NCBI GenBank assembly: GCA_963575745.1
Contig: CAUYUJ010000114.1
Location: forward strand, 62,001 to 126,000
DNA: 64,000 bases
Source of the DNA: Prorocentrum cordatum
Lineage: Eukaryota
Reading direction: 5' to 3'
Part shown: one piece after another, positions 1-64,000 of the stretch
How positions within the stretch are numbered: the stretch's first letter is position 1
How the letters are laid out: every line of letters begins with the position of its first letter
Notes under the pieces: generated by a model
Told to the model about the DNA's origin: nothing
Databases searched by the model: none
The model's input: the letters and a program-made list of their open reading frames with translations, nothing else
Program-made: the position numbers and the translations under genes

Positions 1-100
1 AGGGCGGGGGCGGTGTCCAGCTCGCAGCTCGACGCCCCCCGCTTCGAGCTTCGACGCTTCGACCCCTAGAGTTGCAATTAGACGTTTGTTGTCATCTGTA

Positions 101-126
101 ATATATATATATATATATATATATAT
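101..126. repeat. (AT)n microsatellite
   Basis: Direct read of the atatat run. Confidence 0.95.
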
Positions 127-224
127 CATCTATAAGCAGTAATTCGCTTATCGCCTATACACTATACAACGTGGTTTTGTCAAATAGGGCGGGGGTGGGT
201 CGTGGAATATCTATTATCAAATGT

Positions 225-1914
225 CTAGCGGCTAGCGAGGGGCGAGGGACGAGGGACGAGGGATGTGTATTGTCGTATTTCGGAAGGGCTGATTCGACGC
301 CCGACTCCCGACTCCTCCTGCTTGCTCTGAAGATTGGTGACCAGTGGCGTAGCAGCATCGATCTTGGAATTGATATCGTTCATCTCGCCGAGGAGCTTGT
401 CGACGCTGTCCAAGGCGCCGCTAGCGCCAGTGATCAACTCCTCCGAGCCCGACGTGAGGATCTTAATCTTATCAGGTCCTAGAGCGATGTTCATCTTCTT
501 CTTGAGTGAAGTCATGTTGGTCGTCGTGACTCCGTGGACCATCTGCTCGTCTTCGAGCCTATGGATCACGCCCTGGCACTCCAACAAGGCTGCCTTTGCG
601 AACTGCTCGGCGCCCGCTCGTTTCTTGCGGTCGCCGCTGCTGCCTCCGCCACCACCGCCACCCGAGCCGCCGCCTGCGCCGCCTGCGCTGCCTCCTGCGC
701 CTCCGCGGCCTCCTCCGCCGCCGCCGTTGCCGCGGCGGTTGCCGCCGCCGCCGCCGTCGCCCATCGCCATCACCGCCGGCGCTGTTCGAGCTCTTGCCAC
801 CTTTAGACTTGACGATGGGTCCGAAGAGAGCGTCGTAGGGGTCATAGTCCTTGTCGTCGCTGTCGGCGCCGGCCTTCCTCTTCTTCGCGTCGGGCAGCTT
901 GACCTTCACGTAGTTGCCATCCGCATCGCCCGCCGCTTTAGTCGCGTCGTTGCCCTTGGTTATGGTTGGCTTCAACTTGGCCGCTACCTTCTTGAAGGCC
1001 GCGTCAGCGTCGTTCGCCGGGAGCTCGTTGTGCACGGTGACTTCAGCGCCAGATATCGAGCTCAGCTCAATGCACCCAGCAATGAACGGGATCGTTGATG
1101 AGAGTGCGATTCCTGGAAGGAGCGCCCGAACACAGTACACAAGTACACAGTGAGCGCGAGGAGCAGAGAACCGCTCCTCTCTCTCGAATCTCGAATCTCG
1201 AACGAAGAACGAATAATGAAGAACAAAGAATGCTGACGGGTGAAGGGTGAAGGGCGAAGGGTGAAGGGGCGAGAGGATGAGAGTTGAGAGTCCAAAGTCT
1301 AGTGGCAACTGGCAACTGGCAGCTGTCGACTGTCGAACGAGTAGGAGCAGGGAGGAGAGAGGAGGGGAGACAGGAGACAAGAGACAAAGGAAGGGGCGGG
1401 GGAGATGGGAGATGGGGCGAGGATCGAGGAGTCGAGGGGGAGGGATGGCGTTACGAGTTCATTGTCCAGTGTCCAGTCCTGTGAGGTCGGTGTTACCATG
1501 CCTGTGCTGCGTGCTGAAAGACGCAGGCAACTTCTTGCTGAAGTGTTCCTCGTAGATCGCCTTCGGCCAGCATGCCCCGCACTTCATCTTGCCCACCAGC
1601 TTGAGAGTCTCCGTGGCTCCAACAGTCTTCCTCGACTTCTTCGCGCGCCGCTTCCCAGAATGATCGGCGGCGTCAAATTCCTCCTGCTCCTGTCTGAACC
1701 GCTTCTGTCTCTCTGGTCCATCCCTCTCGATGTCCTTCTCAAGCTGCTTCCTCTCATCCTTATCAGCGTAGTTCCACTGGAGGTAGCTCGTGCACTGCCG
1801 ACACTGACAGCCCTCTCCGCCGCGAGTCCAGGTTACCTCCAAGCTGGAACGCCCGCACCACTTGCAGAACTTCTCCCTGTTGGAACCCTCGCTCCCCGAG
1901 TTGGATACGGGCAT
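225..1914 (-). CDS. Unknown protein with N-terminal CxxC..CxxC zinc-binding motif; at least 2 exons, frameshifted near 760
   Basis: Exon 1 is 1914-1479 (MPVSNS..FCKWCG..CQCRQCTSY..NTDLT). A GA..AG intron at 1478-1113 joins it in phase (aca g|ga atc) to exon 2 (GIALSSTIPF..). The frame switches near 760 into the Gly-rich, helical part of ORF 225..845. The 3' end is uncertain. Confidence 0.6.
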
Positions 1915-3015
1915 CGCTGGAGCCCGGCAGCCCGTGGACGTAGGATCCCAGATGAGTTGTGAGTAGGGCAAGCACAGCAACCTGCACAAAACAAACTCCT
2001 GCCAAACCAAGCGGCTCGAATGGTGGCGGCGGCCAGGAGTAGCACTAGCAACTAGCAGTGGGCAGTGACAAAACAAAGGGGTATACCGAGCAGACCTGAC
2101 CCCCCCACCCGCCGTGGGACTTGGGACCTCGGAAGGAGGGGGTCGAGCGGGGGAGAGGAGAGAGGAGAGGGGGAGGAGGAAGAGGGGGAAGGAGGAAGGA
2201 GGAGGGAGGAGGACGGAGGACCAGAAGGAGGAGAACAGCGGAGGAGGCGGAGGGAGGATAACGCACCCAGTGAACGAAGCCCGTCGACCGTCGATACATG
2301 CACCACGCGCGCTCTTGCATGCCAGGCGCCGCGGAGCCCCTAGCCCAGCGCCCAGCGCCCAGCTGTGGACGGCGGGCGGCCAGCGCGAGATGCTCGATGC
2401 TCGATGCTCGATGCTCGATGCTCTGACGCCTGACGCCGTGCGCTCTGAGCTCTGAACTCTGAAGTCTGACGTCTGACAACGCGCACAGGTCTGCTCGGCT
2501 TGAAGAGGGCAACGGGCAAAGGGCAACGGGCAACGCGCAACGCTGCATCAGGCATCAGGCATCCGTGCCTCAGCTAGCTACAGTCGGCAACTCGCCTAAA
2601 ATGTGAAACCTGAACTGTGAACTGTGAACTCGTCACTCGTCAGCTCGACTGTCGACGGCTCTCGGCCCTCGGCACCCGCAACCCGAAACCCGCATGCCGC
2701 ATGCCGCGTTAATATATTCGCTCTTCGCTCGATCCTCTTTCCCCTAGCTTATCTATAAATGATATATACTATGTCCCATTTCCTATCTCCTATCCCCCTA
2801 TCTCTCTCAATCACTTTCTCTCATGTATTGCTGTCTTGCGTATTGCTCTCGCCTCTCGCTCACACTCCTCCCTCCTCCCTCCTCGCTCCTCCTGGAGAAA
2901 TCTAAAGGCCTCCAGCCCCTGGCAATGGGCGCCCCGCCTCATAGGTTGAGTGTCGCAGCTGAACCTGGTCCGTCACCCGTCACCGTCGTCCTGGATCGCC
3001 CCGGGTGCTCCATCG

Positions 3016-3821
3016 TCACTCGTCACTCTCGTCGCTGTCGCCGTAGCCCACGCCCATGAGATTGTAACCGACAGCCATGGCCCGTTGTGCGTCAGCGTTC
3101 TGCGGCATGGCACGAATGCGCAAGCGCATCTCGCCGAGGAACACGCTCAACACCACCTGCGCGACCGTGCAGGCGGATGAGTCGAATGCATTGCCGGCCA
3201 TGTTCTTCAAAAACGAAGAACTGAACTCCATCATACGACCGGCGACCTCGCTCGCCCGCGGCTGCGGCCCGAGCAATTCACCGACGAGGGAACCCATCAT
3301 CATCAGATGTTCCACTCCATGGGCAAGCCTGCCCATATGAGCTAGATAAACCAAGCTCTTCTCGGTGAGGCACGCCGAACCATGCTTGATGAGCTCGCGG
3401 GAGCGACCGAAGGACATGTTGACATCTACGGTGCTCGGCTCATCCTCTGGCAATGACAAGTTGAGTCTCTCCAGCATGTCGAGCTGCCTGGCGGCCAACG
3501 CCTTCAAACCTGGATATCGCGCGGCCGCGCCCTCCTCCCGGAACGGCGAGGGCTGCCACCAAACAGAACCAGCCTTATTATTCCACACGGCGTGTCTGCC
3601 AGGCCATAAAGGGGCGGCCTCCTTCTTCTGTTTCTTCCGCGGCGGCTCAGCCGTCGCTGAGGAATTCACGTAGTCCTCTAGGCTGGCGTGTCTCTCCGGG
3701 AGAAGGAACTCGTCCAAGGGGGCCGCAGGGTGGTGGGACAGGCGGGCCAACACGGCCAGCGCCTTCGCCGCGAACTCCTCCTGCGAGACGCCAGCGGCCT
3801 CGAGCAAATCGTTCTTGACAC
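3016..3821 (-). CDS. DNMT exon 4 (target-recognition region, motifs IX-X)
   Basis: Acceptor ttctaag|gt gtc aag aac gat. ORF 3016..3807 contains DVNMSFGR, SACLTEKS, GVEHLMMMG and MAGNAF. Confidence 0.85.
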
Positions 3822-6800
3822 CTTAGAACCCCCGCCAATCGCAAATCGGGGCGCGGGGCGCAGAGAGGGGAAAGGGAGAAGGTAGGGGAGATGGGGGGCG
3901 ATGACAGAGAACAGAGACGAGAGAGGGGGGGCGGGGATGGGGATGGAAGAGGCGAGAGACAAGAGGAAGGAGGAAAGGGACGGGGAGGAGGGGAGAGAGC
4001 AAGGGAAAAGGGGAAGGAGCAGGGGGGGGATGTGAGAGGGAGGGGAGGAGGGAGGGGGGGAGGGGGGGGGGAAGAAGCGGGGGAAAAGGTGAATGTGGGA
4101 GAAGGGAAAAGAGGACAAAGGTGGGGGGGAAATACGTAAGATGGGGGAGGGAGGAAGGATGAGGGACGAGGGAGAAGGAATCAGGGCCCACGGCGTCGCA
4201 ATATTCCATTGGTTGGGGCTTGCTTGCGCCATCGGTTGCGCCCTCGTCCGCCGAGAATCAAACAAGCTCTTATTGCTTGCGCCATAGGTTGCGCCCTGGG
4301 GCGCCGAGAATAAAACGGGCCCCTAACATATGCGACCAGTTCAGTCCAGTCCAGTCCAGTTCAGCTTACTACGCGAAAAACAAATTCGGGCTACGCCCGA
4401 CAACAATCAAAACTAAGCTCGGCGACATGTTTAGTTTTTGTTTTCTGTGCGCGCACCTACGCAGATGCATACGTGCATATTGCGTATGGCAAATATGCAC
4501 ATAGCGAACACGCGGCCCGACGCCCGAACAAATAACCAATTGCAGGGCCCGGCTCCCGACTCCGTGCAATTGAGAAAAACAGAAAACAGAGATGCCCTTA
4601 TCCCCTCCCACCTCCCACCTCCTTAACGGTTGCGCGCAGAGAGAAGTTCGGATCCCGGGGCCCGAGGCAGTGCGAAGCACGGGACATGGGGCGCGCGACA
4701 TCGCGGGGGCGCACTCGCGCGCCCCCGCGCTTCACGCGCGGCACAACGCGCAACCCCATACCCCATGCCCCCATCGCGCGCGCGGGGGGGGGGGCGTTAG
4801 CGCGCGGCGCGCGGCCCCCTCTCCCCGCGCGCGGATGCTTCCCCCCGTGGGGCCGCGAAACGTTTGGGGCATGGGGAATGGGCGGGGGCACGGGGGATGA
4901 GGAGTGGGAAATGGGAAATGAGGATGAGGAGTGGGGAGCGGGGAATGGGCGGGGCGAAATCATTTCATGTGGATGCAGACGCACCCGCTGGGGGCTGGGG
5001 CCTTAGGCCTTAGGCTTTAGACCTTAGATTCTGAATTGAGCTCCCAACGGGGTCGCGAAGCGCGAAGCGTGGGAGGGGCGCGCCGAAAACCGAGGCGGGG
5101 GGCGGCGCGCGGGCGCGCGGGCGCAGCCGCTCGGGCTTCAGGCTCTAGCCAGGCGATGCGACGGGGGCCCCCGCCCCCCCTTAGGATGTCGGTCGTTTGA
5201 CTGTTTGACTTGTTTCTTGTTCGGTGGTCGGGGGTCTGGGATCTGGGGGCCGAGGTCCGAGGTCCGAGGGGATTGCATAATGGATAATCAGCGGTCTCCA
5301 CTGCGGCTGGGGGCTGGGGAGGGGGGATGGGGGGAGGGGCGAGGAGCTCAAACGCCGCGGCCTCGACGCCTTGACCTCGTTGACATTGTCAACCTGGTGG
5401 ACGGGCTGGCCGCGCTCCACCGCGCGCCGCGTTCTTCAATCAACGCGCTGCAGGCTGCAGCTTGGATGGCGTTGTTGTCGGCTCGGCCGGCCTCCTTCAG
5501 GGGCGCCGCGCAACCCTCCAGCACCATCCTGCGGCAACCCGAGTAGTTAGCGTCGGGGCCGAAAATGCGCGCTGCCAGGGGCAACGGGCAACAGCCCGGC
5601 GCCCCCACCAGCCGCGCGGCTCAAATGGGGCCGCCCTGGGGGCCGGGAGCGGCATGTGGACGCAGCCGCTGGAAGCTGGAAGCTGGACCTCGCGCCTTTT
5701 GCTGCGGCCAGCGGCCAGCGGCCAGCGGCCGGCGGCGACGCGCGCGAGGCTCTCATCTTTGACGCGCACGAAACGCGCGCTTCGAGCTCATAGCCCGACG
5801 GCCCACGGCCTGCGGCTTGCGGCATGCATCTCCACCTCCGAAGCGCCGTCTTCGTCCATGGGCCCACGTTACCCAAGATGTGGGATGTGGGATGCGGCCT
5901 TCGCGCGCCTCTCCGTCCGCAATGCCATCCTCGGACGCGCCTGCGCGCGCGGCGTGCATCGCAAGAGGCAGGCGTCCATCCTAGAACTCGCGACAAGAGG
6001 CAAGAGACAAGACCGGGTAATATTTGAGAGCCCCCACGATGCGCTTCGCACGCTCGGGCGAGGGTGCAGCGACCCGCCGCGTGGCCGATGCGGGCACTTG
6101 GCGAAATGCAGGTAGGACGTAGGACGTAGGACGCGAGCTCGGGCTTGCTCTGCCTTGTCCGCTATCGCCTCAAGTCGCTCAAGGGGCATGAAGCTTCCCT
6201 TGCCATCGTGCGCAGTCAGCTGCGGCGCGATTCGGTCGGCCGTCAATTGCCCGAGACAAAAGACAGGCCAGCCGCCGGCGCGGCGAAGGCATCCGCATAC
6301 TGCAACAAAGCAGTGTCCACCATGTCCTTCGCCATCTTGCCCAACGAGTTTTTACTTTCGTCGCTCTCTGCGGCGTTCCGCCTAACGTGGGCGACCTGTC
6401 AATCCGATTGACCTCTGCTACGCGGCCACGTGCGCGGCGCAAGGCTTGATCGCCGTCATCGTACGCATCAACGGATGCCGCGTGCTCTAAGAGCTGTGCT
6501 ATCACGTGCTCACGCCCGCGCCGCGCAGCGATATGGTGCGCAGAGCGCAGTGCCCCCCGCGGCGCCTGCTGAATGCTGAAGTCAACAGTCAACAGTCAAC
6601 AAGACATTCAAGCCACTCTTCGCGACTGGCGCAAGCGCGCCCACGGCTTACGGCTTGCAGCTTGCAGCTTGCGCAAGCCGAACCTGGTGCCTTGGTGCAC
6701 CATCGCCAGTCACCTAATTTCAGTCCATGTGCATCTGCATCGCCTCCACCTCGATCCTCGGCCCCCATCCCCCATCCGCCATCCGCCGCTGCTGCTCGCG

Positions 6801-7784
6801 CCTCGCGCCCTCTGCGCGCGCGCGGGCCAGCGCCCCCGGCCGCCGGCCACCGCTGCTTCCGCGAAATCGCGGCAGCTGGTCGCCAGAGAAAGTTTACGCG
6901 CCCTCTGCGACTCCTTGCGCGCACGTCCCACAAGGGGCAAGGGGTTCACCTGACCTCGCCGTTCCCATGACGGGGCGGTAGCCCGTGGGTCCGCGCAAGG
7001 ATGGGGGGCTCGCCAATGTTGGCAAGGCCGCGGTCAGAGGGTTTAACCTCTCTGGCCGAGCGCCGAGCGCCGATGGGCCATGGGGCGGCAAGTCGCAAGC
7101 GGCAACCACGCCGCGGGCGCTACATGCCCGGCCGCCGCGAAAACTTGCGGATCTGGGATCTGGCGCCGCGCGCCGCAGCCGCCGCGCGGCGCCCGGCGCC
7201 CCATGATGCGGGGCGCCCGCGAGGGCATTGTTGGGACAGGAGAAAGGAGAAAAGAGAAAGGACGACGACGAGGAACGAGGACCCATCACTTGCCGCTCGC
7301 GGCTCGCGCAGGCACGCGCGCCACGGCGGCAACCGCGCCTAAAGAAAAAAGAAAGGAAGTGGGGCAAGGCACAGGGCAAGGAGGGCGGGGGGCGCGAGGG
7401 ACATAAAATCAACAATCAACAACGAAACGTGTTTCTGGCGCGTCGCGCGTCGCGTTGGCCCGTTGACCGTTTCTGGTTTACGTGCATGCTGCGTGCCATG
7501 CGATGGCAAGCAACGCGCAAATCGCGGCGTACGCGTGTCCCGATGAAGGTTGTAAAAGTTGCGCGCGGCACGCGGTGCGCGCACGCGCCGTGTGAAGCAA
7601 ATGAGGGCAAGCGCAGCGCGTGGAAGTTAAGAACTTTCATGTTCAAGTAGTCGAAATCAAAAACATGCGTTCTATAGTCTATAATACAATCAACAATCAA
7701 ATTCATGTTACATTGCCACAGTGCCAGCCGAAAAGTTCGATAATCTGACGACTGGTTGTGGAGTGGGAAGATGTGCTCCAACAT

Positions 7785-7819
<35 letters not shown>

Positions 7820-10800
7820 CTCCTCATTCTCTCCTCTCTCGTAATCGACGCCGCGGACAAGCGGGTTGTCGACCTGCCTTGGATGCCTTCAGCCTTCAGG
7901 CGAGCTTGAGGCCGGCGCCGCGACAAGACACCAATGCGTCACACACACGCAAGCACACCTTTTCCACGCCTCCGCGGGGACACCTCCAGCGCGCAGCGCG
8001 TCCAACATAGTCCACAGCTCGCAGCCCACAAACGACGCATACCACATACACGCAACACGCAACCCACACGCACGCACACGCGCGCACCTCGCACCTCGCA
8101 CCTCGCACCTGTCACTTGTTTCCACCGCGGCGCGGCGAACGCGCTGTCGTGACACGTGACAGGCAACTAGAGACACGCGCACCGCGCACACACGCCCGCG
8201 CACCGCGCGCAAGCGCACTCTCTTTTTCATCCTCCAACGCCCAACGCGAGGACGACTCCAGCGGGTGCGCTATGAATCGGGATTCGGGATGCGAAACATA
8301 AATTGAATATTGAATTGCAACACACACGCACACATGCACGCACACACGCACGCACGTCACGCGTCTTCTGCGCACTCAACCTATTTCCCTACCGCCTAGA
8401 GCCTATAGCCTAGAGCCTAGAGTCATCCAATGCCGCCTAGAGTCATCTGTCATCCAATGCCAGGCGGAGCATGCGCCGACAAACGCATCCAATGCCGCCG
8501 AACGCCAAATGCAAATTTGCGAACCAATCTGGAATCTGGTCTCAGGCTGGCTCAGGTCATAGGTATTTGGCATTGGGGCTTGGTCTGAAATCTTAGGTGC
8601 ATGCGCGGGGAGAGCCAGAGGGTTCCAGGTTCCAGCGGAAGGAGGAAGGACCTAGGACCTACCACCTACGAGAAACGAAGCATGTAACATGGAACACTGA
8701 GCCTCATTTCAACATCTTAACGGGGTTGATACTCCTTCTGGGGGTCGGCGGAATGGCGCGAGCCACATGAACCATTGATCGCAAATCGCACTGGGGTTAC
8801 TCCTTACTCCTGAGCCCTGAGCTTGCTACGCTGCACTTTGCGACACCTGGGCCCTGGGGGGGGAGGGGGGAGAGGAGAGAGGGGAGGGGGGAGGAGGGAG
8901 GAAAGAAAGCGGAAGGAGGAGTGGGGAGTTGGGTGAAAAGGGAAAGGGGAGAGAAGGGAGGTGGAAGGAGGAAGGAGGAAGGAGGGCAAGAGGTAGGAGG
9001 TAGGAGGTAGGGAGCAGGGAGGTAGGGGGTAGGAGAGGGGAGAGGGGAGAGGGGAGAGGGGATTGGATACTGGATGGGGGGGGGGGGTCGGCAGGAGGCG
9101 GGAGGTGGGAGGTGGCAGGGGAGGAGAGGGGAATGCATTGCCTCCAACGGGGCGATCGGGCGATCGGGATCGTCGTCGTCGCGAGTCGTGAGTCATGAGT
9201 CTTTAGGTGCCGGGCGTCGGCACGACAACGGGCAAGTGCTTTGGAGCTTGGAGCTCGGCAAGGTCAGCTGTCAGCTCTCAGCTCCCTGCCCCTGACTCCC
9301 TGCTCCCTACGGGCTATGGGCCACGGGCTATGGGCTATGGGGCCACGGGCCACGAAGCGTTTGAGGTGCGTGCCGATTGCCGATATGGAATATGGAATAT
9401 GGAGATATAGACGGTCTGGGGTCCGGGGCCTGGGGCCTGGGGGCCTGGGGGGTGCGGGGATGCATGCGAACGGCGAACGGTGCCACCAGCAGGGGGCTCA
9501 GAGTTTTGTTTCGTGTGTATCTGCAGATTCCGAGTGCGGGGTGTGGAGTGTGGGGCGTGGGACTGGGGAACGGGGAAGGGGGGCTTGGGGCTTGCCCAGC
9601 ACCCAGCACCCAGCAGTGACGTGGCATGTGGCAGAGGGCAGAGGGCATGAGGAGATCGGAGATCAGGAGGTGAGAGGCGAGAGGTGAGAGGTGACGTGAG
9701 AGGTGAGACGCGAGAGGTGGAAGGTGGAGGGTGGGGGGTGGATGATCAAGAAGCAGGGATCAACCAAGCTTGGTTAGGGTAAGCGCCAAGGCCCAAGGCG
9801 CCCAGGCTGATGACTGCTGACTGCTGACTGTTTCCTGGTTTCTGATTCCAGCTTCCTGCTCCCTGCTCGTCGGGATTCGGGATGATGGCGGGAGGCGGCC
9901 TCTGCCCGGCGTTGCGGGCGGCGGCCTATCTCCCATCTGTCACCTTTCACCTTTGACCATTGTGTAGGCCGTAGGCGGTAGGCGTGCCAGAGGCCAGAGG
10001 CGAGATGCCAGATCAGATGTCATAATGCCAGAATCGGGATTCCTAAGCTAGTCTTGGCCTCTTGGCCAGGGCCATCCTGGCCCAGGATCGGAGCGCGCGC
10101 CTTGATTGGCCAGGGCATGGGGCATGGGGCATGGGGCATAGGGCAAGGGGCATGGAGTAAGGAATCGGAAGGCGGAGGGCGGAGGAGGATGCAGGAACTG
10201 GGGGGCGGAGGGAAAAGGGAGAGCGGGAGAGGGAGAAGGGGACATGGAAGTGGCAAAGAGCAAGGAGCAAGGATGGCGCCCACGCTGATCCCGGGCGCAG
10301 TGTGGCCGCGGCCTGGAAGCACTGAGCACTGCTGGGCAAAGATGGGACCTTCACCATCCATCACGAAGCGCCCTTGCCTGCTATCCGCCACCGTGCTCCC
10401 CTGGCACGCGGCACGCTGAGGCGTGGTACGTAACGCGTAACGAGGGGGCCGACGCCCAACGTGGCCCAATATGGCATATGGCCCCAGACGCCCAGACCCC
10501 AGACCGCGCCAGATGGAAGCTGGAAGCTGGAACAATATGGCTTCCTACCCCCGATCCCCTATACCCGTGGGCCGTGGGCCCGAGAGGGCCTCGGATGGAA
10601 GATGGAAGATGGACCCACGACCTAAGACCTAAGACCTACGACCCGCGATGTCATCGAGCATCGAGCATCGAGGCAGCCCCCCGAGATGCCGAGATGCCGA
10701 GAGGCGAGAGGCCAAGACAATCCAAAAAAGCCCCAGAATCCCACGGCAGGGGGAAGGGCCCCACAACGGCCGACGGCGCGAAAGGGACGCACGACGCACG

Positions 10801-13800
10801 ATAACCCCAGGAAAACAGAAAGCGGAGAGCCGCAGGCAGTGTATTTGAAAGGGTGCGCAGACCTGTGCAAGCGCGCAGGACCACTGATCACTTAGAGTCT
10901 AGAGAACAGAGAACAGAGAACTGCGTCCTCGCAAATTATGCGAGAGGGGGCAGGGGGCTGTAATGCCATGCCCCACTCGCTCCACTAGCTCGCTAGCTGC
11001 TAGCTCGCTGCTCACTTCCAAAGCCCCTGATCGTATTCTCACACACGCGCACCTTCCAGTCCAGGTCCGAGAGCCTACCCGAAGTCTCAGTAGTCTGCTG
11101 GTTCACCTGCGTCATCTGCCGATCTATCTGGTCCATGCGGTTGGTGATGGTCTGCATCTCATTAGTATTATGCCGGCTCACCTGCGTCATCTCCTGACCC
11201 AGCTGGTCCATGCGGTTGGTGGTGGCCTGCATCTGCTGCTCCGTATTGGCCAAAGCCAAGGTGGTGGCCAAGGCAGATGCTCTGTCACCTGCTCCGTCAC
11301 CTGCTGCTGCACCTGCTGCTCCGTCACCTGCTGCTGCACCTGCTGCTCCGGCACCTGCTGCCGCACCTGCTGATCCGCTCGATCCGCCCGATGCCGCGGC
11401 TGCCTCCAGTGCTTGCCCGCGTGCCTCGGAGGCCTGCAGGCGATCATTTGCATCCCTAAGCTGCCTCTGGAGCTGTTCTGAGCATCCCTCAGCCGCCTGG
11501 AGACGATCCTCCATTGCCTTCATGCGCTGGTCCCAGCCCGCTAGATGCCGCACGAAGAATTGCTCCAATGGCTCCTGCAAGCGAGTCGTCATGCCCATCA
11601 CGCGCTGGTCCGTCTCCAGCAGCTGATCCTGCACTTGCCGCAATTGATCCGATAGTTGGTCCTGGATGCGCTGGACCTCGCGCTCGGCCTCCTGCAAGTT
11701 GGTCTCCGCGCTGGACATCGTCGTCTCCACGTCCTGCAGATGGGTCCCCGCGCGGGTAGCCGTCGCCTCCGCGCGCTGCAACGTGCCCTCCGCCTCCTGC
11801 ACCTGATTCGCCAGGCTATCGCGAACCTCCTGCGCCCGCTGCAGAGTCTGCAGAGTGGTGTCCACAGTCTTGCGAAATGCAGCCGCCTCGTTCGCCTGGG
11901 CCTGCGACCACGCTGGCCAAGACTGACCTGCACCATCACTTGGAGCAGCTGCTGCCTGAGTGGGCTGCCCGCGGAGCTGCCTGTCATCACCAGCTGCTGC
12001 CGCAACGCCTGCACCTGGCGGAGCTCCTGGTGGCGGACTTGGCCGAGGCGGAGGAACTGGTGCCGCTCCCGCTGCGGCTCCCGCTGCCGCTGCCGCTGCC
12101 GCTGCCGCGTGCCGGACGCCGCCCCACGAGGCTGGGCGCGGGGGCCGCTGTGGGTTCGAGATCACAGCATCCTCTTGGCCAGATTCTTTCAACCACGCCA
12201 TCAAGAGTGCATCAACACTGCTCAGGTGCTTCTCCGACATCAGGTGGGTGTCCCAGTCCGCGTGTTCCCCGCGATTGCAGCAGTACGCGTTGCAAAGTTC
12301 GCAATGAAAACATTGCCACTCAGGTACATACTTGAGGTAGTTGACGGGCTCCATAGTCGACTCCCAGACCTGCGGCGCGATCATGGCTGTCGTCGGCGTA
12401 GCCCTGCGAGACATGTCTGCAGGCTGCGCCCGCCGCCCGCACTATGAGAAGGCAGTTCGCTGTTCGCTAGCCGCTAGCTGCTAGCTGAATGCTGAATGTC
12501 GACAGCTGAAAAGTCGATGCTCAATGCTCGACTGGATGTCGAGCGTCGAGCCAAAACGACTGCGGCCATCGGCCATCTCGCGTTTCGCGCTGGCACTTTG
12601 CATGGGGGCTTCTTGGAAGCCTTCTAGGGGGCCGGGGGCCTGCTGAAAGCGCCGAGCGTCGAAGTTCGTGTGCCCCCATCCCCCATCTTGGATCTTGGGG
12701 TCCTGGATCCTGGATCCTGGGCCCAACGCTCTCTGATCTCTGACCCAGTCCGCGACGCGCGGTTACCTTCGCGCCCCGCGCCCCTGGGGCGCGACCGGCG
12801 ACCTAACATCTTGCAGTGACCAATTGCCCTCGCACCTCGCACCCCCCCCCCCTCCCCCCCGAGCCCCGAGGGGTGATGGGGGGGAGAGATGCGAGATGAG
12901 GAATGAGAGGGGAAGGAGAGGGGAGAGGGAAGATGGGAGGGAGAGGGAGGAGGGAGGAGGGAGGTGGAGAGTGCGACTGCATACTGCATACTGCATGATG
13001 CATGATGCACGAGGGATTGGGGCTTGGGGCTTGGGGCGGTTGGAAGAACGAGTGAAGAATGAAGAATGCAGGATGCAGGATGCAGAATGGGATGCGGGAT
13101 GCGGCATGGACAGCGGGTTGGCATGGGAGATGAGAGATGGGAGATGGGAGGGAAGAGGGAAGGGAAGAGGGATGAGAGGGAAGAGGGGAAGGGGGACGGG
13201 GCCGAGGGTCGAGATGGGGGATTGGGGATGGGGGGAGGGGGAGGGAGAATGAGCGGTGGGAGGTGGGAGGGGTGGAGGGTGGAGGGTGGAGGGAGAAGAG
13301 AGGAGAGAGGAGAGAGGAGAGGGGAGAGGGGGGAGGAGGGAGGGAGGAGTGGGAGAAGAGAGGAGAGAGGAGAGAGGAGAGGGGAGAGGGGGGAGGAGGG
13401 AGGGAGGAGTGGGAGGAGGGAGGAGGGAGGAGAGGGGCGAGCGGGAGTTGACGGTAGACGGTAGACGGTAGACGAGCAGGTCTCGGGCCTCGAGGTGACA
13501 GATCACAGATCCCTGTCAGATGTCAGATGTCAGATGTACGACGTAGGACGCAGGACCCAGGAACCCAGGACTCAGGATCTCAGGATGGCTGATGGCTGAG
13601 AAGGAGACACAAAATGTAAAGGCGTGTTCGCGAACAGGGGAAGCCAAAATGCCTGGGATCCAGCTGCAAGGTGACCGAGGCAAAACCGGCCTCTGTGCTG
13701 AGGCGGTACACCGCCACGTCCAGGTTGGAGGGCCCCATGATGGTGTACTTCCCCCCCGCCGACATGTGCCTCGGCGGGGTCTTCGCGGTCTCGACATTCT

Positions 13801-16800
13801 CCAGAATATAGCCCACCTTAGAGCAATTGGCACTGGGCAGCAGCAGCAAAGAGCAGGGTCCGGGGTCCAGGTGGCGAGAATGGAATGAAGACTAAGGACA
13901 AGGGAGGGGACGAATCGGAGAGAAGAGGATGGGATATGGGATATAGGAGATAGGGGATAGGGGATAGGAGATAAGGTGGGATAGGATATGAGAGATAGGA
14001 GCTAGGAGAAGGAGAGAAGCAGAAGGAGATGATGGATGATGATGAGCGGGATGCGAGGTGCAAGATGGCGGTGGTGACGGTGATGGGTGATGGGTGATGG
14101 GGGGCGACAGTGATGATGATGATGATGATGATGAGGATGAGGATGATGATGGATGATGGATGATGGCGATGATGAGGGCGAGCGGAGAGCGGAGGCGGAC
14201 GGGGTGGGGAGGAATGAAGAATGAGGGATGAGGAATGAGGGCGAGTGGCGAGTCGGAGGTAACAGGTAACGAGGCCAGAGGGAACGCGTATGTAATGAAG
14301 ATTTAAGGCTTACTGGGCAACAGGCTCCGAGGAGGGAGGAGGACGGAGGGCAAGAGGAGAGAGGGGGGAGGGAGGAGGGGGGGGGGGGTGGGGGGGGAGG
14401 GGGGGGGGGGAGGGGGGGGGAGGGGGGATGGGGGATGGGGGACTCCAGACTCCAGACTCCAGACTCCTGGAAGGACCTGGCGACAGAAGGGAGAAGGGGG
14501 AAGCAGCAGGGAAGAGGGGAGCGGGAGAGAAAGACTCGGGACTCCTGAGAGACTCGGCGCTGCGGACTGCGGGCTCCTCCCTCCCCCCTCCTCCCTCCTC
14601 CCTCCCCCCTCCTCCCACGACGCCCCGGAGGGCGGAGAGCCAGGGCAGCGGCGCGTTAGCGCGTTAGCGCGATCGGTCCTCGTGGCTCGTGGCTCGTAGG
14701 AGGAGGGGGAGGGAGGAAGGAGGAGGGAGGAGAGAGGAGGAGGAGGAAGACGAGGAAGCGGGGCGGAGGACGGAAGGCCGCTAGGGCGGCCCAGAGGGCC
14801 ACAGGTCGGGGCCGACGCAAGCGGCAGGCAAGCGGCAGGTGGCCGGCAGGAACGGCCCCTCATGGGCGGCAGGTGGCTGGCAGGAGCGGCCCCCTCATGG
14901 CAGTGCTGCAGGCCCCCCTCCCCCTGATAGCTGGCCCCCCCCCGATAGCTGGCAGCCCCCCTCCCCCTGATAGCTGGCAGCCCCACCCCCTGATAGCTGG
15001 CAGCCCCCCTCCCCCCCTTCCTGGCAGCCCCCCCCCTGATAAAACATACAAAACGCTTGTGTTTTTGTAACTGTCCGCCCCCTGCCAGCGACGCCTGCCA
15101 GCTATTCCTGCCAGCTATCCTGCCCCCCCAGCTCTCCCGTCAGCTATGTCGTCAGCTATGCCGTCAGCTATGCCGTCAGCTATGCCGTCAGCTATCCGCC
15201 AGCTATCCGTCAGCTATCCGTCAGCTATCCGTCAGCTATCCGTCAGCTATCACATCGGGCTCCTCGGAGCCTCCTTGGAGGCTGGAGGCCGGAGGCCCGC
15301 GGGCCCGCGGCCCGCGTCGGGGTTCGGGTCGGGCGGGGGTTGGGGGCTGGGTGGCTGGGTGCTGGGTGGGAGGAGCCAGGGGCCAGCAGCCAGCGCGCCG
15401 CTCGCCGCTCGCCCTTGCGCCCCTGCACCCTGCACCCTGCCTCCTGCCTCCGAACTCCGAACTCCGAAGGTCCGAAGGCTATGGGCTGCTCCTTTTCCCT
15501 TTCCTCCTGCCTCCTGCCTCCTGCCTCCTCCCTCCTCCTTCCTCCTCCTCATCCCTCCTCCCTCCTCCTCCTCCCTTCTCCCTTCTCTCTTCTCCTCCTC
15601 CTCCTCCTCCAATGCCCTCGCGCAGGTCGCAGGTCAGACCGAATGCCCCCCTAGTTTCCAGTTACCCCCGCCCCCCGCCCACACGCACCACGCACCGCGG
15701 CCCACGGCGTCAAACAGTTCAACGAACCACGGACCGCGGGCCACGGACCACGGACCCCAAGACGCGAGACGCCCCCAGAGCCCAGAGCCCAGAGGGCAGA
15801 GGGCCCCCCCAAGACGGTCGACAGACGATCGATGCCAGATGCCAGATGCCCGATTATTTTTTCTTTCACCGCGGCCCCGCGGCCTGCAGAGGCAAAAGAC
15901 ACGCCGCGCGCCGCGCGCCGCGCGCGGGGACGCGTCTCGCGGCTCGCCGCAGCACAAGGCGCAGGGCGCAGGGTGAAAGGGCCGCCGGCGGCAGCGAGAC
16001 GCGAGACCTCAGACCGACGACCGACCTGGGCCATTCGCCATTCGTCGGCCGTCGGCCCATGCCCGTATCTGTCATCTGTCATGTGTCATGGGTCGTGGGT
16101 AGCTGGTAGCTGGTAGCTAGTAGCTAGTCGCTCGTCTTCGGGAACATGGCCTCTATGCATTCGTCGGCTTGTACACTCCACACATCGCTTCGATCTTCTC
16201 CACGGATGGTGAACTTCAGGACGATATTATGCTTGCCCATCTCGCTCACCAGCGAGACGCATTCCAATGACGCGCTGGGGCCATGCGGACACGAATTGCT
16301 ATCAGGGTGCTCTGCAGAGAGCCGCCTTAACCATACTTGGTCTGTGATACTGATACTCCCCGACTCCGACTGCTGGGACTCGATCGTGCGCAGCGTGTCG
16401 AACGCATCAGCTTTGTCCTTGGGCCCGTGGCCAGCCCAGCCCTTCTGGTCCTCGGGAACACCGCCCTTGTTGTCCACAACGCCCTTGTTGTCCTCGCCGC
16501 CCGTCTCGCACTCGTCGCCCTCGTTGCCCTTCTTGCGCCTCCTCTTGCCGCGCTTCTTGGTGCTGATGAGGTTCGCCGGGGCCGCCGACTTCGAGTTGCG
16601 CTCGCACCTCCTGGTGTCCAACGCCCTGCGCATCGCATCTTCCCACCGCCGCTGCCGCTGCCCCTCCCAGGGCTTCGGCGAGATGGGCTCCACGATATGC
16701 GCGGCCCCCTGCTTGTGCCTGGCAGTCTGCGCGTGATCCTGATCCACGCCGTACAATTTCCACCACTCTTGGACCTGTATGTCCCAGTGCATGCATATGA

Positions 16801-19800
16801 ACATGTTGTTATTGACATGGATTCCTTGGCGCCACAGAGATGGGACCCCTCGCTTATCTTCAAGAAAGAGTGGATTCCCTGCTTGGCGTATCTTATGTGT
16901 TTGGCCTTCGCCACGTGCGAGTCGCGATCCTGCTCGCCCACGAGCGTGTCGCAATACACGCGCGCAAATCCTTCGGCGGTCTCGTCGAACGGGTCATTCG
17001 TACTGTAGTCTTGCAACATAGGGAAGTCCTTGCCTGGCCGCGGCATCGGGGGCTCTCCATCCGCGCGCTCATCATCGCCAGAGTCGTGGCCCACCCGCGC
17101 ATCGTCGTCCGAGTTGCGCGCGCCCCTGCGAGAGCGCTCGGAGTCGCCCCCCGCATCGGAGTCGTCAGCGAACCAGAACTCATTGTCGCCTGTGTAACCC
17201 GTGTACGTGTTCTTGCCCCCGCGCCGGCGCTCATCGTCGTCCTTGTCCTTGTCCTTGTCCCCGCGCCAGCGCTCCTCGTCGGCCGTGGCATCGTCCTTGT
17301 CTTTGACCCCGCGCCAGCGCTCCTCGTCGCCCGTGTCCTCGTCCTTGGCTACTTTGACCCCGCGCCAGCGCTCCGAGCCCGAGCTCGACGCGCCTTGGTC
17401 GCGCTCCACGAACTCCTTGTCCTTGAGGCTGAGCGCCTTGAGCACGATGCAGCGCGGCTGCCGACGCGATGGGGGTCGCGACCTGAGAGGTGACATTCGC
17501 CTGGCCAGCCCCCTCCGGGCATCACTCCCTGTCTCAGACATCATTCTCCCAAACTTTCTCAGCCTCCCGAAGGCATCCCGCCGAGATGTTCGGGAGGCAG
17601 CCGCCGCCAACTCTCCAGCTTCCTCTATGGGCATCCCCAGATCAGCAATCTGTTGGCGCCGAGAAGGTGTCAGTTGGCTAGGATGTGGTGTCATCATTCC
17701 GCTGGACGAACTCATGTTGCTGTTGCTACGCGCTGCGCTGCTGCGCCAGCGCGCGCCGCGCGCGCGCGCGCGCGCCGGCCCCCGGCGGCAGCCCTCGCCG
17801 GCGGCCGCAGCCACCGGCCTTGTGCTTTGTTTGAGCCAAAACGGCTATGAGCTACGGGATCGGGGATCGAGGTTCGAGGGTGGCCAACCCACGACGGCCC
17901 AAGGCCCAACGGCCCAAGGCCCAACCCAAGACGGCCCAACCTAACCCCCCAACCCCCAACCCCGCCCCGCACCCCGCACTTTCGCATGGTTGGGTCCCCC
18001 GTCCCCCGCCAACTTCCACCTTTCTTGCGGCGTTGGGGGTTGGGGGTTGGGGGATTGGGGGATTGGGGTGCGGGGTGCGGGGGTGTTGGGCGTCGGGCCA
18101 TCGGCCATCGGCGTGCACTTTGCACCCGCGGCGCGCATCGCTGTCCTTTTAACTGTTGCTTTCTGCTCTCTGCTTTCTTCATTGCTGCATGCTGCGTGCT
18201 GATTGCTGATTGCTGATTGCTGCTTGCTGCTGGCTGTTGGCTGCTGGTTGCTGGCTGCTGGCTGCTGGCTGCTTGCTGATTGCTGATTGCTGATTGCTGC
18301 TTCCCGCTTGCCGCATGCTGCTTGCTGCTGGCTTCGGTTGATCTCCCCATGGGGCCACGACGCGCGCGACGCGTGGAATGTGGAATGCGAGGTGCGAGGG
18401 GTGGCGTGCCGAGATGGGCGGTGGGGGCGCGGGGCGCGGGGCGCCACTGAGATTTCGGATTTCGATGCTCGATGCCCGATGCCCGATACTTCCGCTGGAG
18501 GTTGGAGCCCCCAGCTCCCTGTGGGATGTGGGATGTGGGAGCTGGGAGTCCTGAGTCCTGGCCCTGGCTGAGGGCTGAGGAGGAGGAGGGAGGAGGGAGG
18601 AATGAGGAGGGAGGAGGGGAGAGGGGGGAAGGGGGAAGGGGAGGAGGGAGGAGGGATGAGGGAGTAGCGAGGAAGGCAGAAGGCAGGAGGCAGGAGGCAA
18701 TACGTTGTACGTAGTGCGCGTCGCCGCCGGCTGTCCCTTTCAAAACGAAGACCCAACGCGCCGCGGGGCAGCAGCAACGGCGGCAGCAACAGCAACAGCA
18801 ACAGAAACAGAGCCCGGCAAGCAACGATCTCGAATCTCGACCCTCGACCCTCGACCCTCGACCCTCGAGGCAGGCGGCAGGCTACGCAGGGGGCAGGGGC
18901 GCAGGGGCCAGGCGCTAGGCTCAGCACGCATACGACAGCTGAGCCTTCAAGAGATCGAGGATGTCGTTGAAGACCTTCCCAGTCCTGTAGCGGGCAGCGG
19001 GCGGCGGGCATGCTTATCCCTTATCCCCCGCCACCCGCCTCCTCCTCCTCCTCCTCCCTCCTCCTACGCCCCGCGCCTCCTCCCTCCCCCCTCCTCCCTC
19101 CCCCCCCTTCCCCCTTCCTCCCCTCCCCCTTCCTCCTTCCTCCTCCTCTCCTCCTCCGCCTCCTTCTTCACCCTTCACCGACAGCGACGTCGTCGCCTTT
19201 CTTCTCCTCGCAGCGCGCTCTGCCACTGCCCACTGCCCGCTGCCACATGCCGCACCCTGCTCAACGCTCAACGCTCGACTGCCAACTGCCCACTCCAACG
19301 TCCAACCTCCACCTCCCTTCTCCTCATTCCTAATTCCTATAATCCATACCCCATACCTCCTACCTTCTACGTGCCAGTTGCCAGGTGCAAGGTATACCCC
19401 GCCCCTCTCCCTCCTTCCGCCCCCCACCTCCCGCCCCCCACCCGCGCCCCTCCTCCCTCCTTCATCCCCCTTTCTTCTCGTAATATCGTCCTCATCCTCC
19501 ATCCTCCTCGACCCTCGGCCCTCGGCTGCATCTCCCCCTTCTCCCTTCTCCCTTCTCTCTTGACTCTTGACTTTAATGCTGCATCCTGGCTGCTGATCGC
19601 TGATCCTCGTCGGCCTCCCGCCCCCTCCTCATTGTTCATTACTCATTACTCATTGCTCGTTGCCCTCCTCATCCCTCATCCCAAGACCCAAGATATGCAA
19701 ATCGAGTCCTGTGTGTCCCGGCTGCAACGCAATACATGTTGCCTTCGTCGCGGCAGTGATGGTTCACGCGAGCCACGTCGTCGCAGGGGGAGCCAGCTAC

Positions 19801-20322
19801 GAGGCCATCGGCCTTCTCTATCATCTGCTCCGTGTCCGTGATGCGGTCGGTCGCAATGGCCGTCTTGAGGTCGGCTGCATCTGAAAATATTGAAGGGCAG
19901 TCTGGGTGCAGCTTAATGATGAACCTCTGCTTGCAAGGATCGTTCTCGCAGGCCCAGACCTGCCGATACGCTAGATCAGGACCTGGGGCGCGCGACTCTG
20001 AACTGCAGACTGCGCGCGCCAGGGCCTTATTGCACCAGACAGCCAAATCCGTGCCACTACAGATCGTGCTGAAAGTAATCTCGCCGAGAGTGCTAATTGC
20101 CTTCATGTCATTTGGGTTCAGCCTGGCAACCAAGCGCTTAGCAAGCGCGGCCTGCCCGCCCTGGGGCGAATCGATGACCACCTCGCCAGGCTGCTGCCGC
20201 GCGAGCAATTGGGGCAGCGGCCCCTGAAACGGAGACTTCAGCACCTCTACAACCTTGAGCACGCCCGACTTCCACATAGCTATGTAATGCGCGGTCGCCC
20301 CGGCGGCGGCCTCCTTGGACAT
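3016..20322 (-). CDS. DNMT5-like C5 cytosine DNA methyltransferase, 4 exons (20322-19709, 18984-18945, 13816-13609, 3821-3016), about 555 aa, no SNF2 domain seen
   Basis: Motifs occur in canonical order: I STICSGTD, II WACEND, IV VAGSPC (catalytic Cys intact), V TGKVF, VI ILENV, VIII GFPCSRTRLYILCVKND, target-recognition region SACLT, IX GRLAHGVEHLMMMG, X NMAGNAF. Exon lengths 614+40+208+806 = 1668 nt keep the frame. Donors are GA/GC/GT and acceptors are AG|G. Confidence 0.8.
4221..4311. repeat. Two imperfect direct copies of a ~40-nt unit (tgcttgcgccat.ggttgcgccct..cgccgagaat)
   Basis: Copies at about 4221-4260 and 4273-4311. A nearby hairpin gtgcatatt..aatatgcac lies at about 4473-4500. 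Confidence 0.7.
6245..6560 (-). pseudogene. Decayed ankyrin-repeat gene fragment inside DNMT intron 3
   Basis: HHIAARRGREHVIAQLLEHAASVDAYDDGDQAL matches the ankyrin consensus (LHxAAxxGHxxVVxxLLxxGAxVDxxD). Another frame gives ESKNSLGKMAKDM. Confidence 0.65.
10993..12414 (-). CDS. Intronless 473-aa protein: C2H2 (matrin/U1-like) zinc finger, Pro/Ala linker, long coiled coil; nested in DNMT intron 3
   Basis: CELC..HLMSEKH motif, Q/E/L-rich helical C-terminal region, clean ATG-to-TAG ORF, and a spliced-leader-like motif about 130 nt upstream. Confidence 0.75.
   Translation of the reverse strand: MSRRATPTTAMIAPQVWESTMEPVNYLKYVPEWQCFHCELCNAYCCNRGEHADWDTHLMSEKHLSSVDALLMAWLKESGQEDAVISNPQRPPRPASWGGVRHAAAAAAAAAGAAAGAAPVPPPRPSPPPGAPPGAGVAAAAGDDRQLRGQPTQAAAAPSDGAGQSWPAWSQAQANEAAAFRKTVDTTLQTLQRAQEVRDSLANQVQEAEGTLQRAEATATRAGTHLQDVETTMSSAETNLQEAEREVQRIQDQLSDQLRQVQDQLLETDQRVMGMTTRLQEPLEQFFVRHLAGWDQRMKAMEDRLQAAEGCSEQLQRQLRDANDRLQASEARGQALEAAAASGGSSGSAGAAAGAGAAGAAAGDGAAGAAAGDGAGDRASALATTLALANTEQQMQATTNRMDQLGQEMTQVSRHNTNEMQTITNRMDQIDRQMTQVNQQTTETSGRLSDLDWKVRVCENTIRGFGSEQRASS
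12546..12565 (-). other. Relict dinoflagellate spliced-leader-like sequence
   Basis: Minus strand reads ccgcagtcgttttggctcga versus DinoSL CCGTAGCCATTTTGGCTCAA (16/20). Confidence 0.65.
13609..13816 (-). CDS. DNMT exon 3 (motifs VI-VIII)
   Basis: VGYILENV..LDPRHFGFPCSRTRLYIL. Acceptor ctctaag|gtg and GT donor at 13608. Confidence 0.85.
14870..15250. repeat. Foldback/MITE-like element with inverted arrays of a GATAGCTGRC motif
   Basis: The left arm repeats ctgatagctggcagcccc and the right arm repeats (g/t)ccgtcagctat / gccagctatc. They flank an AT-rich spacer aaaacata..tgtttttg at about 15040-15068. Confidence 0.6.
16124..17715 (-). CDS. Unknown ~512-aa charged protein (2 exons: 17715-16878, 16824-16124) nested in DNMT intron 2
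   Basis: ORFs 16327..17814 and 16124..16954 both contain QGIH. A 53-nt GA-AG intron (16877-16825) flanked by the repeat ggaatcca joins them in frame. There are internal ERWRGxKDKD repeats and a spliced-leader relict upstream. Confidence 0.65.
17831..17849 (-). other. Relict spliced-leader-like sequence
   Basis: Minus strand reads catagccgttttggctcaa versus DinoSL CGTAGCCATTTTGGCTCAA (17/19), 115 nt upstream of ATG 17715. Confidence 0.8.
18945..18984 (-). CDS. DNMT exon 2 (40-nt micro-exon, motif V region)
   Basis: ctacag|g act ggg aag gtc ttc aac gac atc ctc gat ctc ttg aag|gc encodes (R)TGKVFNDILDLLK. It is not in the ORF track. The 3' boundary is uncertain. Confidence 0.7.
19709..20322 (-). 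CDS. DNMT exon 1 (motifs I-IV)
   Basis: ORF 19669..20322 contains TFSTICSGTD, QVWACENDPCKQRFI, IFSDAADL and DGLVAGSPCDDVARVN. Confidence 0.9.
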
Positions 20323-21350
20323 GGCCCGACACGGGCCGCGGACAGCACTAAGGACTAAGATGTTGCGGGCGTGGGTGGCGGCTGTAAATAAAACTCTCTG
20401 ATCTCTGACCCTTGGCCCTTGGCCCTTGGAGCCCAGAGCCCAACGAACGCGCTGCGGATAAATCGATGACCGATCACCGCCCGACGCCCGACTCGGGACA
20501 TCCAGTTAGGTGCAAGGGGCAGAGGGCAAGGAGGCAAGGGCCGATGTGGCAGGGGCGACGACGACGCGCGCGCGATGCCTGGGGGGGCGCTGCCGCGGCC
20601 CCCAGCCCCCAGCCCAGCCCCAAATCCCTAGTCCTTGCGAGTGGTGAGTGGTTCGAGCAGCGTCCTGCGCGGCAACGAGATCCAATGTCCGAGATCCGCC
20701 AGCCCGCAGCCCGCCGCGGCCCGAAGCCCCGAATAACATGGAAAACCAATTATATCCTCTCCTCCCTCCCCCCTCCCTCTCCTCTCATAAATCATAAATC
20801 ATAATTCATACTCTTCGTGCTTCGTGCATTGCCTCCTCCCTCCTTCCTCCTCCCTCCTCCCCCCCCCTCATCCTCCGAGTTCTCCCCCTTCCCTCTTCCC
20901 CCTCCTCCTTCCTTTCTTCCTTTCACTCTCTACTCTCTCCTCCCCCCTCCTTCGCTCCGCGCGCCCCTCTCCCCCCCTCCCGACGCCGTGCCGCGTCGGC
21001 GACAAGTGCGGCTCCCAGGACTGCCCTGGGACGGGCCGCTCCGCTCCCCCCCGCGTCCCCCGCCTCTGATTTCTGATTGAGTTCTGAGCTTCCGCCCATT
21101 TCTCTACCTCCTTCCTCCTCCCCCCCCTCCTACCCCCACCCCTGATCACCCTCCATCCTCCATCCTCCATCTCGAGAAACTTGCCAGGGCAATCCCCGCG
21201 AGGGGCCCGGGGGGCGTTCTCGGCGGACGTTCGGCCAGCCATGCCACCTGCCACCTGCCACCTCGACGGTTTCCGGACACGTGAGCAGCGAGAAGGATGT
21301 TGAGGGAAAAGCGAAATTGCAACGGCTCAGGGCGCAGGAGCCAGCGAAGA

Positions 21351-22445
21351 TCACACCTCCACGAACTCCCCATGGTCCGTTAGGTTCGGCCCCGCCTCGT
21401 TCTCGGAGCCCCTCGTCGTCATCGGAACCATCGGAACCGTTAGGTTCGGCCTCGCTAGAGCATAGCACACGTCACAGCCAGGAAACAGATCACCGAAACT
21501 GAACTTGTAGTCAAAACACTTCAAACACGTCAAGTGTGCGTAGTACGGGTCATCCTTGTTCTCCTACGTGGGATATATGATGCAAACATACACAGAAACA
21601 CAGATATCAAGCATTATGCCTCCTCTAAGTGTCCCGCTCCCCTCTCCCTCCTTCCTCCCTTCTCCTGCTACTTCTCCCTTCTCCCCTCCTCCACCTCCGA
21701 CCTCCGTCACTGATTCGTTCCGTGCTTCACTCCCCCTCCCAAATCCCCTACTCATCTCACCTATGACCTATGTGTGATGTGGGTTGGTAAATTGGTGCCC
21801 TGCCCAGTCCTGCCAACTCTTCTCGTGTAAGCGCTTGATATACTCAGGTCGGTTGTCGACCCCGGCCCATGGTGGCGTTGGCGCATGGTCGATTTGAACG
21901 TTGCCGCTCGCACTCGAGGTAGCACAGCGGTCGGTACCACAGCCCATGCAATGTGCATGTTCGTCGTTCTCCATCCTGCCACACACCTGGCACTTCCACT
22001 GAACGCCCTCCATGCCCTCCTGCTCCGAGTCGTTCTCGTCCTCCGAGGCGGCCTCCCTGCCCTCGTCCTCCGAGGCGGCCTCCTCGTCCTCCGGGGCGGC
22101 CTCTTGCTTGCCCGTGCGCAGAGACAACGTCTTGCACGACCATGAGCCGTGAGAGCGCGAGCCCTCCTGCTCCGAGTCGTCGTCGCGCATCCCGAAATGG
22201 TGCCACGCCGCCGCCGCCCTGAACAAAGGGCCATGATAGATCCAAGAGCCTTGCCAGGCCGAGCCGTCCGAGTCGTCCTCCTGCTCCGCGCCCTCCCCGT
22301 GGATGCGAACGTCCTCCGCGGGCTCTATCTGGGCGGGGGAGATCTGCGCCGCCGCCACGTCGGCTTCGCACCTCGCGATCTCTGCTTCACTGTATCGGAT
22401 GGCGCCGGCGCGGCGCGCCTCGAAGTCCTGGTTCAGCCGCTCCAT
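21351..22445 (-). CDS. Acidic protein with RanBP2-type-like zinc finger and a second CxxC..CxxC motif (exons 22445-21810, 21563-21351)
   Basis: WKCQVCGRMENDEHAHCMGCG. A GA-AG intron at 21809-21564 joins SWQ|ENKDDPYYAHLTCLKC..GCDVC in frame. The C-terminus may be frameshifted near 21460. Confidence 0.6.
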
Positions 22446-22460
22446 GGAGCGAATGAGCTC

Positions 22461-22482
22461 TGAGCCAACAACAGGGCTGCGG
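22461..22482 (-). other. Degenerate spliced-leader-like sequence
   Basis: Minus strand reads ccgcagccctgttgttggctca. Its 5' end matches DinoSL at 7/8 and its 3' end at 8/8, about 15 nt upstream of ATG 22445. Confidence 0.5.
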
Positions 22483-23479
22483 GCTGCTGGGCTGCTGGTG
22501 CCTGATGCCCTGAGCAGTGAGCAGGGCAACATTACGAATTACGAATAAGATATAAAATGCGATTCCTCCTTCTCCCTTCTCCTCCCCCCTCCCTGATCCC
22601 TCCCCCCAGCAACTCTCTCTTGCACTCTTGCACAGGCGCGCGGCGCGCGCGCGCGCCGCCCCCCGCTTCGGCGCCTCGGAGTTGGCGTGGGGGGAAACGA
22701 CGACGACGACGCCTCCTCCTCCTCCTCCTCTCCTCTCCCCCTCCGTACTCCTCCAGCTCCACGCCCCCCGTCTCCTCACTCATCATTCCTCATTCCACAT
22801 CCACTCCACCCATCCTCCTGCTTCCCCTTTCATCTTTCTCCTACTGTAAACGAGGAAGGAGAGGAGAAGGCAGACGGGGGGGGCAATCGCGTGGGAGAGG
22901 AGAGAGGAGAGAGGAGGGAAGAGGGCGGGGAGGCGGAGGAGCGGAGGAGGGAGAGGTGGAGGGGGGAGGGGGGATGGGGCAGGCGGCAATCAGAAGGGGG
23001 AAGGGGGGGCAGGGAGCTGGCGGAGGAGGGGGCAGGAAGGAGGAAGGGGCAACTACTGGCGAGCAGTTTGCTTCACCAGTCAAATGACTGACCTTTGGCG
23101 GTGGCCAACGGCTCACACCGAGAAACGAGAAACTGGGAAAGCAGCATCCCAGGAGCCGGGAAGCCCGTGCATGGGGGCCACGAGGTTCACGGTTTACGCG
23201 GGCAGCAGAGACCAACGGGCTAGGTGGGATAGGAGAGAGGCGGGGCCAGAAACACGCCCGGCGCGTGTCGCGTGCCACATGTCACGCGACACGCGGTCAC
23301 CCGGCCGCGCGCCGCGCGGCGCGCAATCGCGCGTTGCGCGCCGCGTGAGATGACATACAACAGGAGCTTGCTCACAAAGAAGAGCATGTGTGGATCGGCC
23401 ATACTGGGGAGGAATCCAGCCGCCACCTGCCCAGGGACTGAAGCCCTGCGCTCCACCGAACATGTGGCCTTCCCCCTTC

Positions 23480-23680
23480 TCGCCGAGGAAGCCCTCGTCG
23501 CCGAAGAAGCCCTCCTCGCCGAAGAAGCCTTCCTCGCCGATGAAACCCTCCTCGCTCCACGCCTCAAGCGGCAAGCGGCAATCTGCCTCGCCGAAGACCG
23601 GAGAACGACGAAACCCTCGTCGCCGAAGAAACCCTCCTCGCCGAAGAAAACCTCATCGCCGAAGAAAACCTCCACCTCCA
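23480..23680. repeat. 18-bp tandem repeat (gccgaagaarccctcstc), two clusters
   Basis: Translates as SSPKKP repeats on + and FFGEEG repeats on -. Confidence 0.8.
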
Positions 23681-23737
23681 CTCCCCGCTCCTCGCACATC
23701 ACTCAAGCCTCATGCCTCAGGCCTCAGGCCTCAGGCC

Positions 23738-32029
<8,292 letters not shown>

Positions 32030-33166
32030 GGCCGCCAGCCGCCAGCCGCAGCGCGCGGCGCGAAGGGCCGAACGCCCTGGGCCCAAGGAGGAGGAAGAAG
32101 GAAGAGGAGAGAGGGAAGAGCAGGAGCCTCCTCCTCCTCAGCATTCAGCACTCAGCACTCAGCATCCAGCATCCTCTATCCTCCTCCCTCCTCCTCCCTT
32201 CCTCCCTCCTCCTCTTCTTCCCGCATCCCCCCTCCCTCCTCTTCAATTTTCTCTTCGTCCTCTCAGCTCTCAGCGTTCTCTTCATCATCATTCATCCTTC
32301 ATCCTTCATCATTCATCCTCTCATCCTCTCAGACTTCTCATTTCTCATTGCTCATTTCTCTTCCTCATCTCTCATCTCCTCCTCCTCCTCCTCCTCCTCC
32401 TTCCTCCTCGCTCCTCGTCCCCCTCCTTCTCCTTCTCCTTCCTCCTCCCCCTCCTCCTCCCTCCCCCCATCCACCCTCCATGATCCTTACCCCAGCGGCG
32501 CGCGCGGCGCGCGCGGCGCGCGGCGCGCGCGCGCCCGCCTCGAAGTTGAAGACGTCGGCCGGGCGGCGCGACGAATGACGACGGCGACGACGACGACGAC
32601 CGACGACGACGACCCCCGCGTCGACGCCGACGCCGACTCTGACGACGACGACGACAACCGACGACGACGACACCCGCGTCGACGCCGACGCTGACGACGA
32701 CGAAGGGGAGAGGGAGCGGACAGCGGACAACAACCAAGCGACGGAGGAGAGCAGCATGGTGGCGAAGGACCCAGTCATAGCCTGGCGAAGAACCCAACCA
32801 TAGCCTGGCGAAGGACCTAGCCATAGGCCATAGCCCATAGCCCATAGCCCGGCGAAGGACCCAGGGGAGGAGACTGCGGAGTGCGGCGGAGGCGGAGAGG
32901 AGAGAGGAGAGGAAAGGAGGAGAGAGGAGAGAGGAGGAGAGGCAGAGGATCAGAGGATGACGGATGAGAGGAGGAAGGAGGATGGAGGATGGAGGAAGTA
33001 AATCGTTAAGAGTATAGAGGATGCCCTGCGACTTGCGAATGGACGGAGGACGGAGGACGGAGGGCGGAGGAAGAGGACGAGAGGACGAGATTGGCGATTT
33101 TTCTTCAGCCGCCGACCCCTCCACGCTTCCCGCTTCCACGCTCCACGCGTGGTCCACGCTCCACGA

Positions 33167-34495
33167 CTACCCAATGCGCATATACAAATATGAGTAGCGA
33201 ATGGGCCTAATCTCCAGCCCTCTTGCATCGTCTACAGTGTTATTCATATTCGAACCCAGCGAGTCGTGAATTGCCATCTTCTCGGCCGCCGCGCACTGGC
33301 GGTCTGGCATCGATGCCACAACATGCATTGCTTTATGGTCCACGCAATGGGGGCGCATATCTTTGTCGCGACGGCGACGGCCGTCGCCGTCATCGTCGAG
33401 AAAGCCAGGGCCACCTAGAAACCTCCACTTCGGATCAGACGTCGTGCCAATGTATATTGGGCGGCGGCCCGCGCTCTTGCGCAAGTACCTCAAACGGGCG
33501 CGCCACTCCTCCTCGTGGACGTCTAGCAGCGGCTGGTGCACCACAATCCTAATGTCGTCTATGTCCTTGCACTGCTGAGGCACGTCGTCACGCGCCATCT
33601 CCCAGAGCACGCGATGCCGATTCTCACGAGACCGTGAACGCATCCGACGCATGGCGAGGCCTGTGCGATCATCAGGGCTCCTTCTGGGGCCTGCGCCAGC
33701 AGCAGCCTTCTTATCGGGGCCCCCATCATCGTCGTCGTCACTGGCGATTTTCACGACCTCGCCGACGTCTTCGACTGCTGCAAGAAGCTCGCCGACGTCT
33801 TCGACTGCAGGCGGCGCCCATGCCGGGCTCTTTGTAGATTTAGTGCGAGCGCCGACGCCATCATCATCATTGTATTGACTCAGCCAACTTTCATCACTGC
33901 TTTGACTCAGCATCGTCTGAGATGATGCTCCCGCTGCTCTGCCCTCGCCTCCAGCGACTAGCGGGAGCAATGCACCATGGGCCGAGGAATGCGGCCCAGC
34001 CTCCTGGCCATTGCCGCCGCCGCCACCCGCTGCTCTGCCGCCCATCTCATCCTGCTGGTCGATGACGGGCTTGACCTCCTCGACGTTGCCACCGCCGCCG
34101 ATTTCATCAGCTGCTCTGACGCGCATCTCCGGCTGGTCGATGATGGGTTTGACCTCGCCGGCGCTGCCACCGCCGCCAGATGCATCAGCTGCTCTGGCAC
34201 CCATCTCCTCCTGCTGGTCGACAATGCGTTCGGCCTCGCCGGCGCTGCCACCGCCGCCAGATGCATCAGCTGCTCTGGCACCCATCTCCTCCTGCTGGTC
34301 GACAATGCGTTCGGCCTCGTCGGCGCTGCCGCCGCCGCCATCGTGCTCGACGGCGCCCTGAATCCGCTGCCGCTCGCACCGCTCGATGAAGTCCTCGACT
34401 GCATTGGCCATGCAAGTCATCTCGTTCTTGTACTTTCCCTTGTTGACGGGTGGTCGGTTCTTGGCCGACGCAGGCAAGGGGGCCGCGCGACTCAT
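33167..34495 (-). CDS. Intronless protein with 27-aa repeats and a C-terminal GIY-YIG-like nuclease domain (apparently permuted)
   Basis: RPIYIGTTSDPKWRF..H..AAAEKMAI..NMNN..G..YSYLY supplies YIG-T, Arg, Glu and Asn in GIY-YIG order. An 81-nt repeat occurs about 4 times at 34000-34340. Confidence 0.7.
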   Translation of the reverse strand: MSRAAPLPASAKNRPPVNKGKYKNEMTCMANAVEDFIERCERQRIQGAVEHDGGGGSADEAERIVDQQEEMGARAADASGGGGSAGEAERIVDQQEEMGARAADASGGGGSAGEVKPIIDQPEMRVRAADEIGGGGNVEEVKPVIDQQDEMGGRAAGGGGGNGQEAGPHSSAHGALLPLVAGGEGRAAGASSQTMLSQSSDESWLSQYNDDDGVGARTKSTKSPAWAPPAVEDVGELLAAVEDVGEVVKIASDDDDDGGPDKKAAAGAGPRRSPDDRTGLAMRRMRSRSRENRHRVLWEMARDDVPQQCKDIDDIRIVVHQPLLDVHEEEWRARLRYLRKSAGRRPIYIGTTSDPKWRFLGGPGFLDDDGDGRRRRDKDMRPHCVDHKAMHVVASMPDRQCAAAEKMAIHDSLGSNMNNTVDDARGLEIRPIRYSYLYMRIG

Positions 34496-34683
34496 CAAGG
34501 GCTCCCAGCTTCGCGCTTCGCGCTGCGCGAAGCGCGAAGCGCGAGTAACTTCGCGCTCTCGCGCCGCCTCCCAGGGGGGAAGAGGAGGATGCGGAATCGG
34601 AGCCGAACCGCGAAGCGCGAATAACTTCGCGCCCTCGAGGGCGCCCTTGACTCATAGCCCTGCGGCCTCTGAGCCCTGAGCCC

Positions 34684-34710
34684 TGAGCCAAGAGCCAAAA
34701 CGGCTATGGT
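34684..34710 (-). other. Relict spliced-leader-like sequence carrying a 7-nt duplication
   Basis: Minus strand reads accatagccgttttggctc[ttggctc]ag versus ACCGTAGCCATTTTGGCTCAAG (17/19 before the duplication). Confidence 0.8.
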
Positions 34711-34975
34711 GCATGCTGCGTGCTGCTGCTGATTGTTGCTGCTGCTTGCTGCTGCTGCTGATTGTTGCTGCTGCTGCTGCTGATTGTTGCTTGCTGCTGC
34801 TGCTGCTGATTGTTGCTGCTGCTGCTGATTGTTGCATGCTGCTGCTGATTGTTGCTGCTGCCGCCGGGTCGACAGCGGCTTGCACTCCTTGAAAAGTGCT
34901 TGCGCTATTTCCTCAAACAGCGCTTGCACTCCAATATACACACGTAACACGTATGATATATAAGCGGCAGCGGCA

Positions 34976-34976
<1 letters not shown>

Positions 34977-35018
<42 letters not shown>

Positions 35019-35383
35019 CGGCGTGCGTATGATATATAAGCGGCGTCGTCGTCGTCTCGTTTCGTCGTCGTTTCGTCGTCGGAATTCATTGTCGTCGTCG
35101 GTCGTCGTCGCCGCTCGTCGTCGGCATTCGGGTCTTCCTTCGTCAGTCGTCGTCGTCGTCGTTTTTTCGTAGTCGTCGTCGTACGTCGTACGTCGTACGT
35201 CGTCTTTCGTCGGCCGTCGGTTGCCACTCGTCGCCATTCGTTGTCGTCGTCGCTCGTCGTCGTTCGTCGTTCGTCGTCGTCGGAGGTCGTTGTCGTCGAT
35301 CGTCGTCGTCGTTCATTGTCGTCGTCGTCGCGCGCGCGCGCCCGCCGCGTCGGCCGTCGGCGGGCGGCGGGCGGCGCGACGAA

Positions 35384-35426
<43 letters not shown>

Positions 35427-35460
35427 CGCGACGACCACGACGACCACAACGACTACGACC
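34977..35460. repeat. (AT)n followed by (GTC)n/(GAC)n low-complexity arms
   Basis: Direct read. The GTC-rich arm is about 35045-35330 and the GAC-rich arm about 35385-35460. Confidence 0.9.
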
Positions 35461-35473
35461 AAACGTTAAAGGT

Positions 35474-35870
35474 TAAGTGGCAGGCCTCTCTGGGAACGCC
35501 AAAAGTTAAGTGGCAGGCCTCTCTGGGAACGCCAAACAGGCCTCTCTGGGAACGCCAAAGTGGCAGGCCTCTCTGGGAACGCCAAAAGATAAGTGGCAGG
35601 CCTCTCTGGGAACGCCAAAAGATAAGTGGCAGGCCTCTCTGGGAACGCCAAAAGATAAGTGGCAGGCCTCTCTGGGAACGCCAAAAGATAAGTGGCAGGC
35701 CTCTCTGGGAACGCCAAAAGATAAGTGGCAGGCCCCTCTGGGAAACGCCAAAAGATAAGTGGCAGGCCTCTCTGGGAACGCCAGATGATAAGTGGCAGGC
35801 CTCTCTGGGAACGCCAAAAGATAAGAAGCAGGCCTCTCTGGGAACGCCGAAATCATAAGTGGCAGCCCCC
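35474..35870. repeat. 33-bp minisatellite (gataagtggcaggcctctctgggaacgccaaaa), about 12 copies
   Basis: Head-to-tail units without spacers; 11-aa periodicity in the ORF track. Confidence 0.95.
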
Positions 35871-36373
35871 CCTGGGGCCCTCTAAGCAAGCGCGCCCAAA
35901 GTTACAGGGAGGCCGACCCTAACTCGTCTTCCAGCACCTTCCAGCGCGGCGGTCACACCAGCCGCCGTAACCTCTCCAGGTTGCGGTTGTTGTGGTGCAC
36001 CTCCATCGCCGTTCACCTCCTCGGTCTCAGGGACCTCCAGACCCACCGTTTATGATCCTCGTGGGGCTGCGTCTACGTCTCGCGCAGCTGGCTCATTTCC
36101 TTCACGTGTCTCGTCGCCCTCGAAAGCTTGAGTTGCGTCCACCATATCCGGCGGCTCCTCTTTCTGCATGCTCATCAGCGTCTGCTCCATGATGTTGAAT
36201 TGCTCTCGAGCGCTGATTCCCAGCGCCTCGTCAGGCGACGCTCGCCTCACGGCGGCCGGATCACACTTCATTGAGAGGCCCTCGTGCGACCCGCATGTGG
36301 CAGCCGGCTCGACGCCAATGACCACGGCCGGCCCATGCCAAGCCTTGAAAAGTAACGCAGGTCCTCGACGACG

Positions 36374-37300
36374 TCAATTATTGCGCGTGCCTTCCCGATA
36401 AAAAAAAAAAAAAACGACGCCACCTAGCTTCGCGTTCGTGCTCGGGGGTATCTGACGGCTTCGAGCAGCAAGAGCTCGTCGTAGTCGCTTGCCGGTGTCC
36501 AACTTCTCCAACGCTACCTTGGCCGCGCTATAGAGCTGCAACCTTTTCGTCATGTAAGAATCGTTCCCCACTGAATCGCGCACCGCCAGCTGAGACCGTC
36601 CACGTTCGCTGGGTAGTCCCCAGGGCAGCTCCTGAGATCGCCCGAGGACAAGTTGCGTCGGGGAGTAGCCCGATTCATTGATCCGCTGGTTCTTCGCCCA
36701 AATTATTATCACCGACGTTGCTGAGATTTCCAAATCCGTCTCGATCTCCGCATCGGTCGTGCTCGCCTGCCAAAGAACCCCCCATTCACCTCTGGCTCGT
36801 TCGCGCATCCAATTTTGCCACGGCGCCTCCACAGCAGTAAACCACACGTGCACGCCACATCCTTCAAGAAGTCGGGTCACCTCCTCGTAGGGCTCGCCCC
36901 CGTTGTCCGCCACCGAAAACCTAGGAACTCCAGCCCATCTGAACCGCGGTAACTCCAGCGCCTGCGCCGCGATCCCCGGGCGCTTGCTCTTAATGGGACA
37001 CACAAACTGCAAGCCTGTCTTGATGTCCACAATGTTGAGCATCTCCTGGGCTCGGCCTGAGTTGGTGCGAACTGTAGCGAGGTCGATCGCAATCTGAGCG
37101 CCAAACTCGTGAACCGTCTTCAGCCGCGCTGGAAATCGAGCATGGCCAACAGCAGGTCGATTCATCCCGTGACAAATGGGGCATTTCAACTGGCTCGCCG
37201 GCGCGATGGCCTCATCACTCGCCCAAAAGCTCGAAAAGCTCGAACCAATTGATCCCGTGATAGATGTCGAAGGTTCTTGTGAACACGTAAAACAGCTTTC
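36374..37300 (-). pseudogene. Retroviral-type integrase
   Basis: HKNLRH..KCPIC (HHCC), IAIDL, VDIKTG, WAGVP..ADNGGEP, APWQNWMRER, NESGYSPTQLVLGR. Confidence 0.9.
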
Positions 37301-37469
37301 TGTACCTCCTTCGAAACCTTCGCCGCCGTGGGATTCGCCTGCTCGAACGTTTCCTCCGTGGCGGGGAAATCCTCGAACCCGCGATCGTCCAGCTCCTCGT
37401 GGTCCACGTCCGACCAGTGCTCGGGCTCCTCCTCAGCGTAGAGCACCTCCTTTGAACCGCACAGCATCC

Positions 37470-38100
37470 TCACGCCCTTCATCGTGCTCTTAGCCAGCTC
37501 CTCGGGGCACTGCCCCGTTCTATCCGTGGCCTTCGGACCTCCCATCACTAGATCATGTACGTGACCACCGTCGCACTTCGTCTCCAAATCCACCAACAAC
37601 TCAGCACGCGACGCAACGAACTTCGTCGGCTTCCGACGCGGTAAGCCGCCAGCTGACGTAAGCCCATACATACACTGATCCACATGACCAACATGTCCTC
37701 GGCGACATAGTTCTCGAAGTTCAGGTCCACTCCAAGCTCTGGAACCTCTAGGATTCTCGAGCATCCACGCACCCCCGTAAGTATCCACAAGACCAGCCAC
37801 GCCACGACCAAAACGCAAGAACGGCTGATCATGGAACTGCCGTTCTCGAACCTTGAGTTGGTCTTTCTGAAAGTGAGTTAGATTGCTCCACGGGCTGCGC
37901 GGAAACGCCATCATCACGAACTTCGGTCGCTTAACCTCCAACTCCTTCAGCACCTCATTTCGCCTCTTAGGGCTCCTCAAATCATCGCCAAACCCCAAGG
38001 AGATGCTCCGCATTGTGGTCAAGCCCTGCTCTGCCGCCTCCTTTATGATCGCCTCCTTCGCTGCGAAGATCTCCAGGACCCACGGTTTCACCTTCTTGGC
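37470..38100 (-). pseudogene. Retrotransposon-borne C5-methyltransferase-like domain, catalytic PC reads PR
   Basis: VLEIFAA, MAFPRSPWS, WMLENPRGSRAW, VDQCMYG, RKPTKF, CDGGHVH and CPEELA within ORF 37186..38619. Confidence 0.75.
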
Positions 38101-39399
38101 CTCGTTGACATCGACCTCATACTCCGACTCCCAGGATCCGAACTGCGTGCCGAACTCCTCCAAATACTTTTCGGGTTCCACCTTCGTGATGTCGAGGTCG
38201 CGCTTCAACGACTCCAACTGATCTTTCACCGGCGCCCGGGTGCCCTTCTGCATGCTGTTGATGTGCGGCGCCACGTCCATCTCCGAAACGAAATGCACTT
38301 CCCTCTGGATCCTCATCGGCATCGTCATGCCCACCATTGCCGCGCCGAACAGCCACCTCGACAGCGTCGATGGTCCTCGCGCCGCCGGTCGAGCCCGAGG
38401 GCCGGAGGGTGGCGGTCGCGGCCCAGCCCCACCCAGTCCGACAGGCCGCCCAGGTCCAGCCAGACCACCACGCGCGAACAGGACCTCGTCATAGGCGTAG
38501 GCGGCTTTCTTCAGCGCTGGCATGGTCATCAGCTCGGCCTTGTCGTCCGTCGGGATGTTGTGATCCCTGATGTAGTCCACCAGCTCCCCCTTGTTACGAA
38601 CTCCTAGTCCAGGGAGCACCCGCGTGCGCCTCCTCGGCGCCCCTACCGCGGCTATCGATGATCCGGGGGCCCCTCGCGCTGCACTGCTCGACGCCCCCGA
38701 TGCCGGCGGTCCTGGTTCGACTCCGACACTGACTGGGGGTTCGCCTCCTGTTTGAACAGATCGCCTCCTCTGTCGGCTTCCTGCCCATCAGCCTGTCCAC
38801 CGAGGTCTCCGTCTCCAAGCGCCTCGCCCTCGTGACCTCCAGGACCTCGGCCACGACTTCCAGAACTTCTCGCGGCACACGAAACAACTGCTCACGATCC
38901 CGAAGTAGAGGGCGGTCGTCCGAAACGCTCGACGACCGCGGGCGCTCCTCCTCGGACTCCCAATAGAGCCTCGTCAAGATGTTATGTGGCGGGTCGATCC
39001 GCTCGAACAATTCCTCGTCGTGCAACCCATGCGCCCAGCGCAGCTCCTCGATGACGTCGCCCGCGCCCGCGCAGAACGTCTCCCGAGCTCGGACCAGACG
39101 CTAAATTGGACCTCCAGCCTTCGAAGCCTCGAGCGCCTTCGCGCCATCATCCTGGCGCCCCCGCATCTCCAGACCGGAGACGTCCACCTCGCCCGACGGC
39201 GCGCCCCAGCCATCGTCGTCCTCGGGGGCCCAGGCAGCGCCCGCCTCGACCACCTGTCGATCGAGACACGCAGCTCGGCCAGCTTCTCGCGCAGCTATCT
39301 CCGACTTCAGCGTCATCAACACCTCCTTGACCTCTGACCGCGCCCTGAACACCGCCTCGCCAAGAGAGCCCTCCACCCGCGCGGGCGGCTGCCAACCTT

Positions 39400-39800
39400 C
39401 TCGAGGAGTGACAGGCATAGAGCAATGGGCACCGTCAGTCTCGTTGAGACTCATTGGCTTGATCCCCAACTTCTTGGATGCGAACGAGCCCCCCTCGAAG
39501 TCGACGTCGGCCCCCATGGCCCTCAGCGCGCCCTTGCCGATCAGCAGCTGCAGACCCGAGACCGTGATCACAGAGAAGGTGAGGCACGCGTCAAGGCCAA
39601 ACACCGACGCTGGCACCGCCCACTTCTCCCGGGAGACCTGCTTCTCGCCGCTCCCGAACCTGAAGATCGCGATCTGCGGCTCCTTCTGGATGTACTCGGC
39701 GATCTCGAACTCCCGGCGCCTGCCCTCGATCCGCTTCGCGTAGACCTCGCCCGACACCGAGCTGTTGCAGGCTGAATATCCAGAGTGCCATCATTTCCTT
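39400..39800 (-). pseudogene. Retropepsin-like aspartic protease, frameshifted
   Basis: GTLD/SACNSSVSGE across a frameshift, then FRFGSG..LLIGKGALRAMGADVDF. Confidence 0.75.
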
Positions 39801-40459
39801 GACCACCGATCGACGCTGACAACAGGTGAATTTTTAAAAGCGGATCGGAGACACCGATTCGCGAGGGAGAATCCACGGTCGCGGCCTCCACCGCCAGCAC
39901 CTCGAAGGCATCCACCTTGAACTGCGGCGCTGTCTCCATGCCGCCAAGCAAGTCGACCACCAGAGCGCCCTTCGGCTTGACCCTGTCCTGGAGCCTCTTC
40001 TTGGCCTGCTCGAGCATCCACTCCTTCAGCTAGGGGCAGTAAGCATCACTGGCCCAGTGGCCCTTCTCGCCGCACGCGCGGCACTCCGCATTCTTGTTGC
40101 CGGTGCCACCTTTGCCCGCGAAGCGCTTGCCTCCGCCTTTAAAGCCTCCTTTGCCGAACTTCCCATCCTTCCGGAGCTCCTTCGCGCGATTCTTGCCCTC
40201 CCTGACCGCGATGAGCCGACCCCCTCCATCAGCGCCTCGACGCCGCTCTCTAGGTTCTCGAGCTCCTGCGTCAGCTCCGGGTCGTCCTCCGCCTCCTCTA
40301 GCACCGTCGAGAGCGCCTCGAGCTCGGCGGTCAGCGCACCTTCGATGTCCAGGGCTTGATCCGTCGTCAACACCGCCTCGCCGACCTCGGTCTCGTCGAC
40401 GCCATCGTAGGCGTCGACCTCTGCCGAGAGCGCCTCGAGCTCACCTTCGTCGAGCTGAC

Positions 40460-41202
40460 TCAGACCACCGAATCCTCCGTGATGTTCGCCTCTTTGAACT
40501 TCCGAACGATATTCTTCTTGAGCAGCGCCGCACCTGCACTTCGACGGAAGCGCCCTCGATAGAATCCCGACGATCCCCTCTCGAACATGTACAGGTTGGG
40601 GAAAACCCTCATCATAGCTGGCACCACCTCTCGTAACTTCATGCTTCCGCCGGTGGGTGTCATCAGCATGCGTCGTTCAGCCCGTTTTCCTCGATGAGCC
40701 ACCAGCCCGCCGTCCGCGGCGGCAACGCGACCTCTTCCTCATCTAATTGGCTCCAAGCCTCACCGAACCTGATCATCCACGAATTCAGATCCTCACCGGC
40801 TCTCCGGTGCAGCTGTTTGTAGAAGTGCGTCATCACCTGGCCCCTGCGCGTCGGCTCATCCACACCCATGGTCGCGAGCACCTCCATCAACTTGCTGATG
40901 CCCGCCACCAAGTCTGCCTCCCCCCAGTGACCTCGCTCGTCTTCGTCCTCGACGGCCTCCTGGTCGACGATCCACCGCCACTGCTTGGGTCGCAGCTCCC
41001 CCATCGGGATGGACTCGCCGGGCGTCTCCGCGGGCCCGGTCAAGCACCTGCCCACGCGGGCGGCCCAATTCCAGCTCACGTCTAAGCTGATGCCTTCCAT
41101 CCAAAGCGCAGTATCCTTCTTGTACCGCCTCCAGCGACGCGCCGAATCATCCCACGTCAGACTTCCTTCCAAGTCGCGGTTCGCCGTTAGCGGCCCCGTC
41201 AT
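40460..41202 (-). pseudogene. Gag-like protein of the LTR element
   Basis: TWDDSARRWRRYKK..W..LTGPA..FYKQLHRRAGEDLNSWMIRF..GWWLIE, upstream of the CCHC knuckle. Confidence 0.75.
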
Positions 41203-44200
41203 GTACGTAGTCGATATCCGTGTCCACCACTATCGCGGCCCTGCTGGTCGCGGCGGCAGCGCGTCCGGGCTCACGACGTCACTTCCCATAGCCAGTCTGC
41301 GCTGCCCCAGAGACGAAGCGCTGCTGCGCTCCATCTCCAATCCTCGTAGTATTCGTCCTTGTCGTCCTTTTCGTAGAACCTATCCTCCACGACAACTCCA
41401 CTCTCGTAGATCTCCGCCGATGATGCCCAGCGGCCCGCGCGCGCTCCAGTGCGCTCCACTACCACTGCGGAACCGAGGGAGAAAGAGCACCGCGTCCCCC
41501 GTGGTTCCGCAGCGGGATATGGCGGCGAGGGCGTCAACCCTATGGATGCGGCCCTCTTCGTTCCTGGGCTCCCGCGCCAGAAGCCATAATCTCTCAAGTC
41601 GAGACGAACCAAAGCGTGCAACAAACGAGCGATGATACGAGGCGAGCAATACAAAATAGCAAATAGATAGCACAGTCAAATATTAACATCAGTCCAATAC
41701 TTCAATGAGAATCTCATGAAACGAGAGAGGGGAGAATATGAAGGGAGAGAGAAAAATCAAACGAGAGCGGGGCTTCGGGGCTGACACGATAACGCTTTCT
41801 TTCAACAATTAAGCTGGATGAAGCGGGACTCAGCTGAACTCGGCGGGATTATGCCGGATTCGAGCGCGGATATACCATCGTCGATGCTGAATTGAATCTC
41901 TCATATTGCTTTTTGCCAGTGCGTTATCGGTCTGGGTGCCCACCTGCTCGTTCTGTCTTTCGCGAGGCCTAAGTCACACATCTGAGGGCTGGTGGCTCGT
42001 AGCTCTGTAAGGTAAGTACATGCCAGCAGCACTGGGGTCGTCATTGCATATCCTGCCCTTCGCACGACCGCTACTCGCGATCCTCCCTCCTTTCCCTCCT
42101 CGGGGATCTACTGACCCGGGTCAATACAGACCCAGGCCAGTCGGGCCTTGCAGGATCCTGGACGATCCTGCAAGATCATGCAGGACCCTGCACCCGAACC
42201 TGGGTCAATGCACTCCAGGTTCTGCAAGATCCAGCAAAATCCGGCGCTCTGGCTGACCCCCGTTTGCATTGATTGGGAGCGGCCGCGAGGGAGGCGTCCA
42301 AGAGGGGAGGGGTGCAAATCATGGCCGGCGGCATGTGCGCGGCCCCACAGACGTAATGAAATGAGAAGAGGCGCCATGAAATCTGGGGCAATATCATGGC
42401 CCGCGCCATGATATCCCCCCCCCTAGTCATCATCACCCCCCTCTTTGCCGCCCCCGAATTGACCCCCGTCCCTTGAGCCCCGACCTCCCTCCCTGCAGGC
42501 GCTGCCGAGCGCGGGCCTGGCCAGGCAACGGCGGCCATGCCTCCCGCGACCACGACGCACTCGACCTCGGGTGCGGGCGAGGAGGGAGAGGGACGCCCTC
42601 CCCCTCCAGATCGAAGTTTGAGGAGCGAACTTCTGGGATCAAGGTGTTCGCGTGTTCTCGCCGGCCGTCGAAGGTTTTCCCGCATCGGGGTGCTTGCCAG
42701 AAGCTGCGCGTCGTCGAAAGCGTTCTGGGGTTTGCCCAGGTCGTCGCGAACGGCCGCGGGAGACCTGAGCTCTGGTTCGAAAACAAGCCTTCCAACATTT
42801 GAACAGGAACAATACCATTGTTTCCCTGCTTTCGGTCTCTGGCGGCCCTCGTCGGACCCTGGGACGATCAAAAGACGGTCCAGGATAAAGAAACGTCCCT
42901 TTGGAGAAATGTGGGGACTTCCCAGTGCCGCCGTATTGAAGAGAGAAAGGCGCGTCGGGTCTTCGGATTCCTCCCCAGCCTCTTCCCTCCGCCGATGCCT
43001 GACGTGGACGCACAAGTGCTCCCCGAAGGCGTGGATGGAGAAGAGGAGGGGAGGCCGAGGGGGATTCGCCTTTCCTCCTCCTCCTCCTCCTCCTCCTCCC
43101 CCTCCTCCTCCTCCTCCTCTTCCTCCTCCTCCTCCTCCCTCTTCACGTGCGAGCTCTAGCCCGCTGGGCTGGGGAGGGCGACAAGGGCTCAACACACACC
43201 AGCGACGCTGAAATTTACACACAAACATACACACAAGCACCCTGCCGTGCCAAATCACCTCCTGGGGAGTGGATACATGAGCCCCCGATAGAAACGTGAA
43301 GGGTCCATAAGCCTGCATGGTCAAACAATCAACACATGTTTGAAATAAGTCGCGGTCCAACCCCGTAGCTTGTAGGAACTCAGCTGCTTCGAAACAACAC
43401 TGTGCGTCGCAAGAGCGATACCGGTAAATTGAAAGGAACTACCATCCACCCACGACTGCTAGAATCTTGAACTGTCTTATCAAGTGTGCGCAGGCGGGCA
43501 CTATATTCTGGAAAACAGTCATGATCAGTCGGGCCACGCCGACACTAAATTTCATACTGCTGCCGTCGCCACAATGCGTCAGTGGTTCTTCCCTGTCATG
43601 CGAAGGCCGTCCACGAAGACAGCACAGCCGAGAACCGACCGAACCGACAGCGAAACCGAAACCAACCGAATCAGACAGGCCACGGACAGTCCAGAAGGGC
43701 GCAGCGACGCAGCAACGACACAACAACCGACCAAACCTAACAGACCGAACGCAGTCGAGTGCGAGGCAGCCGAACTCACCGAACCGCAGAAACCCTCGCC
43801 CACTGCTGACAAAATGTGGTTATCGTTCCAATGCTGCTTGACGCTTCGCCAGGCTAGCATCCACTCCAGGGTCGACTAGTGCATAAGTACACAAGGCACA
43901 GACTTTTCCTTCCAGCGGCGAGTGACGTCACTACAGCGAAAGCTAAAGCGGGGCACGCACAGCGCCAATTCCACCTGGAGTTGCAAATTGCCGACTGCGC
44001 AGAACAAGCCGCGTGAAGTCGGCGTGCAAAGGTGCCCCTCAGGCGTTGCAAGTGAGTAGCTGCGCTTGGGAAGCGGACGTACACAAGCACCCAACTTAGT
44101 GTACGGGCGGCGCCAGCACGAGCAGGACGTGCAAGAGAGCGTAAAGACTAGGAGAGCTACATGGCACACACACACACAAACACAATCATGCCGTCAGCGG

Positions 44201-44840
44201 GCGTCGACCACGCCGAGCCCTTTTCTCGAAGCTCGCAGACCTCTAACAGCAAGGTGCATATGGTGACCTGTGACGCCGAGGTCGCGCTCGATTATTTTCT
44301 CGCATATCCCGCCACGTTTCCTCCAATGTCGTAATTGTGTTCGCCACGCGCGCCCCAGAGCTCTCGACTCCATCCCCGCGGCTAGCTTCCTCGTCGCGTG
44401 TCGTGTGCTGGCGGCCCGAGGGCCCGAAGCGGGCCTCTCCAAGGACCCGGCCTCGCAAACAAAACAATCACAAAGTGCCGTCGTGATATTTTCAGGACGC
44501 TGAGATAGGAAACGGCAGCTACACCCCATCATCCCTGATCGGCCAGGGCCGTCCTGGCCTCGACCATGAGGACCTGTACACCATTCTGGGGCCAAGGGTG
44601 GCCCTGGCCACGAACTGCGGTGCTGTACAGTAGACACATACGATAAGAAGTCTAGACATCCGAAATATTGGAACACCTTTTTCCTGTACCTTTGAGGGTC
44701 CGAAGGTGCCCCAGAGCTTCTGTGGGTCTCTGGGGCCTCGGGTATATGGAATTTCCGGTTGGCAGCTGCTGGCAGGCCGATGACTAATTTCATGTGCCTA
44801 CTGTACGGCTTCACCGTGCCTTGCGCGGACAGGCATGGTG

Positions 44841-45023
44841 CACACACAAACACACATACACACATACACACACAAACACACACACACACACACGCACAAA
44901 CCCACACGCACGCACGCACGCACAAATACACACACACACGAACCTACACGCACACGCATACACAACCGCACACGCACACGCACACTCACACACTCACACA
45001 CAAACACACACACACACACACAT

Positions 45024-45064
<41 letters not shown>

Positions 45065-45072
45065 CAAACACA
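44841..45072. repeat. (CA)n/(CACG)n microsatellite
   Basis: Direct read. Confidence 0.95.
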
Positions 45073-45582
45073 CCCTCCGACCAGCAGCATGAAGCTGGAC
45101 CCCGGGAAGTTCCACACGGAGGCTATGTACCTCCGCTTGCCGCTTCCGCTCGCAGACCGCCGCTGCCGCTGGTGGGGGGGGTGGGCGACCTGAAGGTGGG
45201 GCAGGAGGAAGAGGAGGGAATGGGAGAAGGTAGATGGAGACGGTGATGGCGATGGGTGAGAGAAGGAGGGAGGGGAGGGAAGGGGAGAGGGAGGGAGGGG
45301 AGGGAGATGGAGATGGGGGCGGGGGAGGAAGGGAGGGAGATGGAGATGGACATAGATACGGAGATGGAGGTAGCGGTGGAGGTGGATGTGGAGATGGTGG
45401 AAATGGAGATGGAGATGGAGATGGAGGAGGAGGGAGGGAGGGAGCAGGCCAGAGGACCCCGGGACCCGCTTGCATTGGTTGCTGCGAGCTCCTGGAGACC
45501 GACCCCCGGTGCTCTGGCGTCTGCTGCCCGATGGCTGGTGCTCCGCTCTGAGGCAACGTTTGTAAGAAATGTGTCACTCGCG

Positions 45583-47335
<1,753 letters not shown>

Positions 47336-47444
47336 TGTTCCTTCTAAACTCCTCCCTGTCGCACCCCGAGGCCAATCGAAAAAACGGGCCCGGCATTTCG
47401 CATGAGATCCCATTACCATCTATGATCCTGAAGCTGAAGAACTA

Positions 47445-47700
47445 GCAAGAATGTTTACACATGAAGGGCGGGCCGCTTCCAAAATGTGGCTCTCGCCTCA
47501 GCCGCGCACATTCGTTGCAGGAAGTTGCGAGAGCTTCACGGATTGAGGGCGGGCCGTTGTCTAGAGTGGCTCCCGCCTTAGCGACACGCACAATTATATT
47601 AAACATGTGCATGAGACTCACAGACGGAGGGCGGCTCCTTTTAAAATGTGACGTTCGGCTTAACGTCGCGCAAATTCGATGTCAAATCCGCAGACACTGT
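47445..47700. repeat. Diverged ~80-bp tandem repeat; homologous array at 51035-51290
   Basis: Shared core gagggcgg..aaaatgtgg.tctcgcct..gccgcgcacattc. Confidence 0.7.
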
Positions 47701-47761
47701 CGGCGTGTGGAAGATGCTTTTCCGTTCGTCGTGAACGTCGTCGTCGTCGTCGTCGTCGCCG

Positions 47762-47807
<46 letters not shown>

Positions 47808-47879
47808 CGTCGTCGTCGTCGATGCTCTTCCGTTCGTCGTCGTCGTCGTCGTCGTCGCCCTCCCCTCAGGCGCGCCAGC

Positions 47880-48640
47880 CAAAGCGAAACCAAAGCGAAA
47901 TCGAGCAACGTCGTAGCTGAGTCGAAGGCAAAGCGAAATTGAACAACGTCGTAGCTGAGTCGAAGGGGAGCCCCTTCCCTTTGATCCCTTCCCCGCCGGG
48001 GGCGGGGGGGGTCCCGAGGGGGGTCCCCGGGGAAGGGGGGGGGGCAGATACGCCTCCTCCCCGGGATGTCCCAGGACCTAGAGAAGCCCCCAGACTGGCC
48101 AAGAGTGCCCCAAGAGGCTTCCAAGGCGGCTCCAGAGGGCCCCGAATCGCCGAACCATCGGTCGAAGACGCCAAAGTAGGCTCCAGACGGCCCAAGAGAT
48201 TGCCAAGACGCTCCAAGAAGTCTCCAAGAGCACTCCCAAGAGGGCACGAAGAGGGACAAATCAATGATTACCTGAAAGTTTTTGACAGATTTTGGCGTTC
48301 TCGCCGTTTCAACTTGCTGACGCTCCAAGACGGCCCCAGATGCCCCCAAGATTGCCCCAAGATAGCCCAAGAGGCCTCAAGAGAACCCCACAATGACCCA
48401 AGAGAGCATCAAGACCGCCCAAGATGCCTCCAAGATGGCCCCAGAGGCTCCCTAAACGGCTCCAACAGGAGCCCAGACGGGGGGCCCGACGAGCCCTCGG
48501 CGACAGAGGCTCCCAGGAAGCCCCAAGATGCCCCCAAGAGGCCACCACGAGACCCCCAAGAGGCCCCCAGGAAGCCCCAAGAGGCCCCCCCCGCCACATT
48601 AGAGAACGCATGGGTCGCCCTCCAGGGTCGGCGGCACCGG
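47880..48640. repeat. Dispersed repeat rich in CCCCAAGA/CTCCAAGA words; related inverted stretches at about 54480-55720 and 62480-63150
   Basis: Begins with a duplicated aaagcgaaat.ga.caacgtcgtagctgagtcgaagg, followed by short-word repeats. Confidence 0.6.
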
Positions 48641-48739
48641 CCGCAAGGCCTTCGCGATATTGCAAGAGTGTCTGGGAACCTCATGGTTGGCGCGCCAGAA
48701 ACGGCGCCTTGGAACGATTCAGGCTTGTTTGGGCACCAT

Positions 48740-48920
48740 AATTACGTCGACTCGCGGTGCTGAAGTCCCAGGAACGGTGTTCGCTCACGATCCAGGATCG
48801 TCAGTACGCAACAGTCATGTTGATTCGTGGCGCCGAAATCTCAAAAATAGTGCTCTGGCACGCTTCAGGTTCTTCCAATGGTCGTCTCCAACGGAGCACT
48901 TCCCTCGGTGAAAGTGAATC
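48740..48920. repeat. Dispersed repeat, diverged copy at about 51350-51530
   Basis: Shared gactcgcg.tgct..cacgat.caggatcgtc..acgcaacag...gttgattc..ctggcacg..gcacttccctc.gtgaaa.tgaa. Confidence 0.75.
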
Positions 48921-49033
48921 CTTGCAGGTGCTCACAAAGCAGCCTGCAGGTGACAGAAGGGAACACCAAACGTCGCCAGCATATATGTAAGACGGCCAAC
49001 GCCAGTGCTACGGCATAAAACTATTTAGCACAT

Positions 49034-50160
49034 CTAAAGTTCCGGCGAAGGTCCGCGATGGCTATGAGCTCCATCAAAGCCGAACCGAAAGAAGCGGGCA
49101 ACATCAGTGAGTACGTACATTACAAAAAAAACAAGAAAAACATATGTCATCCGCATAGGCCAACTGAGACTCGCTGCGAACTGGTGCCTCATCCGGGCAA
49201 GTAATGGGTCAACTGCCAGCACAAAGAGGAAATTCGAGGCAGGACCCCCCTGTTTGACACCATATTCAATGGGAATGGACTGGATGCGCTGACCCCCAAC
49301 AGTGATGATAGCGGTGTTGGATGCATACATCATGGCACAACACTGGATGAGGTGAGAAGAGATGCCCATGGCGCACAACACGAAAAAAAAACAGCAATGC
49401 GCTAAACTCGGGAAGGCATCAGCGAAGCTGGTGAGCAGCAATGCTGAGTGCTTTTCGACACTCATGAACCTCCTCATCCCCCATGCCTCCGCCTTCACAA
49501 CGTTCTCAAAAATATCTCTCCCCGTCACACTCATCTGTTCAGCACCAACAAGCGAAGCAGTGTTCGCAACGATGGGCAAGATGCAAGCCGCGACCATCAG
49601 TTTGCCATCGGTGCTCCCCAAGCTTAGCGGGCGATTGGCGCTAGCTTCGCGGACAAGAGCCTCGCCAGGAATATCGGAAGGGTCCGTCCCCTTGGGGGGA
49701 AACACCATCAAACTGCACAGCATGTCTTCTGGGAGCGAGTGGAAGTTTCCGTCAAAGAGGGAGAGGTAGCAAGAGTAGAGCACCCGAGATGCACTCGGAT
49801 GCTTCCAAACAGCGTAAGGTATACCATCAGGCCCAGGGGTACTGTGGGTCCGACCCAACACCATTTCACCCCAGCAGGGGTACTCCAGACGCCATTCCTG
49901 GTTAAGAGGGCCGTCGAGGGCCTTGATGTGATGGGCGATGTCGTTCCAGCGGGAGGAGTCCACGTCGGAGGGGGCAAACACAGAGGCCCAGTGATCACCA
50001 AGAAGCTGAGCGGATTCTTCAGAGGAGCCAGTAGGGGACCCATCAGAGGCCTTGACCGCGCACAGGACCGCTCGTTTGCGAAACTTTTGCCAGAGACGCT
50101 TACACGATGGCGGAGGCGAGCAGCCATAGCGCGTTTAACATCATCTGCAACACGTGAGGA
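49034..50160 (-). mobile_element. Non-LTR (LINE) reverse transcriptase fragment
   Basis: TPGPDGIPY, PKG, NRPLSLGSTDGK, FADAFPSL, GVKQGGPAS..LFVLAVDPL, and AYADDI in a shifted frame at about 49142-49160. Confidence 0.92.
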
Positions 50161-50176
50161 TTGAATCATTGGTAGT

Positions 50177-50391
50177 GGCCTCCCAAATGGCGTCCGAATA
50201 GACGGGGTCGGAGAGTCGCGCCGCATCGCCGATACATCACCAGTGCAACGGCGATGCATTAGCGAAATCGGCGATGTGTCGGTAACCTCGGCGTGGAGAA
50301 CGCAGGGCCCCACATCGGGCCGCATCGCCGATGCATCAGCGATGCGGCGCGATCCCCTGATCCCATCTGCCCGGACCCCATTTGGGAGGCC
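50177..50391. mobile_element. MITE-like element with ~57-bp imperfect terminal inverted repeats
   Basis: The left end ggcctcccaaatggcgtccg..tcgcgccgcatcgccgat is complementary to the right end atcagcgatgcggcgcgat..cggaccccatttgggaggcc. No clear TSD. Confidence 0.8.
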
Positions 50392-51866
50392 TAGATGCCT
50401 TCTGCTTCACCGACCCTCTGCGGGCACTTCGTCTGGTTCGTCATCAGCAACGAGCAGAGGATGTACAGCAGCGCGGACAGCGGCGCCTCCAGCTCAACCA
50501 GCGCGGGCTGCGCCCCGCCCGCGCCCGCGCCCGGCGCGGCGGCCGCCGCGGCCGAGCCCGCCGTGCGGCGCATGTCGCGCGGGCGCGCGCGCGCGCGCGC
50601 CCGCGGGGACGACACGCGCAGGTCGAAGGGGCCACGCGGCCGCAGCCGCGGCCGCGGGCGCAACCGAGCGAAGGCGCCGCCCGCGCGGCTGCGCGGTCGC
50701 GCGGGCGCGCGGTCGCGGACCTCGCGGTCGGGCGCGGGCGCGTGGCCACCCGGCGGCCACGCGCGCGCTCGCCCGCGCGAGAGGTGGCGCGATCGCTGCG
50801 CGCTGGGCGCGAAAGAGCGGGTGTGGGGCGGTGCAAGCGGCCTTCGCAGAACCCTCCAATCCTTCCCAAGATGCCACCCCCCTCCTCATCCCCCTCCTCT
50901 TCCTCATCAATTACATTCAAATGAATAAGCGCAAGTCTTTCCAGTCGCACCCCGAGACGTGTCGGCAGGACGGGCCAGGTGTTTCGCCTGAGATCTCATC
51001 ACCAACTATGATCATTACGCTGATCATTTGCAACAGTATCACGGATGGACGGCGGGTGCTTGCAAAATGTGGTTCTCGCCTTGGCGCCGCGCACATTCAC
51101 CTTTGAAGTTTGCAAGAGTTTCACGGGTGGAGGGCGAGCCGTTTTCAAATGTGGACCTCATCATCTCAACGCGCACATTCGATTAAACGTTTGCCAAGGA
51201 TGGAGGGCGGTGCGTTTCCAACATGTGGCAGTCGTCTTAGCGCCGCGCACATTCGTCTCAAGAGTGTACAACAGTGTCCAGGAAGGATTATCATGGCTGA
51301 CGTCCAAGAAATCATAGTCGGGCACGATGTAGGACTGTCAGGGCGCAACACGTACGGTGACTCGCGATGCTTCAGGACATGTGTTCGGGCACGATTCAGG
51401 ATCGTCGCGACGCAACAGCAACGTTGATTCACAGCGTCGAAGTCCAAAAAATGATGATCTGGCACGTTTCGGGATTTGCGAGCGGCTGTCTTCCAATGGG
51501 GCACTTCCCTCCGTGAAAATGAAACCTCGAGGGAGGGCCGTTGCCAGCCGCAGCGCCAGCGCCAGGGCCAGCGAAGTGTCCCTTGACCCTCCTGCTGCAC
51601 CGCCACGTCCACATATGCTGGATGTCCTACCTTGGCTCCCTGGGAGGCGGCAGGCATCAATGCTTCTCCGCCGCAGGGGCTGGCGGGCATTCACATTCAC
51701 CACTCCCATGGGGGCCCCAGGGCACGAAAGCGGATCCAAGGCTGTGGATGTGGATGTGCCCCAGCGGCAGGGCAGGGCATTTTTGATACATGGCCTGCAC
51801 CATACTTGGGACTGCACACGAGTCGGCATACCGTGCAAAAGTACAACTCCCAGCCTTGCAAAATCA

Positions 51867-52170
51867 GAAGGAGGGGGAGGAGGAGGAGGAGGAGGAGGAG
51901 GAGGAGGAGGAGGAGGAGGAGGAAGAGGAGGAGGAGGACGAGGAGGAGGAGGAGGAGGAGGAGGGAGAGGAAGAGGAGGAGGAGGAGGAGGAGGGGGGGA
52001 GGAGGAAAAGATTGAGAGGAAAAGGAGTAGAAGCAGGAGGGCCTCAGGAGGGGGAGGGAGGAGGGGAGTGGAGGTGGAGGGGGAGAAGGGAAACGAAGAT
52101 GCGGAGGAACAAGATGAAGTGGGGAGAGGGGAGGGCGCCGACGACGACGACGACGACGACGACGACGGCG
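51867..52170. repeat. (GGA)n microsatellite and purine tract
   Basis: Direct read. Confidence 0.9.
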
Positions 52171-52862
52171 ATGTACAGGAAAAAACGAGGAGCAGGAAAG
52201 AAGGTGGAAGTGTAATGGAATTGGTGAGGGAGAAGGAGTAGGAGCGGGAGGACGGGAGATGAGGCGGAGGGAAGGGAAGCGTGGATGGGGGACGGAGGCC
52301 TGGGAACGACGAACGACGAGGGGGAAGGGACTGGCCACCCTCAGTCTCAAGGCCGACACGGGAAAGGAGAAACGAAGAGGAGCTGCCGAGGGAGAAGACT
52401 GGGAGGGGGATCGTGGGCGGGAAACATACCCGTGTGCACGGCCTTCGGGTCCGGGCTCTCCAGCCACGACAGCCCACGGATACGGGGCGGCTCTGCGCGC
52501 ACGCCCCGCGCGAAGCGCACGTCTACGGCGCCGCGCACCCGTGGGATCGCTGCCTCGGTGCACAGATCGCGAGGGCACGGCTGCGAATATGGTCGCCGCT
52601 CGCGAGGCCGGGAGGCGGAGGAAACGAAGAAACAGCCAGCAGGCTGCCCCGAGGCTCCGAGCCGACAGGCCGCCCTCGTCGCCGCGGCGCCCGCTCACTG
52701 CGACTCCAGGTCGAGGGCCTCCACGCGGGACGTGACGCAGCCTGAGGGGGGACGCCAGCTGTATCCCATGCGCCGATCCCTGGCCAGGCCCGTCCTGGGC
52801 GGGTCGGTCGGTGCATGCGACCTCCTGGTCGGGCCAGGGAGGCATACGCACCGATCCTGAGC

Positions 52863-53828
52863 TCAGGATCCGCCAGGCCAGGATCGGTGCAGGTATACAG
52901 TTGGCGCCCTCCGACAGCCCATGAGGCAGTTCAGCTCGAACTCCAGGTAGAAGTGGCCGCCGAGGTACGCCATGTCGCCCAGCGCGATCCTTGTCACGGT
53001 GTAAACCTCGCGGCCCCTGATCACGTGGAAATTGTCCCCGTGCCCCGGGGTGTCGAGGATGTAGCCCTGCCCGGACTTGACGATGTCGCCGAACTGCGTG
53101 TGCACCTCCATGAGCCTGGTGGGGGAGCTGGGCGGAGCCGTCAGCCCGTCGACCAGATCGGTCAAGGTGGCGACGCCGTCCCAAGCAGCGTTGATGCCCT
53201 CCATCATGTACATGGCCTCGGCCCAAGTGATCTGCACGACGGGGTAGGCCAACCGCAGCGTGCGAGAAATGCTGATGTCGCTTTCCTCGGCGATCGCGTT
53301 CAACTCCGCAACCGTCTTGAACTTCATCATGACGCCCGCGTCCGCGACCGGATCGCAGATCTTCCAGGACAGGTTGCTCGTGCTGGCGAGGTTGTTCCAC
53401 CCGCCCAGCTGGAAGCCCATGATGTTGGTGGCGTAATCGCCACCGTTCAGGGTGTCGCAATCGTTCGACACGTAGCACCACTGGGAAGCGGCCAGAGGGT
53501 CAGCTGGGAAATTGTTCGCCGGGTGGAGGTTATCATCAGCTGTGCTCGTCGCCAACAGGTCAACGTTGACGCAGGAGTTGTTCTTCAGGTTTTTGAAATA
53601 GTCGTTGCACACCTTGTGCGGCAGGCCGGCGATGGGCTCGGTGGCGGCGTACGCGGCGCTGAAGCCGTACTTGGAGAGGAAGTGAAGCTCCTTGCCTCGG
53701 CCGCAGGCGGCCAGCTGGTCGTAATACACACCTGCCCACTGCAGGCATTCGCAGGAACCCCGCCTCTTGGTGTCGAGGGCCCGCGCGAACGCAAGGCAGG
53801 CCAGCACAGATGCCAACTTGGAATACAT
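52863..53828 (-). CDS. Intronless 321-aa secreted Cys-rich protein of unknown function
   Basis: Signal-peptide-like MYSKLASVLACLAFARA; CECLQW, CGRGKE, WCYVSNDC, SWKIC; strong GC3 codon bias. Confidence 0.85.
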   Translation of the reverse strand: MYSKLASVLACLAFARALDTKRRGSCECLQWAGVYYDQLAACGRGKELHFLSKYGFSAAYAATEPIAGLPHKVCNDYFKNLKNNSCVNVDLLATSTADDNLHPANNFPADPLAASQWCYVSNDCDTLNGGDYATNIMGFQLGGWNNLASTSNLSWKICDPVADAGVMMKFKTVAELNAIAEESDISISRTLRLAYPVVQITWAEAMYMMEGINAAWDGVATLTDLVDGLTAPPSSPTRLMEVHTQFGDIVKSGQGYILDTPGHGDNFHVIRGREVYTVTRIALGDMAYLGGHFYLEFELNCLMGCRRAPTVYLHRSWPGGS

Positions 53829-53923
53829 GGTCGTGGGTTTGACTCAAAAGCTTTGACAGCACGCGCAGTGCTAAACCGAGATGTGCAGTGCTAAACCGAG
53901 ATGTGCAGTATCCAAAGGGTCAG

Positions 53924-53938
53924 CTTCAGCCAAAAACG
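53924..53938 (-). other. Partial relict spliced leader upstream of the secreted-protein gene
   Basis: Minus strand reads cgtttttggctgaag; 11/12 match to the DinoSL 3' end TTTTGGCTCAAG. Confidence 0.5.
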
Positions 53939-55719
53939 AATGAAAGCACGGCAAGCAGTCCGTTCAGCCATGACCCCCACGATACTCTAGACAGGCAGGG
54001 CATGGGCCACAAGTAAGGGGAACGGACTTGGGCAGTGTTGAACCATTATGAACGTGCAAATCATCATCTAAGCACGATGATCTGGTCCAACGGGTCAAGA
54101 GCGCGTGAGACATCAGGTGACCATCCTGCATGTCAGACCCAGGCCAGCACGAGAACTGAAAGAGCGCTTCAGGAACTTACCCGGGAGGGCTCCTGGCACC
54201 GTTTGCTCCTGGGAGCCTTGGCGTGCAGAGCTGATTACGTAACCGTTCGTTCTTGGGAGGCTTGATGTGAAAACATGTTTACATCGGCGTTCACTCTCAG
54301 GAGCCTTGGAACTGAGCGCTGCTTACGTCCCATCTCGCTCTTTGGAACCATGGCGTTAAGAGCAGGTTGCGTCACCGCTCGCTCTTGGGAGCCTTGGCGT
54401 TAAGAGCTTTCTGCGCCACTGATCGTTCTTCGGACCCGAGGCGTTTGGCAGCTTCTAACGTCACCGACTCGTGTGAAAAAGGCTTCCCGAGCAACCTGCC
54501 GAGCCTATTGGGCCGTCTTGGGCCGTCGGAAGCCCGAAAAAGGCGAGAACCTACAGAATCTGCCATAACCTTCGGAACATCTATGTAAGTTTGGCCTCCT
54601 GAGGCCCTCTGGAGGGTCCTCGTCAGGGCCTTTCAGGCCGTCTTGGGTCCTCCTGGACCGACTTGAAGTCACCTAAGACTATCTTCGAACGCGCTTGGCT
54701 GGTCTTGGGCTCGCTCGGAGCACTCTTGGCCCGTCTTGGAACCCTCCTGGACCTCCCTTGGGCCGTCTTCGCGAAATCCTAAGCCGTCTTGGCCGCTTTG
54801 GGGCCTCTCTCGGGACATCCAAGTAGGGCGTGCTACGTCCGTCCCCTTTTCTTCGCCCCTCCCTGGCAACCATCCCTCGATGGCAATTCGCCCCACCAGA
54901 ACGCCATCACTCGCATCGATGCCGCTATTCCGTGGACCTCTCCTGAGGCGCGCTCTGGCCAAGATCTCCAGACAAATCCTGGCGACGAGAGCCTTCCAGG
55001 AGGCCCATACAAGCGAAAACTCAGCCAGCGGTAGCAGTACCTCGCTCTTTCTGCCACCTGGGCCCCGCGCGCGAGACGAACCCCCTGGGGGGATCTTTGG
55101 CCAAACAGGCAACGTCCGAATGGTTCCTTCTTTGCGGCCCTGAGACGCCCCCGTGGCCGCTCTGAAACGCCCCCTGAAACCATCCAGAACCGCCCGAAAT
55201 CGGCCCGAGGCCGCCCGGAGAGGACAGAAAACAGGCCCCCGAGACGGTGCCCAAAACCTCGCGGACAGCCCGAAGTCCGCCCAAGGCAGCCCCACGATTC
55301 CTCACAGGCCGCCCACAGGCCCCAGCCCAATTCGAACAGGCACTGGTTGGTGTCAAAAAATGTTCCCAAGACATCGTTCGGCACACCACTGGGCGCAAGT
55401 GGCTCCAACTCTTCCAAGACCCTTCGGAAGGGTCGAACCCTCCCCCGCGCCCCAATTCGCAGCACTTCACCCCACGCCTGTGGGCTGAGTGTGGCTTATA
55501 ATCTGGCGCGGCGGCCGCCCTGGTCAACCGCAGAGAGAAGGACGAGGCACAGACTCAACTCCTTCTTGGACGGGGCATTGGATTCAAGGCTTGAGGGGGC
55601 CCCGTGGGGCTCGTGTGGGGCTATTTGGGGTGTTCCTCAGGCCCTAGTGTGGCTCTGTTTGGGTTATTTCGGAGCTGTCGTGGAGTTTTGTTGGCGCTTG
55701 TTGGAGCCTGAGGAGTTCT

Positions 55720-55990
55720 CGATCTGAGACCTCCTAGAACGGAAGTCCAGGCGGTCGGTGCCATAAGACAGGATAAGGTATACCGAGACAGATCTGTTAG
55801 TTTTTCACAACGCGGCGATAATGAGTTCGCAACTGCCTTCTACGAGTCAAGGCGCCCTGAGGAAAGATCAGAGCTTCCAGTGGCAGCGGGTATGCACGGA
55901 CGTGTCTGAAGCCCACACAACAAAATAGAAGCTCTGCCAGTACCTCTCCATTGCTGAGACTGCATGCAACGTCATCGGCCCCATACTGTG
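55720..55990 (-). repeat. 3' LTR candidate
   Basis: Collinear with 62140-62410 (acctcctag..gtccaggcgg..taaggtata..ggcgccct..aaagatcagagc..tccattgctgagac.gcatgcaa.gtca..catactg). Confidence 0.75.
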
Positions 55991-58900
55991 CGAAGAAAGC
56001 TGGTGGTGCACATCGAAAACTCGACATGAGCATGACAGCCAAAAGAAAACCCGCCATCACAGTAGCTTCAACACTTGATCATTGACTCGGCAAAAGACGC
56101 CGTGCTATCGCAGACTATGCCAACAAAAACTTGGACCTGCCGAGACTGCTTGGAAAATGAAAGCAGCCCTGAAAACTGAGACGAGTGCCAGCGTAAGCTC
56201 AGCTACGGCGACTCCGCTGCACGGCGTTCCACACGTCCAGAACACGACGGCGCAGAAGAGCATCGCGCGGGCCCTGGCCACTCAGCAGCCAGGTGCAAGG
56301 AATCCGGCAGGTCAATCACGTGAGCCAACAACTGACGGCGTTGCGGCCTGGCCTGAGGACGCGGCCCTGGACCGCGCATTGGCAGACCTTCTGCCCCGCA
56401 ACTTTGGGCGCAGCTCCGGCAGTGGCATTGGGTTTTGCGAACGGCGTCGGCGGCGAGTGAGAACCTGCTCCTTCCTTCTCTGGTGAAACTCCGCGCGGAC
56501 TGTCCGCGCGCGCCCCCGCAGGCGCAGCCGCGGTCTTGGCCGACGACACACGGTCGGCCACAGCTGGCGCGGGCAACGCCCGGGGCGCAACCGAGCTGCA
56601 ACTAAACCAGATCAGCGCCGCCACGATCAAGAAAGCCGCCACTAAGTAAGAGAAGATACCGAGTTGGCCCGCGAACTCCGTCTCCTGCTCGTCGCGGTAT
56701 TGGTCGTAGTAGTCATAATAATGGTGGTGGCCGTCGTTGTCTCACATCGCCGCACCACCGCTAATGTGATCCATCGCCATCGAACCCCCAACCTGAGATG
56801 CCGCAGTCATCGTAGCTACGGCCCGGGATGCCGCTTTCCTCTGCAGGCGGTTGGACGCCCTGTCGGCGCAGCGACGGCGGCGACCGCGGCACTTGAATGG
56901 GTGGCCCGAAGAACCGCGACCATCATCAACCGTTTTATCACATCCCTCGAGCGCGCACTCCATCTGAGCGTCATTCCCCCTCCTCCTCTGCAGCGTTCGC
57001 GCCGTCGACAGCAAAGCCAACAACGCGGTCGAGCCCCATCTCGGCGTCGCGATTGGTCTTGGCGCTGAGCTTCATCCCCGCAGCGCACGTCGGGTCAAAC
57101 TCGATCGCGCGGCAGCCGCGCAGGATGGTCCCAACGAAAGCCTGACGGGCCGCAACCCCGGCCAGGCCGTCGGCCAGCTGCTGCAGGGCGTCCGGCCAGC
57201 GAAATACGCCGAAAAGGGCCTTCGCACGCTGCGTGGTTACATTCACCTACAGCGCCGCGCGTCGCTCCTTGAATCCCCACTCCTTCGCTGAGAGACAAGC
57301 TGGCGTCGCACGAACTTCGAATCGACCGCTATCACAGACCCCCCCCAACTGGCGCCTGGTAGCCTCGCCCACGATAGCTTGCGCAGAGTCAACCATACAG
57401 CCCACGAAAGAAAACTCTGGCCCACTCGAGCGCGCCCACGGCGCCAGCTGCTGCCTGAGCCTCAGAAGGGAGGCTGCCCCGAGCCAGTCGCCCAACCTAC
57501 GCGAAGCCCAATCGAAAATTACAAGCTCCAGAGCGCAGCCCTCGATGATAGACATCTCACTGGCAGAAAGATCAGGCAGCCGCGCTGCGAGCTCATGCAT
57601 GGCCGAGTAGTCCACGAAACATCCGAGTAGACTTCAAGACGACACCGAATGGTCGGGCCAACGCCCTCGAAATGAAGGTTCGAACTGGCATGCTGCCAAC
57701 CAAATCGCAAAGTCTTGTTCGCGTAGAGCATGTCCTGAATATCGGGATGACCGCCTGCATCCTGGCCAAAAGAAACGCTCGCCGAGAGAAAGACCACTCT
57801 CTGGGCAGCTGGTCGCTGTAGCGCTCGAGAGCAAGATCGCAGCGTTCGATGGCCGGCAGGCACGCGCGCCTCCATGGGCGCATACCTCATTGATATGTCG
57901 ATCGTGATGGGCCTTGTGGATGTACTCCTTCATCGAAAGGTCGCCCGCGTTTAACGGCGGACTCGGGGTGGCATGGCATCCGCATAACACGAAATCCTTA
58001 CCAGCGCTCCAACTGCTGAAACGGAAGCCTCGCCCTCGCATGGCTCGACGCCTCGCTGAGACGCGATGCCTTCACCACCTCCGATCAAGTCGTCCACGCG
58101 AGTCCAGAGACTGCATCAACTATCAGCCACTGAGAGTTGTGCATGAAGGCGTCGCAGTCACTTCCCTGGTCCGTGGCCAAGCATGTCGACATGCACACGC
58201 AGTTGTCCAGAGGGCGTGAAACAAAGTGCCGATATGCCAAAGCGCTGTCGGCCATCGCCCACCATTCTTTCGGCGCTCGAACATCTCCGAAGGCTGGCTT
58301 CCTCGCCAGCAAAGTCCCGCCAGACTGGAAAAAAAAACACCCTTCCCAATCCCTTCTCACATCTGCGCCGGGCACTCCGTAAACTCGGCAGTCGACGCCC
58401 CCGCTCCGCAATACAGCTGACTTGACATTCGCCGAGGACACCTGCCACTTTCGCGCAACGCAGAACTGGGAAGCAAATTCATGCCCACGTCTACGTGCTT
58501 GAGGCCCTGCAGAATGACCCGCGCGTCGGCCTTGTGCCCGTCTGTTTCCTGCTTTCCACGCGAGTAAGTATCTCATGGGCACGAACTCGTCGGGGTCGGC
58601 GGCGCCCGCGCGCACTCGTTCCCACGTGCGATTACCGATCCAAGGCGGAAGTGCCTCGCCCTCGGCTTTGCTGAACAGCTCGCGCCCCTCGCGCCCAGGC
58701 GATGTCCAACGCGTCGTCTCCGCGCGGCGCGATGCCGAATCGATGTATATTCACACTCTTCGCCGCGCTCCTCCAGCGGCAGCAGCTCTTCGATCATCAG
58801 GGCGCGCCGCGGGCGCGGCATTCGGCTCGAGGCTCTCAAAATTAATCTTCTTATCTGGTGGCAGTCCGCCCAACCTCCGAGCTGCAATGAACCGGTCGAG

Positions 58901-61900
58901 AATGGCCTGCCGGCAGTCTGTCAAGAACGCGCTTCCACAGGCGCCGCGCCCCAAGGACCCACTCGATTTCACGCGCACTTCTTCTGCTCCAGGTCGCGGC
59001 GAAGCCAGCTGGCCCAAGGCGGCTGTCCCGCCGCGGTCGCGCTCGTCGCGTCGCGCGCGCTCGTCATCGGTGGCGGCGCAGGTGTTCGCGATTGTGTCGC
59101 CGTCTCTTCTTGGCCGTCGTCGTTCGCGGCGGGGTCCTCCTGGTCTCGAGATCCCCGCTGTCGGTAGCGGTCGGATCGTGCCTCGCTCTCTCCAGCTGCT
59201 TGCACGCCGTCGTCGTCTGCCGCTGGGATCTCCACGTCACCGGGTGCTCCGTCTCCAGGAGGCGCGACAGCAGCTCCCTCCTCGGGCCCCAATCCTGCAG
59301 CGACAGGGCCATGGAGATCATCGGCGCCCATAACTTCGGGAGGTGGACGGGAACGATTATCGCGACAAGTTACTGCGCTACCACATTGAGAAAGCCTGCG
59401 AGCAAATTCGTTCATCCTCGTGAAATTACGAACAGGCTCGCGGGCAATTCGCTCATCCGGATGCTCTGGCCAGAGCTGCCCATGCGAACGACCGGCGACG
59501 GGCGCGCACTGCGCCGGCCGCAACGCACTGCCTTTGAGCTGACCGCCCAGAATCGAACTGGATCTTCAGTTGGTTGTAGAGCTCTCGGCACTCGATCTGA
59601 TGGGCGCCCCCCTTCGGCGCCCCCTCAGATGAACCCGCCGCCGCCGCGCGCGCTCGGGCGCAGTCGCCGAGCGCGATCTTGACCAGCGAATCCGCCAGCT
59701 TAGGCTCGCAGCGCATCGGGGGGAACTCGCTGCCAGAATAGCGCGACCAGGTACAGTCGCAAACCAGATCAAACTGCGCGGCGATCTCTCTCGACGTCGG
59801 GCGAAACCTGATCGCCGAATAAGAATGCCCAAAATTCATGCTCCTAGCGCAGGTTGCAACCTCAGCGCGGCAACAACCCAGCAACGTCGAAACACTGCCT
59901 CATCTTCCTCAGGAAGTGGCGATCGCTGGAGCTTGTCAGCATATCGCCCTCCATCATTGTTGATGCTGCGTTGGCCACCACATAGAGAGCGTCGGCATCG
60001 GCTTGGATGCGCATGACAGGAAGGCGAGCGAAGATAAGATGATCTGGTCTGCGCTGGTCCCGGGTGCTCCTCGACATTTCACGCAATGCCTCGCAGAGTA
60101 AAGCCCGATCTCAACAGAAAGCACCTCCACATCCACGCGCCGGCCGAAACTCGCGCGCACTTTGCCCGGGGCGCAGCGGCGCGCCGAACGACCCCATGCG
60201 CAGATGCGACCAGCGCTGTGCCCACGCAGGTTCCCGCCGGGGTAAAAAGCCACGAAATGGCGTCTTTCCAGGAAAACGCAAACACTTAAGCTTCTCGGGT
60301 ACTGCACAGAAATCACCGGAAATTCCACCACACGCGTCGCATGCAGCACACAATCTGGAACAAACTTGAATACTCGATGGCACTTCGCTAACTCGACGTG
60401 ATCCGCCACGCCTTCCTCGCGCAAGATCTGCAGCCACTTCTGCCAGCTAGCATCTCCCATGACGGGGAACGCACAGCCAACGTCCTCGATCGCAGTGCCA
60501 GCCTCGAAGAACATTGCCAACTCGACGCCGTCACTGGCCTTCCCCTCACTCGCGCCCTCAATCTCGACGTTCTGGGGCTGGCTGGCACCCTCCACTACCA
60601 TAAGAGAATCCTCAGCGTCGACACGACTCTGGAGCCATGCCGATATGGTTTGAAACGCGGCCCATGCCGCTGAGTAGCCCCACTTGCCGTCGACCCCGCT
60701 GCCAGCGCCCCCCCGGGCGAAAAGGCTGACCCCAAAGCAAACCGAGGCGCGGCGAGGCGCGACGCAGCAAAGCGCGGGGCTGGTCACGCTGCTGCCGCTG
60801 CTGCTCGCGGCGCCCCTTTGCCGCCCTTGCCTTTTTCCCGCCGCCTCGTCATTTGCCTTTGCCTTCGGAATTTCCACCATTGCGGCCTCCTTTGGCCATG
60901 GGTGCTCTCAGCGTCGCTCGCGTCGGTGCACTCGGCACGTCCGTCTCGGCAATGACGGCCATAAAAAGGATAGAAACCTCTGCCCTTCGACAAATCTCGC
61001 ATACGTCGTCTTGACTCGGTGCACACGGCGAGGGCCTCTTCGGTCATGTCGCAGTTGCCGGCGGGTCCTCCAGCAACCTCAATTTCGCGAGCGTCGTCGC
61101 CGAAGCCATAGTGTCGTCGCCCTCGTACCCCGCATAGTACTGTCCGTCTTCTCCGAATGCACTTCTTCTTCATCTACGCAATCACCTTCGTCACCCATGA
61201 AGAAGACTGTCTCCTCCTCGTACGTGTCCTATTCGTCCCAAGATGCTGTCCACTACACGACGCCCCTCGCATTCGTGCCCGTCGAATCCCATTTGTTCCG
61301 CTGCAGATGTCCGGCTTTCGCCGTCGGCTCGGGGCCGAAGATATCGCGTAGAGCGTTCCTGATGTTCCCGCAGGTGACAGCTCTTTCTTCCAGAGCGTCT
61401 TGATGTTAACGCGAGTCCACTGCGGCATTGCAGGTATTGCCAAGAGATGCCAGCCAAGCACTTGACTGGACGACTAGAAATCAACCTCGCTGAGCGCCTT
61501 GATATCAAATTGGTGTCGGACGAGGTGCTCTTGCATCGTCTCATTATTTTCTCGTAAAGCCTTGCAGCAGAAGTTGCTGAATCTCTCGGGCATATCCACA
61601 ATCTCCATGTCGAATTTGTAGTTGGCATCGAACAGTTCGCGGATAGCATTAAAAAGTAAGTCATATTCCCAGCGATCCAAGTCGACCATCTCGGCTAGAT
61701 CCCACTCCTCTCCTGCAGTCGTGAAACAGCAAGTAAGCTCCTTCCACCAGGCATACGGTGCCAAGAAGCACTGGCGTTGGAATGCCTCCACGCGTCTCCT
61801 GAAGTTCTCGGTCAAGCCTTCGATCTGCGGCGCCGTCTTGGACAGTGCACTGTCGAGGCCTCCCTCCTTGAGGTCCGGCGGCGGCCGCGGCGTCTCAACG

Positions 61901-62139
61901 TCCTCCCAAGAGACTTCGTGTGGATCAACCTCAGCGTCGTCGTCTCCACTCGGAATTCGAACTCCATCGGCTTCTCCATTCGCTGTAGTCGGACCTTCTC
62001 CTCGGCCTCCGAGCTGTCGTCGTCTTCCAGTCCCTTTGGTTCCTCCGCCTCTCGCAGGCGGCCCCATCTCGTCGCCGAGGGCGCAGTCCAGGAATACAGA
62101 TACAGCCCACCGAGGATTGGTAGGCTCCGCTACCAATAT

Positions 62140-62410
62140 CAATCAGAAACCTCCTAGTCCTCGACGTCCAGGCGGCCAGTGTCGTAAGGCAGGGTAAGGT
62201 ATATCAAGACTTATCAACCACTTTACAGCACAATGAAGATGAGTTTGGAACTGTCTGCTATGACTGAGGGCGCCCTAGTAAAAGATCAGAGCATCAAATG
62301 GCAGTGTGCATGCACGAACGTGTCTTAAGCACACACGCACACAACAAAAGATAAGTTCTTCAAGTGAGTTTCCATTGCTGAGACCGCATGCAATGTCAGG
62401 AGTCATACTG
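62140..62410 (-). repeat. 5' LTR candidate
   Basis: Diverged direct copy of 55720-55990, immediately upstream of the gag remnants. Confidence 0.75.
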
Positions 62411-63339
62411 GGGTCGTCTTGGGAAAAGCGTGGCGTCAAGTACAAGTGGTGTTCTGATGCTGGGGGCATTTTCAAAATCTAGCTCTCCTAAATCCCTCTC
62501 GAAGTCCTATTGGGGCGCTGGTGGCGTCTTCGTGTGGACATCCGAGCTCGTCTTGAATATTTCCTGAGCCTTTCTGGACCTCTCGTTGTCGATCTTCGGG
62601 CAGTAGCCTTAACCTGTCGGAAGCTGGAAGGCGGAGAGGCCAAAACCGTTGAATCACCTCAGGCTTCTCAAGCTTTTAAGCTCTTGAAGCCATCCTGGGA
62701 AGGCTCCATGGCTGCCTCGGGCCGCCTGGTGGCGGTCTGGATGTCTCTTGGATGCCTCGTGGAATCAAGTTTGGACCATCTTGGACCATAGCGTGCCATC
62801 TCGGCGGCTGCCTTGGAGACAGCCTTGCCGTGCCTTGCCTTGCCGAGGCCAAGACGGGGACCATTCACGCAGCTGCAGTGACCGAGGGATGGTTGGAGGA
62901 GCTGACCTGCTCCATCATGGGACCTTCCCATGGGTCTGGAGGGGGGGGAAGGCGGAGGTGTCAGAGGGTCCGTTGGGACCCAAGATTGCTCCAAGACAGC
63001 CCCGGCTACCCCAAGGATGGCCTCCAAGATGGCACGAGGTAACTCCAGTTGGACCAACATGGCGTCAAAACATGCCTCCAAGAGGCCACAAAATGCCTCC
63101 TCCCCAATAATCCCTCCAACAGGCCTGACTCTTTCAAACGCCTCACGATTTCTCATAAGTTGAGCTTCTCACCCTCTCGGGCACCCAGAGGCGACTGTGC
63201 AGCCTCCGAAGGGGGGCATTAATCGGAATCACAAAAAACTGGATATACCTATACGACCACCCTGCGGGTGATAAGGAGGTTGGGGGGGAGGGGGGCCAGC
63301 AATGTGCAACAGTGGTGATTGTTGCGTTGCCGCTCGCAC

Positions 63340-63720
63340 TGTCGATCTCACGCTGGATCTCGCTATCGATCCCACTAACGATCTCCCTATCGATATCACT
63401 CGATCTCACAATCGATATCACTATTCATCTCACTATCGATCTCACTATCGATCTCACGATCGATCTCACTATCGGTCCCACTATCGATCTCACTATCGAT
63501 CTCACAATCGATTTCGTCATCGGTCTCGCTATCGTTTTCGCACCAGCGGGATACCGGGACACCGGCAGGACACCGGCGGGACACCGGCGGGACACCGGCG
63601 GGACACAATGGGCCACCGCTTGCCGGAGGGAGAATCATTTACTCTGGCCGGGGCCCAGCCTCAAGCGGGACACCGGCGGGACACCGCGGGCCACCGCTTG
63701 CCGGAGAGAGAATCATTTGG
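63340..63720. repeat. 12-bp (ctatcgatctca)n array followed by 11-bp (ggacaccggcg)n array
   Basis: Direct read. Confidence 0.9.
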
Positions 63721-64000
63721 TCTGGCCGCGCCTCATCCACAGGAGACTTTCCTCTCGCCCGCCCACGCAGCTTCGCCTCGCCCGCACGCACGGCACGCAC
63801 GAACACGAAACCGAAACCGATTCCCGGTGGGGGGTTCTCCGTTCCACTTCGATCTCACCCCCCAACCTCCGACATAAACTTTCGGCGCTGGAGTCCGCTG
63901 CAAATCCAAGATCCAAGACATCCGCGCGGAACTCCGAACGTTTCTGTTCATACCGCTTTTCTTCTTCGACAGCAGGGGGGGACCTTGATTGACGAGGGCA

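What the first reader, a model, noticed from the sequence alone, without database searches (positions are those of the whole stretch)
225..34710. Candidate giant cargo-carrying DNA transposon: hAT-like transposase, DNMT5-like methyltransferase, GIY-YIG nuclease and zinc-finger genes
Seen: seven genes lie on the minus strand in one ~34.5-kb block (GIY-YIG-like, DDE transposase, RanBP2-type zinc finger, DNMT, two nested genes, CxxC protein). The block shares a private mutational signature (7-nt stutter), spliced-leader-like leaders and intron style, and these fade at the 33-bp minisatellite. Known: DNMTs ride on dinoflagellate retrotransposons, and fungal KDZ-type DNA transposons carry DNA-modifying enzymes. 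Inference: this is a single large mobile unit with its own DNA-modifying and DNA-cutting enzymes. I do not recognise this combination as a described family. No TIR or TSD was found, and the left end may lie outside the window.
Basis: partly seen in the sequence, partly recalled or inferred. Interest (0 to 1): 0.9.

Follow-up and report, generated by a model that had tools for sequence, protein, structure and literature searches.

The report
Gene block marked by 7-base stutter
A 35-kb run of same-strand genes holds a broken hAT-like transposase gene and an intact DNA methyltransferase gene, it looks more like an ordinary gene array than a giant transposon, and its non-coding DNA is packed with unexplained 7-base duplications that stop abruptly at one edge.

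Summary
Seven minus-strand genes lie in 1-34.7 kb.

- **hAT-like gene (30261-23762).** A homologue's model matches Hermes transposase at Z 15.3. The window's copy is broken: no ATG, two frameshifts, one TAA.
- **DNMT5-like gene.** It is intact, with 3 exons, 554 aa and GT-AG introns of 5.9 and 9.8 kb. Each intron holds another gene.
- **Leader relics.** Three genes carry an exact DinoSL-like 11-mer upstream (3 found, 0.04 expected). They look like retrocopies of mRNAs.
- **7-nt stutter.** Exact heptamer duplications number 365 in the block, 9 in the rest of the window (7 of them before 35.4 kb) and 2.3 in shuffles. They cover 26% of non-coding bases and 1.4% of exon bases, and they end at the 33-bp minisatellite.

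The giant-transposon reading is not supported. I found no ends, the transposase is dead, and a leader-like sequence and the minus-strand orientation continue beyond the block. GIY-YIG, RanBP2 and CxxC remain labels by eye. Copies, linkage and empty sites could not be tested. The sharp stutter boundary shows that the block has its own history, and its mechanism is unknown.

The parts
1..35400 (.). Heptamer-stutter domain. Non-coding DNA is full of exact and decayed 7-nt tandem duplications. The left end lies outside the window and the right end is at about 35.4-35.6 kb.
   Evidence: 365 exact duplications in 1-34710 against 9 beyond it; shuffles give 2.3. 25.7% of 23,085 non-coding bases lie in perfect 7+7 repeats, against 1.4% of 12,315 exon bases, 0.2% of 36-64 kb and 0.1% in a shuffle. 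The peak is sharp: offset 7 gives 290, offset 6 gives 40 and offset 8 gives 31. Boundary.
228..1914 (-). Cys-rich ('CxxC') gene of unknown function, at least two exons (1462-1914 and 228-1120). No leader relic.
   Evidence: ORFs and ATG. Pfam gave no relevant hit. The CxxC label is by eye only.
3016..20322 (-). Intact stand-alone DNMT5-like C5 DNA methyltransferase gene. Exons are 19688-20322 (motifs I, IV), 13609-13832 (VI, VIII) and 3016-3821 (IX, X). Introns are 5,855 and 9,787 nt.
   Evidence: Exon 1 hits PDB 7r76 at E 4.2e-5 across motifs I-IV. A GT-AG splice model gives 554 aa with no internal stop. Exon 3 atlas hits reach 0.95-0.97, and 13 of 30 fall in a set with PF00145. Motifs VI-X are by eye. 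There are 0 stutters in the three exons.
10993..12565 (-). Nested gene N2 in DNMT intron 2: a 473-aa coiled-coil ORF with a zinc-finger-like N-terminus, and a leader-like relic at 12545-12565.
   Evidence: ORF. Relic with the exact 11-mer. Only weak Pfam matches below cutoff. 0 stutters in the ORF.
16127..17851 (-). Nested gene N1 in DNMT intron 1. ATG at 17715 and a leader-like relic at 17830-17851. There is a frame switch near 16.9 kb; intron or frameshift was not resolved.
   Evidence: The relic reads CCGTAGC, six extra bases, then CCGTTTTGGCTCAAA.
21768..22471 (-). Gene with one W-x-C-x2-C...C-x2-C zinc finger (RanBP2-like by eye) at about 21998, and a weak leader-like sequence at 22458-22471.
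   Evidence: Pfam has no zf-RanBP hit at E<=1.
23762..30261 (-). Broken copy of a roughly 1,450-aa hAT-like transposase-family gene. It has no in-frame ATG, frameshifts near 29620 and 29365, and a TAA at 28175-28177. Introns carry stutters and exons carry none.
   Evidence: 124 relatives at E<=1e-3. tblastn with P0003 gives E 7e-85 and 2e-51. A profile of 10 long homologues maps 7 window ORFs collinearly over positions 18-1445. Lesions. Fold. Stutter positions.
30400..31880 (.). Recent tandem duplication with units about 675-780 bp apart. It contains a (CCACCA)n tract, and on the minus strand an A-run of 116 in one copy and 9 in the other. It replaces the 5' end of the hAT-like gene.
   Evidence: Overall column identity is 90%, and the copies are near-identical outside the A-run and the microsatellites (by eye).
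33167..34709 (-). GIY-YIG-like gene, 442 aa from the ATG at 34495, with 81-nt repeats in its N-terminal half and a leader-like relic at 34689-34709.
   Evidence: ORF. Five relatives at 56-66% identity, none with a Pfam domain. Atlas lead at 0.86 to GIY-YIG, T5orf172 and MUG113 clusters. Relic.
35474..35876 (.). 33-bp minisatellite, 12.6 copies, at the right edge of the stutter domain.
   Evidence: Tandem Repeats Finder. Lag-7 profile.

Best explanation
The block is a stretch of a co-oriented gene array of the kind seen in organisms that trans-splice a dinoflagellate-type leader. It is not one transposon.

It holds:
- three genes without a leader relic: an intact stand-alone DNMT5-like methyltransferase with two giant introns, a Cys-rich gene, and a long hAT-like gene that stayed free of stutters while its introns filled with them, and only later lost its start and acquired two frameshifts and a stop;
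- at least three retrocopied genes (N1, N2 and the GIY-YIG-like gene), each with its own leader relic.

After these genes were in place, a process that duplicates exactly 7 bases acted on the whole block. The most likely mechanism is fill-in repair of breaks with a 7-nt stagger. This roughly doubled the non-coding DNA, and selection kept it out of exons.

The DNA to the right of the minisatellite never saw this process. That DNA is rich in mobile-element remains.

What is shown: gene content, gene states, the stutter statistics, exon avoidance and the boundary. What is inferred: retroposition, the order of events, the break-repair mechanism and the reason for the boundary.
For: - **Orientation.** All convincing ORFs across the whole 64 kb are on the minus strand.
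- **Leader relics.** The exact 11-mer occurs 3 times on the minus strand, 100-250 nt upstream of ATGs, against 0.04 expected. A fourth leader-like sequence lies at 53.9 kb, outside the block.
[quoted passage not shown] Passages in PMC5890265 say that exon-rich host Dnmt5/Dnmt6 paralogues in Symbiodinium mostly lack extra domains.
- **DNMT.** The ORF is intact with GT-AG introns.
- **hAT copy.** It is broken.
- **Ends.** No TIR or TSD found.
- **Order of events.** Stutters lie inside the leader relics and the hAT introns, so they came after the genes arrived.
- **Exon avoidance.** 8 stutters in 12.6 kb of exon-like sequence, against 15.6 per kb elsewhere in the block.
- **Length specificity.** The single sharp peak at offset 7 argues for a length-specific enzymatic step over general slippage.
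Against: - The sharp right edge of the stutter domain is not predicted by an ordinary host locus. It needs an extra assumption: a younger or translocated right flank, or a mis-join.
- A unit that evolved elsewhere and then inserted here would explain the edge directly.
- Whether the stutter is genome-wide or confined to islands is unknown, because no genome is held.
- A hAT-like gene with stutter-free exons fits selection on a host gene. It equally fits lineage-level selection on an active element.
- The DinoSL consensus used for comparison is recalled, not taken from a call.
- Retrocopy status rests on the relics alone. Only one A-run exists (31205-31320), 1.85 kb from the GIY stop.
- No expression data could be obtained.
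Confidence: 0.55

Rival explanations
1. The whole block (35 kb or more) is one giant cargo-carrying DNA transposon, driven by the hAT-like transposase and carrying the DNMT, the nuclease-like gene and the zinc-finger genes. The stutter is its private history, acquired before it landed here.
For: - The stutter boundary at the minisatellite is sharp, and the flank is stutter-free.
- A hAT-like transposase-family gene lies inside the block, and catalytic-type residues (WDET, D-A-A-S-x-N, CxxH, E-W-R-H) are still readable.
- Its exons are stutter-free while its introns are not. That fits long selection on an element lineage.
Against: - No TIR or TSD was found.
- The transposase copy is dead.
- Three genes carry their own leader relics, so they arrived separately as cDNA.
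- The DNMT has 5.9- and 9.8-kb introns with nested genes.
- Orientation and a leader-like sequence are shared with the flank.
- 19 of 21 homologues scanned had no Pfam family, and none had a KDZ or other cargo-linked domain.
- No second copy or linkage is shown anywhere.
Confidence: 0.1
2. The edge is a junction between two DNAs of different origin. It could be an assembly mis-join at the micro- and minisatellite tract (34.7-35.9 kb). It could also be a real translocation, introgression or large insertion that put a stutter-rich segment next to stutter-free, element-rich DNA.
For: - The switch sits exactly in 1.2 kb of simple repeats.
- The two sides differ in repeat style: period 7 on the left, and periods 9, 11, 12, 20 and 44 on the right.
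- The right side starts at once with mobile-element-like ORFs.
Against: - Both sides share GC level, strand and the same G-for-A variant in their leader-like sequences (CGTTTTGGCT on the left, CGTTTTTGGCT on the right). This argues for one genome.
- No read evidence either way.
Confidence: 0.2
3. The stutters are footprints of a cut-and-paste element. An element that makes 7-bp target duplications, possibly the resident hAT-like family, repeatedly inserted and cleanly excised by local hopping. Each event left the duplicated target behind.
For: - One dominant length (7) with a minor one (8): 365 and 29 runs, against 2.3 and 0.7 in shuffles.
- A transposase-family gene is resident.
- The duplicated heptamers show no sequence motif.
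Against: - No element flanked by 7-bp repeats remains in 64 kb: 0 found, and shuffles gave 0, 1, 0.
- hAT elements make 8-bp duplications and untidy footprints (recalled), yet offsets 8-13 are only mildly raised.
- The density of about 16 per kb is extreme.
- The domain is lopsided around the gene: 5 kb to the right and 24 kb or more to the left.
Confidence: 0.1

Closest known systems
hAT superfamily transposases (Hermes, PDB 6dwz, 4d1q, 2bw3)
   Same: An RNase-H-like core interrupted by a large all-helical insertion, with the last acidic residue on a late helix. VIA Z 15.3, 380 residues aligned, rmsd 4.0 Å, spanning Hermes 138-609. The top 7 Foldseek rows are Hermes. D, D, CxxH and E motifs are conserved in the family.
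   Different: No Pfam hAT dimerisation, BED or other domain in the window ORFs or in 20 of 21 homologues. Foldseek E is only 1e-3. The proteins are about 1,300-1,700 aa with a C-terminal extension of about 600 aa of unknown fold. No TIR or 8-bp TSD was seen. The window copy is broken.
DNMT5 (Cryptococcus Dnmt5, PDB 7r76, deposited as 'Rad8'; that this entry is Dnmt5 is recalled) and the domain-less dinoflagellate Dnmt5-type genes
   Same: Motif I (CSGT) and motif IV (SPC) align at E 4.2e-5. Host Dnmt5/Dnmt6 paralogues without extra domains and with many exons are described for Symbiodinium (passages of PMC5890265). A dinoflagellate-specific DNMT5c class is described in passages of PMC9998398.
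   Different: Only 554 aa, ending just after motif X. There is no SNF2 ATPase or RING, and no long N-terminal region as described for DNMT5c. No relatives were found by two word-indexed searches. The two introns are very large and each hosts another gene.
Spliced-leader relics of retrocopied genes in dinoflagellates ('recycled cDNAs'; Slamovits and Keeling 2008, seen only as a citation in PMC7789003)
   Same: Leader-like sequence on the coding strand 100-250 nt upstream of the ATG of single-ORF genes.
   Different: The relics differ from the recalled consensus by an A-to-G change and are interrupted by 7-nt duplications. There are no clear poly(A) tails except one A116 run. Trans-splicing in this organism was not shown.
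Cargo-carrying giant DNA transposons
   Same: A transposase-family gene lies next to a DNA-modifying enzyme gene in one co-oriented block of 35 kb or more with a sharp edge.
   Different: No KDZ or tyrosine-recombinase signature. No ends, no copies, a dead transposase, and several 'cargo' genes that are separate retrocopies.
DNMT-bearing retrotransposons of Symbiodinium (PMC5890265, passages)
   Same: A methyltransferase gene close to mobile-element genes in an organism of the same broad kind.
   Different: There the DNMT domain sits inside LINE or DIRS elements. Here it is a spliced three-exon gene with no reverse transcriptase or recombinase of its own.

Membership tests
hAT superfamily | DDE RNase-H-like catalytic core split by an all-alpha insertion domain | tested here: met
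   AF2 model of homologue P0003: pLDDT 74.4 overall, core above 90. VIA Z 15.3 to Hermes over 380 residues; the next family, ISCth4, scores Z 10.0. Window ORFs map collinearly to the family profile. The window's own copy was not modelled because it is frameshifted.
hAT superfamily | Sequence signature of the hAT C-terminal dimerisation domain or BED finger (Pfam) | tested here: not met
   No such hit in 60+22 window ORFs or in 21 homologues.
hAT superfamily | Short TIRs flanked by 8-bp target duplications | tested here: inconclusive
   No 11-nt perfect TIR with a TSD of 6-9 nt at 1.5 kb or more apart. Only low-complexity inverted repeats were found. The element's ends are unknown and the copy is decayed.
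DNMT5 | C5-methyltransferase motifs in canonical order, with the closest solved relative being Dnmt5 | tested here: met
   Motifs I-IV align to 7r76 at E 4.2e-5. ENV, FGxPxxRxR and GNA motifs are by eye in exons 2 and 3. Atlas lead to PF00145 clusters at 0.95. Pfam PF00145 itself did not hit single exons.
DNMT5 | C-terminal SNF2-type ATPase (DNMT5a/b) | tested here: not met
   The spliced ORF stops 40 aa after motif X. No SNF2 hit appears on any long minus-strand ORF.
GIY-YIG nuclease superfamily | GIY...YIG motif pair with conserved Arg, Glu and Asn, and the GIY-YIG fold | tested here: inconclusive
   'PIYIGTT...WRF...AAE..AI...NMNN' is conserved in 6 of 6 aligned sequences, read by eye. The atlas gives 0.86 only. 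Pfam gave 0 of 6 and the PDB profile search gave 0. The AF2 model has pLDDT 41, so no fold search was made.
Giant cargo-carrying DNA transposon | Defined termini with a target-site duplication | tested here: inconclusive
   None found at the right edge or anywhere else. The left end is outside the window.
Giant cargo-carrying DNA transposon | Recurrence of the same gene linkage in other copies or loci; empty sites | not testable with these tools
   No genome is held. Nothing in the metagenome collection or the viral collection.
Giant cargo-carrying DNA transposon | Intact transposase in the unit | tested here: not met
   No in-frame ATG before the first homologous residue, two frameshifts, and a TAA at 28175-28177.
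SL-relic retrogenes | Leader-derived sequence at the 5' end on the coding strand | tested here: met
   Three exact copies of CGTTTTGGCTC against 0.04 expected. Extended matches to the recalled 21-nt leader with 3-5 differences.

The most novel reading that the evidence does not exclude
The 7-base stutter records a so far undescribed, length-specific DNA-breaking or transposase-like activity. It has roughly doubled the non-coding DNA of a domain of 35 kb or more and stops at a sharp edge. Either the domain is a very large unit that evolved elsewhere and moved here, or a resident hAT-like enzyme has repeatedly cut its own neighbourhood with a 7-nt stagger. In both cases the stutter would be a readable footprint of domain-wide enzyme activity, and its avoidance of exons would be a built-in map of constrained sequence.
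Probability: 0.25. Interest if true: 0.85.

Novelty: new variant of a known kind. Interest (0 to 1): 0.6.

Why it matters
- **The stutter.** If real and biological, it is a mutational process of unusual strength and precision. Forty-four per cent of the block's non-coding bases sit in 7+7 repeats with at least 6 of 7 matches. The process is confined to one domain and can be dated relative to gene arrivals. It could show how introns and spacers grow in these genomes, and it marks constrained sequence without any alignment.
- **The hAT-like family.** It has 124 clusters in the representative library, proteins of about 1,450 aa and no Pfam signature. It is an unannotated branch of a major transposase superfamily, and it may be domesticated.
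- **The cautionary point.** The giant-transposon idea would have been striking, but it rests on features that mostly belong to the genome's general style (co-orientation, leader relics).

Tried and rejected
- **Pfam.** 60 long minus-strand ORFs at E<=0.01 gave nothing relevant: 3 of 60 had weak hits, all below cutoff. 22 chosen ORFs at E<=1 gave only RVT_1 for 49037-50134, also below cutoff.
- **Six-frame read-through.** I then worked from ORF lists.
- **Own genome.** Not held.
- **Earlier findings.** Three look-ups, nothing to show.
- **Sequencing runs.** No RNA holder is listed. There is therefore no depth, junction or empty-site evidence.
- **Word-indexed protein searches.** DNMT exon 1 and exon 3, 'longer' lengths: none.
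- **Cluster look-up.** Switched off.
- **Collection scans.** Two alignments were too divergent to use. With alignment A3 the metagenome scan gave 225 pattern matches and 0 confirmed. A degenerate GIY-motif pattern gave 0. Viral contigs with the hAT, GIY and DNMT queries gave 0 confirmed of 28, 11 and 5 pattern matches.
- **PDB sequence searches.** DNMT exons 2 and 3 and the neighbouring 36-39 kb ORFs gave nothing relevant.
- **GIY domain.** The fold has pLDDT 41 and was not searched. Pfam and a PDB profile gave none.
- **Ends.** TIR plus TSD searches gave none.
- **Full 21-nt leader.** With up to 3 mismatches: 0.
- **Literature.** Two searches for heptamer or 7-bp tandem duplication and one for hAT in dinoflagellates gave nothing that describes this stutter or this family. 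The second heptamer search was poorly aimed, and none of the 15 papers listed held a heptamer term.
- **The recent tandem duplication.** Comparing its two copies showed no 7-bp indel, so it gives no information on whether the process is still active.
- **Complex prediction.** Not used, because no binding claim is made.


Full report
**Setting.** The window has about 61% G+C. No genome is held for it. Pfam recognises almost nothing. Of 60 long minus-strand ORFs, 3 had weak hits below cutoff and none was relevant. Of 22 chosen ORFs at E<=1, only a LINE-type RVT_1 match at 49037-50134 appeared (E 1.5e-5, below the curated cutoff). Every ORF with protein-like composition, in the block and in the remaining 29 kb, lies on the minus strand.

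**The transposase-like gene.**
- An exhaustive HMMER search with ORF 28561-29403 found 124 proteins at E<=1e-3. Of these, 18 were at <=1e-10 and 5 at <=1e-30. The best has 51% identity.
- Of 21 homologues scanned, 19 had no Pfam family. One was a spurious immunoglobulin-repeat protein and one had a sub-threshold DUF hit.
- tblastn with the homologues shows that the window copy runs from 30261 to 27635, with a switch out of frame near 29620 and back near 29365.
- It has an in-frame TAA at 28175-28177 where relatives have Gln.
- There is no in-frame ATG upstream of the first homologous residue. A recent tandem duplication sits there instead.
- A profile of ten long homologues (1,463 positions) maps seven window ORFs in order, from position 18 to 1445. 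These include 24381-25757 (E 7e-21) and 23741-24097 (E 2.6e-8). The gene therefore spans 30261-23762.
- An AlphaFold model of homologue P0003, built with 29 aligned sequences, has mean pLDDT 74.4 and a core above 90.
- Foldseek's top seven rows are Hermes transposase, but at E 1e-3 or weaker.
- VIA-align gives Hermes Z 15.3 (380 residues, rmsd 4.0 Å, Hermes 138-609). Next come ISCth4 at 10.0, retroviral integrases at about 9.8 and P element transposase at 8.6.
- The family is thus a divergent, unannotated hAT-like lineage with a C-terminal extension of about 600 residues. The window holds a dead copy of it.

**The methyltransferase.**
- Exon 1 (19688-20322) matches PDB 7r76 at E 4.2e-5 across motifs I and IV. 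From memory, that entry is Cryptococcus Dnmt5. The depositors call it Rad8.
- ORF 13583-13891 carries ILENV and FGFPCSRTRLYI, and ORF 3019-3822 carries a GNAF motif. These are read by eye. Neither ORF hit a methyltransferase in PDB.
- The atlas places exon 3 near clusters with PF00145 at 0.95, as 13 of 30 hits.
- GT-AG junctions that keep the frame join the three exons into 554 residues without a stop. The introns are 5,855 and 9,787 nt.
- There is no SNF2 part.
- Papers read in passages say that Symbiodinium has exon-rich host Dnmt5/Dnmt6 paralogues that mostly lack extra domains (PMC5890265), and that dinoflagellates have their own DNMT5c class (PMC9998398).

**Other genes.**
- The GIY-YIG-like ORF has five relatives at 56-66% identity with a conserved 150-residue C-terminal domain. 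None has a Pfam family.
- The family label rests on an atlas score of 0.86 and on motifs read by eye. Pfam, a PDB profile search and a fold attempt (pLDDT 41) gave nothing.
- The RanBP2-type finger and the CxxC label are by eye only.

**Leader relics.** The full recalled 21-nt dinoflagellate leader is absent at up to 3 mismatches. A fuzzy search found leader-like sequences on the minus strand at:
- 34689-34709, upstream of the GIY-like gene;
- 17830-17851, upstream of N1;
- 12545-12565, upstream of N2;
- 22458-22471, a weaker match upstream of the zinc-finger gene;
- 53924-53935, upstream of ORF 52866-53843, which is outside the block.

The shared 11-mer CGTTTTGGCTC occurs three times exactly, against 0.04 expected, and 0 of 100 shuffles reached three. 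[quoted passage not shown] The simplest reading is that N1, N2 and the GIY-like gene are separate retrocopies. The DNMT, the Cys-rich gene and the hAT-like gene show no relic.

**The stutter.**
- Exact tandem duplications of a primitive 7-nt unit number 365 in 1-34710 (10.5 per kb). There are 9 in 34711-64000. Seven of those lie at 34.7-35.4 kb and only two lie beyond. Markov shuffles of the block give 2.3, with a maximum of 6.
- Periods 6 and 8 give 52 and 29.
- Of 374 runs, 292 have three or four base types.
- Counting 7 or more consecutive matches by offset gives 290 at offset 7, 40 at offset 6, 31 at offset 8 and 75 at offset 14. In the right part, offset 7 gives 2.
- Perfect 7+7 repeats cover 25.7% of 23,085 non-coding bases of the block. 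They cover 1.4% of 12,315 exon bases, 0.2% of 36-64 kb and 0.1% of a shuffle. With at least 6 of 7 matches the figures are 44.2%, 3.7%, 1.6% and 1.8%.
- No stutter lies in the DNMT exons, N1, N2, the zinc-finger gene, the GIY ORF or the mapped hAT exons. The hAT introns carry them at normal density.
- The 129 exactly 14-nt runs show no target motif.
- The lag-7 excess ends between 35.2 and 35.6 kb, at the minisatellite.
- Stutters lie inside the leader relics, so the process acted after those genes arrived.
- The recent duplication at 30.4-31.9 kb has almost no stutters and shows no 7-bp indel between its copies.

**Ends and copies.** I found no long inverted repeats other than simple sequence. 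There is no 11-nt TIR with a TSD of 6-9 nt. No 7-bp direct repeats frame a 12-nt inverted pair within 8 kb: 0 found, and shuffles gave 0, 1, 0. Scans of the metagenome and viral collections found no relatives.

**Reading.**
- The gene labels that matter, hAT-like and DNMT5-like, hold.
- The evidence for one mobile unit reduces to the stutter boundary.
- Against it stand the dead transposase, the absence of ends, the separate retrocopy origin of three genes, the giant intron-nested structure of the DNMT, and the fact that strand and leader-like sequences continue into the flank.
- I therefore favour an ordinary co-oriented array whose non-coding DNA underwent a domain-limited, length-specific duplication process (0.55).
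- The rivals are a junction of two DNAs of different history, including a mis-join (0.2), a giant transposon (0.1), and footprints of local transposition (0.1).
- The mechanism of the stutter is inferred only. A single sharp length suggests fill-in of 7-nt staggered breaks, not slippage.
- Its restriction to this block is unexplained, and this is the most interesting result.

Noticed in passing
window 36053-41229 (-): A run of mobile-element-like ORFs starts right after the minisatellite. ORF 36377-37432 has an integrase-like D..D..E pattern with 'PWQN..ER', read by eye. ORF 37189-38787 (533 aa) is of unknown family. Pfam and PDB sequence searches gave nothing relevant, and no LTR pair was seen.
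   Followed up: partly
window 49037-50134 (-): LINE-type reverse transcriptase fragment. Pfam RVT_1 at E 1.5e-5 and 25.3 bits, below the 29.6 cutoff.
   Followed up: partly
window 52866-53935 (-): A 326-aa ORF with a signal-peptide-like start and GC3 of 0.86. About 100 nt upstream of its ATG lies a leader-like TTTTGGCTGAAG and a perfect 20-nt tandem duplication (53865-53909). This shows that leader-like sequences are not limited to the block.
   Followed up: partly
window 30400-31880: A recent tandem duplication with units about 675-780 bp apart. On the minus strand its A-run is 9 in one copy and 116 in the other. It sits where the hAT-like gene's start should be.
   Followed up: yes
window 45583-47330: About 1.3 kb of imperfect (TCA)n followed by (CAT)n. 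This is the lowest-GC and most skewed part of the window.
   Followed up: no
proteins P0009, P0016, P0073, P0088 and others (homologues of window 23762-30261): Long family members carry an HMG-box-like stretch (by eye) after the transposase-like part, and a conserved Cys/His-rich C-terminal module. The module also matches window 23741-24097 (E 2.6e-8 against the profile).
   Followed up: partly
window 33958-34340 (-): The N-terminal half of the GIY-like ORF is built from 3.9 copies of an 81-nt in-frame repeat.
   Followed up: no
window 10996-11377 (-): N2 contains in-frame 75-nt and 27-nt tandem repeats in a coiled-coil-like, Gln- and Glu-rich region.
   Followed up: no

What the first reader, a model, noticed from the sequence alone, without database searches (positions are those of the whole stretch)
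225..34710. Pervasive 7-nt tandem micro-duplications confined to the left block
Seen: a very large number of unrelated heptamers are duplicated in tandem. Examples: ggcaact x2 (1304), gatgctc x5 (2389-2423), gacggta x3 (13450), gactcca x3 (14441), tcgaccc x4 (18837), gcctcag x4 (23714), ggaaggc x4 (26188) and ttggctc x2 inside the spliced-leader relict (34685). The period is fixed but the sequence is arbitrary. They are dense in introns and spacers, nearly absent in exons, and rare beyond about 35.9 kb. Inference: a sequence-independent fixed period fits staggered 7-nt cuts repaired by fill-in (TSD-like footprints without insertion, possibly made by an element-encoded enzyme) or a special replication mode, better than ordinary slippage. 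Exon sparing implies purifying selection while the process was active.
Basis: partly seen in the sequence, partly recalled or inferred. Interest (0 to 1): 0.85.

Follow-up and report, generated by a model that had tools for sequence, protein, structure and literature searches.

The report
Pervasive exact 7-base micro-duplications
In the left 35 kb of this dinoflagellate-like DNA, the non-coding sequence is riddled with hundreds of clean head-to-tail duplications of exactly seven arbitrary bases that have roughly doubled its length, while the right 28 kb has none; this looks like the trace of an undescribed, enzyme-measured mutation process.

Summary
There are 373 exact tandem 7-mer duplications in 1-35,900, against 2.5 expected from shuffles. 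In 35,901-64,000 there are 3, against 2.2 expected. Lags 6 and 8 are not raised.

The events are discrete and measured:
- 83% of arrays have exactly two copies.
- Lag-7 run lengths peak at exactly 7, with no microhomology beyond chance.
- There is no target motif, no polarity, no gapped or inverted forms, and no TIR elements with 7-bp flanks.
- With a strict unit filter the size spectrum is 7 (289), 8 (24) and 6 (19, the same as the control block).

A model of uniform random 7-nt duplication plus point substitution reproduces the lag-7/14/21 decay, the run-length histogram and the copy-number distribution without any slippage term. The model implies that about 40-50% of the heptamer-rich DNA was made this way. 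It also implies the process was still active, or stopped no more than about 0.1 substitutions/site ago.

Regions with coding periodicity are spared. Three spliced-leader relicts show that the process post-dates retroposition.

The mechanism is inferred, not shown. The best fit is a 7-nt staggered break, fill-in and blunt joining. No enzyme or transposase/DNMT was found. A genome-wide test was impossible because no genome is held. Why the process stops at 35.4-35.9 kb is unresolved: the right block may be younger, the process may be regional, or the assembly may be chimeric.

The parts
1..35335 (.). Left block. Its non-coding parts carry the 7-nt duplications: 373 exact events, and 32 heptamer-rich segments totalling 14.5 kb.
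2083..2859 (.). Heptamer-rich segment (lag-7 identity 0.53). Contains GATGCTC x5.
8790..10286 (.). Heptamer-rich segment (lag-7 0.56, G-rich on + strand).
12411..13608 (.). Heptamer-rich spacer just upstream of the SL-like relict of the 10,996-12,441 ORF (lag-7 0.60, 35 exact events per kb).
14138..16157 (.). Two heptamer-rich segments (14,138-14,788 and 15,215-16,157) in the same spacer.
17790..19706 (.). Longest heptamer-rich segment (lag-7 0.57). Contains TCGACCC x4.
20344..21235 (.). Heptamer-rich segment.
22743..24418 (.). Heptamer-rich segments (22,743-23,335, 23,636-23,783, 24,141-24,418). Contains GCCTCAG x4.
31812..33129 (.). Heptamer-rich segments (31,812-32,553 and 32,824-33,129). 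The second is covered by an independent short-read contig of run X1.
12548..12562 (-). SL-like relict (2 mismatches to TAGCCRTTTTGGCTC) upstream of ORF 10,996-12,441, flanked by heptamer duplications.
17833..17847 (-). SL-like relict TAGCCGTTTTGGCTC upstream of ORF 16,330-17,844.
34670..34712 (-). SL-like relict upstream of ORF 33,170-34,651. Its 3' part has TTGGCTC duplicated and GGCTCAG present three times, so the duplications post-date retroposition.
10996..12441 (-). Example of a spared ORF with codon periodicity (1 exact event in 1,446 bp).
33170..34498 (-). Spared ORF (0 exact events in 1,329 bp). It has four unnamed homologues with a conserved C-terminal domain of about 150 aa.
30390..31880 (+). 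Heptamer-free, very high-copy unit of about 780 bp, present as two tandem copies about 2% apart. A young insert inside the left block.
35336..35900 (.). Block boundary, made of low-complexity DNA: (GAC)n, then a 33-nt satellite of 12.6 copies (35,474-35,876). (CTG)n, (AT)n and (GTC)n lie just to its left, from 34,700. No contig bridges it.
35901..64000 (.). Right block with no period-7 signal (3 exact events against 2.2 expected). It has ordinary repeats of period 3, 6, 8, 10-12, 33 and 44, and a weak RT fragment at 49,037-50,134 (-).

Best explanation
The non-coding DNA of the left block records a mutational process that inserted, at essentially random positions, an exact head-to-tail copy of the adjacent 7 bases (8 bases in about 1 case in 13).

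Shown:
- The events are discrete, length-measured and sequence-independent.
- They have no microhomology and no polarity.
- They accumulated neutrally in spacers and were removed from coding sequence, where a 7-nt insertion shifts the frame.
- They occurred after the local genes had been retroposed.
- In total there are about 0.07-0.09 events per base, roughly one duplication for every 3-5 point substitutions. About 40-50% of the heptamer-rich DNA was therefore created this way.

Inferred:
- Each event most likely arose from a double-strand break with 7-nt 5' overhangs. Both overhangs were filled in and the blunt ends joined without homology. This is the route known to turn Top2 (1-4 bp) and Cas9 (1-2 nt) staggered breaks into clean de novo duplications.
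- The nuclease (or transposase/integrase-like enzyme) that sets the 7-nt ruler is unidentified.
- The sharp stop at 35.4-35.9 kb is most simply explained if the activity ended 0.03-0.1 substitutions/site ago and the right block is repeat-family DNA that arrived later. The same would hold for the 780-bp high-copy unit inside the left block.
For: Size spectrum: 289 primitive-unit duplications at k=7, 24 at k=8, and k=5, 6 and 9 no higher than in the control block. Lags 6 and 8 are not raised in the pooled rich segments (0.342 and 0.325 against a base of 0.33, with lag 7 at 0.541).

Discreteness:
- Lag-7 run lengths peak at 7, with shoulders at 5-6 and a second bump at 13-14.
- The tail for run lengths 7-10 is 129, 76, 38, 20, which matches chance extension at p of about 0.33. 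No microhomology is needed.

No slippage term is needed:
- Observed copy classes 2/3/4/5 are 83.3/14.3/2.1/0.3%. The uniform model gives 85-87/11-12/1.7-2.4/0.4%.
- The same model fits the normalised lag excesses 7/14/21/28 (observed 0.319/0.131/0.057/0.014) and the run-length histogram.

No sequence or strand preference:
- No target motif: less than 0.09 bit at any of 30 positions, n=128.
- No polarity: 92 against 98.
- No gapped (X-n-X) or inverted forms.

Age and timing:
- The ratio of exact to one-mismatch events is homogeneous across 18 spacers (chi-square p=0.42).
- Time since the process stopped fits at 0-0.1 hits/site and is rejected at 0.2.
- The SL-like relict at 34.7 kb is itself hit.

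Same genome, later DNA:
- Pieces of the right block occur in run X1 both as identical contigs and as contigs 4-7% diverged, so it is a repeat family.
- The tetranucleotide signature of the two blocks is alike, r 0.78-0.90 once the trinucleotide-rich chunk is left out.

Precedent for the fill-in route: the abstract of 10.1101/2020.05.03.075358 and passages of PMC10105512.
Against: - No enzyme was found. Pfam gave no nuclease, transposase or DNMT in the ORFs scanned.
- No known eukaryotic enzyme that I could find in print makes sequence-independent 7-nt staggered breaks on its own.
- DDE transposases create staggered gaps only while inserting an element, and no such elements remain here.
- The age explanation for the right block is uncertain. 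That block contains internal repeats only 70-73% identical. If these arose in place, they are older than the allowed time since the process stopped.
- One X1 contig differs from the window by 7 gap letters at about 1% divergence. This could mean recent activity, although slippage loss of an existing copy would look the same.
- The model was fitted to segments that were selected for high lag-7, so the estimates of density and growth are biased upwards.
- Only one 64-kb window was available.
Confidence: 0.55

Rival explanations
1. Footprints of a cut-and-paste transposon family with 7(-8)-bp target-site duplications. Each insertion duplicated 7 bp, and later precise excision left the two copies joined.
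For: - The fixed length with a minor 8-nt class (289 against 24) resembles the narrow TSD spectrum of a transposase.
- From recall, no call: the P superfamily is listed with 7-8 bp TSDs. Galileo appeared in the listing under the term '7-bp duplications'.
- Sequence independence.
- Dinoflagellate genomes carry many non-autonomous DNA elements (passages of 10.1101/2020.10.14.339549).
Against: - 0 candidates with 10-nt TIRs flanked by exact 7-, 8- or 9-bp direct repeats in the left block.
- No footprints with extra bases between the copies: lags 8-11 give 7, 7, 4, 11 on the left against 2, 5, 10, 10 on the right. Most known excision reactions leave untidy footprints (recalled, no call).
- The density would need an insertion plus a perfect excision about every 12 bases.
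- No transposase domain was found.
- The dinoflagellate introner-like elements described in the passages I read have TSDs of 3, 4, 5 and 8 nt, not 7.
Confidence: 0.12
2. Replication slippage or strand misalignment in a lineage whose mismatch repair removes loops of up to 6 nt. The smallest unrepaired loop, 7 nt, would then dominate.
For: - The size spectrum is one-sided: 7 >> 8 > 9, with nothing above control at 5-6.
- A 7-letter gap between an X1 contig and the window inside an array region is what slippage on existing repeats would give.
Against: - De novo slippage needs the primer end to re-pair, so duplications should carry junction microhomology. The run-length tail shows none beyond chance.
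- Slippage rates rise with copy number, but the copy-number distribution equals that of a model with no such rise.
- A 12-fold drop from 7 to 8 nt is steeper than a repair threshold alone would predict (inference).
- It does not explain why 28 kb of similar composition is untouched.
Confidence: 0.12
3. The process is real but regional. It acts only in a particular chromatin, transcription or replication domain, such as a transcribed one-directional array of retrogenes, and the right block lies outside that domain.
For: - All 18 left spacers share one age structure, and the switch is abrupt and total.
- The right block holds internal repeats only 70-73% identical, so it may be old DNA.
- In the left block all three SL-like relicts and the large ORFs are on the minus strand.
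- A passage of PMC12584245 says 5-hmU marks silenced transposable elements in a dinoflagellate, so domains with different DNA chemistry exist.
Against: - The large ORFs of the right block are also mostly on the minus strand.
- No expression data could be obtained.
- The heptamer-free 780-bp repeat inside the left block is easier to explain by age than by domain.
Confidence: 0.2
4. The block contrast is an assembly chimera. Two related genomes, or a host and foreign DNA, were joined at the low-complexity stretch 34.7-35.9 kb, and only one of them has the 7-nt process.
For: - The junction lies exactly in (CTG)n, (AT)n, (GTC)n/(GAC)n and a 33-nt satellite.
- No contig of four runs bridges it.
- Word depth in X1 differs between the blocks: 13-18 at 33.1-34.5 kb against 1-4 over most of the right block.
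Against: - GC content, GC3 and tetranucleotide signature are alike.
- ORF strand bias continues across the junction.
- Run X1 and metagenome X3 each hold exact pieces of both blocks. In X3 the depths are similar: 3.2-3.8 against 2.0-2.1.
- Even if true, this would not affect the reality of the heptamer process in the left block.
Confidence: 0.12
5. The rich segments are decayed long arrays of one ancestral heptamer satellite, for example telomere-like repeats.
For: Period 7 equals the length of the telomere repeat reported for dinoflagellates (recalled, no call).
Against: - Units are unrelated to each other and GC-rich.
- The periodic signal decays about 2.5-fold per step (0.319, 0.131, 0.057, 0.014 at lags 7, 14, 21, 28). 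A decayed long array would keep similar identity at all multiples of 7.
- 83% of exact arrays have only two copies.
Confidence: 0.02

Closest known systems
De novo duplications from trapped topoisomerase II (yeast top2-F1025Y,R1128G, etoposide) and templated +1/+2 insertions from staggered Cas9 cuts
   Same: - Unique (non-repeat) short segments are duplicated head to tail.
- The length is set by the enzyme's stagger.
- The route is fill-in of 5' overhangs plus non-homologous end joining, with low microhomology.
Sources: abstract of 10.1101/2020.05.03.075358; passages of PMC10105512.
   Different: - Those duplications are 1-4 bp. Here the length is 7 (8% are 8).
- Those are laboratory or tumour signatures. 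Here the events have accumulated to about 0.08 per base and built roughly half of the spacer DNA.
- No enzyme with a 7-nt stagger is identified.
Target-site duplications of DNA transposons and integrases (for example 7-bp TSDs of Galileo / P superfamily; introner-like elements of dinoflagellates)
   Same: - A fixed short length with a narrow spread.
- Little sequence preference.
- Made by gap fill-in.
   Different: - No inserted element lies between the copies, and no TIR elements with 7-bp flanks remain.
- There are no untidy excision footprints.
- Dinoflagellate introner-like elements in the passages read have 3-, 4-, 5- and 8-nt TSDs.
Microsatellite/minisatellite arrays made by replication slippage
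   Same: Tandem repeats in non-coding DNA. Loss or gain of a unit in existing arrays probably does occur (7-letter gap in an X1 contig).
   Different: - Two-copy 'births' dominate.
- There is a single period with hundreds of unrelated units.
- There is no copy-number dependence and no microhomology.
Heptanucleotide tandem repeats of bacteria (cyanobacterial STRR-type repeats, Xanthomonas/Nostoc heptamers; PMC4692102, abstract seen)
   Same: A preference for period 7, with several different units in one genome.
   Different: - Those are a few defined units in longer arrays, often in inverted pairs.
- Here there are hundreds of arbitrary units, mostly two copies, in a eukaryote-type sequence with SL-like relicts.
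Repeat-rich/repeat-poor segmentation of Eimeria chromosomes (telomere-like heptamer and CAG repeats; PMC4287421 appeared in the listing; details recalled)
   Same: Alternation of blocks with and without short repeats, including a heptamer and trinucleotide repeats, in an alveolate.
   Different: There the heptamer is one telomere-like unit. Here the units are arbitrary.

Membership tests
Slippage-generated microsatellite/minisatellite | The expansion rate rises with copy number, giving a long-tailed copy-number distribution. | tested here: not met
   Observed copy classes 2/3/4/5 are 83.3/14.3/2.1/0.3% of 287 arrays. This equals a model with no copy-number dependence.
Slippage-generated microsatellite/minisatellite | New repeats arise at sites with microhomology or chance proto-repeats. 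| tested here: not met
   The lag-7 run-length tail beyond 7 (129, 76, 38, 20) fits chance extension.
Transposon target-site duplication / excision footprint | Direct repeats of fixed length flank an element with terminal inverted repeats, at least at some sites. | tested here: not met
   0 candidates for TSD length 7, 8 or 9 with 10-nt TIRs (1 mismatch or fewer) within 30-4000 bp in the left block.
Transposon target-site duplication / excision footprint | A narrow, enzyme-set length of the duplication. | tested here: met
   k=7: 289. k=8: 24. k=6 and k=9 at control level.
Transposon target-site duplication / excision footprint | A transposase gene of a family with that TSD length is present in the genome. 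| tested here: inconclusive
   No transposase domain in the window's ORFs. 46 of the 196 selected short ORFs (60-109 aa) were not scanned. The rest of the genome is not available.
Staggered-break fill-in duplications (Top2/Cas9 type) | A clean head-to-tail duplication of a unique sequence without junction microhomology or filler bases. | tested here: met
Staggered-break fill-in duplications (Top2/Cas9 type) | The duplication length equals the overhang length of an identified nuclease. | not testable with these tools
   No nuclease was identified. Known Top2 duplications are 1-4 bp.
Staggered-break fill-in duplications (Top2/Cas9 type) | Dependence on non-homologous end joining. | not testable with these tools
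   This needs genetics in the organism.
Decayed satellite / interstitial telomere-like array | Units share one ancestral consensus, and the periodic identity persists over many periods. | tested here: not met
   Units are unrelated. The excess falls 0.319, 0.131, 0.057, 0.014 over lags 7-28.
Dinoflagellate-type nuclear DNA (context) | Relicts of the 22-nt spliced leader lie upstream of ORFs on one strand. | tested here: met
   3 matches to TAGCCRTTTTGGCTC (2 mismatches or fewer) against 0.24 expected. All are on the minus strand just upstream of large minus-strand ORFs. The canonical leader sequence itself is recalled. The same motif retrieved 126 stretches from metagenomes, many with stacked relicts such as L090.

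The most novel reading that the evidence does not exclude
A dinoflagellate-type nucleus has, or recently had, an endogenous enzyme activity that makes sequence-independent double-strand breaks with a 7-nt stagger. Their error-prone repair inserts exact 7-nt duplications at about a third of the point-substitution rate. This would be a previously unrecognised mutational process. It can double non-coding DNA within about 0.3 substitutions/site, and so contribute to the enormous genomes of this group. It would act only in certain chromosome domains or epochs, so that period-7 density could serve as a clock or a domain marker.
Probability: 0.3. Interest if true: 0.9.

Novelty: new variant of a known kind. 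Interest (0 to 1): 0.78.

Why it matters
Natural genomes are not known to carry a dominant, fixed-length, sequence-independent micro-duplication signature. None of my ten literature searches, nor the dinoflagellate genome papers I opened, report one.

If the signature is general in this organism:
- It identifies a new source of non-coding DNA growth in a lineage famous for giant genomes.
- It gives an internal clock, because each duplicate pair dates itself by its mismatches.
- It points to an unknown nuclease, or a repair peculiarity, with a 7-nt ruler.
- It makes the long-standing question of how dinoflagellate genomes expand directly testable, using strain resequencing or mutation-accumulation lines.

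The abrupt block boundary would also offer a way to tell old from recently arrived DNA, or to map chromatin domains, from sequence alone.

Tried and rejected
Genome and other loci of the same organism
- No whole genome is held, so the genome-wide lag-7 test was impossible.
- I scanned three collections with a 24-mer from a very high-copy element of this organism. The metagenome scan gave 0 hits and the viral scan gave 0.
- The prokaryote-genome scan gave one 592-nt contig inside a MAG. Searching that MAG with 6 kb of the window gave only low-complexity matches and no further loci of this organism.

Control in other dinoflagellate-type DNA
- A scan with a degenerate spliced-leader motif gave 126 stretches, held as 125 loci. 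Many have the motif at a contig end and look like transcripts.
- Among 19 genomic-looking loci of GC 0.45 or more (54.7 kb), exact 7-mer duplications were 14 (0.26 per kb).
- 2 of 190 windows reached an excess of 0.10. Both are in L025, which has two ordinary arrays of one unit.
- This is a weak control, because the non-coding content of those loci is unknown.

Sequencing runs
- No RNA holder was listed, so nothing can be said on expression.
- No contig of X1-X4 bridges 35.4-35.9 kb, so this gives no verdict on the junction.

Annotation
- Pfam on 26 + 83 + 115 + 150 ORF translations (the sets overlap) gave only three weak matches: RVT_1 (49,037-50,134, E 1e-5), Zip and Mucin. The last two lie in trinucleotide-repeat ORFs.
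- 46 of the 196 selected ORFs of 60-109 aa, all beyond 56.9 kb, were not scanned.
- Rfam gave 0 matches and tRNA search gave 0.
- The homologue search for 33,170-34,651 gave 4 unnamed proteins. The search for 37,189-38,787 gave none.
- The Atlas gave only unnamed clusters.
- For the 33-34.5 kb family, the PDB profile search and Pfam gave nothing. The AlphaFold model had a mean pLDDT of 51 and was not searched. A GIY-YIG-like look of '...IYIGTTSDP..R' is my impression only.
- There is no paralogy among the large ORFs.

Earlier findings of this scan: 5 look-ups gave nothing on this genome. The bacterial heptamer-array and minicircle notes are unrelated.

Literature: ten searches found no report of pervasive 7-nt duplications. 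bioRxiv supplements are closed, and the supplementary datasets of the introner preprint could bear on TSD lengths.

Ideas rejected
- A sequencing or assembly artefact: an independent short-read contig covers an array region, exons are spared, and the copies show graded decay.
- A decayed satellite: ruled out by the lag decay.
- Flap or long-patch-repair mis-ligation and polymerase-theta templated insertion: both should need microhomology or give variable lengths (inference).

Full report
WHAT THE WINDOW IS

The window is 64 kb at 60% G+C. It has no tRNA or Rfam hit and almost no Pfam-recognisable protein.

Three matches to an SL-type motif (TAGCCRTTTTGGCTC, 2 mismatches or fewer; 0.24 expected by chance) lie on the minus strand at 12,548-12,562, 17,833-17,847 and 34,692-34,706. 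Each sits just upstream of a large minus-strand ORF. This is the pattern of dinoflagellate-type retroposed genes that keep a relict of the trans-spliced leader. The canonical leader sequence is recalled, not taken from a call. The same motif pulled 126 stretches out of metagenomes, some with stacked relicts such as L090. I therefore treat the DNA as nuclear DNA of a dinoflagellate or close relative. No whole genome is held for it.

THE OBSERVATION

Tandem Repeats Finder lists 575 rows at score 30 or more. In the part printed (1-10,991) the great majority have period 7, each with a different unit.

- Lag-k identity over 1-35,900 is 0.388 at lag 7, against 0.335 at lag 6 and 0.287 at lag 8. Over 35,901-64,000 it is 0.249 at lag 7.
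- Exact tandem duplications of a 7-mer number 373 on the left, against a mean of 2.5 in 20 dinucleotide-transition shuffles. On the right they number 3, against 2.2.
- After removing units that are themselves mono-, di- or trinucleotide runs, left/right counts are 15/11 (k=5), 19/20 (k=6), 289/2 (k=7), 24/2 (k=8), 5/6 (k=9) and 3 or fewer beyond, apart from multiples of 7.

So the period is sharply 7. There is a minor class at 8, and nothing at 6 above the control block.

A 500-bp map shows the excess in 48 of 71 left windows and in 0 of 56 right windows. Among windows without codon periodicity it is present in 35 of 38 on the left and 0 of 26 on the right. Within the left block, lag-7 and lag-3 excesses are anticorrelated (Spearman -0.55, p about 1e-6).

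Exact events per kb are 21.7 in the 32 heptamer-rich segments (14.5 kb, all on the left). They are 0.38 in ten left ORFs, which were partly chosen for low lag-7, and 0.11 in the right block.

An independent short-read contig of run X1 covers the rich stretch 32,704-33,103 with 4 differing letters and 7 gap letters. The arrays are therefore not a product of this assembly.

ANATOMY OF THE EVENTS

(1) Most arrays are single duplications. Of 348 exact arrays with a primitive unit, 293 have two full copies, 48 have three, 6 have four and 1 has five.

(2) The lag-7 run-length histogram has a peak at exactly 7 (129 runs), equal shoulders at 5 and 6 (127 each), and a second bump at 13-14. This is what intact and once-mutated 7-nt duplications give. 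For run lengths 7, 8, 9 and 10 the counts are 129, 76, 38 and 20. That matches extension by chance matches on either side at p of about 0.33, so the duplicated piece is 7 nt with no junction microhomology (the arithmetic is mine).

(3) At 128 events whose phase is unambiguous, no position inside or within 8 nt of the duplication carries more than 0.09 bit.

(4) There is no excess of gapped repeats (X-n-X). At lags 8-11 the counts are 7, 7, 4, 11 on the left against 2, 5, 10, 10 on the right. The only enriched lags are 14, 15, 21 and 22. Adjacent inverted 7-mers number 6 against 4.

(5) There is no polarity. The odd copy of a triplet lies on the 3' side 92 times and on the 5' side 98 times.

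(6) Between copies that differ at one site, transitions and transversions are 94 and 86.

(7) The ratio of exact to one-mismatch events is the same in all 18 spacers of 250 bp or more (chi-square p=0.42).

(8) In the pooled rich segments the identities are 0.541, 0.414, 0.364 and 0.335 at lags 7, 14, 21 and 28, over a base of 0.33. Lags 6 and 8 are 0.342 and 0.325. Indels of other sizes have therefore been too rare to blur the register.

A QUANTITATIVE MODEL

I simulated random sequence subjected to two things only. One is tandem duplication of a 7-mer at a uniformly random position. The other is point replacement.

With 0.2-0.3 duplications per base per replacement hit, over 0.3-0.4 hits per site, the model reproduces three observations:
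- The normalised excesses: observed 0.319/0.131/0.057/0.014, simulated for example 0.303/0.113/0.045/0.022.
- The run-length histogram.
- The copy-number classes: observed 83.3/14.3/2.1/0.3% of 287 arrays in the rich segments, simulated 85-87/11-12/1.7-2.4/0.4%.

No copy-number-dependent (slippage) term is needed. Three- to five-copy arrays are what repeated random hits produce at this density.

All good fits imply 1.6-2.0-fold growth, so about 40-50% of the rich DNA consists of inserted heptamers. They imply 0.07-0.09 events per base, about one duplication per 3-5 real substitutions.

Adding a quiet period after the activity fits equally well for 0-0.1 hits/site (best at 0.05) and fails at 0.2.

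Caveats: the segments were selected for high lag-7, the substitution model is crude, and local compositional skew is not modelled.

TIMING RELATIVE TO OTHER EVENTS

The relict at 34.7 kb reads (minus strand) ...CCATAGCCGTTTTGGCTC-TTGGCTC-AGGGCTCAGGGCTCAGAGG. One heptamer of the leader is duplicated, and the next unit is present three times. The process therefore acted after this gene was retroposed.

Inside the left block, a unit of about 780 bp of extremely high copy number is heptamer-free. Its word depth is about 36,000 at one site in X1. It is present as two tandem copies about 2% apart and shows no 7-nt indel between the copies.

WHY IT STOPS AT 35.4-35.9 KB

The boundary is low-complexity DNA. 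(CTG)n runs from 34.7 kb, followed by (AT)n, (GTC)n/(GAC)n and a 33-nt satellite of 12.6 copies.

Evidence that both blocks belong to one genome:
- G+C, GC3 of ORFs and tetranucleotide signature are alike. With rich segments masked, r is 0.78-0.90 between left and right 8-kb chunks, except for the trinucleotide-rich chunk at 40-48 kb.
- Large ORFs are mostly on the minus strand on both sides.
- Run X1 and metagenome X3 each hold exact pieces of both blocks. In X3 the depths are similar.

No contig bridges the boundary, and X1 depth differs between the blocks (13-18 against 1-4). A chimeric join therefore cannot be excluded.

Pieces of the right block occur in X1 both as identical contigs and as contigs 4-7% diverged, so the right block is at least partly repeat-family DNA.

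At the fitted rate, even 3% of divergence would have left about 100 events in its roughly 13 kb of sequence without codon periodicity (my arithmetic). At most 3 are seen. There are three ways to explain this.

(a) The activity ended before this DNA arrived. This is compatible with the allowed quiet period, and with the clean 780-bp unit.

(b) The activity is confined to a domain.

(c) The join is artificial.

Against (a), the right block has internal repeats only 70-73% identical. These are old if they arose in place.

The 7-letter gap in an X1 contig at about 1% divergence could be a recent event. Loss of one copy from an existing array by ordinary slippage would look the same.

MECHANISM

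What is shown is the shape of the footprint. It is an exact, clean, head-to-tail copy of 7 (sometimes 8) arbitrary bases, with no homology requirement, no sequence preference and no strand polarity.

Known routes to such a footprint are gap or overhang fill-in at staggered cuts:
- Target-site duplications.
- The de novo 1-4-bp duplications caused by trapped topoisomerase II through non-homologous end joining (abstract of 10.1101/2020.05.03.075358).
- Templated insertions from Cas9 cuts with 1-2-nt 5' overhangs that are filled in and joined by C-NHEJ with little microhomology (passages of PMC10105512).

I therefore infer a break with 7-nt 5' overhangs, fill-in and blunt joining.

A pure insertion-excision history of a transposon with 7-bp TSDs is less likely:
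- No TIR element with 7-, 8- or 9-bp flanks is left.
- There are no untidy footprints.
- The density would be extreme.
- The dinoflagellate introner-like elements in the passages I read have 3-, 4-, 5- and 8-nt TSDs.

Slippage with a repair threshold explains the one-sided size spectrum. It does not explain the lack of microhomology or the lack of copy-number dependence.

I found no nuclease, transposase or DNA methyltransferase in the window. The only enzyme-like hit is a weak reverse-transcriptase fragment, and it lies in the clean right block.

COMPARISON AND NOVELTY

In 19 genomic-looking, GC-rich, SL-bearing metagenome loci (54.7 kb), exact 7-mer duplications are 0.26 per kb, with no peak at 7. 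The signature is therefore not a general property of such DNA. The non-coding share of those loci is unknown, and many of the other loci are probably transcripts.

Ten full-text searches found no description of pervasive 7-nt duplications. Term searches in three dinoflagellate genome papers found none either. These were PMC10666404 (main text and two supplementary files), PMC12584245 and PMC7245778. Subscription papers and closed supplements were not searchable.

VERDICT

The element-encoded enzyme is unsupported. Whether the process is genome-wide, regional or past remains open.

I rate it as a new variant of a known kind of event (staggered-break fill-in duplication), with an unusual length and an unprecedented evolutionary impact. 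The enzyme is still to be found.

Noticed in passing
12,548-12,562, 17,833-17,847, 34,692-34,706 (minus strand): All three SL-like relicts read ...CCGTTTTGGCTC, with G where the canonical dinoflagellate leader (recalled) has A. Of the matches counted in the 125 metagenome loci, nearly all had the canonical A there. One locus had G at that site and one had A at the other variable site. This may be a lineage-specific leader variant.
   Followed up: partly
30,390-31,880: A unit of about 780 bp in two tandem copies about 2% apart. It carries a poly-T tract (9 against more than 100 T), (CAC)n/(CAGCAC)n, and a conserved piece ending ...AAAATCAGCGCCATGGTAAGG. Word depth is about 36,000 in X1 and about 140,000 in X2 at one site, so it is an extremely abundant repeat in at least two organisms. 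One copy sits as a 592-nt contig inside a gammaproteobacterial MAG, where it is probably contamination.
   Followed up: partly
34,510-34,632: A palindromic high-copy element (TTCGCGC...GCGAAGCGCGAATAACTTCGCGC, two copies 76 nt apart), located between the SL-like relict and the start of the ORF. Many X2 contigs join across the 77 nt between the copies.
   Followed up: no
42,134-42,430: Another high-copy element, with summed word depth of 2,000-5,000 in X1 and up to 17,000 in X2. It contains GGCGCCATGAAATCTGGGGCAATATCATGGCC.
   Followed up: no
35,474-35,876: A 33-nt satellite (TAAGTGGCAGGCCTCTCTGGGAACGCCAAAAGA) of 12.6 copies at 89% matches, located exactly at the block boundary.
   Followed up: no
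45,583-47,330: About 1.7 kb of degenerate trinucleotide repeat (TCA/CAT; 417 units at 68% matches). It gives long ORFs in several frames and spurious weak Zip and Mucin Pfam matches.
   Followed up: no
47,879-48,589 and 63,337-63,697: Several short arrays of period 11-12 with different units (CCAAGATGGCC, AGAGGCCCCCA, CGGGACACCGG, CACTATCGATCT). These explain the local lag 10-11 excess in the right block. Counts of exact 10-11-mer duplications do not differ between the blocks.
   Followed up: partly
49,037-50,134 (minus strand): A weak reverse-transcriptase match (RVT_1, E 1e-5, below the Pfam cut-off). It is flanked by stretches that are 70-72% identical to each other (47,347-47,678 / 50,933-51,255 and 48,711-48,922 / 51,321-51,527). 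This may be an old retroelement.
   Followed up: no
33,170-34,498 (minus strand): The ORF has four unnamed homologues (41-56% identity). They share a strongly conserved C-terminal domain of about 150 aa (...RIVVHQPLLDVH...RRPIYIGTTSDPxWRF...MHV.A..PD..CA.AE..AI...) that has no Pfam or PDB sequence match. The N-terminal half is low-complexity and variable, with an internal repeat of about 25 aa.
   Followed up: partly
heptamer-rich segments, e.g. 3,816-4,187, 13,860-14,057, 28,348-28,531: Many rich segments are strongly purine- or pyrimidine-skewed on one strand (GC skew up to +/-0.8), and the sign changes from segment to segment. This may simply be drift caused by repeated local copying, but it was not modelled.
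   Followed up: no

What the first reader, a model, noticed from the sequence alone, without database searches (positions are those of the whole stretch)
3016..20322. DNMT5-like methyltransferase hidden in four exons over 17.3 kb, with whole genes inside its introns
Seen: motifs I-IV (20.3-19.7 kb), V (40-nt micro-exon at 18.98 kb), VI-VIII (13.8 kb) and IX-X (3.8-3.0 kb) are collinear. They splice in phase into a 555-aa stop-free protein: cac ag|g act (HRTGKVF), aag|gtg, and ttg t|gt gtc (RLYILCVKND). Introns are 724, 5128 and 9787 nt. Known: CSGT in motif I, CLT, GxExL and AGNA resemble the DNMT5 family, which in fungi carries an SNF2 ATPase; none is seen here. Inference: a stand-alone enzyme with an intact catalytic PC that outlasted the broken transposase next to it. 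The exon 2/3 junction makes the motif V-VI spacing about 4 aa short, so a further micro-exon is possible.
Basis: partly seen in the sequence, partly recalled or inferred. Interest (0 to 1): 0.88.

Follow-up and report, generated by a model that had tools for sequence, protein, structure and literature searches.

The report
Split stand-alone DNMT5-type cytosine methyltransferase gene
Four collinear minus-strand pieces spread over 17.3 kb really do encode one intact DNA cytosine methyltransferase of the DNMT5 type without its usual ATPase, a kind of gene already described in dinoflagellate algae, so it is a good annotation rather than a new kind of enzyme.

Summary
The four pieces join into 1668 nt, giving 555 aa with one terminal stop. 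A profile of 23 full-length relatives of about 500 aa ranks these four pieces as the four best of 1936 six-frame pieces in the window. They tile the profile in order. That family profile matches the methyltransferase domain of Cryptococcus DNMT5 (PDB 7R76) end to end at E 2.9e-62, against 8e-15 for M.HhaI. Start and stop codons coincide with those of relatives, and no SNF2 domain was found. Exon-by-exon trees place every piece in the same small clade.

Junctions 1 and 3 are the best of all in-frame options. Junction 2 is probably misplaced: shifted splice sites recover 5-9 missing residues, so no extra micro-exon is needed.

A GA donor, G after every acceptor and a one-strand bias of ORFs suggest a dinoflagellate. 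SNF2-less DNMT5 ("DNMT5c") is already described in that group.

Not supported: a neighbouring transposase, and the status of the intronic ORFs as genes. Expression could not be tested. Verdict: new member of a known kind, modest interest.

The parts
19709..20322 (-). Exon 1 (614 nt, 204 codons + 2 nt). ATG at 20322-20320. Motif I CSGTD at 20061-20047, motif II ACE, motif IV GSPC with the catalytic Cys codon at 19785-19783.
   Evidence: HMM hit E 1e-40 to profile positions 23-179. 67% identity to P0001, including the start. PDB 7R76 at E 4.3e-5.
18985..19708 (-). Intron 1 (724 nt), GA..AG, filled with G-rich simple repeats.
   Evidence: Junction 19709/18984 is the best of 98 in-frame donor/acceptor combinations. 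The protein prediction P0001 diverges into a G-rich tail right after the same codon (THR). No terminal inverted repeat was found.
19705..19712 (-). First copy of the 8-nt direct repeat ACAGGACT, spanning the exon 1/intron 1 boundary (ACAG|GACT).
   Evidence: Read. It supplies the GA donor.
18981..18988 (-). Second copy of ACAGGACT, spanning the intron 1/exon 2 boundary (ACAG|GACT).
   Evidence: Read. It supplies the AG acceptor and the following G.
18945..18984 (-). Its 3' end may lie 5-15 nt further on, at 18940, 18937 or 18930.
   Evidence: Fourth-best of 1936 six-frame pieces, profile positions 176-193. Aligns with RTGKVF... of P0003, P0004 and P0006. Alternative donors score 5-9 bits higher.
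13817..18944 (-). Intron 2 (5128 nt as drawn, GC..AG; 5104-5113 nt in the alternatives). Holds overlapping same-strand ORFs 16330-17844 and 16127-16993 and many period-7 simple repeats.
   Evidence: The ORFs have no Pfam family and the Atlas gave no usable hit.
13609..13816 (-). Exon 3 (208 nt; may start at 13832). Motif VI ENV at 13801-13793, motif VIII SRTR at 13633-13622.
   Evidence: HMM hit E 4.5e-17, profile positions 201-260. tblastn segments of 12 relatives among the 45 queries printed.
3822..13608 (-). Intron 3 (9787 nt), GT..AG. Holds the same-strand 482-aa ORF 10996-12441 (zinc-finger-like N-terminus by eye, repetitive coiled-coil-like remainder).
   Evidence: Junction 13609/3821 is the best of 73 in-frame combinations. 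The ORF has only sub-threshold Pfam coiled-coil noise and no relatives.
3016..3821 (-). Exon 4 (806 nt including the stop at 3018-3016). Target-recognition region, CLT and GVEHL motifs, motif X AGNAF at 3198-3184, acidic DSDESDE tail.
   Evidence: HMM hit E 6e-52, profile positions 259-497. tblastn E 3e-42 to P0007. The stop aligns with the ends of P0003, P0004 and P0007.

Best explanation
This is one nuclear gene, on the minus strand from 20322 to 3016, for a single-domain C5 DNA-cytosine methyltransferase of the DNMT5 clade. It lacks the SNF2 ATPase and RING parts of classical DNMT5. This is the 'DNMT5c'-type architecture described in dinoflagellates.

The gene has four exons and three spliceosomal introns of 724 nt, about 5.1 kb and 9.8 kb. 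The spliced product is 555-564 aa, depending on where junction 2 really lies.

Shown here: homology, collinearity, an intact frame, conserved start and stop, and conserved catalytic motifs.

Inferred: the protein binds AdoMet through motifs I-III (CSGTD, ACE). It attacks C6 of a flipped-out cytosine with Cys180 of the PC dipeptide, helped by ENV and RxR. It reads its target with the long region between motifs VIII and IX, which it shares with DNMT5.

The protein keeps the canonical Pro before the catalytic Cys. It also keeps a hydrophobic Val at the motif V position. In Cryptococcus DNMT5 these positions are Ser439 and Thr462, and the structure paper ties both changes to ATP-gated cofactor binding. 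I therefore infer that this enzyme methylates without an ATPase partner.

The host is probably a GC-rich dinoflagellate. Intron 1 looks insertion-born: an 8-nt direct repeat, ACAGGACT, provides both its GA donor and its AG acceptor.
For: - Frame and arithmetic: 1668 nt, 555 aa, one terminal stop.
- The four exons are the four best of 1936 six-frame pieces against the family HMM and tile it in order.
- Spliced models score 411-420 bits against that HMM.
- Junctions 1 and 3 are the top-scoring of 98 and 73 in-frame combinations.
- The family profile hits CnDNMT5 (7R76) at E 2.9e-62 over profile positions 30-495 and chain residues 292-733. M.HhaI scores 8e-15, DNMT1 about 5e-3 and DNMT3B 0.38.
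- Relatives P0003, P0004 and P0007 pass the Pfam PF00145 cut-off (33.1, 24.4 and 30.8 bits against 22).
- 34 of 38 columns conserved in at least 90% of relatives are kept. Members themselves score 0.63-1.0 leave-one-out.
- 15 of the 16 invariant columns of A1 are kept, by my reading of the alignments.
- The full tree places the model with P0003, P0004 and P0007 at support 0.988. Exon partitions give the same clade at 0.923, 0.893 and 0.929.
- Codon-position GC is coding-like in the exons: GC3 0.72-0.80 against GC2 0.45-0.48.
- All three acceptors are AG followed by G, and the donors are GA, GC and GT. This matches the dinoflagellate splice pattern described in 10.1101/2020.10.14.339549 (passages).
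- 23 of 27 compositionally complex ORFs of at least 180 aa lie on the minus strand, binomial p 3e-4.
- PC is present here and in 94 of 151 relatives. SC is present in 32, including the SNF2-bearing P0080. The Ser439 and Thr462 statements come from 10.1101/2021.10.01.462825 (passages), and the positions were matched through the alignment.
Against: - There is no transcript evidence. No RNA run was listed.
- The best junction 1 uses a GA donor, which is non-canonical outside dinoflagellates. The host lineage is inferred, not shown, and no spliced-leader relic was found.
- Junction 2 is unresolved among four candidates within 9 bits of each other.
- None of the four pieces alone reaches PF00145 in Pfam. 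Exons 3 and 4 alone gave no methyltransferase hit in the PDB.
- Motif IV reads GSPC where 121 of 151 relatives have F. Only 1 other has S. This could weaken the enzyme.
- The 8-nt repeat around intron 1 would also fit a disabling insertion.
- Genomic DNA of close relatives could not be obtained to compare intron positions.
Confidence: 0.75

Rival explanations
1. The locus is a dead relic. A once-contiguous, or differently spliced, DNMT5-type gene was broken by insertions of 0.7, 5 and 10 kb. It is no longer expressed as one mRNA, and the pieces merely remain recognisable.
For: - The 8-nt direct repeat ACAGGACT flanks the 724-nt insert exactly as a target-site duplication would.
- The inserts carry same-strand ORFs and dense simple repeats.
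- F to S next to the catalytic PC is seen in only 1 of 151 relatives.
- The model sits in the lower half of the family for conserved columns, 34 of 38.
Against: - No stop or frameshift occurs in 1668 nt.
- All three boundaries fall on G[A/C/T]...AG|G sites that restore the frame and the exact family spacing at junctions 1 and 3. Random insertion breakpoints would rarely do this three times. My rough estimate is below 1e-3.
- Start, stop and catalytic residues are conserved.
- P0001, at 67% identity, appears to break at the same codon. This suggests an old, tolerated intron.
Confidence: 0.15
2. The gene is real, but in a host with ordinary GT-AG splicing rather than a dinoflagellate. Intron 1 would then use the GT donor at 19688/19687, adding seven residues (TRFAYLG). 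Intron 2 would use GT at 18936 with the acceptor before 13832. The product would be about 570 aa.
For: - The GT donor at 19688 is in frame and gives 403.2 bits.
- No dinoflagellate spliced-leader relic occurs in the window.
- PMC12344493 (passage) says SNF2 was also lost in 'other algae'.
Against: - The GT version of junction 1 is 13 bits worse and inserts 7 residues where all aligned relatives have none.
- The acceptor at 13832 is followed by T, not the G seen at the other acceptors.
- The one-strand ORF bias and the GA/GC/GT donors with AG|G acceptors fit dinoflagellates.
Confidence: 0.12
3. The methyltransferase is cargo of a transposable element. Examples would be the retrotransposon-borne DNMTs of Symbiodinium, or a transposon with the 'broken transposase' the reader mentions.
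For: - The window holds a reverse-transcriptase-like ORF at 49037-50134 (RVT_1, E 1.5e-5, 25.3 bits against a cut-off of 29.6).
- Retrotransposon DNMTs are abundant in Symbiodinium (PMC5890265, passages).
Against: - Those element-borne DNMTs are intronless and belong to Dnmt3 or an orphan lineage, whereas the exon-containing Dnmt5 copies are host genes (PMC5890265, passages).
- This gene is DNMT5-type and has introns.
- The RT ORF lies about 29 kb away.
- No transposase or integrase Pfam family lies next to the gene.
- No second copy of any part occurs in the window.
Confidence: 0.03

Closest known systems
Cryptococcus neoformans DNMT5 (PDB 7R76, deposited as 'DNA repair protein Rad8'; 10.1101/2021.10.01.462825)
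   Same: The methyltransferase domain is homologous over its whole length, including the long region between motifs VIII and IX. The family profile scores E 2.9e-62 over chain residues 292-733. Exon 1 alone scores E 4.3e-5. It shares the small Cys in motif I (CSGT) and the CLT, GxEaL and LAGNA motifs.
   Different: The window protein has no SNF2 ATPase, RING or chromodomain, and is 555 aa against 2348 aa. It keeps the canonical Pro-Cys where CnDNMT5 has Ser439-Cys440. It keeps Val where CnDNMT5 has Thr462. ATP dependence is therefore not expected; this is inference.
Dinoflagellate SNF2-less DNMT5 ('DNMT5c' of Hoguin et al. 2023, PMC9998398; exon-rich Dnmt5 paralogues of Symbiodinium, de Mendoza et al. 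2018, PMC5890265)
   Same: It has a DNMT5-type catalytic domain with no accessory domain. It is a multi-exon nuclear gene. The splice pattern and one-strand gene order are compatible with a dinoflagellate.
   Different: Direct comparison with named DNMT5c sequences was not possible, because the relatives found carry no organism names. Symbiodinium DNMT genes are described as having many short exons (median about 65 bp). This gene has only four exons, two of them over 600 nt, and much longer introns.
Bacterial type II C5 methyltransferases such as M.HhaI (PF00145)
   Same: The motif order I, IV, VI, VIII, X is the same, as are the PC catalytic dipeptide, ENV and RxR. The profile matches M.HhaI at E 8e-15 over motifs IV-VIII.
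   Different: The similarity is much weaker and only partial. Motif I has Cys instead of the aromatic Phe. The target-recognition region is long and DNMT5-like.
Introner-like, target-site-duplication-flanked introns of dinoflagellates (Roy et al., 10.1101/2020.10.14.339549)
   Same: Intron 1 begins with GACT and the downstream exon begins with GACT. The full repeat is 8 nt, and a GA donor is recruited from the repeat. That paper describes 4-nt and 8-nt duplications beginning with G followed by A, C or T (GH). It also describes classes in which both splice sites come from the duplication, and finds GA donors commoner in young introns.
   Different: No terminal inverted repeats were found. No other copy of the insert occurs in the window. 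Family membership could not be tested without the genome. The apparent sharing of the intron position with P0001 (67% identity) argues that it is not young.

Membership tests
C5 cytosine DNA methyltransferase (Pfam PF00145) | Ordered catalytic motifs: I (AdoMet), IV (PC), VI (ENV), VIII (RxR), X (GNA) | tested here: met
   CSGTD, GSPC, ENV, SRTR and AGNAF are present in order and align to the family columns. 34 of 38 columns conserved in at least 90% of relatives are kept.
C5 cytosine DNA methyltransferase (Pfam PF00145) | Score above the Pfam gathering threshold | tested here: inconclusive
   None of the four pieces reaches PF00145 on its own. The joined protein could not be sent to the Pfam tool. 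Relatives P0003, P0004 and P0007 pass (33.1, 24.4 and 30.8 bits against 22). The joined model scores 411-420 bits against their HMM.
DNMT5 clade | Catalytic domain closer to DNMT5 than to DNMT1, DNMT3, DNMT2 or bacterial enzymes | tested here: met
   The family profile hits 7R76 at E 2.9e-62 end to end. The next hit is M.HhaI at 8e-15, then DNMT2 about 8e-4, DNMT1 about 5e-3 and DNMT3B 0.38. Exon 1 alone finds 7R76 as the only methyltransferase.
DNMT5 clade (classical DNMT5a/b architecture) | C-terminal SNF2-type ATPase (with or without RING) | tested here: not met
   The stop codon aligns with the ends of P0003, P0004 and P0007. No SNF2 or helicase family occurs in 94 window ORFs. Of the 4 long relatives tested, only P0080 has SNF2.
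DNMT5 clade (CnDNMT5-type ATP-gated enzyme) | Ser in place of Pro in the PC dipeptide, and a hydrophilic residue at the motif V position (S439, T462) | tested here: not met
   The window has Pro-Cys, and Val in TGKVF. The feature is taken from 10.1101/2021.10.01.462825 (passages).
DNMT5c (Hoguin et al. 2023) | DNMT5-related catalytic domain without the ATPase | tested here: met
   See the rows above.
DNMT5c (Hoguin et al. 2023) | Groups with the named dinoflagellate DNMT5c sequences in a tree; dinoflagellate host | not testable with these tools
   The relatives carry no organism names. The host is inferred only from splice pattern, ORF strand bias and GC.
Introner-like element intron (intron 1) | Direct repeat (target-site duplication) at both intron ends that supplies a splice site | tested here: met
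   ACAGGACT at 19712-19705 and 18988-18981. The GA donor and AG acceptor both lie inside the repeat.
Introner-like element intron (intron 1) | Terminal inverted repeats and many similar copies in other introns | tested here: not met
   No inverted repeat beyond shuffled controls occurs in the terminal 50 nt. No second copy occurs in the window. Genome-wide copy number could not be tested, as no genome is held.

The most novel reading that the evidence does not exclude
Two linked readings remain open.

(a) Intron 1 may be a readable fossil of intron birth by insertion inside an epigenetic-enzyme gene. A single 8-nt target duplication, ACAGGACT, would have delivered both the non-canonical GA donor and the AG|G acceptor, with no splice signal carried by the insert.

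(b) The SNF2-less clade keeps the canonical Pro-Cys and a hydrophobic motif V residue. It may therefore represent an ATP-independent form of DNMT5. Comparing it with the ATP-gated fungal enzyme would show which few substitutions created the dependence on the ATPase.
Probability: 0.3. Interest if true: 0.45.

Novelty: new member of a known kind. Interest (0 to 1): 0.3.

Why it matters
The finding gives a correct, homology-backed model for a gene that automatic annotation can easily miss or truncate. The gene has a 40-nt micro-exon, introns of 5 and 10 kb, and a GA donor. The relative P0001 looks like exactly such a truncated, exon-1-only prediction.

SNF2-less DNMT5 enzymes are the likely writers of the near-complete CG methylation reported in dinoflagellates. 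None has been characterised biochemically in the papers I read. A full-length coding sequence with canonical PC is a usable starting point for asking whether DNMT5 can work without its ATPase.

The enzyme class, its loss of SNF2 and the splice peculiarities are all already described, so a specialist would not be surprised.

Tried and rejected
- Whole-genome search: no genome is held for this window.
- RNA evidence: no RNA holder was listed.
- Protein word-index searches: exon 4 against longer proteins found nothing. P0003 gave 5 relatives, with one source name, 'site-specific DNA-cytosine methylase'. The intronic ORF 10996-12414 found nothing.
- Related DNA loci: two alignment queries were rejected as not conserved enough. 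Metagenome scans with exon 1 and with P0003 found no relative. The viral collection gave 61 loci, all weak (21-39% identity) and covering only part of the query, mostly motifs IV-VIII. By my reading these are generic C5 methylases. They are not this family and were not used further.
- ESM Atlas: exon 1 matched only generic PF00145 clusters of bacteria and phages, which gives no taxonomic help. ORF 16127-16993 gave no usable hit.
- Dinoflagellate spliced-leader relic: 0 matches with up to 3 mismatches.
- Terminal inverted repeats at intron ends: none beyond shuffles. My scoring there was crude.
- Earlier findings of this scan: nothing relevant.
- Considered and rejected: a giant-virus or phage origin (only weak viral hits), a retrotransposon-borne DNMT (see rivals), and an additional hidden micro-exon.
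- Not attempted: structure prediction and Pfam on the spliced protein. A joined sequence cannot be handed to those tools, so an in-box HMM was used instead.
Full report
**What is there.**
The window is GC-rich (0.50-0.67 in 2-kb steps), has no N, and no genome is held for it. They join to 1668 nt, in frame, giving 555 aa with one terminal stop. The introns are 724, 5128 and 9787 nt. The boundary dinucleotides are GA..AG, GC..AG and GT..AG, and every acceptor is followed by G.

**Is it more than chance?**
Exon 1 alone was searched against 1.84 billion representative proteins. It found 252 relatives at E up to 1e-3.
- One is a 232-aa protein at 67% identity (P0001).
- Many are full-length proteins of about 490-580 aa.

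tblastn of these on the window gives three collinear segments. For P0003 (529 aa) they are aa 4-191 to 20307-19705, aa 213-275 to 13807-13604, and aa 275-496 to 3819-3145.

I built an HMM from 23 full-length relatives (alignment A1) and scanned all 1936 six-frame pieces of at least 10 aa in the window. The four best hits are exactly the four exons, and they tile the profile in order:

| Piece | Profile positions | E-value |
|---|---|---|
| Exon 1 | 23-179 | 1e-40 |
| Micro-exon piece | 176-193 | 0.059 |
| Exon 3 | 201-260 | 4.5e-17 |
| Exon 4 | 259-497 | 6e-52 |

The fifth hit, at 56819-57094, has E 0.09 and is not collinear. The micro-exon peptide RTGKVFNDILDLLK aligns with RTGKVFDDIIRHMK (P0003) and RTGKVFSDILDFVK (P0006).

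**The junctions.**
I enumerated every in-frame, stop-free pair of a donor (any dinucleotide) and an AG acceptor near each junction. Each spliced protein was scored against the family HMM.
The best GT donor (19688) gives 403.2 bits and inserts seven residues.
The script listed eleven in-frame G[T/C/A]..AG pairs.

| Donor / acceptor | Bits | Length |
|---|---|---|
| 18940(GC)/13832 | 419.9 | 562 aa |
| 18930(GC)/13816 | 416.9 | 560 aa |
| 18937(GT)/13832 | 416.3 | 563 aa |

The missing spacing is recovered by moving the splice sites, so no extra micro-exon is needed.

**What family is it?**
None of the four pieces alone reaches PF00145, but P0003, P0004 and P0007 do.

In the PDB, exon 1 alone finds Cryptococcus DNMT5 (7R76, E 4.3e-5) as the only methyltransferase. 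The family profile matches that chain over profile positions 30-495 and chain residues 292-733 at E 2.9e-62. That span is the whole catalytic domain including the target-recognition region. Other hits are far weaker: M.HhaI 8e-15, DNMT2 about 8e-4, DNMT1 about 5e-3 and DNMT3B 0.38. The entry 7R76 is named together with DNMT5 in 10.1101/2021.10.01.462825 (search listing and passages).

A FastTree of 69 relatives covering at least 60% of the profile (82 of 151 relatives were dropped for low coverage) puts the spliced model with P0003, P0004 and P0007 at support 0.988. This clade lies inside a large clade of 360-680-aa proteins. The four long proteins, including the one with SNF2, lie elsewhere.

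Trees of the exon 1+2, exon 3 and exon 4 columns give the same neighbours, at support 0.923, 0.893 and 0.929.

**Stand-alone and intact.**
The ATG at 20322 aligns with the start of P0001. The acidic DSDESDE tail and stop align with the ends of P0003, P0004 and P0007. No SNF2 or helicase family was found in 94 window ORFs.

34 of 38 columns conserved in at least 90% of relatives are kept, within the range of true members. The misses are F to S in motif IV (GSPC), S to A, L to V and L to M. The second and third are shared with P0001.

F at that position occurs in 121 of 151 relatives and S in only one. That substitution is the one sign of possible weakening. Codon-position GC is coding-like in all large exons.

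**Likely host and the nature of the introns.**
- GA and GC donors and a G after the acceptor are described as typical of dinoflagellates (10.1101/2020.10.14.339549, passages).
- 23 of 27 compositionally complex ORFs of at least 180 aa lie on the minus strand (p 3e-4). So do all 17 that also show codon periodicity. This fits one-directional gene arrays.
- A GC-rich dinoflagellate genome with long introns is on record: Prorocentrum cordatum, 59.7% G+C (10.1101/2022.07.25.501386, passages).

I did not and cannot identify the organism. I put 'dinoflagellate' at about 70%. No spliced-leader relic was found.

Intron 1 is flanked by an exact 8-nt direct repeat, ACAG|GACT, at 19712-19705 and 18988-18981. 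Both its GA donor and its AG acceptor lie inside the repeat. This is the pattern that paper describes for insertion-born introns. However, I found no terminal inverted repeats and no second copy in the window. The protein prediction P0001 runs into a G-rich tail right after the same codon. That suggests the intron position is shared and old.

The introns are full of period-7 simple repeats.

**Mechanism (inferred).**
The protein has every catalytic element of a C5 methyltransferase, and its target-recognition region is homologous to that of a CG maintenance enzyme.

The CnDNMT5 structure paper attributes ATP-gated cofactor binding partly to Ser439 replacing the Pro of PC, and to Thr462 in motif V (passages). 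Through the alignment, the window protein has Pro and Val at those positions, like most of its short relatives. SC is found in 32 of 151 relatives, including the SNF2-bearing P0080. I therefore expect ATP-independent cytosine methylation, probably at CG. This was not tested.

**What is known.**
- Hoguin et al. 2023 (PMC9998398, passages) define DNMT5c as dinoflagellate-specific and lacking the ATPase.
- de Mendoza et al. 2018 (PMC5890265, passages) report several expressed, exon-rich Dnmt5 paralogues without extra domains in Symbiodinium.
- Sarre et al. 2025 (PMC12344493, passages) state that SNF2 was lost in dinoflagellates and other algae.

The architecture is thus already described. This locus is a new member, notable only for its few large exons, one micro-exon and very long introns.

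**Claims not upheld.**
- No transposase was found beside the gene. The nearest mobile-element signal is a sub-threshold RVT_1 at 49037-50134.
- The 'whole genes' in the introns are long same-strand ORFs without any family or relative. They may be genes, element remnants or by-products of GC-rich repeats.

**Limits.**
- No transcript data were available.
- No genomic DNA of close relatives could be obtained.
- The spliced protein could only be analysed in the script box.

Noticed in passing
window 1-64000: Strong one-strand bias. 23 of 27 compositionally complex ORFs of at least 180 aa lie on the minus strand, and so do all 17 with coding-like GC3>GC2. Almost none has a Pfam family. This suggests a one-directional array of lineage-specific genes or elements.
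   Followed up: partly
window 36377-38787 (-): Two overlapping long ORFs of 352 and 533 aa. By eye, the first looks like a DDE integrase core. The second carries FPRSPWS...ENPRGSRAW...DQCMYGL motifs faintly reminiscent of methyltransferase motifs IV and VI, with Arg where Cys would be. Neither has a Pfam or PDB hit. The resemblance is my impression only.
   Followed up: partly
window 49037-50134 (-): A reverse-transcriptase-like ORF (RVT_1, E 1.5e-5, 25.3 bits, below the 29.6 cut-off). This is the only mobile-element family signal in the window.
   Followed up: no
window 30534-31084 and 31309-31867: A direct duplication of about 560 nt at 95% identity.
   Followed up: no
window 35462-35876: A tandem array whose self-matches are offset by about 33 nt or multiples of it, at 84-90% identity. 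It encodes the repeated peptide ISGRPLWERQK in one frame.
   Followed up: no
window 44800-45820 (-): A long ATG/ATGATG-type repeat that reads as poly-Met, followed by (TG)n-type repeats giving Cys-Val runs.
   Followed up: no
window 10996-12441 (-), inside intron 3: A 482-aa ORF. Its N-terminus has a zinc-finger-like CxxC...H...H pattern (FHCELCNAYCCNRGEHADWDTHLMSEKH). The repetitive remainder contains 75-nt and 27-nt tandem repeats. No relatives were found.
   Followed up: partly
P0001 (relative, 232 aa): It looks like an exon-1-only gene prediction that reads through into an intron. It is 67% identical up to ...AAGTHR, followed by a G-rich low-complexity tail. This hints that relatives of this gene are truncated in public annotations.
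   Followed up: partly
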